64,000 nucleotides of DNA from Ruditapes philippinarum (GCF_026571515.1 NW_026866764.1:248001-312000); one strand, 5' to 3'. Counted from the stretch's first letter, positions 1-64,000 are shown. Numbers and translations are program-made. The notes: a model not told the origin generated them from the sequence alone.

Positions 1-710
1 ACGCCTCAGGGCGTGGTTCGGCTATATTACTTGATGTGGGTCACGAGGTCTCCCACGTGCTTGCAATATATGAAGGATATAAATTTGAACACGCGATTGA
101 TCGCATGAATTTCGGTGGTAATGATTTGACGGACTACTTTTTACAAATGTTAAATGGCGAACGAGGTCATACTTTCACCTGCAAAAGCGACAAAGAAATA
201 GTTCGTAAGATAAAGGAATCAATAGGCTACACAGAACTAGATTTTGAGGAGAAAAATAATTGCACTGAGTACAACTACTCTTCTAGTGTCGAGAAAATAT
301 ATGAACTACCTGATGGGCGTAGGATTACAGTTGGGAACGAAAGGTTCCGGTGTACAGAGCCTCTTTTTCAACCACATTTACTCGGCAAAGATTTCCCAGG
401 ATTACATCAGTTCTTATATTCTAGCCTTATGAAATGTGATATTGACACCAGGGCGGATTTAATGTGCAACGTGATATTAACAGGCGGATGTACGATGTTC
501 ACGGGGCTGAGGGAAAGAATGTTAAAGGAATTGACGCATTTGATTCCAAAAACGATGAGGGTGCAGGTTATAGCACCGCCTGAAAGAAAGCTAAGTGTCT
601 GGATTGGAGGCTCAATTCTAGCTTCTTTATCTACGTTCCAAAATCTCGCCATTTCAAAAATGGATTATGAGGAAAATGGCCCCGGAGTTGTACATTTAAA
701 ATGTGTATGA
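1..710 (+). CDS. Highly divergent actin-family protein, C-terminal part (5' end outside window)
   Basis: The frame is open from position 3 (ASGRGSAILLDVGHEVSHV). Motifs [48 protein letters not shown] and GPGVVHLKCV* are present. It is a paralogue of 9069-10226. The ORF-track start at 36 is an internal GTG. Confidence 0.93.
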   Translation, partial: ASGRGSAILLDVGHEVSHVLAIYEGYKFEHAIDRMNFGGNDLTDYFLQMLNGERGHTFTCKSDKEIVRKIKESIGYTELDFEEKNNCTEYNYSSSVEKIYELPDGRRITVGNERFRCTEPLFQPHLLGKDFPGLHQFLYSSLMKCDIDTRADLMCNVILTGGCTMFTGLRERMLKELTHLIPKTMRVQVIAPPERKLSVWIGGSILASLSTFQNLAISKMDYEENGPGVVHLKCV

Positions 711-849
711 GTATATATAAATAGCTTGTTGTTTATTGTAAATGTCTATTAGCTGTTCCTTATTCACTTAACTTGTTTGTAAACTTAAGTTATATTGAAT
801 GTGTTCTATACACTTTGTAGACTATGTTTTCCAACTATTTTAATCTGGT

Positions 850-1110
850 CTTTTTAAGCCTGTCCATGTTAAACAAAACGTCGAGCTTTTATGATCACTG
901 CGTCGTCGTCGGGCAAAAACTTTATTGTATCCCATTATTCCAACATTTTTTAAGTTATCAACATGAAACTTAGAATACTAAAATTGCTTATATTGGTTAG
1001 ACAAGTGGCTTAATTCGGAAAGCTTTATTTTTTAGTTATGCTCATTTTAACCATTTTTTTTGTTCAAATAGACGATCGACAACACTGCATCAGCGCACAT
1101 ATTTTACGGT
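850..1110 (+). mobile_element. Degenerate Helentron-type non-autonomous (HINE-like) fragment
   Basis: T-run start, short (CGT)n microsatellite, then a CATGAAACTT core-like motif, resembling the layout of the 28650 element. Ends are not resolved. Confidence 0.35.
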
Positions 1111-1719
1111 TTCCACCAAATCATACTTCTTCCTGTCACAATTAAAATGCTGTTTTAATATTGGGCCGTATATATACGGTGATTTGCAATATGACATTGT
1201 TTAATTATTTTGCCATTCACCTTCTAGAGAATTTTCATTCTCAACAGGTTGAAATTTAATTAACATAATTTCGTTTAATTTATAACAAGAGCCGGGCAGT
1301 CTATTTATATATATCTGTTTTTTTCTCTACCAACTGCCGGCCAATCATCATTATAAGTCAATATTTTGAAATAAAATTTGAATTTTACTCAACTTGACAA
1401 TACGTATATAAGATAATGTAACTTTAACACAATCACGAGTTTCCGAGGATGCTTTGTGTTCATGTTGTGTTCGGACGGCTCTTAGTGTTTCAAGGGGTCC
1501 GAGGTTCATATATACTTAATTAACCCTATATACTGTCTGAGCTAAGACAAACGGGGTTTGTGCCTGCTTGCACTAAAATGTACATCGACCAGTATACATG
1601 TATTCAATATAATTTGTACATATAATTTATTAATTAATAAATAGTTAATTAAATAAAAGTATGAAATAATTATATTCCGAAATCATTCTTGTGTCATGAC
1701 CATAAATTTATGAAAGAAG

Positions 1720-1985
1720 GTTTTTCCGCCACTGAAAAGCAGCCACTGAAAAGCAGAGAGTATGGACTTTCCGCCGCTGAAGAGCAGGAATAAAATAGTA
1801 AAGTTTAAGGTTAATCCACCACTGAAGAGCGGAAAAAATGTGTAAAGCAAGAGCTTTCCTCCGCTGAAAAACAGAGAAATTAGTACAGTAAGACTTTCCG
1901 CCGCTGAAGAGCAGAGAAAAATGTTAAGTAAGCACCTTCCGCTGCTGAAGATCAAAGAAAATAGTAAAGTAAGTGTCTGCCGCTT
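1720..1985. repeat. Degenerate ~30-45 bp tandem repeat (core TTCCGCCGCTGAAGAGCAG)
   Basis: The core recurs about 7 times and explains the repetitive ORF 1683-2033 (FSGG motifs). Confidence 0.8.
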
Positions 1986-2851
1986 AATTTTGTGATATAA
2001 TGAATACAAAAGTCCACCAATTAAGTCATACATTTAGAAAATAAATGTAATAAAGATCGGTCAACAACCACTGCTATATCACATGAACGGGTTAAGGAAG
2101 ATATTACCAGAAAAGCATATATAACAAGAAAAATATTGCATACATTCGTATGTAATATAGGTACGATTGCATACTACTTTTTGTGAAGACTTTTTATGTT
2201 TGCTGCATTAAAGGTGTAATGTAAAATGAACAAACATGTCATGAGATATTTTATAATTATCTTTAAACATTTTCATGGAATGTAATTAATGTATCATCAT
2301 ATTAAAGTTGCATGCCTTCAGATGAGAAAAATGATTTCAAGGAAATCAAAATATGAAAAGAAAATTCACGGTCAAATGACTGCTTTGAAGCATAATCACA
2401 GAATAAAATTACAGGAAATTGAAAACCTTTTTAATACACTTAAGGTAGAATTTCATTGTAAGTCATAGTCACAGGTTTGAGATATGATTATTTATTCATA
2501 TTAACATCATTATTGGTTATATATTGATAAAAAAACCTCCGAAAGACACAGTTTGTAAATAATTATTACAATAAAATGAGAAAGGTATTTTCCATCCTAT
2601 GCGACGCGCCGAGGTTAGCTATATTTATAATTCCCGCGCTAAGTCGCGGTGGTGCTTGGGGATAATCACTTGATGCCATATTACGGCTGCATCATACGAA
2701 AATGCATGGCCCTCCTCGGACAATTTATCCTGCCGAAAAGATATGAACAAATACTTGCAATTCAAAGTTTGTTTGCTACATCAGTCGGTTATAAAAGCTC
2801 CTAGAGCTTATGTTGTAATGTTGAAAACTTGCCGACTTGAAATAAAACTTA

Positions 2852-2887
<36 letters not shown>

Positions 2888-2937
2888 TTTACTCTTTGCC
2901 TGATTGTAATAAAATTGATGTGTTTTCATTGGCTTAA

Positions 2938-3297
2938 ACCATCACGTTATCAATACACATAAAGGTGTGCACTAATTTCGTGTTCATTAAAATTAATCCG
3001 TTAATAGACATATAACGATCTTATTTACAAATGCATTGATAAAACAAAAATCCCAGAAGCATTTAAGATAATAACAATCATTGGAAAAAAATAAATGCAT
3101 ATAAATTGTAAATTTGTGTATGACAACTCACCCCCTTAACAAAACATAATAGACTCAACCAAAACAAGCGTCTGCTTCTTTACGTAACTATGTAGTTGCA
3201 TGACCATGATCAGCAATCGCGAACCAAATCTAAGAGCTAAAGCTATTGTAAAAATAATACTATGACCACAGCAGATTTCGTACAGAAAAAGATTACA
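2938..3297 (+). repeat. Dispersed ~360-bp repeat, copy 1
   Basis: Aligns in reverse complement with ~56885-57242 (e.g. ATTTAAGATAATAACAAT, AAAACATAATAGACTCAACC, GACCACAGCAGATTTCGTACAGAAAA). Confidence 0.85.
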
Positions 3298-3334
3298 GAA
3301 TATGCAAAACATAGAATAACAATGTACAAAACAA

Positions 3335-3900
3335 ATCCTGTTAGTGCTTATTTAGGGGCATCCACTGATGGAAATGTTAGTGACACTTATGACCACTAAA
3401 GTCTATCAGAATTAGTTTATGTCCAAAGAAGAACAGAAACTTGTTTTTCATATTTTATGCTCACAACCATGTTTGTGGCGTGTGGCGACCTTAAAATGGC
3501 TTGTTGTTATATTTTCACTTTCAAGGGATTGTTCGGCATTCAGTGTCCTGTTTCGTGTCCTGCTGGGATCCTTGCCAGTGGTCCTGTGTTGAAACATGCG
3601 TCCATTGAATGCCGCTCTTCCTTGTTAACTTTTTTTTCATATTTCACTGTAGGTGATGCTTCAGAAAATAATGATTTCTTTTTGGAAAATAGAAACGACC
3701 AACTTTATCGGCGACCAACTTTATCTGAAAAGAACACACTGCAGTGCTTTAACTGGTCAGATGGTAATATCTGGTTTAAACTGTAGTGACTGTGTTGTCT
3801 TTACAAATAAAGGAATCTTAATTTGTTGAGAATTTATTTTGACAAAATTGCCTGGTTTACATATATGTCAAAGACTCAAAATTCAGCAGTGCTATTTTGA
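3335..3900 (+). pseudogene. YqaJ/lambda-exonuclease-like gene remnant of the ISL2EU element
   Basis: Manual translation gives AYLGASTDGNVSD...E..CPK (3346-3430) and NDFFLENRNDQLYLKRTH...GQMVISGLNCSDCVVFTNKGILI..IYFDKIAW (3661-3855). These match the YqaJ motifs LGASPDG, EIKCP, LKRxH, QGQM and CDFVV. Stops, frameshifts and a 14-bp duplication are present. Confidence 0.75.
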
Positions 3901-5605
3901 AAGGATTGAGACAAAGTAGTATATATTTATATCATTCGGCAACAGCATCAAATAATCGATTCAGTTAAAATGATCGAATCTTGAAAATTTGACAAAAGGC
4001 AACAGTCAGTCCATATTTGGATGATGAGTCCTGCAGATTTAATACTCGATTTTCTGTCAAATATGTGAAAATTTCGTACTTTACTAATAGCTCGCTCTAC
4101 ATGACCACGATGGTGAGCAATTACTTGTGTATCCTGCACTTCTGCTGTCTGTAATCTCTTTCGTTTCCCTAGAATTGGTGGGCTTTTCAGGTTTAAGCCC
4201 AGTTCTTGAAGTTCATGTGCTACAGTAAAACCTTTATCAGCCATTATTGCATCACCTTCAACTAACTCTCCATTTTCTTTCTTCGTTTTCAAGAGGTCAA
4301 ACAGTCCACTGCGTTGACATATTTCTTTGTCAGAAATACTGCCAGTGTACAAGTGTGACACAAACATTATTCTTCCACGGCAATCAACACCTAGTAGACC
4401 TTTGAATGCATTGGCAGACTTATAATCAAAGTAAGTTTGGGACTTTGTGTAGGGAAGATGGCATTTCTATCTTAAGTTCTGTACAGTCGATTATCAACAT
4501 AACTTGCGGATATTGCTTTTTGAATTCGTTTGTCATATTTTTCAAAATTATGTCCCTATGTGGAAATATTTTCATAGAACCAAGTATAAGGAAAATCAAA
4601 TTGATCCAAGTTCTGAAAATTTTGCTCACAGTTGAAAGCGAGATGGTAAATCTGAATGCCAAATCTTTGTTGAATAATCCAAGTTTTAATTTCATTAACA
4701 TTAAAAATTCATCTTCTATGTGTTCTGATTGGCTTTGAATTTTCATCATCTGTGTCCTCGCTGTTACTGCCCTCATTAGAGGCAACATATTCAGCAACAC
4801 AAGTGTAAGATGCTGTTCTGCGCTTGTCCCAATATACTATGTTTTTTCTATCCTTATCAGATACAATAAATTCCAGAACCGATGAAAAAATGTATAATTA
4901 GAAAACACAGTATAAAAGTTTATCAAATTAAGACTTGGGTTGGAATTAAGAATAGTAACTATTGAATGACTGCAACTGTTGATATCAATTTGAGTCTCTG
5001 CATTTACCTTGTTCATATCAACTTGAATCTCTGCATGTACCCTGTTAAAATCAACCTGAGCCTCTGCATGTACCCTATATTCTCCCTCTGATGCCGTGTC
5101 AGTCTCGCTATCACCGTCACTATCTTCATCATATATCTTGTCAGGTATTTCCCGCATTGACAGTGATTTCCAGGTAAAAATTGATGGTATTGCGGATGTT
5201 GTTAGTCTCCTCCTTTCTGACTGTAGTCGGTAAAATCTGTTTCTAAGAAGTGCACTGAACAAATTTTACTACTGCTTGTGACAACAATGTCTTTATTTGT
5301 AAGTAATGATATGGATCGGCTGATTCTTTCCTTCCAAATCTAAAATGAGATACAGTGATATGCTAAATAATTATGCTAGTTGAATCATATTAAATTGTTG
5401 TTACATGTATTTAGTTTTCACATTTTCTTCTTGCATAAAAAATAATTTTGAGTCAAACAAATATTTATTAATATATAAAATACACTACATGTACTTTTAA
5501 ATCTCTTTTATTGAGATTTGAGAAATGAAATATCATTTTGTGTATTATATTTCCAGCAGAAGAAATTGTTTTACCTCCAAGAAATTATTCTTTCATACAA
5601 AAATG

Positions 5606-5982
5606 CACAGGGATAAGACGCTTTGATCTGATACCATCCCCTATCGCTAACCCCCTCCCCCAGTCCCAGTTACAACCCCAAAAATATCATTTCAAGTCAA
5701 TTTTCTCATTTACTATTCATAACTACAAAAATATGACACTATTACACGATTTTCATGTTCCCCTACAGTATTAGTACAAATTACACAATTTTTATAATAC
5801 CTTTATATTATTAGTATAACTAATACTATAGAAGTATAATGAACATTTGTAATAGTGTCATATTATTGTTTATTAATGTGGAAATTGACTTTAAATAATA
5901 TTTTTCGGGTTGTAACTGGGACTGAAGGGAAGGATGGGGTAGCGGTGGGGGATAATATCAGATCAAAGGTGTTATCCCTGTT
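5606..5982. mobile_element. Foldback MITE with CACAGGGA terminus and 8-bp TSD (P-element-like)
   Basis: Long imperfect TIRs (CAGGGATAA...TTATCCCTG). TSD CAAAAATG at 5598-5605 and 5983-5990. Confidence 0.85.
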
Positions 5983-6067
5983 CAAAAATGTACTATGGTT
6001 GGATTTTATTTACCTGTCAACTGCATACTCATTATATTAACATTGCACACAATTACAGTGTCCCGTT

Positions 6068-6222
6068 CACAGGGACCCAGCACAGTGTTGTGATAGTGTA
6101 AAAAAGTAATTCTAGAAAAAAATATGTACTGTATATAATATATGCAGTATACATTGTACATGTATATTTTTTTCTAGAATTACATTTTTTACACTATCCC
6201 AAAACTGTGCTGGGTCCCTGTG
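6068..6222. mobile_element. 155-bp palindromic MITE with CACAGGGA termini and 8-bp TSD (P-element-like)
   Basis: CACAGGGACCCAGCACAGT...ACTGTGCTGGGTCCCTGTG. TSD GTCCCGTT at 6060-6067 and 6223-6230. Confidence 0.9.
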
Positions 6223-6259
6223 GTCCCGTTAAGGCGATCGACGCATTTTAACGATAAAA

Positions 6260-6575
6260 TTGTATCTTTCTGTTGAAAATGTGTCAGGGTTAAATTGTAT
6301 ACATATTCATGCACAGTGCGTTTACTGGAGTGCAGGAATCAGTTACCCGCATTCCAGAGCATGCCCATTGATTAGCTCATTTTTTGCTGGGGTTAACATA
6401 TTGTGACGGCAGAGGAAGGGAAAGAGACAGAAATATCATATTCAGATGTTCGTTCATCGGTAGGGAGCGTGTTTTTTTATGTTTGACTATGATACAAAAG
6501 AGAAAGAACATCAAAACACTCGCCCCTCGTACAAATCAGATAGCCTCGTGTTTCGATGCTCTTTCTATTACTTAT
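6260..6575 (-). mobile_element. Hairpin-IR element family A, deleted copy (inverted relative to 6709-7098)
   Basis: Reverse-complement match to 6709-7076. Part of the hairpin and part of the right end are deleted. Confidence 0.8.
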
Positions 6576-6708
6576 ATAATTGTAGTATCCATCTCGTTTT
6601 CACCATCGTAGTACAGTATCGTGTTTTAGTCATTGTTGTTTCTCAATCGTGGTATCCGTGTAGACATTTTGCAAGCACCCGGTCATTTCATTTAAATACA
6701 AAGCAACA

Positions 6709-7098
6709 ATAAGTAATAGAAAGAGCACCGAAACACGAGGCTATCTGATTTGTACGAGGGGGCGTAGCCCCCGAGTATAAATCAGATTGCCGAGTGTTTT
6801 GGTGTTCTTTCTCTTTTGTATCATAGTCAAACATAAAAGCACGTTCCCTGTTGTCACAATATGAAACCCCGGCAAAAATGAACCAATGAACGAACATCTG
6901 AATATGACAGTTCGGTCGCTTTCCCTTTCTCTGCCGTCACAATATGTAAACCCCAGCAAAAATGAGCCAATCAATGGGCATGCTCTGGAGTGCGGGTAAC
7001 TAATACCCGCATTCCAGTTAACGCACTGTGCATGTATATGTATACGATTTAACCCTGACACATTTTCAACAGAAAGGTCTCCAAACTATGATACAAAG
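6709..7098 (+). mobile_element. Hairpin-IR element family A (putative non-autonomous Crypton)
   Basis: Hairpin 6718-6812 with a GGGGCGTAGCCCC apex and two CGAG/CGAG mismatches. IR TTTGTATCATAGT at 6815-6827 pairs with ACTATGATACAAA at 7085-7097. Confidence 0.8.
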
Positions 7099-7453
7099 AA
7101 AGAGTAACAATAGCTCTTGTATATCTATTTGGTTATCACGTAATCAACCGGCTGCTATTGTGGATGGTGTGACCTTTCGAAAACCTTAGTTATATATAGT
7201 TCTTCTGGAGTGGGAGTATTTAAATGACTGTAATACTGTATTCATGACAGGTCAATAAAATCAGACTTATGAGACTAAACATTGTAAGGTTACATTTTAA
7301 GGATAAATACAACATAAACTAACATTTTTTTTTGTTCTGTAGGGAATCCATGCATGGAAACATTTTCTGTGTATCCTGATGATTTACATCCAGGCACGCA
7401 ACAATACCACACAATATTTTTGCTAATTATTTTGGTATTTGTAGTGACATAAA

Positions 7454-7627
7454 CCGCCTCCGTGGTCGAGGGGTCGATGACACATCTCTGGCGTGGGTTC
7501 GATCCCCGGGAGATGCTTTGGTAGTTTAGCGCGGAGGAATGTAGTCGAGTACTGGTGTAACTCTCCAGGAACGATGGTTAGGAAACTACCCGCCTATATG
7601 ACTGAAAAGGCGTAAATGAAACAAACA
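7454..7627 (+). mobile_element. tRNA-derived SINE (same family as 22312 and 29320)
   Basis: Box A-like GTGGTCGAG, box B GGTTCGATCCC, and tail ATGACTGAAA...GGCGTAAATGAAACAAAC. Confidence 0.85.
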
Positions 7628-8659
7628 CGCTGGGCAGTGGTTACCTTGAATGGGTCACGTGACTGCCTTTGTCGATTAAGCTGCATGCTCTAAAGCTGAG
7701 TGCTCGAAATCGGGAACCAGTGGTGTACATATACTGTTGGTTACTCTATATATATCTAATTCATCTTTACAGCGTATAAATATCTGACATGTAGATCTAG
7801 TGTGTAAAGTAGAGTTTACTTATAAAGTACATATAATTATACATAACTTGTAAAAAAATGTGCTTGGTTTTAAGTATATGCGGAGAATGTTTTAAACGCA
7901 AACATCGGATACACGCAGTGATAAAGTAGAGGATAATCTGTAAGTATCTACATGCATTCTATGATTCTGTTTCGTGTTAACTGATAATTAGGTGATAATT
8001 TAATTAATGCTATTTATATAAACAGGAGTTAATTATTGACACGCTGGTAATTAAGGCTTAACCATGAAAGGTTGTTTGGATTTTTATAATGTTATAAACA
8101 AAAAGATTATATACATAGAGTCGAATTTATAAATGAGATTGATTTGATTAGTGATTACCTAATTAATTAATGCTTTCTTTTTTTAATGGCAGTGTAGCAG
8201 AATTTCTAACTGTAACGCTTTAAATTTGTTTAAAACGATATTTTTATTTATTTATCTTTTATGAAGAATGAATTAAGATGTGTGTTTTGGATGAACGTTA
8301 AATATTATATTATGTATTATTTATATCTGAATTATTAGTTATTATGTTAACCATTGGCGTGTCTCGCTGTAATACTATACTAATACTGTACCAAAGTCTA
8401 ACGTACGGAACTTGACCGGAAAGTTACATTCAGATAATAAATATAACTAATTAAATAACTTAACACATGATCTGGGCTATTCAAGTGTTGTTATTTTATC
8501 ATATACTTGTATAATAGCCTACCGTCGTGTCGGAAATGGCGTTCGCGAGAGCACTTCGTATATGTTTTGTGTGTAATTTCTTATCGCACATTCCAGAATA
8601 TTTACATATCTATTTGGGATCGGTAAAATAGAGAAAAAGAAAGCCCAACACGGCATAAC

Positions 8660-8767
8660 TGAAAATGTTGCAGGCTCGGTTTGATTCAGCCTGTTCATGG
8701 ACGGTACTGTTAAGTGCAAACTACCGCCCACGCCCCCTAGCACCGGCTTAAGCAGAATTCAACATTT
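8660..8767. repeat. Small dispersed MITE-like repeat (AATGTTG...CAACATT)
   Basis: Partial copies at 28276-28320, 41500-41586 and, inverted, ~39697-39716. Confidence 0.6.
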
Positions 8768-9068
8768 ACTATAAACTGGTACAATTTTGAATTTTGAAAC
8801 ATCCGCAGATGTATTCATTTGGCGGTCATCATGGAACCTTCAACTCAAGCATGGATTGTGAACAAGTGTATAGGTTACTGACCAAAACCCATAACTCGAA
8901 CAGGGATTTTCACTGAATTATTCCCATTTGCGAACATTATACATTCTATGCATTTGCAAGTGCGTTTTTCTACCCGAGAGCTCGTGCTTTTAATATTTGT
9001 TTCGTTTGCACGTGTTAGATGTATATTTCTATGGTGAATTTACATGTTTGTTTTAATATTGTAGTGTA

Positions 9069-10226
9069 ATGAGTGCCGACCACCACGTAGATGAAGGGAC
9101 GCCACCTGTTGTCATTGACAATGGTTCGTTTCGCTGCAAGGCAGGCTTTGCGGGAGATGATTATCCAAAGTACATATTTCCATCTCAGATTGGCAGACCA
9201 AACGACACGGAGAGTGACTCAATAGCAGCAGTTGATGTAAGGGATACATTTGTTGGAGAACAAATACAAAAGAAAAGAGATGTTCTGTCAATAACTTGTC
9301 CCATCGAGAGAGGCATTATTACCAACTGGGATGATATGGAGAAAATCTGGCAGCACGTTTTTCAAGAAGAACTACATGTTGAATCAGAAAACCATCCCGT
9401 GTTACTGTCTGACGTTCCTTTAAACCCAAAAACCCATCGCGAGAAGATGTGCGAAGTTATGTTTGAAACTTTCAAAACGCCAATGTTTTCTGTTTCTTTA
9501 GGGGGAGTTCTTGGCATTTACGCTTTAGGGCGTGTGTCTTCTATAATACTCGATGTGGGCCACGAAGTCTCGCATGTTCTCGCAATTTATGAGAGTTATA
9601 CATTTAAAAACGCAATCGATAAGTTAAATTTCGGCGGGAAAGATTTGACAGACTATATGCTGGAGATGTTGAATTCTAAAAGTGGTACCAGTTTTACGTC
9701 GAATTCTGAAAAAGAGACAGTTCGCGAGATTAAAGAAAAGTTATGCTACACGGCAATAGACTTTGAAAAAGAGATGGAGCGTTCTAATTCCGAGTCCGAC
9801 GCCATTGAACGAACATATAAACTGCCAGATGGAAGTAAGATAACAGTTGGAAGCGAAAGATTCCATTGTCCAGAGGCTCTTTTTCAACCGCACTTATTTA
9901 AAAAAGATTTTCCTGGACTTCATAAGTTTTTTCATTCAAGCCTAATGAAGTGTGATGTGGATGCAAGACCAGATTTAATGTGTAACATGATCTTATGCGG
10001 TGGATGCACGATGTTTCCAGGTGTGAAAGAAAGAATGCAGAAGGAAATGGTCGACCTGATTTCAAAAGATAAAAGAGTAAGAGTTATTGCCCCTCCCGAA
10101 AGGACGTTCAGTGTTTGGATCGGAGGCTCAATCCTAGCCGCTCTCTCATATTTCGGGACCAAAGCTGTGTCGAAAAAGGAATATGAAGAAAACGGCCCTG
10201 GAATTGTGCATTCCAAGTGTTTCTGA
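9069..10226 (+). CDS. Highly divergent actin-family protein (385 aa), intronless CDS
   Basis: VVIDNGS...[49 protein letters not shown] and GPGIVHSKCF*. A splice acceptor at 9063-9064 lies just before the ATG, with a possible 5'UTR donor GTAAGT at 7940. Confidence 0.96.
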   Translation: MSADHHVDEGTPPVVIDNGSFRCKAGFAGDDYPKYIFPSQIGRPNDTESDSIAAVDVRDTFVGEQIQKKRDVLSITCPIERGIITNWDDMEKIWQHVFQEELHVESENHPVLLSDVPLNPKTHREKMCEVMFETFKTPMFSVSLGGVLGIYALGRVSSIILDVGHEVSHVLAIYESYTFKNAIDKLNFGGKDLTDYMLEMLNSKSGTSFTSNSEKETVREIKEKLCYTAIDFEKEMERSNSESDAIERTYKLPDGSKITVGSERFHCPEALFQPHLFKKDFPGLHKFFHSSLMKCDVDARPDLMCNMILCGGCTMFPGVKERMQKEMVDLISKDKRVRVIAPPERTFSVWIGGSILAALSYFGTKAVSKKEYEENGPGIVHSKCF

Positions 10227-10933
10227 TTCATCGCTAGTCGACTAATTCGGAGTCAATATACAATGTATCTCAAATATGCAATACTTAATTATTTTTTTAA
10301 AAGCAATAGATATTTACGTGCTATAATTTTAATATAACAATATATTACTCATCACTATTTTTGGCAAGCAACAGATTGGAGTGTTTCCAACATGAAATTT
10401 TCAGTCAAGTGCAAATGAATAAAATCTTAATTTGAAACAGGTGAATGCCTTCGCTAGTAATATCCTAGCAATTTCTATGGGAGAAAATGCATAATTAAGT
10501 ACATTTGCACTTATATGTTACTTGAAAAGTTCAATCAGTCGGTTCTATAACAAAATACAAATAGAGATTAGTTGATTCATCGGTGACAAGCGGAGAAAGC
10601 CGAAGTAATTTTCGTATATGATAATATTACATATTTCTCAATGTAAGGAGTTATACGGAGTTATACGATTGCATTTTAGAAATAACTAACTTTTTTACCA
10701 TGTTTCTACGGAGTAATGGCCAATTCTACATATATAAACATTTAAAAGTTGATTTCTGTGAAAAGTAAGTGCGTTACTTTAACTTAAACCATATTATTGT
10801 ACACTTGACAACATGTTTGGATGAATTAAATATTTTTTTCTTCAAGGCATTAATTATATTCTAATCTAGAGGCGCATGGCTTTAATATTAGCACTGTTTT
10901 TACTTCAAGTATGAAATTATTCCTAACAGTTAA

Positions 10934-11276
10934 AGCTGCATGCCTCCGGGTGAGATAAAATAATTCAAGAAAATCAAACTTAATAAAAATGTAGTGAGGT
11001 TTAAAGAAATGTAAAAAGATTCAAGATAAAAGTAATAATTCTAATTAATGTGCCATTTATGATCGAATTTGCAGTATTTTTCACCATATTTCGCCTGGGT
11101 TAATAACGCAGTAAGGGCTTTTTTGTATACTTTGGCAAAATACATGTAGGCATATTGTAAACGCTGTTTGCAATATGTACCGTTAAATCATTTTTTGTTC
11201 ACTTCACATTATTTTTCTTTTTTATACATTTTCAAAATTTTCACGAAAACTAACAGGAATCTGGAGGCATGCTGCT
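10934..11276. mobile_element. Kolobok-like MITE (TTAA target, AG...CT termini)
   Basis: TTAA|AGCTGCATGCCTCCGG ... CTGGAGGCATGCTGCT|TTAT. A related left end is at ~2302-2360. Confidence 0.7.
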
Positions 11277-11278
11277 TT

Positions 11279-12234
11279 ATAGAGAATAACATGCTACTGT
11301 CTTTTGATATCAATTTTATCAGGCGAGGCTGATATGGGCTAGAAAGGGCGAGGCTTGCCGAGCCCTTTCTGCCCATATCAGCCGAGCCTGATAAAATTGA
11401 TATCAAAAGACAGTAGCATGTTTTTCTATTTATCATGTAACACATAAAACTGTCATAACTACAAAATAATCTACTTTTAAAAAGCGAATTTCGTAGAAAT
11501 GGGCATTTCTGTTCAAAGAAATAATTCTTGAAAACAAATTCCTCCGCCCCTCAAACTTTAAATTTGTAAATGGCGGCCATACTTTCTTTCGACTCGAGAT
11601 TATTTCCTGTGATAAAAGATACAACAGAATGAAACACGATAAAAGTCTTACCTTTAAACATCGATCGAAAAAAATCCCTAAGAATCACATAGACTTTTTT
11701 ACTGCAGGTTTGTCTTGAATTGTCAATTTCAAAAGTTCACAATAATTTCAATCAAACAAAAGTCAAACGGCAATCAAACACAAGCTACACAAACATGCGT
11801 CTTATTTTTTAAAAGAAACAATTTGTTCACTTGTTAAATAATAATCCGGCGAAATAAAGTAAACTTTTACAAGTTCTCAAAGAAAATCGTCAGCCTGTTT
11901 GTTATGATTACATGTATAGTATGACGTGAACATCTATGATGTCATTTGCAATATAAACTATGACGTCACTTCATCTAGTTGATGCGCTATCTAATTTATT
12001 CGTAATTGAAATCGAAATAATAAATAAATAGATATCGCATCTTGATTCAAGACTTGTAAGGGTATTAGAATACATTGTAGAATTCACATGCTGGTAATAT
12101 GAGAATATAAGCAATTGAAAAAAGTCCGTGAAAATGGGCGGGGCTTAGTTTTGATATCAGGTTACTGACCTGATATCAAAAATAATTATCAGGCAAGTGT
12201 TATCAGGCAGTTACCATAGCAGTTGCATGATAAA
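11279..12234 (+). mobile_element. Hairpin-IR element family B (putative non-autonomous Crypton)
   Basis: 150-nt hairpin 11279-11429 with two CGAG/CGAG mismatches. IR TTTATCATGTAAC at 11429-11441 pairs with GTTGCATGATAAA at 12222-12234. An internal palindrome TTTTGATATCAGGT..ACCTGATATCAAAA lies at ~12149-12182. Confidence 0.8.
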
Positions 12235-14227
12235 AACATATATACAAGTTTGATATTATTATTAGAATTGTGTAGAATAGTTTGGTATTAATGCACCATG
12301 AAGTGTTCCTAGAAATACAAACACAATATATATGTGTATTGAGGATTTAGCAAATGTTTCCATATATTTTAATTTCAATTGTTGCTCAACGAATCCTCGA
12401 TAAAAGTTTCTATTTCCCACCTCTATTTTTAGGTGCATGTCCGCATGCTTATCTCAGTTAGCTTATCTTGTTACTTTTTCGTAAATGTGTTTCTATGATA
12501 AAGATCAGAGCTTGTAAGCTACATGTAGTTTGTTGGCTGAAGAATACAAAAATCTGGACCAAGAGGTTTCAAATGTAGGAAACAATCTCAGGTGAAAGAT
12601 AAGGTTCAACTAAAGCTTTTTACTACCAAATTTTCTATGCCTTTTTACTATCATATTTACTTTGCCAAATTCTGTTTAAAAATATTCTTAATGGTTTAAA
12701 ATATGTTTTCATATATCATTTTATCTGATATTATTTACTATGCAATATACATGTAACTGTATTATGTTTCATTACTTTAATACTTATTATTTTATTTTTC
12801 TACCTCATGTAAAATAAAATAGTTGTAAGTGACGCTGTTTAGTATTTTTCCCCTTTTTTAGCCCCACTGATGAGATTTTTTGCCCCTGTAAGATTTCATG
12901 CCCCGACGGCGAATTATATATTTATTATGGCATTGCCACAAGTATATAAGTTGCCGGGCGGCTGAACTGTACTCTCTTTATGGCTTTACTGCCGACATCC
13001 CGAACAAAAACCACACCAATTGGAACATCCGGCTATTATTCTTATCCAGAGTTTGACGGAAATGACCAAAAAGAAGCGATTGACCCTTTTTATATTTACA
13101 TAATCTCTTAAATTAAATATAAACAGATGGGAAAAAAAACTTCTGAAATACTGCTAGTTGTAAATTACACGGTTCTAATCATGTTGAGCAAAAATAATCT
13201 TTCGTTATCTGATGCTGATAAAGAAAAAAACTTGTTTAGAAAAGAGCATAATGGGTCTTTAAATCTTGTGAAATTATAAATATTGACAGGGAATGTGTTA
13301 TAATATACATGTATACGTTACTGATATTAAGTACAGACTATAATATTTAAAGATATACTATGCTCATATTTGAGTAATGTACTTTAAACAAAGAAATTTG
13401 CTAAAACCTATGAAATCCTTACTGAATATGTCTAATTTGAATAAACAGATGAATTTACTATGTATTGGAAGCCACGTTCCCTATTATAAGGCAAGTAAAG
13501 TTGTTTTTTTTTCTTAAAAAAACTGCCAGTTTTTTAACGACACTATATATTTATATTGTGTGTAGAGTTTTAAATATAACACATCTACTTTCTGTGAAGT
13601 CAGAACATCTTTATATTTTATATTTACAAAGAGACTGTGTAGCAATCACCAATATTTCCTGATATGAAATTTGAGCATAGTATATCTTTAAATTATTTAT
13701 TTTGCGTCGTTTCTTTGTTCAATGCAATATAAAAGCTATAATATAATGTTTAACGTTTTTGGCCTTGAGCGATAATGGGTTATACTTAAAAACAACAACA
13801 ACAACAACAAAACGGGAAGTAGCACTTGAAATACATTTTGTTTGTTTGGTTTAAATTATAGCTTTATCAATATTATACATGTTCAAAACTGATAAGCTTT
13901 AAGGTCACTGAAATGTTCCTATAATATTGAGCGACAGTGTGTGCCATTTTATAACCGCACGAAAAATCGACTAGATGAAATCATTATTTGTCCGCATCCA
14001 AGCATTTCAAATAAAGTAGTAAAATATACCCGGCAGAACAGTCGGAAACTATAGGTTTTTTGTAGTCTACATTTTCTTTATTAACATGTGACTGAACATA
14101 TTGTCATAGTTTGCGTCAGCTATATAATTCAGATTAATATAAAACTGAAATCTGGGAGCCATTTTACTACTTTTTGACCATACAACGTGTAAAATATTGG
14201 ATTTAGAGATATTTATAAGCGTGCAAA

Positions 14228-17200
14228 ATGGCCGTTGAGAAAGGTGAGTTTATTTATAGATATTGATTAATAAATATATGTTGTACACAGGTGAAATACG
14301 ACTATAAGACTTGTAGGAATATTGTTGAAACGTAATAAAATGGTTATAACACTGTATCACCAAAAATGCTTGCTAATGCACATACAACATTTAGAAACAT
14401 TCGTATAAAAATAATAATCCTTAAAAGTTCTTTCTGGCGACTGCGTATGATCTGCATGTACATTAAAAGCCGTGAGCTACAAGTTGACCTTAACATTCAG
14501 TGGTAAATACAGGAAGAAAAAAAAACTTCACAATTTTACCTGTTTCGTGTAACATGTAAAATTATGTAATAGTTATAGTTCAGATTTTAAAAAAATATGG
14601 AATTTATTGCAAGCGTAGCGTAGCGGAGCGCAGCAATAAGTTCTATATTTTTTAAAATATGAACTATAACTGGCTTACCGTTTGACCCACTTTCGTGGAA
14701 TAAGTCAGGTACGAAGTGTCGGTACAGCTGTAATGTAATACGAGTCCCGCCCTATAGATTGACAGGCCAACACATGGTCTGAGTGTTTTGACCTGTCAAT
14801 CAAAGCTTTGGGTTTTTTTATGTATTTTCATCATGTAACAATTCTGCGATCAGGTTGTGTTTGACATAATATATATAGCAAGAATCATATTTTTGAACCA
14901 TTTCATGTGGTCACGGTGCTTGATATTGCTACGCAGGTTTTATATGCAGACACAAGCAACAAGAGGCAAAAGCTCAGGTAAATATTTTATAAAAAAATAT
15001 TCTCGAATTCTCGCAATATCTAACTTCATCGTTATCTGAATGAAAATACAAATTGTAACATGACTAGGCGCGCAGCTTTTGTACGCCCAACCAGTACCGA
15101 ATCTCAAAATAGATGACGGTAAATTATTCAAACATAACATGGTTAATCTGCCTTAAATGCTGTTGCAATTATTAAAAAAAACTTTGAAAATCAAATTTCA
15201 GTGATTTCTTTGATATTTGCATTTTGCAGGCCGATTTGAAAAGCTTTTGTCATCATTCTGATGACATTAAGAAGAAACAGAAATACAGTGCCCTATAATA
15301 CAACGAAAAACAACAACTGGGCAGTGCACGTCTGGAAAACCGCAACCTACAACCGGAGACTCAGCAAGAGCCTGGTTATCCTATTCCCGTTCAAATAGAG
15401 CAGTTCCGTTCATGTGCATGTGCAGCAATGGATTTTTTGGTCGCAACAATTCATCTGTGAAATTGAAAGGAAAAATGGAGAATTCTATCCTCCAACAACT
15501 TTACTAAACATTGCTGCAATGCTACAACGGTATCTTCGAAATGAAAAATCCATGCACGTGAACTTTGTTAAAACTGAAGATCCTTTTTTCTGAACTTTGC
15601 AGAATAATGGATCGACGCATGCGCGAGATGACTATACGAGGGTATAGGGGTCGAAGTCAACTGTTAAAAAAGTGGAGTTTTTTTTAACAAAATGTGGAAA
15701 AAAGTTTGTCATGGAATTATGAAACATGGATATTCTGTATGATTATTTTAAGATAATTATGTGTTAGTTTCGAACTTTGAGATTTCTCTCACTCCATGTC
15801 TATTATACTGTTTTCTAATGTTTGAATTATAACCATGACGGTATAGGGAATGTACTGTTTCAATAATTTTTATACATGTAAAAGCTTGGATTTATAAATA
15901 ACCGTATGAAATCGCTTTCTTATTTGTTTACTTTATTCGCATGCCACATATATTGTCTAATTTTAAACTCCGCCCATATCCATAACGTCATATTTGCCAG
16001 ATACCACGTCAATACCCATTAAAATATGTCTACTTATTTTTCACATACACCAGTCCCGGTATAGTGTATGCAATATATTTCAAATAAATTTGAGCATTTG
16101 ATTGGATAAGAAAGTGGGACAAACGGTAAGATACATCTACGGGATATATTGAGGTGTTTTATTAAAAATGTTTAAAAAGAATAGCTTAATATTTTTCATT
16201 TTTTGTTCTAATACTTAAACAATAACAGAAATATAGCAATAATACAGTTATACCACTTGTAATAACACTGTTATACCACTTGTAATAACACTGTTATACC
16301 ACTTGTAATAACACTGTTAAATATGAATTGCAATAATACAGTTATACCCATTGTAATAATACTGTTATACCACTTGCAATAAGTAGAGGCAAGTGTGCCT
16401 TTAGTCCATATTGGCACACTTAGTGATTTATTTGCCCGAGGGCAAATTTGAACCAAGTGTGCCAATATGGACTAATGGCACACTTCCCCCATGTAATGAC
16501 CTGTTTAATGCATGTTTCGCAGCAATTTTTCAGACTGGAATAAATTCAAATAATAACGTAATTGTTCTAATATATTTATTAATTGGATGTCCGTGTTGTC
16601 CGATTATATTATCTAAATCCATCAAGCGATTCGCTAACGATTTCAACGTCCTTTCGACGGCCATTTTTTGCGATGCGGTTGTCAATTACGTAACGTGTAT
16701 AACGCGCGGACGTTCTGCCGTTACTCTATAACAGGTGGTGACAAGAAAAGCATTGATGCAAAGCATCAAAGGGCGTCCAAGCAAGAAATGCAGCAGGTGT
16801 AGATGAACTAGTAGATATATGATGACAAGATATTCTTAAAACAGTTAAACTGTTCAATGGTTCATTGGTATATCACTTTTGAATGAAAGAACGAAAGACA
16901 TTGTTCATTATCTATAACTTTGATTGGCATGCTAGAAATTAAAGTATTACTTGTTATTTCTTTATGATCGTGGTTATTAATAGCAACGGATATACATGTA
17001 TACAATCACTTATAATCCATATGAGTAACGCATGATCAACACCACACTTGTGTAATTGTCCCTTATTATGTTATCGCTATTAGCGAAGACCCCCTCTTAA
17101 GGTATCTGTTCACACTTAGTAACAATATGACACTTGTTATATTACCATGTTGATCATGTTGAGCATAAATGTTTATTATACACTAATTGTAATACATGTA

Positions 17201-20200
17201 TCTTTTTTTAATAAAAAATACAGATTTTATGAATATTGTTTTCTTTTCTTTTTAGTGTTTGATGCACTATTTTAATACTGAGTTTTTACGTTTACTACTC
17301 TTTTTTATTAAAATTGTAAAATAAATCTTAAGAATTCAATTGTCATAATGACCGACGATTATAGGTCAAAACTTAACTGGAAAAAGTCAGTAAAATATTG
17401 TTAATCTTTCAATATATAATATTGTTTATTCTTAAACCATATACATGCACATTTGTATTTTTCTTTATCATATTTTAAATTATCAATCAATTGAATAATT
17501 CATAAAATCTGATTTGTAGCTTTGAATAATTCCTCGGCATCTTTACTAAACACGAATAACAAATTAAATAAAATGTTTCAAAGTTGATAGTGTCATATTA
17601 ATGCCATAAAAATGTACATTTTTCTGTTCTGTAACGATATCAAACATCTACTCCACAACCGGGAGATACCGGACAATAAACGTGTGGTACTATTCGCCGG
17701 TCGTCAAAATAGACCAGGAGAGACCGGGAATTACCTACAGGAGTACATCCCTCTATAAATAGATTTTCGGAATATTTAGGTCATCAACTCATCATTCTAT
17801 TTACAGCTTTCGGAATAAAATACCATAATAACCCACTGTGTACTACAAAATGATAAATAAAAATATCCCGAAAAGCGCGATTTATTGACGGAAAAGGTTA
17901 TTTAATTTGAAAATGTTTGCATTGCGAAATTCTCCAGTTCGCTATTAATTGTACATATCGCGACTAGTTAATAATCAAGCACCCTCATACCGATCGGAAT
18001 GATCGGCTTTTATTATGAACAACTATAAAAGGCTCGAGAAGTTGCTGTCGCCCTTTCACAAAATCTGATTTCATTACATAAAAGGCGCCGCGCTTCAGCG
18101 CGGACGCCAATAACCGGAAATAGCCTCAATATGGGATTTTGGCACACTTGGCAAGTGCGCCAATAGATGGCACACTTGCTCAAATACGGGATTTTCGCAT
18201 GTCATATTCAGAAAAAAGAAACGAATTTTTATTACTAATTATAGTAACATATGCAATAATGTAGTTAAATCATTTGTAATAATACAGTTATACCACTTGC
18301 AAAAATTTTACACTGTTATATCACATGTAATGATACAGTTATACTACTTGTAATATTAATACAGTTATGACACTGTTATACGACTTTCAATAACACTGTT
18401 ATATCACTTGTATTCATCTATTTATACCACTTGTAATAATATAGTGATACCACTTGTAATAATATAGTGATACCATTTGTAATAATATAGTGATACCACT
18501 TGTAATAACATTGTTATACCACTTGTAATAACATTGTTATACCACTTGTAATAACATTGTTATACCACCTGTAATAACATTGTTATACCACTTGTATTAA
18601 CATTGTTATACCACTTGTAATAACACTGTTATACAACTTGTAATAACATTGTTATACCACTTGTAATAACATTATTATACCACTTGTATTAACATTGTTA
18701 TACCACTTGTATTAACATTGTTATACCACTTGTAATAACACTGTAATATCACTTGCATTCATTTATTCATACTTTATCTATACCACTTGTAATTATACTG
18801 TTATATCACTTGCTAATAACACAGTTATACCACTTGTAATAATATAGTTATACCTATTGCAATAAAAAAGATATACCGCTTGCAATAATAAAGTTGTACC
18901 ACTTTTAATTACATAGTTATATCACTTGTAATAATATTGTTATACAATTGGTAATATTGTAGTACTGTTTATAACTTGTGAACTGCTTATAGTTATAAGA
19001 TATGCTGGGATTAGTACTGATGTACTGCTGTTTGTAATACTTATATACTGCTGGTTATGATACTGGTATGCAATATACTGCTGGTTGTTATACTGGTATA
19101 CATCTGGTAATATTGCTGGACAACTACGGGTTGTAAAGCTTGAATAATGCTATACTGCTGGTAGAAATACGGATATGCTGTAACATGTAATACAATTTAA
19201 ACTGCTGTTAGGCTTTGTTAAACCAGCCAATCAAATTAAAGGGTAAAAAGGACATAAAAACGAATGAAATTCCTCGTTTACAGGATTAGATTATTACTCA
19301 AATGAAATTTATATATTTCAATGTGTTTCTAGGAGATGCTGATTTTGTCAGTAAACTTAACGAGGAAGAAAAGAAGAAAGCAAAAGAAGAGCTTCATGAA
19401 CTGAATGACAAAGACAGAGAGGGCGCTGTACAGGCGTTAAGAAAGTGGGCACTGGAACAAGATTGGCTGAAAACTAAGACAGGTAATGAGAGTCAAAATT
19501 TATTCATACGTTTTCAAATGCGACAGTCTAAACTCTTGAATGTTTTATTTTCCCCTTTATTAAGATTTATGACATGTTTCAACGACTTTGTAGCGGTATT
19601 TATTACATGATATTTTGACACACTGTCACTGGTGTGTTCTTACAAAATAAGAGCAAGCATGGAAAAGTTCTAGATTTCGCGAGATTATATTTGATTTTAA
19701 AGCGACCTTCAGCTTTTATTTTTATTTGGGAAAACAGTTCAATGTTGTTTTTAACTAACTATTTCAATAATTTCACCATGGAGAAATGCATTAAATCACT
19801 ATTAAGTCTTCTTAAACAGCCTCCCGAAGCTATTTAATTTTAAAACCGGAAGGGTCTTTTAAATCAAAAAGTGGAAATTAATTTCCCAAGGGGTTTTTCA
19901 TGTTTTAAAAGTAAATTTCCCTTTTATAATCACTTTTTGATAATTTTCTAAAAAAACCACCGATTAAAAGCAAAGTTTTAAAAAAGAAATTAGCTCTATG
20001 CTTACAGTGCAACCCCGTAAATTACGCTTCACTTTAGGTTAAATACAACATCTGAACTTTAGTCAGATTGTAAGAGTGACATGCATATATGATAAAAGAG
20101 CATTATCATTTGTACATGTATATAAACCTAATAATGTTACAAGAATATCAAAAATCAAAAATAAGACAGCGCAATCTTTTACAGACTTCGAATTCCTTTT

Positions 20201-23200
20201 ACGATTTATTCGGGTAAGAAAGTACAGTCAACTTGGGGCCAGAGAAACTCTGGAAAACTTCTGGACGAACAGGACTAATGTTCCCGAGTGGTTCAAAAAT
20301 GTCGACCCAGCAGACGAAAATATACACAAAATTTTGCGTTTAGGGTAAACTTTAATTTTTTGAAATTTTACTCGTTTCTTAGTGAGTTATGAGTTTCACA
20401 TAAATACTTTCAAGATTTGTTTTTTATTACATGTATATGTAGAAGTATATGACTGTTTTTTGTTTGTTTGTTGTTTTTCTTTTGTGTTTTTGTTGTTGTT
20501 ATTATTGTTATTGTTGTTATGGTGGTGGTCTTTTAACTGGAACTTTAGTATTGAATAACAACCTGTATCGACTTTAGAAATAACAAAACCCCTTTATTGT
20601 GTATGGAACCGATTTAGATTTTAGAAATGAAACTTATTAATTTAACACGCATATACTAGTATGTCATTTAACATGACCCTTGATCGGAAATAAAAAAAAA
20701 TTATATTCTATTTTATTTCATTCTAATCTATTCGGTTCTTTTCTATTCTGTTCTGCTCTGCTCTATTCTACACACAAGAAATCATGACAGTTGTTTATTT
20801 CACGTGCAGGATGGTGTACATTCCAAAGGGCTACGACAAACAGGGACGTAAGGTTATATTTTCAGGCATGGGTAAGTAAATTTGTGTGAATCTTCATTAC
20901 ATTACTATGTAATAGCTAAATACTTAAACTTCCTGGCTGGTGGTCCAGTATGCTCGCTCTCTGATCATGAAATGCTTTTTCCTCAAATTTGGCTTAAAAT
21001 AGTGCAAAAATCGATTTTTAATTTAATTTTGAGCATATTTTTTCATCATCTGATTCATTTTTTGATTGCAGAAATGACATTGTGTGTTCGCTTTGGATAC
21101 CAGTGATTTAAGCGCTTCATTTGATCTACGCAAGAATTTCAAATCGTATATATTAAGGCTGTCTAACCTTAGTGCAGCATCTTTAAGCATATGTTTTTTT
21201 CTAATTTTGAAACAGTTTTTGAAGCATCTTAAGTTGATTAACCCGTAGCCTGCTGGTGGCGACTGTATACTGAAAATTACTTTTATATAGGGTCGTACAC
21301 CTGGTTATACCGAACCGCCTCATTATGTCGAACCACCTTATTACGTCGAACCACCTCATTATGTCGAAACCCCTCTCATGTCGAACCGCCTCATTTACTC
21401 AAATTCATTCACTTATTTACTTAACCAATCACTTGTTTATATTCCAGACGGTTTTGATATGACCTATATGAAATCGAAAGAAGGTCAAGATTTGATCTAC
21501 AAAACATTCTGTCTAGTCTGTGATTGGTTAACACTAGACGAAAAGGCGCAAGTTAACGGGGTAGTGTTCGTCTCCGACTACACCGGGGCCTCCCTGGATT
21601 TTATAAAGTATTGGAATGCAGAGCTGGAAAAGAAACTGTTGGCTTATTTACAGGTAAATGTTGGTTTTCCTTAGCTTTTGTTGATCGCTTAGAAATGTTT
21701 GACTGTCAACACACTGGTTGCCCTATGTAGGTTGATTCCATTTAGGGTTTGGCTACTGCCTTTTTTGGTAGAGTCTTCTGTCGCATGAATAAAATCCCCA
21801 TATTCTAATCCGCATAAATTTGTCCCATTACTAACCAATAAACAGCTAGAAAACTTGTCATTCGGCCATTGCAAGTGTCATTGTATATTGTCAAATGTTA
21901 AATAGTAGTGTTTTTCAACTCTTTCGCAAAAATCTACGCCTTCAAAAAAAATGGGGTTTCCTTTTTTATTTAATTTCAAAAGATTTTAAAGCAGATATTT
22001 TTCAACACGGCCATGTTATCTTAAAGGGGATAAAACTATATTTTTAAAAAAATTTTAATATATTTTTTTTAAAGTAATTATATTTGGGTTCCATTTTTTA
22101 TTTGGTTTATTCCCCAAAAAAAAGGTTTTGCAAGACCGTTTTTTAACACTAAAAATGTAAATAAACGAATAAAAAGTTCCCCCAACAAAAATTTTATTTT
22201 CTGTTTTTGCTAGGGTTTTGATTTTTTAAAAAATAATTAATAACATAAAACTTTTAAAAATCTTTTTAAAAAACTTTGCATTAAACCCTTTTTTCAATTT
22301 ATTTTTTTAATTGGGGGTTTGAGTCGATGACTTCTAATCCGTTTCCCCTCGGGGTGGTTCGATCCCCGGAATGCTTTGGTGTTTAGCGCGGGGGAGGGGT
22401 TAGTATGTGTAACTCCCAGGAACGGGTTAGAAATTTCCCCCCAAAACGAAACGGAAAAAAGGGTAAAAGAAAAAAAAAAAAAACAACAATTTTCAATTTT
22501 AAATCAGTGTCAAGATGAAAACTGAGGGGTTATTTTGTTTTTTTTTTGAGAGGTCTTTCCGCGGTTTAAAGGGGTTTTACTTACAAGGCGGCTCTTTGAT
22601 GCAAACCCTCATTACACCCTTATGAGTCAAAATTTAAAGACAGGGAAAGCGAAGAGTAAATTTCTGTTAAAAAATTTAACCCAAAAAAAAGGTTCAATTA
22701 ATTGTCCCGCTTAGCTCAATAGGAAAGCATCGGATTTTTAAGGGCTCTCTGGTTCGATCTCTGGTGATAGTTGATCTCGGAGTCCTACTGTCATTTATGT
22801 CATACCGCTTATTCAGAAATCATGTGGTATAAGTAGTTGGTCACTTGCGGAGAAATCAGTAATTACTTGTTAGTTATCCACGAAAGCCGGTTATGCAGAG
22901 AAATTGGTAGCTACTGGTTAATTATTCACGAAAGCCAGTTATGCAGAGAAATTAGTAATTACTTGTAAGTTATCCACAAAAGCCGGTTATGCAGAGAATA
23001 GTAATTACAGGTTAGTTATCTACGAAAGGCTGTTATGCAGAGAAATTGGTAATTACTGGTTAGTTATCTACGAAAGCTGGTTATGCAGAGAAATTGGTAA
23101 TTATTGGTTAGTTATCAACGGAAGCCGGTTATGCAGAGAAATTGGTAATTACTGGTTAGTTATCCACGAAAGCCGGTTATGCAGAGAAATTGGTAATAAC

Positions 23201-24989
23201 AGGTTAGTTATCTACGAAAGCCGGTTATGCAGAGAAATTGGTAAATTACTGGTTAGTTATCAACGAAAGCGGTTATGCAGAGAAATTGGTAATTACTGGT
23301 TAGTTATCCACGAAAGCCGGTTATGCAGAGAATGGTTATTACTGGTTAGTTATCCACGAAAGCCGGTTATGCAGAGAAATTGGTAATTACTGGTTAGTTA
23401 TCCACGAAAGCCGGTTATGCAGAGAAATTGGTAATTACTGGTTAGTTATCCACGAAAGCCGGTTATGCAGAGAAATTGGTAATTACTGGTTAGTTATCTA
23501 CGAAAGCCGGTTATGCAGAAAAATTGGAAATTACTGGTTAGCTATCCACGAAAGCCGGTTATGCAGAGAAATTGGTAATTACTAGTTAGTTATCCACGAA
23601 AGCCGGTTATGCAGAGAAATTGGTAATTATTGGTTAGTTATCCACGAAAGTCGGTTATGTTGAGCAACCGCCGAGATCTTTACTAAATATGTGTTATGAT
23701 GGTGTTAAAATATTTATAATAATAATGATAATTATAATAAAAGAAAGAAGCAAACAGGGGGATTGTGCGTTGCATTTTACTAGTACGTCACTTGAACCGG
23801 ACCAATCATATGTTGTCAAGCGTTTTTTAAGATTTCTGTTTTAATTTTATGTGAACAATTTCCCTGCTTTCTTTGAATTTCATATCGTTTATTGAATAAA
23901 TATAACTTGCCAGGGTCAAATCCTTCAAATATGTTATTTTTTCATCTTATATTGAACTCATGTTTTTCCTCAAAAAAAGACAAAAGTGTTAAAATACTCG
24001 TAGATCACTTATTTTTGCTGTTCAAGATGCACTCACAAGGTAAAAGTTTGGTAAAGATATACGAGGAACTTGGTATGGAAGTGTTCCCGACGGAATATTT
24101 ACCCGACGATTATGAAGGTCCTTCGGCCGGAACTGTCAAAGAAATCATTGGTAAAATGTTTCTCAATATTTTCATACTAACATATAAAATTGTATATGCT
24201 ATTAAGAATCTTACACCGGCGCGGGTACAGACCGGAATATCTAGCCAGAGGGTATCAGTTAACGGTAGAAACGAGGCTATGCCGAGAAAGGTTTTTCTAG
24301 CACCCGTGTTAACAATAGATTATCCTGCCTGACATGCAAGAAAATTCAGTTTATTCTTAGGAACTTAAGGAGTCGTCTGCTTGAGGAAAATATAACAACA
24401 ATCATTTTGAATCTAGATATCACAGTGCGTTTCACAACCAATAAACATCAAGCATTTGCACCACATGATGTTCCAATGTGAATCATATTTGGATTTTAGC
24501 ATGATTTTCAGTTCCACCTACCGAAAATGCTTTTCAAATGCATATTGTACTCAATCAAGCCTTGTTTTCATTTTCCGAGTTCAAAAAACCCCATATTTTC
24601 TATATTGTGCGCCTCGCCTAATATAGGTTTTGTAGCTATGTAATTGTTAAAAATCAGTATTGTACTCCACAATACACACGTATATTAGCCTCATACTAAT
24701 GATATCCTTCCAATCATATCTATGCTTTCAATTTCAAAATAAATTCCAAACATTTAACGTGCACTCATTTACAGCTCTTGAAAACAAAAATGTATTCTTC
24801 AGCCTAAGAAAACAAAGTTCAAATAATTGCTTTTCATTTACAGAACAAAATATTCAGGAATTCAAGAAGGAAGAGTTCAGGAAATACATGTTGGAACTGT
24901 CTAGTGGTAAATATTTCGTAGACATTGAAAAAAGAAAATCCGCGGAGAAACCTCCCGAGGCTTCCTTCAGAAAACTAAATGTGGACTGA
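14228..24989 (+). CDS. CRAL-TRIO (Sec14-like; alpha-TTP/clavesin/pinta-like) lipid-binding protein, paralogue A, 8 exons; exon 6 garbled
   Basis: Exons 14228-14243, 19333-19482, 20185-20344, 20810-20871, 21448-21653, ~22550-22643 (corrupted), 24027-24150 and 24844-24989. The seven intact exons have GT-AG boundaries and the same lengths as in paralogue B. Motifs FLLRFIRVRKY, YDKQGRKV, EKAQVNGVVFVSDYTG, PTEY and C-terminal SFRKLNVD. Confidence 0.9.
14571..16132 (+). mobile_element. Crypton-type tyrosine-recombinase transposon, internally deleted (hairpin-IR family C)
   Basis: Hairpin 14571-14671 with a GCGTAGCGTAGCGGAGC loop. IRs at 14674-14694 and 16110-16130 (20/21 match). Coding remnant at 15230-15660. 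Confidence 0.8.
15230..15660 (+). pseudogene. Crypton/DUF3504-associated tyrosine recombinase N-terminal (core-binding) region remnant
   Basis: Frameshifted translation VPYNTTKNNNWAVHVWK...MDFW.QQFICEIERKNGEFYPPTTLLNIAAMLQRYLR...DPFF...RIMDRRMREMTIRGIG matches the NT..T.WA, F..E.RK.DG..YPP.TL...LQRYL and LD..MK.L...G.G patterns of Crypton and ZMYM/QRICH1/KIAA1958-type proteins. The catalytic RHRY part is absent. Confidence 0.8.
16230..18955. repeat. Unclassified element with 23-bp minisatellite arrays (GTTATACCACTTGTAATAACACT) at both sides
   Basis: Arrays at ~16230-16381 and ~18270-18955. GGCACACTT/AAGTGTGCC motifs at 16390-16485 and 18140-18180. The element is interrupted by the 16742-18110 insertion. 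Confidence 0.8.
16742..18110 (-). mobile_element. Helentron/Helitron2-type non-autonomous element (family shared with 25405-27990)
   Basis: On the minus strand the 3' end is hairpin TTGATGCTTTGCATCAA followed by TTTTCTTG. The 5' end is TTGGCGTCC with a GC hairpin. Both ends resemble those of 25405-27990. Confidence 0.7.
21305..21395. repeat. Short ~18-bp tandem repeat (TCGAACCRCCTCATTATG)
   Basis: About 5 degenerate copies just upstream of exon 5 of paralogue A. Confidence 0.75.
22312..22490 (+). mobile_element. tRNA-derived SINE, garbled copy
   Basis: GAGTCGATGACTTCTAATCC...GGTTCGATCCCCGG...ATGCTTTGGTGTTTAGCGCGG matches the 29320 copy but with many small deletions. Confidence 0.7.
22704..23725 (+). 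mobile_element. tRNA-derived SINE carrying an internal tandem array
   Basis: Head TAGCTCAATAGG...GGTTCGATC at 22712-22760. Body ...ACTTGCGGAGAA runs into the array. Tail CCGCCG...ACTAAATAT...GGTGTTAAA at 23668-23710. Confidence 0.7.
22848..23660. repeat. 48-bp tandem array, ~17 copies
   Basis: Unit GCAGAGAAATTGGTAATTACTGGTTAGTTATCCACGAAAGCCGGTTAT, with no unique spacers. Confidence 0.95.
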
Positions 24990-25404
24990 ATTTTCGTGTC
25001 TTAAATTATTTGCTTATCATTTTTGAATTATAATTATGTATTGAGAATTTTGGGTTTATTTCGAAATAAAGTGGTAAGTATTTTCATATTTCAGTATAAA
25101 AAGAGATTAATTATATTTGAATGTCATACAAAGAAAATGCGTGTCACTTTTCTTTGGGAATTAACTAAATATGAAATCGTGTACATTTTAAGGAAATCTA
25201 ATTCGGAATATATATAGAGGATATTGTATGAGTGTAAGTTCAATACTGAATTTATTGCACGAGTTGAATAAAATTATATTATGCGAGCCTCTGGCGAGCT
25301 TGACATTATATTATTCAACGAGTGCAATAAATTCAGTAATGAACTTACACGAATTTAATATTCTATTTATCACATACCCAAAATAAAGACCTTTTAAAGT
25401 AAAA

Positions 25405-27990
25405 CAAGAAAATCATTGATGCAAAGCATCAAAGGGCGACGCCAAAAGAATTTGATCCAGATTTGCACCTAAATACTTAACAAAAGATGTGTACTTTATA
25501 GCAGTACCATTACATGTGACCTGGAGGCTAGGGCCAGTTTAAGTTGAAACTTAAACCAAAGAAGAATAGACTCTGTCTTGCCAAGATGCAAAGACAATTT
25601 ATAGTCAATTAAGCAATCTTATAAGACTTATGCTATAAGAAAGAATTTCTTCAGATTTATATTTTGAGACACAAGGATTCCTGAGTCATCAGCATATAAT
25701 CACTGGCACGAGTTTCGGACCTGGGAAGAAAAAATATGACCAGCGATGACCAGATTTGATAAAAAAACTGTGTTTATAAAAACCAAAACAAAAAATGTAA
25801 ATAATGATCCCCTTAAAAATATACTATCAACTTGAAGTATATTTTTAAAGGGGGTCATTATTTACATTTTATTTTGGTTGTTGACACTTTTAAGATGAAC
25901 ACAGGTTTTTTTATCAATCTGGCCATATTTTTTCTTCCAAGGTCTGATACTCGTGCCTGTGATGATTATAATAAAAGCTTATTGCTTAGGGTTGAAGACA
26001 TGTAATTGACATATATTAGACATAAAAGAGGACCCTAAAATGAACATCAGGGGGACAGATAGGTACTCCCAGAGCAGTAGTAGAATGAGTAACCAGCCAC
26101 ATCAACCAGCTACTATCAGAGATAAGACTTAAACCATGTAAGAATGTCATTATATATGGCAGATGCTTGAAGTTTCATGAAGAAGAAGAAAAACAACTTT
26201 CTTCATCCCAGATGTGCAGTATAGTGTGTGTGTTCAACTGTATCAAATGCCCTTTTGTAGATCTAAAAGTATAATGCAGTACTGCCTTTGTCCATTTCAA
26301 ATAATGCAATCTGTTAAATGAATCAAACATGAGTCAGTTGAAAAAACCACTTCTAAACCCTGACTAAACTGCCTGACCATGACTCAAACCCATGACTTTC
26401 AGAAGACCAACTGAGCTATCCGGCCTGCTACACATTTTCTCTTTAATAATGAAACAGTTCTAAACCACAACATATTTCCCCACTATATCGATTTGTGTTC
26501 GTGAATTTCTTATGTTACAGAGCATAGGAAATTGAACTCATGCTTATATGCAGTCACAGGATGAGAAAAACTTTGAGCTTGACCAGAACTCAAAACCTGT
26601 GACCAACATAAGAAATTTTACGAAGGCTGATTTGTATTTTTTGCATCAAGGGCACCGGGCAAAAACATGAAAATGCAACAAACAAACCACTTTTGGTAGA
26701 TTGTATTTTCATGTTTTCATCTGGCGCCCAGTTACTTTTTATACTATGTTGGTTTTCATGTGGCACAAATCACCCACTATAATTTAGTGCACAAATTTAT
26801 TCAAGGGCAAGTAACAATCTACTCTATGTACAGTCTGTTGTCGGGTTGACTCAGGAGACCTGGAGGTTGAGACCGGTGTCTCTTCATTACAAATAGATAA
26901 GACCGAAGCTGTTTTTTTCAAAAACTATGCACATGTTAGAAAAAAAAATAGATAAACTATTCAGAATATGATTTTTGAGACTTTATTAATTACATTGCTT
27001 AGTCCAAGTTTAAGGACATTTTCAATCAATACATGTTTTATTCATTTATAAACTTTAAATGAAAGTCTCATCCCTTTAATAATAATGACATAACTGTATC
27101 TCTTTAAATGCAGAAAATATAAGTCTCAACATATCAATATACTACTGTCTAAGATATACATGTATGCACATAACATTAATAATTCCCAGTTTATATTAAA
27201 TAAATATGAATCCTAACATTAACATGCTTTTGATGACCTGTACAACTTGGTGAATTATATACAACAAAAAATATATTATAAGTAAATACCTAAGATAGAC
27301 AGAAAAGAACAAATAATTTAGTAAACATGAGTTACTTCCCTTAAAATAAAGAAAACCTGAAACCCAAAAGAACACCCTAAACAGCAAAATTATGAAATGC
27401 TGCAGGTTCAGTTTTATCAAGCCATGCAAATTAATGGTAATGTATTCATAAAAAAATAGATGGCCATGTGTCAGCAGTAATTGCAGAAAATCGGATAGCT
27501 TTCAACATCCGGATACTGGTACACTTTGTAAAAACAACCATTCTGCGCAACAGCATAAATGTAATAAGGATAAAATCAATAGGATAATCGTTTACAACAG
27601 TTCCATTACCTATCCTTATACTCAATTGCAGGTGAACTTTCTTCTTGTAGAAAATTTTTGAAAATGTATAAATGAATGAATGAACCGATACGGCCTCAAT
27701 CTAGACCACAACGATATTCGAAATCCGGGTTTTAGTATTGTCATTAAAACTAAGGGAAAAGCTGTTAAACTTAACCTGAAATTTCGTGAAAATAATATCA
27801 CAATGCACATGCTTTTTATAAAAAGTTATTAAATACAAATATAATAACACATTTGTTTACTTGAATTTTACGAATCAAAATAAAACTAATTAACACAACA
27901 TGAAATTAACTGCTAATAATAACAGCTCCTTCCATAGGCAAAAATAAAAAGCGTTCCATAATAGACGACGCCGCTCACCGGCGTCGCCAA
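25405..27990 (-). mobile_element. Helentron/Helitron2-type non-autonomous element nested in the family D element
   Basis: Boundaries are fixed by the empty site in the 40117 copy (GAAA^TAAGAGTCATTTT), with no clear TSD. Ends CAAGAAAATCATTGATGCAAAGCATCAAAGGGCG and GACGCCGCTCACCGGCGTCGCCAA. Confidence 0.8.
25701..25961. mobile_element. Foldback MITE (CAC(A/T)GGCACGAG termini) nested in the Helentron-type element
   Basis: Near-complete palindrome centred at ~25829. TSD is not clean. Confidence 0.75.
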
Positions 27991-28649
27991 TAAGAGTCAT
28001 TTTTCATTGACGCGCCTATAGTATAACGATAACATATAGCGCGTCTTTACACTATGTTTGTATAACGCTAATGACGTCACGTCAAAATATATGCATGGCC
28101 GTGCAATACCATATTTATGGAGTCGCAAAATCGGCTTGGGTGTGTGATAAATATAATTAATCAAATATTGACACTTCTTAAGAACTGAAGTTTGACTCAT
28201 TTTGTCTACTTTGAAATGAAACTGTCAATAGAGAGAAATAATGAATACCTAATGAAAGCCCAACAAGACAAAATTGAAAATGTTGCAGGCTCGGTTTGAT
28301 TGAGCCGGTTCATGGACGATTCAAATTAACACAAAATGTCATTTCACAATTGTGTTTTATTTTTAAACCATGCAGGCTCTACGAACTAACTTGAACTTTC
28401 ATCTTGATATCCCCAAAATCTGTAATGGACAGTTCCAGAAATGCGGGCTAGACAAGTCCATTACAGATTACATTACACATTTGAGCTTATTGTTTTTACA
28501 TTGATATTTTCAAGTTAATGTGTCTCATTTACAATTTTACAATTTTAAAATATGCAGATTTACAAATACATTTTGTTATTACTAATGCTTAATGCTTCAA
28601 AAAAAAAAAATGCTATTATTAAATATTTGCTTCGGAGTCGTGCATTTTT

Positions 28650-29308
28650 AGCTCACCTGTCACAAAGTGACAGGGTGAGCTTTTTCGATCGCTTTTCGTC
28701 CGGCGTCCGTCCGTCCGTCGTCCGTCCGTCGTCCATCCGTAAACTTTTACTTTAAATGACATCTCCTCATAAACCACTAAGCCAATTTCATCCCAACTTC
28801 ACAGGAATGTTCCTTTGGTGGTCACCTTTAAAATTATTCAAAGAATTTAATTCCATGCAGAACTCTGGTTGCCATGGCAACCGAAAGAAAGAAACTTTAA
28901 AAATCTTCTTTAAAAAAAACCAGAGCTTAGATATTTGGCATGAAACATCTTCTAGTGAGTGTCTACCAAGTTTGTTCAAATGAAAGCCCTGGGGTAAAAA
29001 TTGGCCCCGCCCCAGGGGGTCATTGATTTTCCCTATATGCATATAGTAAAAACTTAAAAAAACTGGCCCGGCCCCAGGGTTGTCATTGTTTTTAACTATA
29101 TGTGTATAGTGAAAACTTAAAAAAACTTCTTTTAAAAAGCCCAGTGAGCTAGAGCTTATAGATGTTTAGCATGAAACATCTTCTTATGGGTGTCTACCTA
29201 GTTTGTGCAAATAAAAGCCCTTGGGTTAAAATTGGCCCTGCATCGTTGGGGGGGTGGGGGGGGGCTATATACAGGTGAGCGACCTCAGGGCCATCATGGC
29301 CCTCTTGT
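28650..29308 (+). mobile_element. Helentron-associated interspersed element (HINE; pearl/DTC84-like architecture)
   Basis: T-run target, 5' subTIR GCTCACCTG (28651) with hairpin, (CCGT)n microsatellite, duplicated core repeats, 3' subTIR CAGGTGAGC (29272), hairpin GGGCCATCATGGCCC and CTTGT end. Confidence 0.92.
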
Positions 29309-29319
29309 TTATATGTACT

Positions 29320-29530
29320 GGATGTATCCGTTACTGAGGGGTTAGAGTCGATGACTTCTAATCCAGTTACCTCTCTGGCGTGGGTTCGATCCCCGGGAGA
29401 TGCTTTGGTAGTTTAGCGCGGAGGAAGGTAGTCTAGTACTGGTGTAACTTTCCAGGACTTCCCGCCTTTATGACTGAAATACTGTTGAAAAAGGCGTAAA
29501 ATGAAACAAACAAACAAACAAACAAACAAG
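29320..29530 (+). mobile_element. tRNA-derived SINE with (CAAA)n tail
   Basis: Box B GGTTCGATCCC. Body shared with 7454. Tail ATGACTGAAATACTGTTGAAAAAGGCGTAAA followed by CAAA repeats. Confidence 0.88.
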
Positions 29531-30650
29531 AAACATAACATTCATGACAAAAACGTGCTTTTATTGGATATATTATTTGATTAAAACATATTTTATTCGA
29601 TATATTTTACATGATGATGAACAATATTTACACAATACATTTGGGATTGGTCAGAAAGCTAGGAAAGCTTATGAGTGTCCTGTCCCAGATATTATTTAAT
29701 TGAGTACATGTTTGTGTATTTAACATTTACCATGTATTCTATTTTTTTGTTCTAAAATTTATACTGAAAAGAATTCCCAGATCTATATGTCATTTTAAAT
29801 AGAGATTTATTTCTATGAATTATATATGTATACATGTTATACATGTATGTTTTATGTTGTTATTGCCATTTTGTTTTATGGTGTAATAAACAGTTTAATG
29901 AGAAAATTTGTCGTCAAAGCAGTAATTTTTTTCTCATCTCAAGTAGTCATATATGGACAGATTGCGTTATTCTTCGTTGAAAAATAAAAATTGTTTGTCA
30001 AATCCAAGCTATAGTTTCAACGCCTTCGCCTGACTTTCCAGTTAACTATTATTTAATAATTGTAACGTTTCGGCCCAATCCGCCATTTATAAGTTAAAGG
30101 CCCATTGTACATCAGAAATGCTTTTAAAAACTTTTTTACTTGGTATCCTGTTACAGTTTCCAAAAATTACTCATTTGCCAGATAGATAAACTATCTTTGC
30201 TTCTTTTGCTTTGCTGGCAATTGCTACGATTACTATAAATTAATATTTTGTTTGGAAGTCAAAATACTACTTTATTTACATTTTTCTAACTTTACAACAC
30301 ATTTTTACATGTAGTAAGCTCTTAATCCAGTATTAAAACATTATGTAACACATGTTTAATATTTTCAAAGAATTTTATATGGATTTCTGAGGCATAATGT
30401 GCCTTTAAGGAAGCGGCGACATATAACCCTTCTAAATATATGTAGCTGTTATTGATATTTGAATTTCCAATGAACCTATGTGAAAAGCTACCTTTCTTTC
30501 TAAATAAAATGCAAAGTATTTTTGCAATTGAAATAAACATTTAAATTGATTTACAATATCTTGGCACAATGTAGACGGTCTCTCGTCCGGCAGGTAAACG
30601 GTTAGCTTAATTAAGTTTTCTTTGCATGAAAAATGTAATTTTAACTTTAA

Positions 30651-30842
30651 AGGGACTCCACTGAAGATTTTTGACATGATGGGACTGGTAATTATAATGT
30701 TTTGAGATTAATGTTCCATTTGATGTAGTTCTAGACAAATAACTTGTCTGCAAAATTTCAGATCACTCGCTCACACCCAACTGATCCATGTAAGAAATTC
30801 AAATTTTGTAGTTTAAGGGTTTTGGACCTCATTGGAGTTCCT
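30651..30842. mobile_element. Kolobok-like MITE, TTAA TSD
   Basis: TTAA|AGGGACTCCA...TGGAGTTCCT|TTAA. A truncated relative lies at ~38724-38860. Confidence 0.8.
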
Positions 30843-31094
30843 TTAAGAAATAACCTTTTTTAAACAACCGGCTGCATTTGTTTTTGGAGATAGATCAATG
30901 ATTTAAGTAATATATGCGTATTAATATGTTACAATATTAAAGGAATAGGAATGGATGGACTGATGTCTGTCTAATATAAATATTCATCATTTAAAAAGAG
31001 GAACCATGACAGTTTTCCTATTGACATTAACCCTATAAGAGAGAAATTCGTGTTTTAAGACACTATTTTTTACTTGAGAAATAAGTTCATGGGC

Positions 31095-31322
31095 GCCGCC
31101 ATTTTGGCGTTCTGTCATTCTCGCGAGACAGACGAGACCGAGATTGTGACGTGTTATACCCACTTCCGGTGTAGGTGTACACGCTGGTACAACTGAAATA
31201 TATCTTGATGAAGAACTTATTAATTTTATCGCGTACATTATATATTAAAATAAGAAAATCCAATGAAAACGAAATTGATGAAATACAACAATATAAAACC
31301 TGTAATATCACACCCGGAAGTT
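31095..31322. promoter_or_regulatory. Cluster of housekeeping-promoter-type motifs upstream of CRAL-TRIO paralogue B
   Basis: YY1-like CGCCATTTTG (31097), palindrome TCTCGCGAGA (31119-31128), TGACGT (31147), ETS-like ACTTCCGGT (31162) and CCGGAAGT (31314). Confidence 0.4.
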
Positions 31323-31790
31323 TGATTAGTGCACGTGGGCGTACTTATAAAGTTGCCGATATATGTACTTGTATACGGTTGTACAGACTGATATAATATT
31401 ATACACTTATAATAGACTGCAAATTTAAACGCGTTTTATGTAGCAAGTACGCCACAATAAAAAAACTTCATATACAAATTAACAAATGTACTTTTAGTAT
31501 TTCTGTTTATTTAGATATAGAAACAAATGTATAATTTTATCGATATAAATACATGTGCCACTTAATGACCTTACCTGATGAAATTTAACAAATTGTGTAC
31601 GCATACGTTTCTAGATAAACCTACACGTCCGAATAACTGCGACAGATTGATTTATTGTCCATTTAGTTTGCAGTTCTCCTTAATTTTTACAGTAAACAAG
31701 ATACGGTCAAATATTGCAAATACAAGTTGTAAGTTATCATATCTATGCGACGTGTTTGATCGGATTTTAGTTTGGTTTTACTCACTCACA

Positions 31791-34700
31791 ATGGCAGTGG
31801 AACCAGGTGAGTTCATTTATATACATCTTTTATAATTATTATGCGGAAGAAATTAAGCAAATATAACAAAACTGCTGTTTAAACATATGTCTTAAACCAT
31901 ATTATATGGTTTAAGACATATATGTTTAAACAGCAGTGTTGTTATTATTATAGTACTATTATTATATTATCAATATACTATTATTAATGAATATGTACGT
32001 ATGTACTTTTGTTTAATACTACATGGCCATTCTGAAATTTTTCATTTACACACCAAAGGTACCAGCTTGTGCATATGTATGTGTATGTGCATATATGTAT
32101 GTTCTTGAGCTTTATGGTCAGACCCTACCCCCGGCTTGAACCGCCCCTGTAAACGGTCAATTAAAAATATTTTATAAACTGCAATCTTTACTTTTTTGAG
32201 ACTTGACGGTTTATTCTTGCGTAATTAAATGTTTTATAAACAATATTAATGAAAAAGACAGATGCCCCATTTGTGGGTCTAATCCAGGAGATCAGTATAT
32301 CCGGGAATAGACCCCAGGGTCAAAACCAAAAAGTATCCGTTTTCTTTATTGTATTATATACAAGTTTTACTTCTGAAATATACACAGGGTCTCCCTAGTG
32401 TCTTAGGGATATAATTGTTAACCTCCATCAGTAATATTAAAGGCGAATGAGTCACCATTGTATGTTATGTGACAATGTAACTATCAAACAAACAAAAACT
32501 CATGACTGATAAAACATTTTATTTATTTAATTCGTCATCTCCTAGCCATGTGCTATTAAATGACCCTCAGGGAAATAAAAAAATTTCAATTACACAGACG
32601 AAAATTTTCTTATCAGTATGTCTATGCATGTATAATATGTTCATTGCAAATAAAGTTGCGATAAGCTTTGAATGAGTATTTCATATGTTGTATATAGCTT
32701 CACAATACCAAATTTATTACAACATTGAACATTAATTTCGTTTTCAAAAAATATTAAAGGCTAAATGTACAGTCGGGTCAATGTCGAGACTGTGAGTGTG
32801 ACCTTATCGGGGCATGAAAGGAAATCAAAGTTGTTTAATCGTGAATGTATAAAAGAAAATTAAAGGAATCTGAAGTCCATGTGTAATCAATGGTTGTGCC
32901 TGCTTCAAGCGTTATCAGGCTTTCTTGTGAATTTGTTGAATTTCTGTACATGTATGCATGTCCTTGGATTAGCGGTAGTGTGTTAGCTTGTTTTTCTGGT
33001 CCACGTACATCGTTAGATGATTGATAGTGCGATAGTTTCAAGCGTTAATAAGCGAAGCGCCTTTGTGTGCTTTTCTTTCCATATATGTCGTAATGCGAGT
33101 GGTTGTGCGATAGTTTCAAGCGTTATCAAGAGTTTTTGTGTTTTTTTCTGGTCCATATATGTCGAAATGCGAGTGGTTGTGCGCTATCAAGAGTTTTTGT
33201 GTGTTTTTTTCTGGTCCATATATGTCGAAATGCGAGTGGTTGTGCGTTTTCAAGAGTTTTTGTGTTTTTTTCTGGTCCATATATGTCGTAATGCGAGTGG
33301 TGGTGCGATAGTTTCAAGCGTTATCAAGAGTTTTTGTGTGTTTTTTCTAGTCCATATATGTCGAAATGCGAGTGGTTGTGCGTTATCAAGAGTTTTTGTG
33401 TTTTTTTCTGGTCCATATATGTCGTAATGCGAGTGGTGGTGCGATAGTTTCAAGCGTTATCAAGAGTTTTTGTGGTTTTTTTTCTGGTCCATATATGTCG
33501 TAATGCGAGTGGTTGTGCGATAGTTTCAAGCGTTATCAAGAGTTTTTGTGGGTTTTTGCTGGTTCATGTATGTCGCTAACTTAGTGGCAGTGCCTAATTT
33601 ACTTAAAGCGCTACCAAGCGTCTTAATTTGTTTTTTCTGGTCAGTGTATGTCGTTAGCTTAGTGGTAGTGTTACAAGCGTTCTTGTGTATTCTTCTTATT
33701 GGGGCACCAACAAGTGACTTCTTGGCTTGAACATGACATGTCCTGGAGTCAATGAACAACCCCTTAAAATTACAAGTATGAAATAATGAATATCTTGGTC
33801 CGAAAGAGGATCTTCTGAAATATCTAGTCTAATGTAACAGCTACGACATTGAAAACGACATTTAATGAAATACCCGTATTGCATAATGTTTATCAAGATG
33901 AGCATTGAAGATATAATCTTATGATTTCACAAATTTGTTATTTTATATTCAGGAAGTTATAGGATGCTTGGCTTACTGCATTTTATTTTTCTTAAAACTA
34001 TTCATAGGAGATGCTAAATATGTAAGTAAACTTAACGAGGAGGAAAAGAAACGGGCTAAAGAAGAGCTTCATGAACTGAATGACAAAGACAGAGAGGGCG
34101 CTGTACAGGCGTTACGAAAGTGGGCGCTGGAACAGAAATGGCTCAAAACCATGACAGGTAAATTTTGGCTTCATTAACAATGTATTTGGCTTGAAATATT
34201 ATATATTTTCTTCATATTTTCTAGATAAAGGGTAGAGTAATTATAAAAGGGAATTGCACAAGTTTTATCTGTGTGACTGTAGCATGTCACTCGTGCAAGC
34301 GATGTAGTTACACTTTTCGTCGGCTTTAATTGAAGCTCACTACCCAGGCATTTCGTTAGAAGTGTTAAGTTATCTCTTAACAAGGGTCAATGAATATATT
34401 TATATAAACTTTTAACAATTAATAAGTGCATGAATTAAAATAGATATTCAGATTGAGCACGTAAAAATGAACACTATACAAATGTTGGCTTGAATACAGA
34501 TCTATTTGCTGTCAAGACATTTTTACCCCGAGCGAGCTTATATTAATTGAACCGTACGTCTGCCCATCTAAACCGACAAGTTGGGTATATATTAAGTTCT
34601 TCCTGTACCTATGGCTTCATAATTTACACACTTACTTTTCAAAACAAATTACATGAATTTGGCAAGTTGTTATTCCTTTTTTAGTGGTTTGACAATAGAT

Positions 34701-37700
34701 ATGGTTAAACAACATGTTCTGGGAAGTTGGATATATCTTCAATATCTTCTAGTAACTTCATTTTTTTAATTTTGTCTTCCAAACTTGGTACGTTGGTACT
34801 TTTAATGGTCCTCTAACTTTGGATGGAGTTTATTTATTTATTTATCTATTTTCATTTTCCAGACACTATTTATCATCCATACTTGACTCTTAGTTTGTGC
34901 AATTGTTGGTTTATAAAGAATTTATTTTATTTCGATTGTGTAGGAAGCTATAAGCTTATTATAGACACACTTTCGAATCCGTTCCTGAAACCAACCAGTA
35001 CTGAGCAATGAGTGTAAAGTTTCTTGCTCAAGGAATAACGAATAGCCCCTGACGAGGTTTGAACCCATGCGGCTAGCGATCATTAGATTACTAGTCAGAC
35101 GCATTAACCACCCGGCCGTGCCGCCACTTATGCAATTGTTGTTGTTGTTTTTTCAGATTTCGAATTCCTTCTACGGTTTATTCGCGTAAGGAAATACAGT
35201 CAACTCGGGGCTAGGGAGACCCTTGAAAACTACTGGACAAATAGAACTAATGTCCCTGAATGGTTCAAAAACCTCGACCCCGCAGACGAGAAAATACACA
35301 AAGTTCTGCGTACTGGGTAAGTTTCCAAAGTATCAAATATTTCAACGTTTTTATTTTTCAAATTAGAAAAATATTACTATAATCGAATTAATTTGACTAG
35401 CTTGAAATAACTACATTCTTAGTTTCTTTCAAAGTGTAAAAAGGTGGTGAATAGTAGAGATATCGTATAAAGATTGACCATCAGTGTCATAAAAATAAGT
35501 ACACCGTACTTTCGAATTTCGTTGTTTTGATTTTATCAAAACCATAGTGTTATTGTTTTTTATGTGTTTGTTTGTTTCGATACGTCGCGATGTTCTAAAC
35601 GGATCATCGTAGTGTTTTTATAAGTCGGAAATAAATAAATTCATCAGAATCATAAGTTATCCACTTTTGCTAAATCAAGACTCACAAACACGGCAAGATG
35701 ACAATTGACCATTTTACTCAATTTCCTAGTTCAATTGTCAGGCCACCACCCCGAGGATCGAACCAGCGCGCACATAATTGTCAGTCGGACGCTCTCCCAA
35801 AAAAATGAAGTGTTGAGAAAATGTTTCATATGCATGTGTGAAATTTGAATAAAATAATTGCAGAATGATGTACTGTCCAAAGGGATACGACAAACACGGG
35901 CGCAAAGTTATATTTGGGAGCATGGGTAAGTTTCTTTTCTGCAGATCTCGAAAAATATTTCCAATCCTGTCAGGTTTAAATACCTTAAATCAATGGTAGG
36001 GTACTTCGTCATCGCGCATCTGCACGATGCTCCCAATCAAACTTAAGTCAATCTTGGGCGCACCGCATTATTTTTTGATATTCTAACGATTTCTTGATAT
36101 TCTAACGATTTCTTAGAATGAAAAAAAATTCTACGAGTCGACAAAAACAACAACAACAACATAACAGTCCGATTCGGGGCATTTTGCAGGTGCGCGATGG
36201 CGTATCATTCTGCCATTGTTTAATTTTTTCTTGCATAAAAAAATAGTTCTAGCAGTGTTTTCTGCCAATACGTCTGACACATTAACTCATGAACGTGGCC
36301 GCATACTACGGCATATATTTCCATATTATTATTTTTAAGTTTTCAATACAAAAAGAAATGTTAGCAATGCTTGCATAACAATGACATGACAATTATTTCT
36401 TGTAGCTATTAAAATAATACCCATTTTGTAAACATGGGATTAACTTATAGCATATTGATAGATTGATGATTTTTCAAAGAAGAACAACTTCTATTTAATG
36501 TTTCCTTTTTACTTGTTTTCCGTTTGACTTTATTAATTTTGTAATCATTTACAAATGAACCTACAAGTTAAGGAACTATCCTCATTCCTTTACATTTTAT
36601 TTTATAGGGACAAAACTATCTCTTAAATTTTATCATAGATTTATCTTTAAAAAATTATTTTAGAATTGTAAGAACTATTCTTTACATTTTTTATAATAGT
36701 TGGAACTGTCCAATACATTTTATTTTTAAAATAACTGATTTTCATTTTGTAATTTTAAAATGACCAAGGGAAATTCTTCTTATATACAGTCCTTCCCTAT
36801 TATTTTACAGGAAGTCAAACCGATAACAGACGGACTTCGTCCGAAAAAAACCCAGTCCACAATGATCAAAAAGACAAAATGGCGTTGCGAACGCCTGATT
36901 GGACGAAAAGCTACCGCTGCGCTAATCACCAATATTGCTGGTGTCCCAATTATAAATATTGTATTTCATTGTGTCCCATTATATAAATAAATAAGTTTCT
37001 ATTTCTATTACAGACAATATGGACTTGAGTATGATGAAATCTAAAGAAGGACAAGACTTGTTGTACAAAACCAGCTGCCTTCTCTTTGATTGGCTGGCTT
37101 ATGATGAAAAGGCACAAGTGAACGGAGTAGTATTCGTGTCCGACTATACTGGAGCGTCCATGGAATTTATCAAATTTTGGAACCCAGAAGCAGAAAAGAA
37201 AATGTTGGCTTATTTCCAGGTAAATGACACTAAATTTCTTGTTTGGGCTAGGGTTTGNNNNNNNNNNNNNNNNNNNNNNNNNNNNNNNNNNNNNNNNNNN
37301 NNNNNNNNNNNNNNNNNNNNNNNNNNNNNNNNNNNNNNNNNNNNNNNNNNNNNNNNNNNNNNNNNNNNNNNNNNNNNNNNNNNNNNNNNNNNNNNNNNNN
37401 NNNNNNNCATTTTTGAGAGAAATAAAAAAACATTTAATTTGATCTATTTGAACTTTTATTTAAACTAATAAAATGAAATAGTTACCCATTAAGTTAGCAA
37501 TATAAAAATTTAAAGATTAGAATTATATTTTCTTTTGCAATTTTGTATTTTCGTCAAGTGAAATGTTGAAATTCAATAAATAAAGTTAGATAGATCAATA
37601 ATACTAAATTCGATAGGTAATAAGCTATAATTATACTAAAACTTTACGCGTTGACTCTGCAAAGATCTTGGAGTGTAGGAGTAATATTTGAACTGTAATG

Positions 37701-40051
37701 TATTTTCATAACAAGGATTTATTAATATGTGCAATACTATTTATTTGTATAGAAATCGTTACCCATGCGGTTCAAGGCATTCCATTTGTACAAGATGCCT
37801 GCTTTCATCGATGCTTTGTTTGCCATCATATCACCTTTTATGAGCCAAAAGTTTAAGGACAGGGTAAGATTGCTATAAAACATTTATTACCAACACAGTT
37901 TTAGTTTAATTTTAGACTGTATTGTCATATATTTTTCTTGCAAAGGATACAAGTCTTGCTTACAAACGACATGTGGGGCGTCCGCGGCCGAGTGGTTTAG
38001 GTCGTTGACTTCAAATCACTTGCCCCTCACCGCTGTGGGTTCGAATCCCGACTGGGACTTTGGATTCTTTTATGTGAAGAAGCTTTCCAGCTAGCTTACG
38101 GAACGTCGGGGGTTCTACTCAGGTGCACGTTCGTGTCTAAAACAATGCACAGAAGGGCACCTGAGGTCTTCCTCCACCAGTAAATCTGGAACGTTGCGAT
38201 ATGACCTATACTGTGTCGATGTGATGTAAAACCAAAAACAAACAAACAAACGACATGCCTTTCATTTTAGTTGTACGTATTCTATGAAAGTTATCTCGCT
38301 TTAGTAATGAGAAAAATGGTGAAATTTTCCTGTTTGGATGTAGTGCATTATTGCATGACATCCATTCACTGGACATTTTAATAGATAAATCATGCTTTTC
38401 CGGTTAATAATAAATTCTAACTCTTGAGCTGCTTGAACTGAAAAGTTTTAAGCATTTTATCTTCAATTCTTGATAACCTCAACATTGACAATGGACAGTT
38501 TCAAATGTAGAAGCTGGTCAAATGATACTCAAATCCATTTATGAAATTCCCTTGTTTATGACATGATTGTGAGAAGGCAATAATCTATGTTTATATATAT
38601 ACCAGCTAATTTGGTTAGATTTTAGTATATTTAAAAGTAGTCAAAGATATAACCCTTTGCCTACTGAATTCGTGTATTGGACATTTCCTTCTTTGAATTT
38701 AGAACGGTTCATTAATGGATTAAAGGGACTCAACTAAGGTTTATTGGCGTGACGGTACTAGAAATATTTTTTCCGAGATCAATGTTCCAATTGATGTAGG
38801 TCTAGACTAAAAACTTTTGTGCAAAATTTCAGATCATTCACTCACTCCGTTTTTCCAAAATAATCATTTTAGTTATCTGGTCTTTTCTGATGGCAAAGTC
38901 AAAATAACATTCGGTTATAGACGAACATAGATTTCATTATCTTAAGAAAGCCTTTTTGACACCAGTGTTGAGTTAACATTTTGTTCTTTTTTAAGATGCA
39001 CTCACATGGTAAAAGTTTAGTAAAGATATACGAGGAACTTGGCATGGAAGTGTTCCCTGATGAATATTTACCTGACGATTATGAAGGTCCTTCAGCCGGA
39101 ACTAGACAGGAAATCATTGGTAAAAGTCATTCTTAAGAATTGTACACTTTATTTGTTTTATATATATTCTCTTTGTAAAAAGAATGTATCATACATATAC
39201 ATGTATATGATTTTTATAGGCCCATTATGCCTCAAAAATTCATTATTTTTCAATTCTTTACAGTCGAAATGTCAAACTTTTGTTAAATAATGGAGTCAAA
39301 GCATGTTGGTTGTTTTATAACTGAGTACATTAGTCGTGGAAGTTATGTGTTGTAAATGTAACAAAATGTAAGCAAAGTAGTATTTTGACTTCCATACAAA
39401 ATACTGTTTCATTATAATTACCCCTATTGCCAAAAGTAAAAATGGTAGAAGATAGTTCATGAATATTACTACTTAGTATGTTGGTGGAAACTGTTACAAG
39501 ATACCAAAAATAAAGTTTAAAAAAATATGATAGCATTTCTGATGCACAATGGGCCTTTCAGTATTAAAAATAACATGTTTCTCTATTAATTTAATGGCAT
39601 TGGTAAACAATTGTCACGGATTTCATTTTAGAATTTAGTGATGATTCGAGATCATCCATTCCAATATCTTTTAATGTTTAAGATGTAATATCGCTGAAGC
39701 CGGTGCTAGGGGGTCTGAGAGTTGTCGCCCCTTCCATTACTTCTCAAAATGAATGTGGAATATTTAGATTTTTGTTGTTGTTTTTTTTTGTAGGTTGTTG
39801 TTGTTTTTGTGCTTTCATTGCACTCGAAAGATCTCTTTTTCAAAATCATAAGATTTCAAAAACTTTTTTATCAAACTAACATGATACATGTTTCCCATGT
39901 TACAGAACAAAATATTCAAGATATACAGAAAGAAGAATTCAGGAAATACATGTTGGAAATGTCTAGTGGTAAATATTACGTGGACACAGAAAAAAGAAAA
40001 TCCGCGGAGAAACCTCCCGAGGCCTCCTTCAGAAAACTAAATGTGGACTGA
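31791..40051 (+). CDS. CRAL-TRIO (alpha-TTP/clavesin/pinta-like) lipid-binding protein, paralogue B, intact, 324 aa
   Basis: Exons 31791-31806, 34008-34157, 35157-35316, 35864-35925, 37014-37219, 37753-37863, 38996-39119 and 39906-40051 total 975 nt. All junctions are GT-AG and phase-consistent. Contains PMRFKAFHL and ends SFRKLNVD. Confidence 0.95.
32890..33690. repeat. Minisatellite with alternating ~65-bp and ~52-bp units
   Basis: Core TCAAGAGTTTTTGTG(T)nCTGGTCCATATATGTCG(T/A)AATGCGAGTGGTTGTGCG, with or without ATAGTTTCAAGCG. Diverged units lie at both edges. Confidence 0.92.
34920..35128 (-). mobile_element. tRNA-derived CORE-like SINE
   Basis: Minus strand reads GGCCGGGTGGTTAATGCG...GGTTCAAACC...TCCTTGAGCAAGAAACTTTAC...AGTACTGGTTGGTTTCAGGAACGGATTCGA, then an A-rich tail. 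Confidence 0.85.
35992..36217. mobile_element. Degenerate MITE (imperfect ~47-bp TIRs)
   Basis: AATGGTAG..CGTCATCGCGCATCTGCA pairs with TGCAGGTGCGCGATGGCG..CTGCCATT. Confidence 0.55.
37258..37407. other. Assembly gap (150 N) in intron 5 of paralogue B
   Basis: Run of N. Confidence 1.
37974..38245 (+). mobile_element. Full-length tRNA-derived SINE with 12-bp TSD
   Basis: Box A GGCCGAGTGG, box B GGTTCGAATCCC and (CAAA)n tail. TSD ACAAACGACATG at 37962-37973 and 38246-38257. Confidence 0.93.
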
Positions 40052-40116
40052 TTGTTCAACAAAACAAACATTATTTGTCGGACGAAAAAAGACGAAAATA
40101 TGAACACATTTATTAT

Positions 40117-40468
40117 ATAGAGGATATTGAATGAGTGTAAGTTCAATACTGAATTTATTGCACGAGTTGAATAAAATTATATTATGCGAGCCTCTGGCGA
40201 GCATAATATTATTTTATTCAACGAGTGCAATAAATTCAGTATGGAACTTACACGAATTTAATATTCTATTTATCACATACCCAAAATAAATACCGTTTAA
40301 AGTGAAATAAGAGTCATTTTTCATTGACGCGTCTATAGTATAACGCTAACATTTAGCGCGTCTTTACACTATGTTTGTATAACGCTAATGACGTCACGTC
40401 AAAATATATGCACGGCCGTGCAATACCATTTTTACGGAGTCGCAAAATCGGCACGGGTGTGTGATAAA
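40117..40468 (+). mobile_element. Hairpin-IR element family D, intact ~350-bp copy (putative non-autonomous Crypton)
   Basis: Hairpin 40117-40269 with three tandem GA/GA mismatches. IRs at 40269-40282 and 40455-40468. Confidence 0.88.
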
Positions 40469-41953
40469 CATGTATATATGTATATTGCAGTGTTGATAAA
40501 ATAACATTAAGTTTTATCTCATATTCAAAAACTTTTGTAATTTTGCCAAATTATATGGGGTTTTCCCCAAAATCACAGATCTCAGAGCGGACCATGTCCT
40601 TTCACTTTCAGAATTCCATTAATTATTAGAAGTATTCTACACTCTTCTAAACGCGTTGAAGGAAAAACTGTAGGGTTGCCTTAAGATGGTCCAAGTTTAT
40701 TAATCTACAATAATACAAATGAATTTAATGTAAGAGGGAATAAAGATTATTTATTTAAACATATATGGACTGCTTGGACTGAAAGTGGTTAGCCTTTGCC
40801 ACCAGAATCCATGCAGTCTGACAAGATTTTATGCAGGAAGCTGTCAAACTTCAACTTGCTAACCCAAAAGTTCCTAAAATTGAAGCATATTTAGTCAAAC
40901 ACTTAAAATTCTTGAAAATTCCATGACACAGTTGAAACCTCATAACTTGATATCTCGTAAAAATTCTCTTTCTTTATATAGATACATGTATTTAATGTTC
41001 ACGTGCTCCCAACATGTACAACAGATTGTTTTTTTCTATTGATATAAAGTCTTCATCAGACTCAAAAATCATATCATCTTGTTTCTTTATCATGCATAAT
41101 AAAATTTTGATGTAGCGGTTATATGTTTTTGTTGTTGATGATTTTATTGTTATAATTTATGTTGTGGCATTGCGTTTTTCCCATTTGTTGCATAATGCAT
41201 TAGGCTTCTTTATATTGAATTATGCAAGATGCACTTTTTTATTGATTTTGCTTCTGTCCGGAAATATATATACATGATTATGTTTTGCTAATAACAAAAA
41301 AATGCTTTTGTTATAAAAGTTATTATGCTTTATCTTATGTACAAGCATATCTTGAAACTCGACAAATTAGGTTTTAAAATTGATTTGATTTATATATTGG
41401 TTCGAATATTTTAGTTATGTGACTGTAACAAATGTGCCTTCAAACTTTACAAAGGGCATGTCTCGCATCAGTTTCATATATGAAATGCACAAATGTTCCG
41501 TTTAGTTAATCCTGTTCATGGATGGTAGTTTTCATTGCATGTTACCGTCAACGCTCCCTAGCACCGGCTTAAACAGAATTAACATTGAAGCATAAAAATG
41601 GTTATTTAGCCAAACCCTGCTACAAGTTTTTTTCAAATGAACCATTCCTTCGACAGATACAATGATCTTGTATATCAAATACTTGATGAATTCTGTACAA
41701 AAATATTTAACCTCAACTTACATAACAATACTTTATTTCAATGAATATTTACATATGTATATTTACAACATTGGTTGAAAAAATGCAAATTTGAGTAAAC
41801 AATAAATTTTCCTTTCACTAAGAAAACATAAGGCGAAATGCAAATGAACACTTCTTTGTTAACAAATAAATATATATAAACAAATGAAAGCATATGAAAA
41901 AGGAACAACTATTTACGAATTTGAAAGACAATGTATTAGAGTCTCAGAATTTC

Positions 41954-43093
41954 TTAAAAACATTTCCTATGTACAATACCCGGTCCACATTCGTCGTACT
42001 CTTGTTTAGAGATCCACATTTGACTGAAATTAGTTAGAGAAGATAAAATAGAACCACCAATCCACACAGAGTACTTCCGCTCTGGTGGCGCAATGACCTT
42101 GACCTTCATAGAGCTGGGAACCAAATTGTCTAATTCACATTTCATTCTATCTGCAAGGCCGGGAAACATTGTTGACCCTCCTGAGAGTACGACATTTGAT
42201 AAAAGATCTTTTCTTATGTCTATATCAGATTTCATAACACTGTTGTAAAGTAGTTCGTGTATTCCTGCACTCTCCATTCCAATAAAAGATGGTTGGAAAA
42301 GTGATTCAACACAGCGGAAACGTTCGTTGCCAATAGTAATAACTTGTCCATCCGGAAGTTCGTAGCTTTTCTCTATCTGAGAAGAACTTGCTGCGACATT
42401 CATTTCCTGTTCAAAGTCTAAAGCGGCATAACACAATTGCTCTTTGATATCGCGAACTATTTCCATTTCGGAGGAAGATGTGAAACTGTATCCGCGTTCA
42501 TTTAAAATTCTTGACAAGTATTTTGAAAGGTCACGACCTGCAAGATTTACACGTTCAACGGCATGTGGTAAAGCATAACCTTCGTAAATCGGTACCACGT
42601 GAGATACCCCATCACCGATGTCTAACACCACACCTGTTGTCCTCCCGCTGGCATATAATGATAGAACTGCTTGTATTGACACGTAGAAAGAAGGTATGTT
42701 GAAGTTTTCGAACATAATTTCTGTCATTCTCTCTCTATTAGCTTTCGGGTTTAATGGCGCTTCAGTGAGTAGTACCGGATGTTCTTCAGGAGCCACACGA
42801 AGTTCATTATAGAATGTGTGGTGCCAAATTTTCTCCATATCGTCCCAGTTAGTGACAATACCGTGTTCAATAGGGTATTTTATAGACAAAACACCCCTAT
42901 CGTTCTGGGCTTCCTCGCCAATGTACGTATCCTTACCGCCCATCCCCGCCATCCAAATATCATACTTCGGGTGACCTGTAATTGCAGGGAACACGGCTCT
43001 AGGTGCGTCGTCACCTGCAAAGCCGGCCTTACACATTCCGGAGCCATTGTCAATCACAATGCCGGCAATATCATCGTCGTAGCCAAAAGTCAT
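41954..43093 (-). CDS. act: Actin (moderately divergent, 379 aa), intronless CDS
   Basis: Full set of actin motifs: [63 protein letters not shown] and IVHRKCF. 5'UTR intron 43357-43103 (GTAAGT...TTTCAG). Confidence 0.98.
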
Positions 43094-43454
43094 TGTTTAT
43101 TTCTGAAAATACATGTAAATATAAATGCGGGTAATAGTCTGTTAATACAAAATATATTTAAACATCGGTTAAAATAATAAAATCTATCCGGAGATTGAGA
43201 CGATACATTGGGTACTTAATATATTTCTAGCTTAATTATATCTAAAGAATACATAAAGAAAAAAATATTTTCTGCTTTAAAAAAGCAAAGAAATGAAAGC
43301 TATTTATGAAAATTGAAAATGGATGTAAGAATTTCTTAATATCCTTACTTTACTTACCTATTTGTCTTTTTATTTACTAAAATATATATGAATATACTCC
43401 GCAAACTGCTTTGATGTGCCTTGGGATACGAATATACAGCAGTAGATACCCTGT

Positions 43455-43970
43455 CTATTTTTATATAGTCGGCGATATTTGTTGACACCCTAAAATGCGT
43501 CAGAAAGTTTGTCATTCATATTTTCTGCGAAAGATGACCCTATATGGTTAAATCATTATACTCGCGTTCTTATTTTTACCTGTGACCTACAATATTAACA
43601 TAGTTACTAAATATAGAAATGATAGTATACTTCCCGCGAAAGCCTCGTCACTGCAAAAAAATAATCAAGGTAGATTCTATTACAGGAAGAATTTTAAATA
43701 ATACCATTTTCACCAATAAATATCAATACTGAAAATAACAGAATATATATAATAAATGTATACGTTCTATAAAGAAGTATTTAAGTATTATAATTAATAT
43801 TTATAATATTGGCTGTCGCCATCTGAATGTAAAGCAGTGTAGCTACCTGTGGCTTAACGAGGCATAGGAATCTAAATATAGCCATATATACATTATTTGT
43901 TATGATAATCTATTTATAGCTTAAAAGCTCTTATTCGTATATAATTATGAGATTTACCATATATGGACAG
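43455..43970 (-). promoter_or_regulatory. Promoter of the minus-strand actin: TATA box plus CArG boxes
   Basis: TATAAAAA on the minus strand at ~43458-43465, CArG-like CCATATAGGG (minus) at 43538-43547, and a perfect CArG CCATATATGG at 43957-43966. Confidence 0.6.
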
Positions 43971-45124
43971 GCAGATTCAAGTTATTAATTGTTGTCTATT
44001 ATACACAAATACGACTGTAAAGACATAAACATGTTGTTTATCGTCACTATCTAGCAAACATAGAGATCTTTTTAGTGTTATACACATCATATTTTAAAAA
44101 AAAATCATTGGTAGGCAAATATGTTATTGTTGTTATTTTTTTAATCAATTTAAGAAATTTTCAATTACCTGCTATCAGATTTTCTAATATAATGCTGTAA
44201 AGTTCTGTCTGTCTATTTTGTACGCATAGACCATTGTAACCCTGGCCCTAACGTACACCGGCAGTGTGCAGGTTCTATCCGTGTGTATACATTAGTCACT
44301 GACCCCGACCACGGGACACTGAAAGATTACATCCATCAGTTCCCGCCATGCAATGTCAATTTATGTTTTGCTTTTGGCGCCAAAATAGCTGGAGTATGTG
44401 GGAATCGTAACCGTAAGGCGGTGCCTTTTCCCTGCAATTCTCAGGAAAGGGGACCGAGGTAATGATTAGCTGGTTCATTGTCAAAGGAAAAAAAGAACAA
44501 TAAAATAGATAATAAGCAAGTGTTATGCGTTATATTCTTTATTAGTAACAAAAACCGTTGATCATCATCCCTATAAAGCGGAGGTCATTAAATTGTGCAA
44601 CAAAAACTTATCTTACATTTTGCCGCATTGTAACATTGCTCGGCATTGTACATGTAACGATACTATTACAAACATAAAATATCATACTTTTACTCTGGGC
44701 ATCGTTATATACAAAAAGAAAAACGTACAATTTTAATGAATAAACATTTTTATCAAAGTACATTTATACTTTTACACTACAGATAATGTGGCTGTTCTGA
44801 ACTTTAAGATAATATTAGATGAACTTTAAAATAATAGAGACCTTCATAGTTGACAATAGAGAAATTCATAGTTGCATTTATAGTATTATTCCATTTTATC
44901 ACCACCAAAATTTAATGTTGCTTTATTGATATTATTTTCGGTGAATAAATACATAATCTTTAACAAAGTTCGGCACACTTTGAGCATTTTTGAACAATTG
45001 AATGCAATGTATGTTTTAGTTAGGGCTATCATATGCCATTTATAGAATATTTTGTACAATTCTTTATTAACTTCATTTGTTGGTTTTTAAATGCCTTAAA
45101 TGTTATTTCAACAAAATTATAATT

Positions 45125-45625
45125 CACTATATGGTATGTAAGTATGTACTATCCGTATATGGGTAACTTATTATTTTATATTTAGACGATCTATTTATAG
45201 ATTTAATGCTCGGGTAGTTACACTGCTCAACATAATTTTTTTTTATCATAATCGGAAATACTTTTATCATCTAAATTAACAGGATAGAATTAAATTTGCA
45301 GCAAAATTATATTATTTTAAAAAAATGTTACTTCGTATAGAAAAGAATTATGACATTTTATATAACCATCTACCAGTAGTGCATAGTTTCATCTACAAGC
45401 AGTATACAATCATATCTATTTTTAGCATATCTATTTTAAGTAACACGTTCAAACAATGATTAACCGTACTGTATATGGGCTGGATGAAAAATAAAAGTAT
45501 GTCACAGACAAAAATAAAAGCATGAACAATAAAGATTACCATATAGGGTTAAAATTCGTAGAAAAGCTCCATGTAATTTATTGACTATGACACATTCGCA
45601 AATAGATGCTAACATATAAATATGC
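45125..45625 (+). promoter_or_regulatory. Promoter of the plus-strand actin: CArG-like boxes plus TATA
   Basis: CCGTATATGG at 45153, CCATATAGGG at 45539-45548 and TATAAATA at 45616-45623. 5'UTR donor GTAAG at 45707 and acceptor at 46261-46262. Confidence 0.6.
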
Positions 45626-46271
45626 GCGTCTTTACGGTAATTTGCATTATTAACAAACTTTCAGCTGTAAACGTTATATATACGAATATATAATTCTTAA
45701 TTTGAGGTAAGAAAATTTTTGTGTTCGATACTTTGAAATATTTTTATTATTATTATTCTTATTGTATATGATTTCTAAAATTTATATTAAGTGTTTGCTT
45801 ATATTTTGTCATAGAAGATAATTTATACCTCGAGTTAGTGAAACACTGTTTCTTTTTTTTATAATTTAGATTAATGAAATATATCAGTTTTGTGGAAAGT
45901 TTTGAATAAGCTATTTTGCATACTAAGTAATTTTAATGACATATTATTTGTAGCTCGTTAATACACTTTGTTTAAATCAACTTTGGTTATACTATTGGCT
46001 GAAATTTATATATAGTAGATCACTACATACAGTTTCGATATTTTCTACTAGCAACGAACTTTTGATTTTATATAGCTGTATATCTAATAAAAATTAGAAT
46101 ATTACTGATAAGGAGCAGAAAAGTGTCTCTGATTTTTATTTATTACAGCTATAATTTTTAAGTGCCATGAAATGGTCCCTCCCGGGTAATCACCATCATT
46201 TTATCGCACGTGCTATTCTTTGCGAGCATTAATTGATTAAAACGTGTAATTCTAATTTTCAGAAATAAACA

Positions 46272-47411
46272 ATGACTCTTGGCTACGACGACGTTATTGC
46301 CGGCATTGTGATTGACAATGGCTCCGGAATGTGTAAGGCCGGCTTTGCAGGTGACGACGCACCAAGAGCCGTGTTCCCTGCAATTACAGGTCATCCTAAG
46401 TATGATCCTTGCATGGTAGGAATGGGCGCAAAGGACACGTACATTGGAGACGAAGCTCAAAACAGGAGAGGAATGCTATCCTTACATTATCCAGTTGAAC
46501 ACGGTATTGTCACTAACTGGGACGATATGGAGAAAATTTGGCACCACACATTCTACAACGAACTTCGTGCGGCTCCTGAAGAACATCCGGTTTTACTTAC
46601 AGAAGCGCCATTAAACCCGAAAGCTAATAGAGAGAAAATGACACAAATTATGTTCGAAACCTTCAATACGCCAGCTTTCTACGTGTCAATACAAGCAGTT
46701 CTATCATTATACGCCAGCGGGAGGACAACTGGTGTGGTGTTTGACGCCGGTGATGGGGTATCTCACGTGGTACCGATTTACGAAGGTTATGCTTTACCAC
46801 ATGCCATTGAACGTGTTGATCTTGCAGGTCGTGACCTCACACAATATTTGTCAAGAATCTTAAATGAACGCGGATACAGTTTCACATCTTCCTCCGAAAT
46901 GGAAATAGTCCGCGATATCAAAGAAAAATTGTGTTTTTCCGCCTTAGACTTTGAACAGGAAATGAATGTCGCAGCAAGTTCTTCTCAGACAGAGAAAAGC
47001 TACGAACTTCCGGATGGACAAGTTATTACTATTGGCAACGAACGTTTCCGCTGTGTTGAATCACTTTTCCAACCATCTTTTATTGGAATGGAGAGTGCAG
47101 GAATACACGAACTACTTTACAACAGTATCATGAAATGTGATACAGACATAAAGATAAGTCTTTTATCAAAAGTTGTCCTTTCAGGAGGGTCAACAATGTT
47201 TCCCGGTCTTGCAGAAAGGATGAAATATGAATTAGACAATTTGGTTCCCAGCTCTATGAAGGTCAAGGTCATTGCTCCACCAGAGAGAAAGTACTCGGTG
47301 TGGATAGGTGGTTCAATTCTATCCTCTCTGTCAAGCTTCAGTCAAATGTGGATCTCTAAACAAGAGTACGACGAATGTGGACCGGGTATTGTACACAGGA
47401 AATGTTTCTAA
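46272..47411 (+). CDS. act: Actin (moderately divergent, 379 aa), intronless CDS
   Basis: Complete actin motifs. Close paralogue of 41954-43093, with an identical TTTCAG|AAATAAACAATGACT acceptor/start context. Confidence 0.98.
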
Positions 47412-48539
47412 GAACTATCTGTCTAGAACATTTAAACATATAAATACTTTGTCTTTCATTTTTTTGCAAGTATTTTTAGATTCTTTTTTTATCAAACGCA
47501 AATGAAGATACATGTATATGCATAATTATTTTTTCACATAGTTGTTGACTTTCACATTTTACACGTGATTGTATGTAATTTCAAATCCATATCAGACTTT
47601 GAGAATGAAAAACGATTTCTCCGTAATTTGATCTGTATATGAAAATGAATGTACTAATGTACATATATATGTAGCATGTGCTCGTGCGTTTGTGTGTGTT
47701 CATATTTCATTACATTTTAAAATAAAACATAAAAACAGACATTTGTCCTGAAGTTATTACTTTGTTGGTTAACACTGATCAATGCCTGAAGACGGAAAAC
47801 AAGATATTCTACAAAATAAAATGGATGAATGTTGACCCTTCGTAATTCGTTCAACACATATTTGCAAAACAGTACCTAGATTAAGCAGTCTAAGAAAAAA
47901 GAAAATCCTTCTCTGTGTTGGACCGTTTTAATTTAAAATATGCCGCGCAGATTCACCACCGTGATTTGTATTTATATACATTCTATATTTTATACCCGTT
48001 ATAGATTTTACTTTTTCCATAGACATGTATAACTTACTATATCTATATTTAGTATTATATTTGAATAAAGGATTAACTATTATTATGATGGCTAAAATGA
48101 AATGTCCCTGACAACGATTGCAGTATGAACATTAAAATTTACCAAATATAGTATAGTTTTATAGAACAGTTCCACGAGATGTAACAATTTAAAAACAACA
48201 ACAATTTTGGATCAATTTAAACAACGAGAGGATATTTGGTTTTAAGAAAAAGGTAAAACATTTCTTATTTTCGATTTAGATCTATTTTAATTGTTGTCAA
48301 TTTTTGACTAGGAGCACATTTTATATTTTGAGCCGATATTTTCATGTGTATTATGCCAGTTTCTACTTTTAAAATTATTATGTATTAATGAAGTAACGAC
48401 ATGATTAATTGTGGAATATATAAAAGGTAAATAATCGATCATCGTTTAAAGTGACGTGAACAAAACATTATTTGTAACCTCCCTTGACGGGAAGTACAAT
48501 GTCGGATTGCATTTAAGGTGATTCCGCTTTGTCAGTAAG

Positions 48540-49750
48540 TTTTTCCAAAGTGAAAGTAGGCCCAAATTCATATAAGGGGGCAGGGGACCTAAAAATGAAC
48601 AATTTTGTATTTCAGTGTGGCAAGAAACACAATTCCAAATATTTCAAAATCTGTTTCACAGGCAGATAACCAGTTGCACAACATTATTCAATGATATATG
48701 ACATACATTGAAGAAAATAATAGTTTGCATGCATTGCTCCTTATAAAAATGACTGACAGCAATTTATATCTTCATGAAGGTGCAGCATACTCCAGAATCC
48801 GTTCGATTCCTTTAAAAATATCACTAACGCACAGTGCAAGCAATGCCAGTTTCATAATGTCTGAGTTATTAAAAAATTTGACCATCATTCGGATATGTCC
48901 CCTGCCCCCTAATAACAAAGCTCAGTATGTAAAATGATGAACCATTTGAAAGTGCACTTCAAGGTTCATGTTTTAAGGAGAATTATCAACCAAAATAAAA
49001 ATGATATCAATAAGAATATTTACCTTGAAAGTGCTACATTTCTGAAGACCAAGAACATTATGTTTTATACACATTTCATGAATGGCCAAATCCATTTTAA
49101 AGTCTGCTTTAGTGCCAACAAATGCTATTTTTTTGCAGCAAATACAAAAATCGTTCAAAACTTAATTCCAAATAATTCAGTATCTCATGTCCTTCTAAGC
49201 ATATGACCATTTTGTAAAAACGTAGTGCAAGAAGACAATCACCATTTATAGCCTTATGAACTACAACAAAAATGAAAACACAATCAGACTTTAAAATCTT
49301 ACCTATCTATTGTGTAATAGTGAAGAGTGTCTGTTTGTCATGTACACAAGAAGTAGGTAAATGATGTGTGTTTTCATGGTACTCCTTTTTCACATAGCAT
49401 GAAGGCCATGTTTGTTCAAGGACAGATAAACTACTTTCCTAAGATTTAAGTTTTTGCAAGTTTTTTGTGTTTTATGCAAAAAAAGCATTTGCCTGCACTA
49501 AAACTGACTTTAAACTGGATTTTGCCATTCATGAAATGTCCATAAAACTTTACAACAGATTGTACTTGGTCTTCAGAAAACTAGCACATTCATGTCATTC
49601 AAGGTAAATTTTCTTATTGTTATCATTTTTATTTTTTTTTCAAATTGTTCTTAAAACATAAACCTGGAAGTGTTCTTTCAAATGGTTCATCATTTTACAT
49701 TGTGAGCTTTGTTATTATATGAATTTTGGCCTACTTTCACTTTGGACAAA
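48540..49750. mobile_element. Foldback non-autonomous DNA element with long imperfect inverted arms
   Basis: CCAAAGTGAAAGTAGGCCCAAATTCATA (48545) pairs with 49718-49745, and 48910-49110 pairs with ~49490-49715. Confidence 0.75.
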
Positions 49751-49899
49751 CTTGGGGAAAACAAACATGCCTCACAAATTGATTGATTGATTTGGGACCG
49801 GATTGACGTGTGCCAATTAGACTTGTACCGTTTAAAACTATGGTTTCACATATGCATGTGTTCATATAAAGAGTTCAGTTTATATTTCACAGAAAACAA

Positions 49900-50790
49900 A
49901 TGTCGCAAGGCCACGACGACGGCATTGGCATTGTAATTGACAATGGATCCGATATGTGCAAGGCCGGCTTTGCAGATGACGATGCACCTAGAGCTGTATT
50001 TCCGGCAATCGTAGGCCGTCCTAAGTATAATCCTTGTATGGTTGGATCGCAATTTAAAGATGCGTATGTTGGCGACGAAGCTCAAATTGAAAATGAAATT
50101 TTGTCTTTGAAATCACCAGTTGAACATGGCATTGTCACTAACTGGGACGATATGGAGAAAATTTGGAACCACACATTTTACAACGAACTTCGTGTGGCTG
50201 AAGAACATTCGGTTTTACTTACAGAAGCGCCATTAAACCCAAAAGCTAATAGAGAGAAAATGACACAAATTATGTTCGAAACATTTAATATACCCGCATT
50301 CTACTTGTCTGTCCAAGCTGTTTTATCATAGTACGATGCCGGCAGGACCACAGGTGTGGTGTTCGACTCCGGTAACAAAGTATCTCACGTGGTACCGATT
50401 TATGAAGGATATGCTTTACCACACGCTGTTGAACAGATTAATCTGGCAGGAAAAGCGCTGACAAAGAATTTGTCAAAACTTCTGATTGAACGCGGATATA
50501 GTTTCAATACTTCCTCTGAATTGAAAATAGTTCGCGATATCAAAGAAAAATTGTGTTATTCCGCCTTAGACTTTGAACAGGAAATGAATGCAGAAAGGAT
50601 GAAATGTGAATTAGACAATTTGGTTCCCAGCTCTATGAAGGTCAAGGTCATTGTACCTTCAGACAGGAAGTACTCAGTATGGATTGGTGGTTCTGTTCTC
50701 GCTTCTCTAACTATTTTCAGTCAAATGTGGATCTCTAAACAAGAGTACTACGAATGTGGACCGAGCATTGTGCATAGGAAATGTTTTTAA
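49900..50790 (+). pseudogene. Actin pseudogene
   Basis: In-frame TAG at 50329-50331 (VLS*Y), one-codon deletion (VA-EEH) and an in-frame deletion of 81 codons relative to the 46272 gene (EQEMN^AERMK). Phosphate loops are altered (DNGSD, DSGNK). Confidence 0.93.
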
Positions 50791-51517
50791 AACTGTTGAG
50801 ATTATATGTACACTTGACTCGGAATTTTTATTTTGTCAATATCAAATTCTTGTTAATTTGATGATTAGCACGGTCACCTTGAAGGAAAAAAAGCTGCAAC
50901 ATCATTTCAATTTTGCTTTGCTATCAACATGTTCATTATTGAAGGGTTCATTTTGCTTTGTGGTATTTTTAATATAGATAACAAAAACGTGAAAGCTTAC
51001 TAAAAGGAAAATATAGGCCTAGCGTACATTTTTATTATTCTGTTTGCAGTCTATATATGTTCATCACTTCAACATATGTGTTTGTATTTTATTACATTTT
51101 AAAAAGAAGAGATATGAAAAAGAGTCCTAAAATAGCAGGATTTTGCAAAAATAGCACATGTTTTTATTAGGTTTAACTGAATATTTGCTGACATAACATT
51201 GTTCACAAAAAATACATTCATAACATTCACATTTATTTTAAAGGACGAAAAAGAACATAATATACAAAATGTATTTCAAAACACACATACGCCATCTTTA
51301 TCACTTTCCAATAATAGTACCACCCTGCAATAAACAATATAAAATTGAAATTTCTTCTTTTTCTCATTCGGGTTTTCTAAAACTTTCGTTCCTTCTAAAA
51401 CTGTCTGTTTCTCAGACAACAGAAATATTGCTGCCATCAGTAGCAGCATAGATATCAAATTTTGTGTATTTTTCAACAATATCATCAACACTTCAATACT
51501 TAATCTCTTAGAAAATT

Positions 51518-54500
51518 TTACTATAAAAAGCTAAAAAGCAAAAGAAGCAAAGTGTGTTTTAATTATATGGCCAATGTGGACAATACTGAACACCAAGTAT
51601 AGAAAGCGTCTGTGTAATAAAAATAATAGGATGTTGGAAACTTATAAAAATTTGTTTAAGGAGTCTTACGAATTTACACTGGGACGGGAGTTCTAAGGCA
51701 TCTGGCACGCTCAGTCGATATTGTGTCATATTCAAATACGTTGTACTCTCCATGACCGGATATCCTAGGAAAATAAACAAAATAACACATAGATTTAGTT
51801 GTCTTTTATCTTTTTTAAATTTCACATTGTATGATTTTAAATCAGAAAAAATGCCTTACACTAAATGTGATCTGAGGTAGACCCATTCCACAAGAATTTG
51901 GCAACATTCGTTCGGTGGCGGTTATTTACGGAAAACTATATAAGCGATAAGAACGCTCGCATCAAAGAAAATCTGAAACGAATGATATTGTTATCAATAA
52001 TGAATTATCATTATAGAATAAATGGCAAAACGTCGGACACAACTAAGAATAATAGCTAGAGGTGTTTTTTTTTTGTTGTTTTTTTTTATTTAATCATTTG
52101 TTGTAAATTTCCAAATAGATCTAGCGAGTATTGCTACCTACCATGTGAGTCAAAGCCATATCGTGTAAGAGATATAGGAGTGCAGTCACGTGACGATGTT
52201 TGCATTCTCCAGTGCATATTATCGGCATAACCTGACCAAACGTTAGCTTGTATAGACGTATTGCCAGAGCCGACTGTAATAGTTCCCTCATGCCTCAGTT
52301 CGCCTGCGGGAAGTTATCAAAGAGTCGGGTTTAATAACATTAAAATTGCTTTACATAACCAGCTACACTAAGTTAGTTACAGGGTGACTAAATAATCTTT
52401 GTTGTTTTTTTTAAAGAAAACTTTAATTAGTATTGTTCGTAAAAAATAACAGCGCTAACTAAGCACAGTAAGATTATTTATAAAAATAGCAAAACAAAAT
52501 GACAAAGTTCCTAAAAATAATAAAAGTTAAGAAATCACTAGCTTTAGGGTTTTAGTAATGGCTAACAAACAACATTATTTCCGTAACTATGACAAATTCT
52601 TTCGAAATGTTAAAGTAGTAAAAGATAAGTTTATAAACATTTCACGATGCAAAACTGGGTGTCAATTTTTTTAACATTCCTTTGTCATTTCTCTATTATT
52701 TTTTTTTGTTTTATGTTTGATTTTGTTATTTTAATTGTTCTTGTTGTTGATAATAATGTTTGATGATATTTGTTGTTGTTGTTATTGTTGTTCTTGTTGT
52801 TGTTGTTGTTGATGATGAGGAGGAGGAGTATTATTATTATTATTATCGACATTATCATCATTATCATCACTCATGAGGAAAATAAGACAAAATATGTTGA
52901 ACATACTTGGTACACAATTCACAGCTTGGGAATCCTTGTCAATGATTGTCACGACACATGTAGTTGAATTTTTCCCATAAAGTCCATACCGTCTACCCTA
53001 TATCAACACAAAACTTCTGGTCATTCATATTATAGACAATAAAAGGATATTAATACAAATGAGCCGCCTCACGACAAAACCAACATAATGGGTTTGCGAC
53101 CAGCATAGATCCAGACCAGCCTGCGTATACGCGCAGTCTGATCATGATCCATGCTGTCCGCTTTAAGTTTCTCTACTTGTAAAAGAGTTGGTAAGCGAAC
53201 AGCATGGATCCTGATCAGACTGCGCGGATGCGCAGGCTGGTCTGGATCCTTGCTGGATGTTGGTTTTGTCATGGCGCGGCTCAATTACTGCAGCGCTGTG
53301 ATGTCAAAGTGTATGTTTTAGTGTATTTATAACCAAATATTTTAGTGTGATCCTGATTGGATGTGATTCTAAACCATGGTATTGGTTTGGTCATTATATT
53401 GGATTGTAAACAGCTATATTGGCTTGTTCTCTGTATATTTATTGGATTGCAAACTGTGATATTGGTTTGTTCTTTATAATAGCGAATTAAGATGTTTGAT
53501 AATTATGTTTAAACATGAAAGAATTTAATTTAGTTTTCTGGCCAAATGTACTGGGCCCTTGACAAATAATTTGACTATAATTTTACATCTTTTTGAAGCA
53601 AGGAAATAAGTATTTATAGAATTTGTTTGTGTACCTAATTTCCCATGATAATTTGTCTGTGTACCTCATTGCAAAGAGAATTTGTTTGTTTTGTGTCCCT
53701 CACTGGCATGAGAATTTACTTTCTTTTAATATCTCATTTGAGTACCCCATTGCCAAGATAAGTTGTTTTGAGTACCTCACTGCCAAGAGAATTCGTTTTG
53801 AATACCTCATTGCCAAGATAATTCGTTTGCCAAGATAATTTGCTTTTATGTACCCCATTGCCAAGGGAATTCATTGCGGAGAAAAAATGTGTGTTACCTC
53901 TTTGCCGAGATAAACGTTTTAGTAAATACCTAATTGCAAAGAGATTTTTTTACTGTACCACATTGCCAAGAGTAATTGTATTTGTTTGTGTATTTCATTG
54001 GATTAAACTAAAAATACGCATGTTGCAAGATACTTTTGATAAAGATATAGAGTAACTGCAAGGATGGGTAAGAACAAGAAAATAGTGTTGCACGAGCGTT
54101 TATTTGATTAAAAGAAGAAAAATGAGAAGATATATTGTCAACACTTACAGTTTTATAGTCATTGTAGACCGTGTAGTACTGTGTGGTCTTGTCCGTATCA
54201 TCATACATATAACCTACAAGTCTTTCCATATGTGCATCTCTGCTGTAATCCATCTGGAATGTATTCTGTAAACCACATATAAATGTATGTTTAAATTTAT
54301 TCTGTAAACCACATATAATCAATGTATGTTTGAATGATTCTGTAAACCACATATAACCAATGTATGTTTGAATGATTCTGTAAACCACATATAACCAATG
54401 TATGTTTGAATGATTCTGTAAACCACATATAAATGTATGTTTAAATTTATTCTGTAAACCACATATAACCCATGTATGTTTGAATGATTCTGTAAACCAC

Positions 54501-55189
54501 ATATAACCAATGTATGTTTGAATGATTCTGTAAACCACATATAACCAATGTATGTTTGAATGATTCTGTAAACCACATATAACCAATGTATGTTTGAATG
54601 ATTCTGTAAACCACATATAATCAATGTATGTTTGAATGATTCTGTAAACCACATATAATCAATGTATGTTTGAATGATTCTGTAAACCACATATAATCAA
54701 TGTATGTTTGAATGATTCTGTAAAACACATATAATCAATATATGTTATATATTTCTACAAATTTCATTTACGCCAGAGGAAAATTCCTGTCAGAAGTGTA
54801 AGGATAGACCTGGGTTTTTTTAAGATTACTTAAAATGTGTCACTACCAGTTGTAATAATTAGACGTCGTAATGTAAAAAATCCCAAGTTGAACTTTTAGA
54901 AGTACTCTTTTTCCATTATATAACAATCATTAAATCTGTGACCAGAAAATAAAAAGGAAATAGAAGAGGAAAAGCGATCTCGTGAGCTTTGAGTTTTCTT
55001 AAAAAAAGAAGAAGAAGATAATAACAATGCCCACCTATCTCTATAGCTGACGAATGTCCATTTTTAACTGAGCCAGTTACCACTTTTAACTGGCCAAAAA
55101 ACTTTTTGCTCGCACAACACGGCTTCTTCAGACCACTGATCATGGTTATCAAGGCGCTTATTACAATAAGATAATTTACGCATAAACAT
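51518..55189 (-). CDS. Ependymin-related protein (EPDR), ~205 aa secreted protein; apparently lesioned (possible pseudogene)
   Basis: Exons 55189-55039, 54265-54149, 52997-52907, 52303-52142 and 51764-51670; the terminal exon/stop is uncertain (possibly TAA at 51520-51518). Exons 2-5 are GT-AG and phase-consistent. Translation: signal peptide LCVNYLIVISALITMISG, KPCCASKKFFGQL, YSRDAHMER, NDYKTGRRY, TTC...NCVP, TVGSG...NVW, DCTPIS, YLNMT...ELPSQC, the ependymin Cys pattern. Confidence 0.8.
52735..52872. repeat. Compound trinucleotide microsatellite (TTG/GAT/GAG/TAT/CAT)
   Basis: Directly visible, in EPDR intron 3. Confidence 0.9.
53060..53283. mobile_element. Palindromic MITE (TGAGCCGC...GCGGCTCA)
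   Basis: Arms GATCCAGACCAGCCTGCG..CGCGCAGTCTGATCA.GATCCATGCTGT are mirrored on the right side. A fragment of the same family lies at ~57580-57600. Confidence 0.88.
53625..53975. repeat. Degenerate ~30-bp tandem repeat (TACCTCATTGCCAAGAGAATT)
   Basis: About 10 degenerate recurrences. Confidence 0.75.
54264..54745. repeat. 36/38-bp minisatellite (~13 copies) containing the EPDR exon-2 splice acceptor
   Basis: Unit TCTGTAAACCACATATAACCAATGTATGTTTGAATGAT, whose reverse complement contains TTTACAG|AAT. Confidence 0.95.
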
Positions 55190-56884
55190 TGTTCTCTTTC
55201 CTTATCGTTGTCCTACACTAAGTTTATTACTGTAAACATTTAAATACATTAACATGACCCCACTATTGTAGATCATTTCAAATGTGTTAAATGTCAATGT
55301 CCGCCTTTGGCTGTTTAAAAAATATCCGTTAGTTTTAATATTTAATTTTGTTGAATTCGATGTAAAACTTCATTTTGTTGCAGAAAATATTGTGAAACAT
55401 ACTTGCAGTGAGACAATGAATTTTATTGAATAAAATTGCCTTTTAGATACTCAGGGGTACAACCCTGCCCTTCCTTGCTTCAATTTCTACATCAGTTTAT
55501 AAATCCAATTTACCACTAGTAAATGGGATTCTATTTATTTGGAAATTGAATCAAAAATTAAGTTTATGATTGAAACAGATGTCCGACTCGTGTTTGGCGA
55601 TGTAAGGTTGAGTCAACCAAAATAGATGCATAAAATCCAAAAAAAGAGTTTTAATTTTTATGGCGGTAACAGATAAATCATGTGACCATATATTTCTTAT
55701 TATTGAAAGTTTCTTGGTGTTTTCTTTTTCTTCTATTATACTTATATATTTTATACATTATGACTGAGTTTGCAATGGCCGAACATCAGAGTCGACCCTC
55801 ATAATTTGTGCCCAATATTCCTATGAAAGTTCATTGTCATAGATTTTGACATTAATATATAAATTTTATCTTGATGGATGCCAAAATGTCGATATTTAAA
55901 TCCCATCAAATACCCAGAGAGGGTAACCTTTTCCATTTCTAGCTCATACTCTAAATTTGAAAAGGTGCACATTTTAAAGAAATCTAATATAATCTAGAGC
56001 TCTCCATCATGCCTGTGGTTGTGTAAACATTAGACATAGAATGCATTATAAAATAAACAGATTATTGTTTGATTGAAGCATTGTGTATTATTTGTTAAAA
56101 TGTTTAATTTCTTTTCGCTGCTTAGAGGTAGTATTTACAATAACGCTCATTTACTAAGTGAAAATCGTTGCTTTTATTTACAAAATATACATGAAATTTG
56201 TAAGACTTTAGGTGGAATAATGGTTGATATCTGATGGAAGCAAACATGTGATGTTTAAATGACATCGTCTGGAAGCAAGTGATATATCACGGAAGCAAGA
56301 GAATAAAGAAAAGAACGGAGAAGTCAGTACAAAAATGGATCTCGGTGACAATATAATCAAATGTTCTCTTCATAGGCACTCACCATCATTATGCTAGTAT
56401 TACTTTTTTCCTTTCGAGTAAATGTATTTAACATCTAGATTTAATAGGCGTTTGGTATAAAATCTGTGGAAAGATTCTAGTATAGACATTGTCAAGTCAT
56501 TATGTCTGGCAGTCTTGAGAGTTTTAAAATAGTGTTAACATTTATAACTCTTTTAGAATTTCATGTAATATGCCTTTGCTATTGCTAGTAGTAAAGAGCC
56601 AATCCTGCTATCTATACTGTAAGTTGACCGAGTTCTAATATTTCCTTTTGGTATCCACAAAATGATATTGTACAGTTGTAAAAATGGAAAGGTTGCCAAT
56701 TCCTTTAAAGAAATTCACATTCCTAAGAGTTAACTGCAATGAACTTATCCCTCAAATATATGTTTTATAATTAAAAAAAAATTCATAGATAGTAAATTTA
56801 CTTTGATTTTATGGCTGTTTTTCTGTAATGGTACAATTTTGGTAAATAACTGATTATTTGTATTTTAATATAACAGAAATATAA

Positions 56885-57242
56885 TTATTTTCTGTACGAA
56901 ATCTGCTGTGGTCAAAGTATTATTTTTACAATAGGTTTATCTCTTAGATTTGGTTTTCTAAATTGCTAATCATGGTCGTGCAACTACATACTTAGGTGAA
57001 GAAGCAGGCGCTTTTTTTGGTTGAGTCTATTATGTTTTGTTTAGGGGGTTGAGTTGTCATACACAAAGTTACAATTTACATGCATTTATTTTTTTCCAAT
57101 TATTGTTATTATCTTAAATGCTTCTGGGATTGTTGTTTTATCAATTCATTTGTAAATAAGATTGTTATATGTCTATTAACGGAATAATTTTAATGAACAC
57201 GAAATTAGTTCACACCTACATGTGTATTGGTAACGTGATGGT
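56885..57242 (-). repeat. Dispersed ~360-bp repeat, copy 2, flanked by a ~45-bp direct repeat
   Basis: Reverse complement of 2938-3297. Flanks TAACTGAT(T/A)ATTTGTATTTTAATATAACA.AAATATAA.TATTTT at ~56847 and ~57242. Confidence 0.8.
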
Positions 57243-60200
57243 AACTGATAATTTGTATTTTAATATAACAAAAATATAACTATTTTTTATAGATGTTGCA
57301 GCATATTTTTGTTACATTGTGATTAAATATCTGGTTCAGAAAGCAATTCAATATTTGTTATTTATTTTGTTATTTGTTGTTTTGATACAATATCTGACAT
57401 TGAGATTGCTGTTTCTATTTTGCTTATATCGTGAATTTGGAAACAAGCATAGCTTTGAGCATTTCTCATGATTTTTCTTGCTTTGAAATGAGAACAGTCG
57501 AAATCAATTTTAGATTTAATTAAATTTTAATAGTTTAATATCAGAACATTCAATGATATAGTGCTTGGTAAGAGTGTATGGATGTGCAGGCTGGTCTGGC
57601 TGTGTTTTGGTTGCATGCTTAAGTCACAATCGCCACCTTTATTAGAGCTCAGTTAAGTTTAGTTATAGTCTGTAGGTTGACTGTTAATCTACTGAGAATC
57701 TCAAAAGCTAACAATAGAGATTCTCAGCGAAATGTAGGTATAGACTATTTTTTGGTTTATATGATTCTTATTCCTAGCTACAATTGCATCCCTTGTAAAG
57801 ATATATACTTGAATAAATTGACTAACTTGAATCAATTGGAACATCTGACCGAATATCAATCATCTCAACTACAATAGAGTTTGGAGGTAAGTCTACCATG
57901 TGACTTTTGATGAAAACAAATGGGTGCAATATTCGCATAATGAGTAACAAATGCATTTATTTGTGATCTGATGAAACATCATGTATAGTTTGGTAATATG
58001 TTTGACAATCAAATCAATTTTAGACGTCCCAAAGGATTTCAGACATTTGATGTAATGATATGCTTGACGCTTGTTGTCCGTCTGTCAATCCATCAGCAAC
58101 TTAAATTAAGTGTCTGCTATATATCGTTGAATGGAAGAAATTAAACTACTTGGCATAAATTTCATACCATTAGGATTACGTATTATTATTTTATGTAAAA
58201 TCAAAGTAATGTAATATTTGTTTTCGAGATACTTGTGCCTGTAATAATAAGTAGACAATATTCGATAGCTGGTGCTGGTAGATTTATTCTTTTTTCAATC
58301 AATTTACTATGTATCAAATACAATACAAAACATAAAACATCATTCATAAAGAATTCATACATGTAATGTATATGTATCTGAATTTATCAATATTATAAAT
58401 GATTTCATATTTTTACTTATACGTTTCATTCTGATATTTCAAAATCTATCAAACGAAATTTGATAGCAATATAGATTTATAATATCAAACAAAACAAGAT
58501 TATTTAAGTTAGGAGTGGTAAAATTACATATAAGTACTCGCAAGACACATAAACATTACCGAAATGTTTTACTCGAGATCATGTTTTCTTTAAACAACAA
58601 AATTACTAACTAATTGACAAATAAAATCATAAACTTGGTAAAAATTATCGCAATTATTTGGCAATTTTGAATTTTAAAAGTATTTACAAAATATATCTAA
58701 ATAAATAAGAATGATTAAAAGTAAATAATGTCTTTAACATATTACAGGAATACATTTTTTTCTGTGAATCTTAATGTTCATCATAAATCGGTAAAGGTAA
58801 AAAAAAAATAATCTTAATTTTGCAAAATACTATGCTTGTAACATAACTTCAGTATGCAAAAATGTACAGTAAACGATTTAAACCTAGTGTGAAATCAAAT
58901 TACAAAGTTTGTAACTAAGTAAGATATAAAAAACATAAAATGAATTTAAACAGACCAGAAAATAAAATACCTGTAATAATAAGTAGATATTATTTGATCT
59001 CTGGTAGATTTTTTTTCAATCAATTTACTATTATGACTGCCAGCGTGCTGCCCAAGCTTACATACAGGTATCTGATATCTCATGTAATACTTTGAATGGT
59101 GAAAAGACTTTAACTTCTACTTTGAATTATTCATTTGCTTTATGTCACTTTTACTTTGTGTATTAATTTGTATTTACTACAAGGTATTTCTCTACAAAGT
59201 GTAGTATGTTATGTAAAATTTACAGACATGTTTCTTGCTTATTTACTTTTTATACACCTGTTCCAATCAATATTTCAATAAGAAACAAATGAGTCATCAT
59301 TTTACATGTTTTAAAATGATATCATTAAACATGTTAAAAGCAGAAGTTATTGTTGTTGTTGTATTAAATATGTGGACAATTTCTGGCTGATCTTTCAAAT
59401 CAAAGTAAATGAAAAATGTATGAACCTGTTGGTACGTATTTTGAGAAAATTGCAATATAGTTTAAGGGGAAATCTTATTACCCAATAAGAGAAATATGGT
59501 AAAAAGATAAATAAGTAAAGTTTAAAAAAAAACATCATTTATGCATAACAAAATGAACTTATCTTATACTTGTAAACACTTGCATAAAATTGTCATAACT
59601 TTATATAAAAAATAATACTAATTTTATACTTCTTTATATAAATGTTGGATATAATGAGGTGATGTATAAAGGGCAGGTTTTTTATTACTCTGATCAATTG
59701 CAGGTAAGCAACATTTACAATTCATATATCATACCCATACATGTACATATATTAATGCTTCATTTGATTTTTCAACTTGTAAGTCTTCCAATCTATAATT
59801 TTGTACCACCAGAGATTAGCCAAATTATCTTCCCTGTTTCGGCTCCCATGACTTAATATGTGTTGGACTGTACGGACGCTGTTAAACCAACCAACCATAT
59901 AAACAAACTTTGTCACAATCAATATTGTAGGATAAATTCAAACATGACTTGATTAAACTCATCAATATTTTCATATTGCTACATTTTACGTTGCCATAGA
60001 ATGAATGCATTTTGTATGAATACAAAGAACAACAGCAAGAAACTTGCGAGGGCTCTTTTTACAGTAAAAATCACACATTTCGCATAATATTTAAGCAGTA
60101 TTTAATAATAAAAAAGCACGTACTATAACTTAAGAAAGTGATACTAAACGAATTAATTTCAAAATGATCAAAAATGTTTAAATTATAAATCTATTTCACT

Positions 60201-60878
60201 CACAGAATCTAATTTATACAGCATACAACTTAGTTAAAATCAATTTTAGTTAAAATCAATTTTGTATTTAATCGTAATGCAACAATATGAAATACATTGA
60301 AAATCAACATTATTCTCATATATTCACAATGAATTAAGCTTGCAACATTACATCTTATGTAGTCATATTGTCAGGATAACTGAGTTTTTGTTGTCTTTTA
60401 TTTAGAGCTTCAATAAATAACTAGAAAAATACTTTTGTGCTGTCAGATAGTCAATGATATCTGTAGTAAATGATAACAACAAAACAGTTTCTGCCTTTAA
60501 AATGATGTTACTTAAAAATCTTCTAAACAAAACATACAAAAATAATGATCATGCCATGGGTCTGAAAGACAGAAATATGTTACAAGAACATAGATGGATT
60601 TTAACTCGACTTTTTTTGGAAGATAAAAATAGAAGTATTGTAACAGTCATGTCGGGGTTGCCGTGTCATCGCCGATGATGATCATAACTTTTCTCTTAGT
60701 GTCTAAATTATGCTTGATTTTTGCTGATTTTTGCTATTTGTGGCTAAGACAGTGATTTTTGTTGTCTTTTTTTGTGTGTGGAGGTTCCACATTTTATGTT
60801 TGAATAATGCTTTTACTTATGAATCAAATTATTCTTAAATCATACGAAATTGTTTTTTGTAGGCTTTAACTTAACATT

Positions 60879-62803
60879 CTAGATATCATACACTTCAATG
60901 TTGTCGTCTCCCCGTTTTCTTATACACATCTTAGTCATTTGTTGATTACAACAGACTAACGTTATTCCCCATTTTCCACTCATTCTAATCAGCACAGACA
61001 AAATTCTCGTTTTTCGATTATCAGCTTTAAATTGTATTATCTCTCCTATCAGTTCACCATCACATGTAAACTGTAAAACATTATTAGAGTCCAATCCTGA
61101 TACCAGCACACTGCCTGCTTCAGTGAGATAACAACAGTTAGCCTTCTTTAATTGTTCATCATCAAATGATGTTATAACCTTGCCATTGTTGTCCAGTACT
61201 ATCAGTCCATTATTATAGTCAGCAACATAAATTCTTGTAGCATCCTGACTGACAGCTATACTGCGTATGTTAGTGAACAGCTTATGTCCTGACTGATCCT
61301 TACTGAACTGGTTAAGCTCAATACCAGACAATGTATACATATATACTGATATGTAACCATCTGAAATATATAAAGTATTGTTAGCATATGCAATACCATA
61401 ACAGTCAAAAGCGGTGTTAATCTTGTTTGTTGATTTCATTTGTCCTTCTAATGAAATGAAATGAACTTCCTTTTTTGATGGCATGGTTACTGCTACTTGT
61501 GTGTTTTTGATAATACACACTTGCCATGGCACGTCAGGTAGATCACAATACTCAGTGACAGTATAGTTATAACTGTGTAATAGTTTTAGCTTGACGTTGT
61601 TGTAATCAGCTAGAATTATTGTACCATCTTCCATACAACAGGCACTTGTGATATAACAATTGTTTTTATCAGACTTAATTTTTACATTATATGATTTATT
61701 TTCTTAAATCTGAAATAAACTGACAGAAGTCTTTGTATGTTTCTTTGCTAATGTGCCCAGGGTTTTCTTTTCTTCTAGCTGCGTAGGAATTGTTATATCA
61801 GGTTGATATTCTATGTCTTCTGTTGTACATTGTAATTCTGAATCATCTATATATTTGTAGGCAACAGTTGCAGCATCTTCTGCCATCTTCACATAAACAA
61901 ACACTTCAGATTGATTTGTGTTTGTAGATGTTAACTTATCATTTATTGATGTAATCCTGGATTTGTTTGCTTGTAGCTGTTTGAGACTATCTTTAATCTT
62001 GTCTTCAAGACTTTTGACTTTATCTTCTATCTCATTTATAGAACTTTTCTCCAGCTTGTCAAGATGGTCGTTGATTTCTTGACGGAATTTTCTAATATCA
62101 GCCAGTATTTCTGCTTTTCTCTTTAGCAGCCTTTGTTTATCCTGTTTAAATCTATCAGCTTTTTCTGCAAGGATGGTATCTAAGGCTTTCAGTTTTGTTT
62201 GAATTTCTCTGGTTGCAACTACTTGGTAAGTATTGTTTTGGATAAATTCTGGTATGTAGAATGTATCTTTGCATAATCTGAAAAATAAGTTTATACAGTT
62301 TATGTATATCAGGCTATGAGATGACTGAGGAGATGATATGTTTTTATTTTCTGTATCAAAACAGTATCTAAGATAGAATATTATGTTAAAACTTTTAAGT
62401 ACCTACTAATCATTCCATATATAAATTGAGAAAATAATCTTTGTTTAAGGAGTAAATTTTACCTATGATCAACTGCCATACATGTAGAACAGCCAACAGT
62501 ATCATGTTTCTGACAGTACATATCAATGTGTTTATGACTGTGTCTGTCACATCTCTCTGTCGGTGCCCTCGGCAGACCTTTGCTGGTTCTTGACTTGATC
62601 TGAGATTTATCTAGCACCTTGTGACCAGCACATAAAGGCACTTTACTGTGAACTTTGACACAACTAACACAGAAATAATCTTTACAATCTACACAGTATT
62701 GTTCACCTTCAGTGTTTTTGCCTTGATTTTTACACATTGAACATAATACATCAAATGCTTCATCGGAAAGAATATCCGTATCTATTTGTCCACCCTCCGC
62801 CAT
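60879..62803 (-). pseudogene. RING-less TRIM-like gene (2 B-boxes, coiled coil, NHL/6-bladed propeller-like) with one in-frame stop
   Basis: Exon 62803-62463 (MAEGG, CSMC..YCVDCKDYFCVSCVKVH..H, CDRH..YCQKHDTVGCSTCMAVDHR) splices in phase 2 to exon 62277-60879. That exon is open except for TAA at 61706-61704, after which the same frame continues (ENKSYNVKIKSDKNNCYITSACCMEDGTIILADYNN). Confidence 0.88.
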
Positions 62804-63491
62804 ATTGTTGTCTTGTTAAAATCTGTTCGTTTAGTTGATTTACACTGTGTTTCTAAATTGATAAACGTTGTCCAAGTTTATTTTCAATGTCATATTAAAC
62901 ATAATAATTCATAATAAAACTTATATCACAATCTCCAACTTTAAAAAAAAAAACATCTCTTATATTCCTTTCATAATATCCTACTCTTAATACCTTTCAA
63001 GTTAATAACTATATTTGCCATTCAATCGATTTATGGTTGCTATGAATGAACAAAGGCGCTGTCATACCTCTGTGCACAAAGTGTAACTTTATCTCACGAA
63101 AGAATATCCAATTTCAGTTAAATTTTAAGGTACAGATAATTTATATACATGATATGCATGTAGTGTTTGTTTAACGTACAAACATATAATTCGGAAGAAA
63201 ATAACAGAAATATTTTTGAAAGAAATATTTTGTCATGAAATAATCAAATAATAGAATATTAATTGTATCAATGATTGTTTCTTGTTGAATAACAAACCTG
63301 ATCTAGGCCAAGCAAATGACATATTTATTACGAATTTCTTCTTATTGATTCACAGGATCTGGACATCTCAAAAAAATGAGCTAGTGTGATACAGTTTTTT
63401 ACTGTTAATAGTTCTATTTTATATTATTTATTATATTGGACAGATTAATCAATGCAGAGAAGATTCCATTGCATAACATCAGTAGTGTAAA

Positions 63492-63672
63492 GGGGATGGT
63501 TGCCTAGCGGTTAATGTGCCTGCCTTTCAACCCAGAGATCATGGGTTCGAGCCTTACTCGGGTCACGGACATGTTTCATCATAAGACACCAGTACTGTTT
63601 AGTTTAAGGAAGCGGACTCGAAATTGATAAATATAAGTTGCAAGTATTTGTTTCGCAATCAAAATAAATAAA
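63492..63672 (+). mobile_element. tRNA-derived SINE
   Basis: GCCTAGCGGTTAA...GGGTTCGAGCC...CAGTACTG...GGAAGCGGACTCGA...CGCAATCAAAATAAATAAA. The tail resembles that of the 34920 SINE. Confidence 0.8.
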
Positions 63673-63681
63673 CAACTGGTT

Positions 63682-64000
63682 AACTCGAAATGTGTCCATA
63701 GGACAAGGGTGCCCCCCACACACACATTCCACTGATTTGTCAATACTATGACTCTAGGTCAAATATCTTTTGTGCTACACGTGCCAAAAATTGAAAACTA
63801 AAAAACTTTTACTAAGTAAAGGGCAAGAACTTTACAACTACTGAATACATACTGGATACATCAACAATCAAACCCCAGGTGCACAACTACACATGCTGAC
63901 AAACATTTATGTTAACTGTTTAATTTCATGACTCTAGGTTAAATATTTTTTGAGCTACGCACGACAAAAAATGAAAATTGCAAATTTTAAGTCAAAGGCA
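63682..64000 (-). mobile_element. Helentron-type (HINE) element end with ~180-bp core repeats, runs off window
   Basis: AAATGTGTCCATAGGACA hairpin-like end. TGACTCTAGGT(C/T)AAATAT...GCTAC repeated at ~63749 and ~63929. Confidence 0.65.

Follow-up and report, generated by a model that had tools for sequence, protein, structure and literature searches.

Strand-asymmetric hairpin ends of four clam transposon families and their probable link to a CryptonA-type tyrosine recombinase

Four families of elements (A to D) found in a 64,000-nucleotide stretch of the Ruditapes philippinarum genome (the whole stretch analysed, hereafter the window) very probably form a single superfamily of DNA transposons with a CryptonA-type tyrosine recombinase, whose ends play a role in cis. 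Family C is a gene carrier that has decayed and lost part of its interior; families A, B and D ride along without a gene and appear to belong to the same group from their shared plan, shared G.A code and shared end motifs. The strand asymmetry and the geometry of the ends further suggest that the recombinase could act on a folded single strand, for which we consider the chances to be even. The whole explanation, combining superfamily membership with this folded-strand step, is slightly favoured.

Crypton tyrosine-recombinase transposons were reportedly described by Goodwin in 2003. The CryptonA group consists of animal tyrosine-recombinase DNA transposons (Kojima and Jurka 2011, PMC3212892). 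Animal Cryptons have been published as devoid of terminal repeats, either direct or inverted, and their movement is assumed to involve a double-stranded circle (PMC3212892, PMC8969392, PMC13565253). In reviews up to 2026, the ends of animal Cryptons are undefined and their mechanism is untested. No order of eukaryotic DNA transposons is less well understood than Cryptons, and the elements described here would provide animal Cryptons with defined ends.

On the sense strand, the elements begin with a conserved terminal motif (GTAATAG, GTATAGG or TAGAGGATA), followed by an imperfect hairpin of 70-190 nt with one to five tandem G.A pairs, its apex often being of the GNA type. The G.A pairs consist of 5'-YGAR-3' facing 5'-YGAR-3'. 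Then come an inverted repeat of 12-21 nt (ATIR-L), the recombinase gene in autonomous copies, and the terminal partner repeat (ATIR-R). In each of the four families, the inverted repeat directly adjoining the hairpin pairs with the opposite terminus. The CryptonA-type protein associates a QRICH1-like N-terminal domain with a DUF3504/integrase catalytic domain. The features of the window are as follows.

6713-7098, plus strand: family A, non-autonomous element (fold, repeat search, copy number)
6713-6719, plus strand: family A terminal motif GTAATAG
6718-6812, plus strand: family A hairpin with two CGAG/CGAG sites and a GC-GTA-GC apex (DNA fold)
6813-6827 and 7085-7098, plus strand: family A ATIR-L and its partner ATIR-R (repeat comparison)
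6844-6887 and 6927-6971: family A internal direct repeats
6266-6575, minus strand: second family A copy, inverted and partly deleted, without right end; a 29-nt apical deletion is bounded by two CGAG motifs
11279-12234, plus strand: family B, non-autonomous element, beginning (A)TAGAGAATA
11283-11427, plus strand: family B hairpin with two CGAG/CGAG sites (DNA fold)
11429-11441 and 12222-12234, plus strand: family B ATIR-L and ATIR-R, with one mismatch between them, pairing judged by eye
14566-16129, plus strand: family C, deletion derivative of a recombinase-carrying element, starting with GTAATAG
14572-14670, plus strand: family C hairpin (DNA fold)
14675-14694 and 16110-16129, plus strand: family C ATIR-L and ATIR-R
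15261-15635, plus strand: broken remnant of a CryptonA-type tyrosine recombinase, covering its QRICH1-like N-terminal domain (translation, Pfam, tblastn)
25215-28151, plus strand: family D long form, 2.9 kb, non-coding
25215-25365, 25366-25379 and 28138-28151, plus strand: hairpin, ATIR-L and ATIR-R of the long form
40118-40468, plus strand: short form of family D (351 bp), derived from the long form by deletion
40118-40268, plus strand: hairpin of the short form with one TGAG/CGAA and two CGAG/CGAG sites (DNA fold)
40269-40282 and 40455-40468, plus strand: ATIR-L and ATIR-R of the short form

An assembly gap (37258-37407) lies outside all elements and has no bearing on the finding.

A preliminary description of the window had placed four families here, each with a hairpin, an adjoining inverted repeat and a partner repeat as the other terminus, and both folds and repeat comparisons confirm this plan. 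The families lie where it placed them; the ends of family C had to be corrected to 14566-16129, and the starts of family D to 25215 and 40118. It had also called the families unrelated, which does not wholly hold. Families A and C share the terminal motif GTAATAG, and families B and D are alike at both ends: on the hairpin side they share (A)TAGAG[GA]ATA, and their opposite termini read ...TGATAAA. Family C runs from GTAATAG... at 14566 to ...CGGTAA at 16129, and family D from TAGAGG... (25215 and 40118) to ...GATAAA (28151 and 40468), in both cases within 1 nt.

Insertion is precise, occurs without target duplication and adjoins A-N, as seen at three paralogous empty sites (family C in L066 vs. 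L076 and in L076 vs. L005; family D in L017 vs. L030); the lack of a clear target duplication had been noticed from the window. On the G.A strand, the flank carries an A at -2 in 11 out of 11 C copies and 28 out of 29 D copies. At most a direct repeat of 4-6 bp is expected to be common to both Crypton termini; here, only this A at -2 of the flank echoes the A-rich right end.

All four families are repeated in the genome. The family A apex gives 1443 + 1443 matches, with a tandem spacing of 384 bp, and the family B apex 325 matches, with dimers at 956-959 bp. Family C is represented by 38 apices and 50 right ends. At least 1584 candidates were found for the short form of family D, the 40 that were scored being 98-100% identical, and at least 40 full copies for the long form (94-98% identity). 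In about 330 kb of other loci from the same genome, at least nine further hairpin families display the same G.A code and polarity. Among the hundreds to thousands of copies of families A, B and D, no coding remnant or coding relative was found.

In the clam, the link to a recombinase comes from family C. The remnant at 15261-15635, which was also compared by tblastn with QRICH1 and DUF3504 proteins, contains stop codons and lacks the catalytic domain according to its translation; it matches the Pfam QRICH1 model with an E-value of 5.8e-5, below the curated cut-off. Contig C14310 carries a 2.5-kb family C copy with the same hairpin (apex at 140417-140442) and the same right end (142863-142887) as the window copy. 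Between them lies a single open frame of 350 aa, with a QRICH1-like N-terminal domain (141327-141491) and a DUF3504 domain (141576-141929; 54.9 bits; model positions 2-119 of 162). This frame is shorter than its full relatives (440-480 aa), its DUF3504 match ends early, at model position 119, and the catalytic tyrosine may be missing. Compared with this contig, the window copy (1.56 kb) is a deletion derivative of the long gene-carrying form. Moreover, matches to the N-terminal domain with more than 50% identity are nearly all located on contigs that also hold C-type ends. These contigs include a sister family with 3 changed positions in its right end; gene and ends therefore diverge together.

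The hairpins themselves are strand-asymmetric. In DNA folding, the plus strand is more stable than the minus strand for family A (97 nt; -36.3 kcal/mol, z -13.3, vs. -30.2), family B (149 nt; -70.7 vs. -70.0), family C (105 nt; -30.1 vs. -24.8) and family D (149 nt; -51.3 vs. -47.4). The symmetric 2x2 loops (two in A, two in B, three in D) are in 7 cases out of 7 tandem G.A pairs in 5'-YGAR-3' context, six being CGAG/CGAG and one TGAG/CGAA, the same seven that the preliminary description lists. Of the GNA apices also proposed, GC-GTA-GC stands in family A, while that of family C is ambiguous (GC-GTA-GC or CG-TAG-CG). Such motifs are reportedly stable in DNA, according to Hirao and co-workers and to Cheng, Chou and Reid (1992), for d(GCGAAGC)-type GNA mini-hairpins and for sheared tandem G.A in 5'-YGAR-3' DNA. 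As in that chemistry, the G.A sites found here are all YGAR and the apices follow GC-GNA-GC; that work, however, concerns physical chemistry and a phage origin motif, not transposon ends.

The hairpin structure is under selection: stems covary, and G.T wobbles exceed A.C mismatches. Among 29 distinct D-type hairpins, 24-25 retain the G.A sites, compensatory double changes occur at four stem pairs, and 60 G.T cells are observed vs. 8 A.C cells (roughly 17 vs. 6 independent events), so that the mismatches are indeed non-random and strand-asymmetric, as had been suspected. In six coral-type hairpins, 9 pairs have changed on both sides, a number reached in 0 of 500 shuffles. Family C copies whose interiors share 81-96% identity agree at 99-100% in the hairpin and the inverted repeats. 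Of 13 clam families, 12 have G.A and G.T features that favour one strand. The ends are thus conserved, covarying cis elements, and their asymmetry marks one strand.

We also considered 51 metagenome contigs, chosen by recombinase similarity alone and oriented by the gene alone. At least 400 nt of upstream sequence was available in 31 of them, and 18 of these 31 show a hairpin of 69-147 nt ahead of the gene, located 26-1956 nt (mostly <600 nt) before the start of the frame. The other 20 loci, in which the upstream sequence is short, show no hairpin. Among the 13 loci out of 31 without a long hairpin, 5 have an upstream GTATAGG terminal motif with a short or truncated hairpin. The 2x2 loops of the sense strand are GA/GA in 13 cases out of 21, with 5 more one step away and no TC/TC; in the hairpin-bearing loci, tandem G.A is always on the sense strand of the gene. 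In addition, G.T pairs outnumber A.C mismatches (29 vs. 4), and in 14 out of 16 loci the better fold is that of the sense strand. In the rest of the same ~200 kb, outside the upstream stretches, only two G.A-type hairpins were found.

Three of these loci hold complete elements (L079, 2.06 kb; L081, 3.7 kb; L088, 2.0 kb), in the order hairpin, ATIR at offset 0, gene and partner repeat. An intact frame of 386 aa (L078) matches QRICH1, DUF3504 and Phage_integrase and has the HxxR...Y motifs; three relatives with the same ends (P0150, P0159, P0170) have a DUF3504 and Phage_integrase match and the HxxR...Y motifs. L090 begins with GTAATAG, as do clam families A and C, and L079 and L087 resemble clam family C, with flanks (a-t| and a-c|) following the same rule of an A at -2. 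The recombinase genes of the hairpin-bearing contigs come from many projects and are widely divergent (25-50% identity). Together with the frame of C14310, these 18 loci support the Crypton recombinase link of the preliminary description: the gene-carrying relatives encode a tyrosine recombinase and not a DDE or HUH enzyme.

A D-D tandem junction (L009:1842-2018) is predicted to fold as one extended hairpin, in which ATIR-R is paired with ATIR-L and the joint of the ends is within the stem; the same follows from the sequences of families A to D. Once a circle or a tandem copy has brought the two ends together, pairing of ATIR-R with ATIR-L would lengthen the hairpin and thereby place the joining point inside the basal stem of one folded strand. 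This strand would be recognised by the recombinase, the G.A pairs signalling which strand it is. One strand would then be exchanged with a duplex target and the product resolved by replication, as for integron attC. By this analogy, animal Cryptons might move like integron cassettes, with a site formed only by one folded strand, a G.A strand mark and resolution by replication, an idea that we put forward tentatively, at slightly less than even chances.

The same recombinase superfamily could instead recombine duplex DNA, the ends being protein-binding sites on a double-stranded circle, perhaps as a cruciform, and the asymmetry serving a replication or priming signal on the circle or a transcript structure. 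A double-stranded circle is the accepted Crypton model (PMC3212892, PMC13565253), most tyrosine recombinases use duplex sites, and single-stranded DNA is not detected by any of our analyses. However, the ATIRs are separated by a palindrome of 70-190 bp, vs. 6-8 bp between the half-sites of a duplex core site, so that some folding is needed to bring them together. Moreover, the G.A/G.T bias (12/13 clam families, 14/16 metagenome loci) always concerns the same strand relative to the gene; since both strands fold in a cruciform, optimising one of them would bring no gain. We therefore regard duplex recombination as the less likely mode, though a serious one.

Folded-strand recombination, the mode that we prefer, has to our knowledge been known in principle only from integrons and CTX-phi. 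Integron attC sites, used by IntI as a folded bottom strand, are also imperfect hairpins whose irregularities mark one strand, with a crossover in the basal stem that leaves a short stem piece at the far end of the inserted unit; integron cassettes likewise form head-to-tail arrays of unrelated units and depend on a tyrosine recombinase. Here, in contrast, the host is eukaryotic, the recombinase belongs to another family, tandem G.A replaces extrahelical bases as the mark, the hairpins are longer, the split-off piece is 12-21 nt instead of 6, and insertion is dispersed rather than directed to one attI site; the likeness to attC is one of sequence and predicted folds. CTX-phi attP(+)/XerCD similarly offers a forked one-strand hairpin to a tyrosine recombinase (putative in our case) and forms tandem arrays, but CTX-phi is a phage whose genome is known to be single-stranded and which has a single chromosomal dif target.

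Like the present elements, published Cryptons have a single tyrosine recombinase gene matching DUF3504, no target duplication, and non-autonomous derivatives more numerous than autonomous copies. Unlike them, the elements described here have a long strand-asymmetric hairpin at one end and a 12-21-nt inverted repeat common to both ends, and their gene-less families reach thousands of copies. The G.A hairpin with its asymmetric inverted repeat is a handle for annotating whole Cryptons and their abundant gene-less derivatives, which in this clam number thousands and would otherwise be filed as MITEs or Helitron2. The end structure also makes the mechanism testable with defined top-strand, bottom-strand and duplex substrates. 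If the folded-strand mode is true, it would be the first eukaryotic site-specific recombination on a folded single strand; it would explain head-to-tail arrays of unrelated elements, and the different strand mark in animals could be exploited in tools for single-strand DNA integration. The finding is also relevant to how the Crypton-derived genes QRICH1, ZMYM2-4 and KCTD1 arose.

Helitron2/Helentron was our first reading of the plan, which agrees with that published for Helitron2 (PMC3627910, PMC4067079, PMC11417382), and it failed. Gene carriers bearing these ends have a recombinase gene and not RepHel. According to the Helitron2 reading, the elements would be non-autonomous Helitron2/Helentron copies moved by RepHel, and the family C recombinase gene an old cargo. 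It uses the reverse complement of the plus strand of the window, on which T is the first base of the 5' ATIR and the 3' ATIR immediately precedes the 3' hairpin; the Helitron2 geometry (terminal 5' ATIR, 3' ATIR adjoining the 3' hairpin) is thus matched on the opposite strand. Helitron2/Helentron (HLE2) and HINEs have, as here, an asymmetric terminal inverted repeat with a hairpin beside one repeat, ends rich in T or A, tandem copies in head-to-tail arrays and no target duplication. The genome contains at least 94 RepHel matches, which represent at least 12 lineages; every one has the HLE2 marker DUF6570, and many are intact. However, their enzyme is RepHel (HUH), their hairpins are perfect and 5-30 nt long, and they insert at T^T, whereas the empty sites seen here are, on the Helitron2 strand, A^A, T^G, and T^T or T^A, the conserved base being a T at +2; nor does the 5' ATIR form a 5' hairpin in the elements seen. 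In bivalves, the members combine a 5' inverted repeat with a microsatellite and central tandem repeats, and the classical Helentron type with those features also occurs in this genome. Three RepHel 3' regions show classical Helentron features without a G.A hairpin: two (L061-64) have (GTCC)n and tandem repeats, with a short perfect palindrome closing the 3' end, and the third (L077) has tandem repeats only. No RepHel lay within G.A hairpin/ATIR ends in these three regions or in 30 Rep-domain loci, and no RepHel remnant was found in the window or beside the G.A hairpins examined, except at L063, where two old D-like copies, read as independent insertions, lie ~1.3 kb beyond the Helentron ORF. 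Finally, however divergent the recombinase genes are, the position and strand of their hairpin do not change, a constancy that repeated capture cannot explain; movement by RepHel is therefore very unlikely.

Even less probable is a role of the hairpin as RNA (recombinase transcript leader or small-RNA precursor) that is terminal by accident: tandem G.A and G.U pairs are also stable when formed in RNA, and it is the sense strand of the gene that is favoured, but the hairpin is the exact terminus of the element, the flanks diverging from its first base, hairpin and ATIRs are kept in thousands of gene-less copies, and the ends of family C are far better conserved than its interior.

All four hairpin-ended repeat families reported from the window (A to D, family D having a long form at 25215-28151 and a short form at 40118-40468) are present at the places first assigned to them between 6709 and 40468. 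The window is a piece of a 1.41-Gb assembly, and the assembly gap within this span (37258-37407) overlaps none of the elements discussed here. As the preliminary description had it, the terminal hairpin is followed by an inverted repeat that pairs with the other terminus: a 13-20-nt repeat (ATIR-L) lies directly 3' of each hairpin and its reverse complement (ATIR-R) forms the opposite end, the pairing in family B being judged by eye with one mismatch. On the strand carrying the G.A pairs, which is the forward strand of the window, the polarity is fixed, the hairpin always coming first and the repeat partner lying downstream. Folded with DNA parameters, the hairpins are long and give z-scores of -9 to -21; the forward strand folds more stably in all four families (by 6.1 kcal/mol in A, 0.7 in B, 5.3 in C and 3.9 in D). 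The mismatches had been described as non-random, and indeed the symmetric 2x2 internal loops of A, B and D are all tandem G.A pairs within 5'-YGAR-3' (six CGAG/CGAG and one TGAG/CGAA), the DNA context where such pairs are sheared and stable. By eye, no regular period was found in the spacing of the G.A sites along the stems.

The ends were then fixed by aligning copies with their flanks. Family C runs from GTAATAG... to ...CGGTAA (14566-16129; 11 copies), and family D from TAGAGG... to ...GATAAA, within 1 nt (30 copies). At three paralogous empty sites, insertion is precise and without target duplication, in agreement with the earlier observation that no clear duplication flanks the elements. 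An A at position -2 on the G.A strand is the sole conserved flanking base (11/11 C copies and 28/29 D copies), i.e. insertion occurs after A-N.

Covariation and strand asymmetry, which had been proposed as a test, were examined in 29 distinct D-type hairpins and favour the fold. The three G.A sites are retained by 24-25 of the 29 hairpins, and compensatory double changes occur at four stem pairs. Paired cells amount to 96.6% in these stems vs. 34-45% with the partner slid. G.T cells outnumber A.C cells (60 vs. 8; about 17 vs. 6 independent events), and the variants common to several copies are all G.T. In family C, hairpins and repeats are 99-100% identical between copies while the interiors are 81-96% identical. 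The retention of G.A sites, the compensatory changes, the G.T excess and the conservation of the C ends therefore indicate that the ends are cis-acting elements and that pairing is preserved on the forward strand; the fold is under selection.

We searched the clam genome for a copy of C carrying a gene, the evidence consisting only of coordinates of pattern and domain matches. On contig C14310, a 26-nt pattern of the C apex matches at 140417-140442 and a 25-nt pattern of the C right end at 142863-142887, on the same strand, with one 350-aa open frame between them. This frame shows 80% identity to the N-domain fragment of the window C copy (141327-141491) and a Pfam match to DUF3504 (54.9 bits, 141576-141929). 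The families had been linked to a Crypton recombinase, and a C-ended long copy does contain a DUF3504 tyrosine-recombinase frame. Judged from these matches, the C14310 element is a putative 2.5-kb long form of C, and the 1.56-kb copies, every one retaining the same broken piece of the N-domain, would be deletion derivatives. The long copy may itself lack the catalytic end of the recombinase. Full-length relatives in the public protein library have 440-480 aa, a QRICH1 domain, DUF3504, a weak Phage_integrase match and the motifs HxxR and GH[RK]S...Y; QRICH1 is the sole relative with a solved structure. Nearly all N-domain matches with more than 50% identity come from contigs in which C-type ends are also present. 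Among these is a sister family with three differing positions in its right end; the gene and the ends have thus diverged together.

The association was also found outside the clam. We used the recombinase alignment to retrieve 51 metagenome contigs, whose orientation was set by the gene alone. In 31 contigs, 400 nt or more precede the estimated start; 18 of these present a hairpin of 69-147 nt upstream of the gene, mostly less than 600 nt away, and the scan found no long hairpin in the other 13; none of the 20 contigs with less than 400 nt of upstream sequence has an upstream hairpin. Of the 21 2x2 loops read on the sense strand, 13 are GA/GA and 5 are one substitution off, with no TC/TC among them. 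There are 29 G.T pairs vs. 4 A.C mismatches, and the sense strand gives the better fold in 14 of 16 loci. The apices are often GC-GNA-GC (GAA, GTA, GCA and ATA are seen). Outside the upstream stretches, the rest of the approximately 200 kb of metagenome sequence contains just two G.A-type hairpins. In six related hairpins from coral-type metagenomes, nine pairs are changed on both sides, a number reached in none of 500 shuffles. Three loci (L079, L081 and L088) are complete elements of 2.0-3.7 kb, with a 12-nt repeat beginning at the first base past the hairpin and its partner behind the gene, and L078 has an intact 386-aa recombinase frame. In both hairpin and repeat, L079 and L087 are similar to clam C; the point at which their flanks diverge is precisely GTATAGG, preceded by a-t and a-c, so that an A again stands at -2. 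L090 starts with GTAATAG, as do clam A and C, and in five more loci that lack a long hairpin, GTATAGG is found upstream together with a hairpin that is short or truncated. Recombinases that come from many projects and are only 25-50% identical thus have one end structure in common, with its position and strand conserved; repeated captures by some other transposon could not produce such a pattern. Additional G.A or GTA-apex hairpins, downstream of or opposite to the recombinase gene (L085:2186-2270, L120:3355-3467 and L117:2457-2641), probably belong to neighbouring elements.

From this evidence, families A to D very probably belong to this recombinase superfamily, with ends acting in cis. For A, B and D, no coding remnant and no autonomous partner were found; tblastn of 51 recombinase relatives against all collected loci matched C copies only, and none of the first 100 of the 325 B hairpin places lies beside a DUF3504 or RepHel match. 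For recombination through a folded single strand, we would put the chances at about even. In the D-D tandem junction of the clam locus L009, ATIR-R pairs with ATIR-L, which lengthens the hairpin and places the joint in the basal stem. This is the geometry of integron attC sites: since the crossover falls within the basal stem, the inserted cassette has a short piece of stem at its far end. The recombinase would read the folded G.A strand of joined ends and swap a single strand with a duplex target, after A-N; the product would then be resolved by replication. The main alternative, in which the same enzyme acts on duplex or cruciform DNA, seems to us the less probable of the two, though a real possibility: a palindrome of 70-190 bp separates the two repeats, which therefore cannot be the half-sites of an ordinary duplex core site. 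A 2026 review treats the Crypton mechanism as untested and assumes a double-stranded circle (PMC13565253).

Movement by RepHel, the Helitron2/Helentron enzyme, was our first and initially favoured hypothesis; it was rejected after the C14310 and metagenome results and is now highly improbable. A to D have the same plan as published Helitron2/Helentron elements, i.e. a terminal repeat at one end, a repeat and hairpin at the other, and no target duplication (PMC3627910, PMC4067079, PMC11417382), and share with them a T-rich start on the opposite strand and tandem copies. The clam genome has at least 94 RepHel matches from 12 or more lineages; all carry DUF6570, many are intact, and eight lineages were classed as HLE2. 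One RepHel protein encoded there shows 100% identity to a RefSeq protein of Ruditapes philippinarum. Because of this match of plan and this abundance of RepHel, the recombinase-like fragment in C was at first taken as captured cargo. However, tblastn of RepHel against the window found no remnant, and the empty sites do not follow the T^T target rule, conservation being limited to the A at -2. Moreover, the Helentron sequences that were read, two full copies and one further 3' region, contain no G.A hairpin and are of the classical bivalve type. Tandem repeats of 95-165 bp are present in each of them; the full copies also have a (GTCC)n microsatellite, a 5' repeat paired with an inverted partner of its own and, at the 3' end, a short perfect palindrome.

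Intact classical Helentrons, with RepHel frames of up to 2643 aa, are found in L061-L064 (contigs C4213 and C14714) and L077 (C6060); the 5' repeat with inverted partner, (GTCC)n and short 3' palindrome are seen in L061-L064. About 1.3 kb beyond the Helentron ORF of L063 lie two D-like copies. One of them (6541-6716, minus strand) is old and has its inner hairpin inverted (CTCG...CTTG vs. CGAG...CGAG in the others), a flip/flop-like inversion of the apex.

Animal Cryptons have been described as lacking terminal repeats, direct or inverted, even when 50 copies were compared (PMC3212892), curation guides give a short direct repeat only (PMC8969392), and work from 2026 on fungal DUF3504 elements did not find clear ends (PMC13465315). 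In our full-text literature search for Crypton and hairpin, no account of ends of this kind came up. New here are the long copy of C in the clam, the metagenome test, the covariation counts and the rejection of the Helitron2 reading.

All four families are abundant. The genome contains 1443 + 1443 apex matches for A, 325 for B, and 38 apices and 50 right ends for C. For the short form of D there are at least 1584 candidates, of which 40 were scored and proved 98-100% identical, and for the long form no fewer than 40 full copies. Scanning some 330 kb of further clam loci added at least nine hairpin families with an identical G.A code. The interior of long D is non-coding and itself a high-copy unit. 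It includes a tRNA-like stretch (26340-26425, minus strand), probably a SINE-derived piece, despite which the 2.5-kb interior is amplified whole, as a single unit.

Hairpin elements lie head to tail far more often than by chance (L009:1842-2018, the left flanks of D in L006 and L030, L066:1329-1500, L071:1364-1497 and, by coordinates only, contigs C5808, C8153 and C473). The D-D junction reads GATAAA|TAGAGG, and a foreign right end, ...GGTTTATGTGATAA, directly adjoins a D start. Family C is inserted 1 base past the hairpin of a further clam family (J), and a C right end lies 6 nt upstream of the hairpin of another (K). B-B dimers are spaced by 956-959 bp and A-A dimers by 384 bp. The arrangement is reminiscent of cassette arrays, or of preferential targeting of ends already in place.

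Finally, the window contains MITE-like palindromic hairpins without G.A pairs, the last of which belongs to a family that recurs in L019, L054 and L066, and four clustered actin genes or gene pieces:

6068-6222, MITE-like palindromic hairpin
16388-16488, MITE-like palindromic hairpin
25787-25875, MITE-like palindromic hairpin
31863-31945, MITE-like palindromic hairpin
53100-53256, MITE-like palindromic hairpin of the recurring family
36-710, actin gene or gene piece
9069-10226, actin gene or gene piece, with a Pfam Actin score below those of the other two complete copies
41954-43093, actin gene or gene piece on the minus strand
46272-47411, actin gene or gene piece
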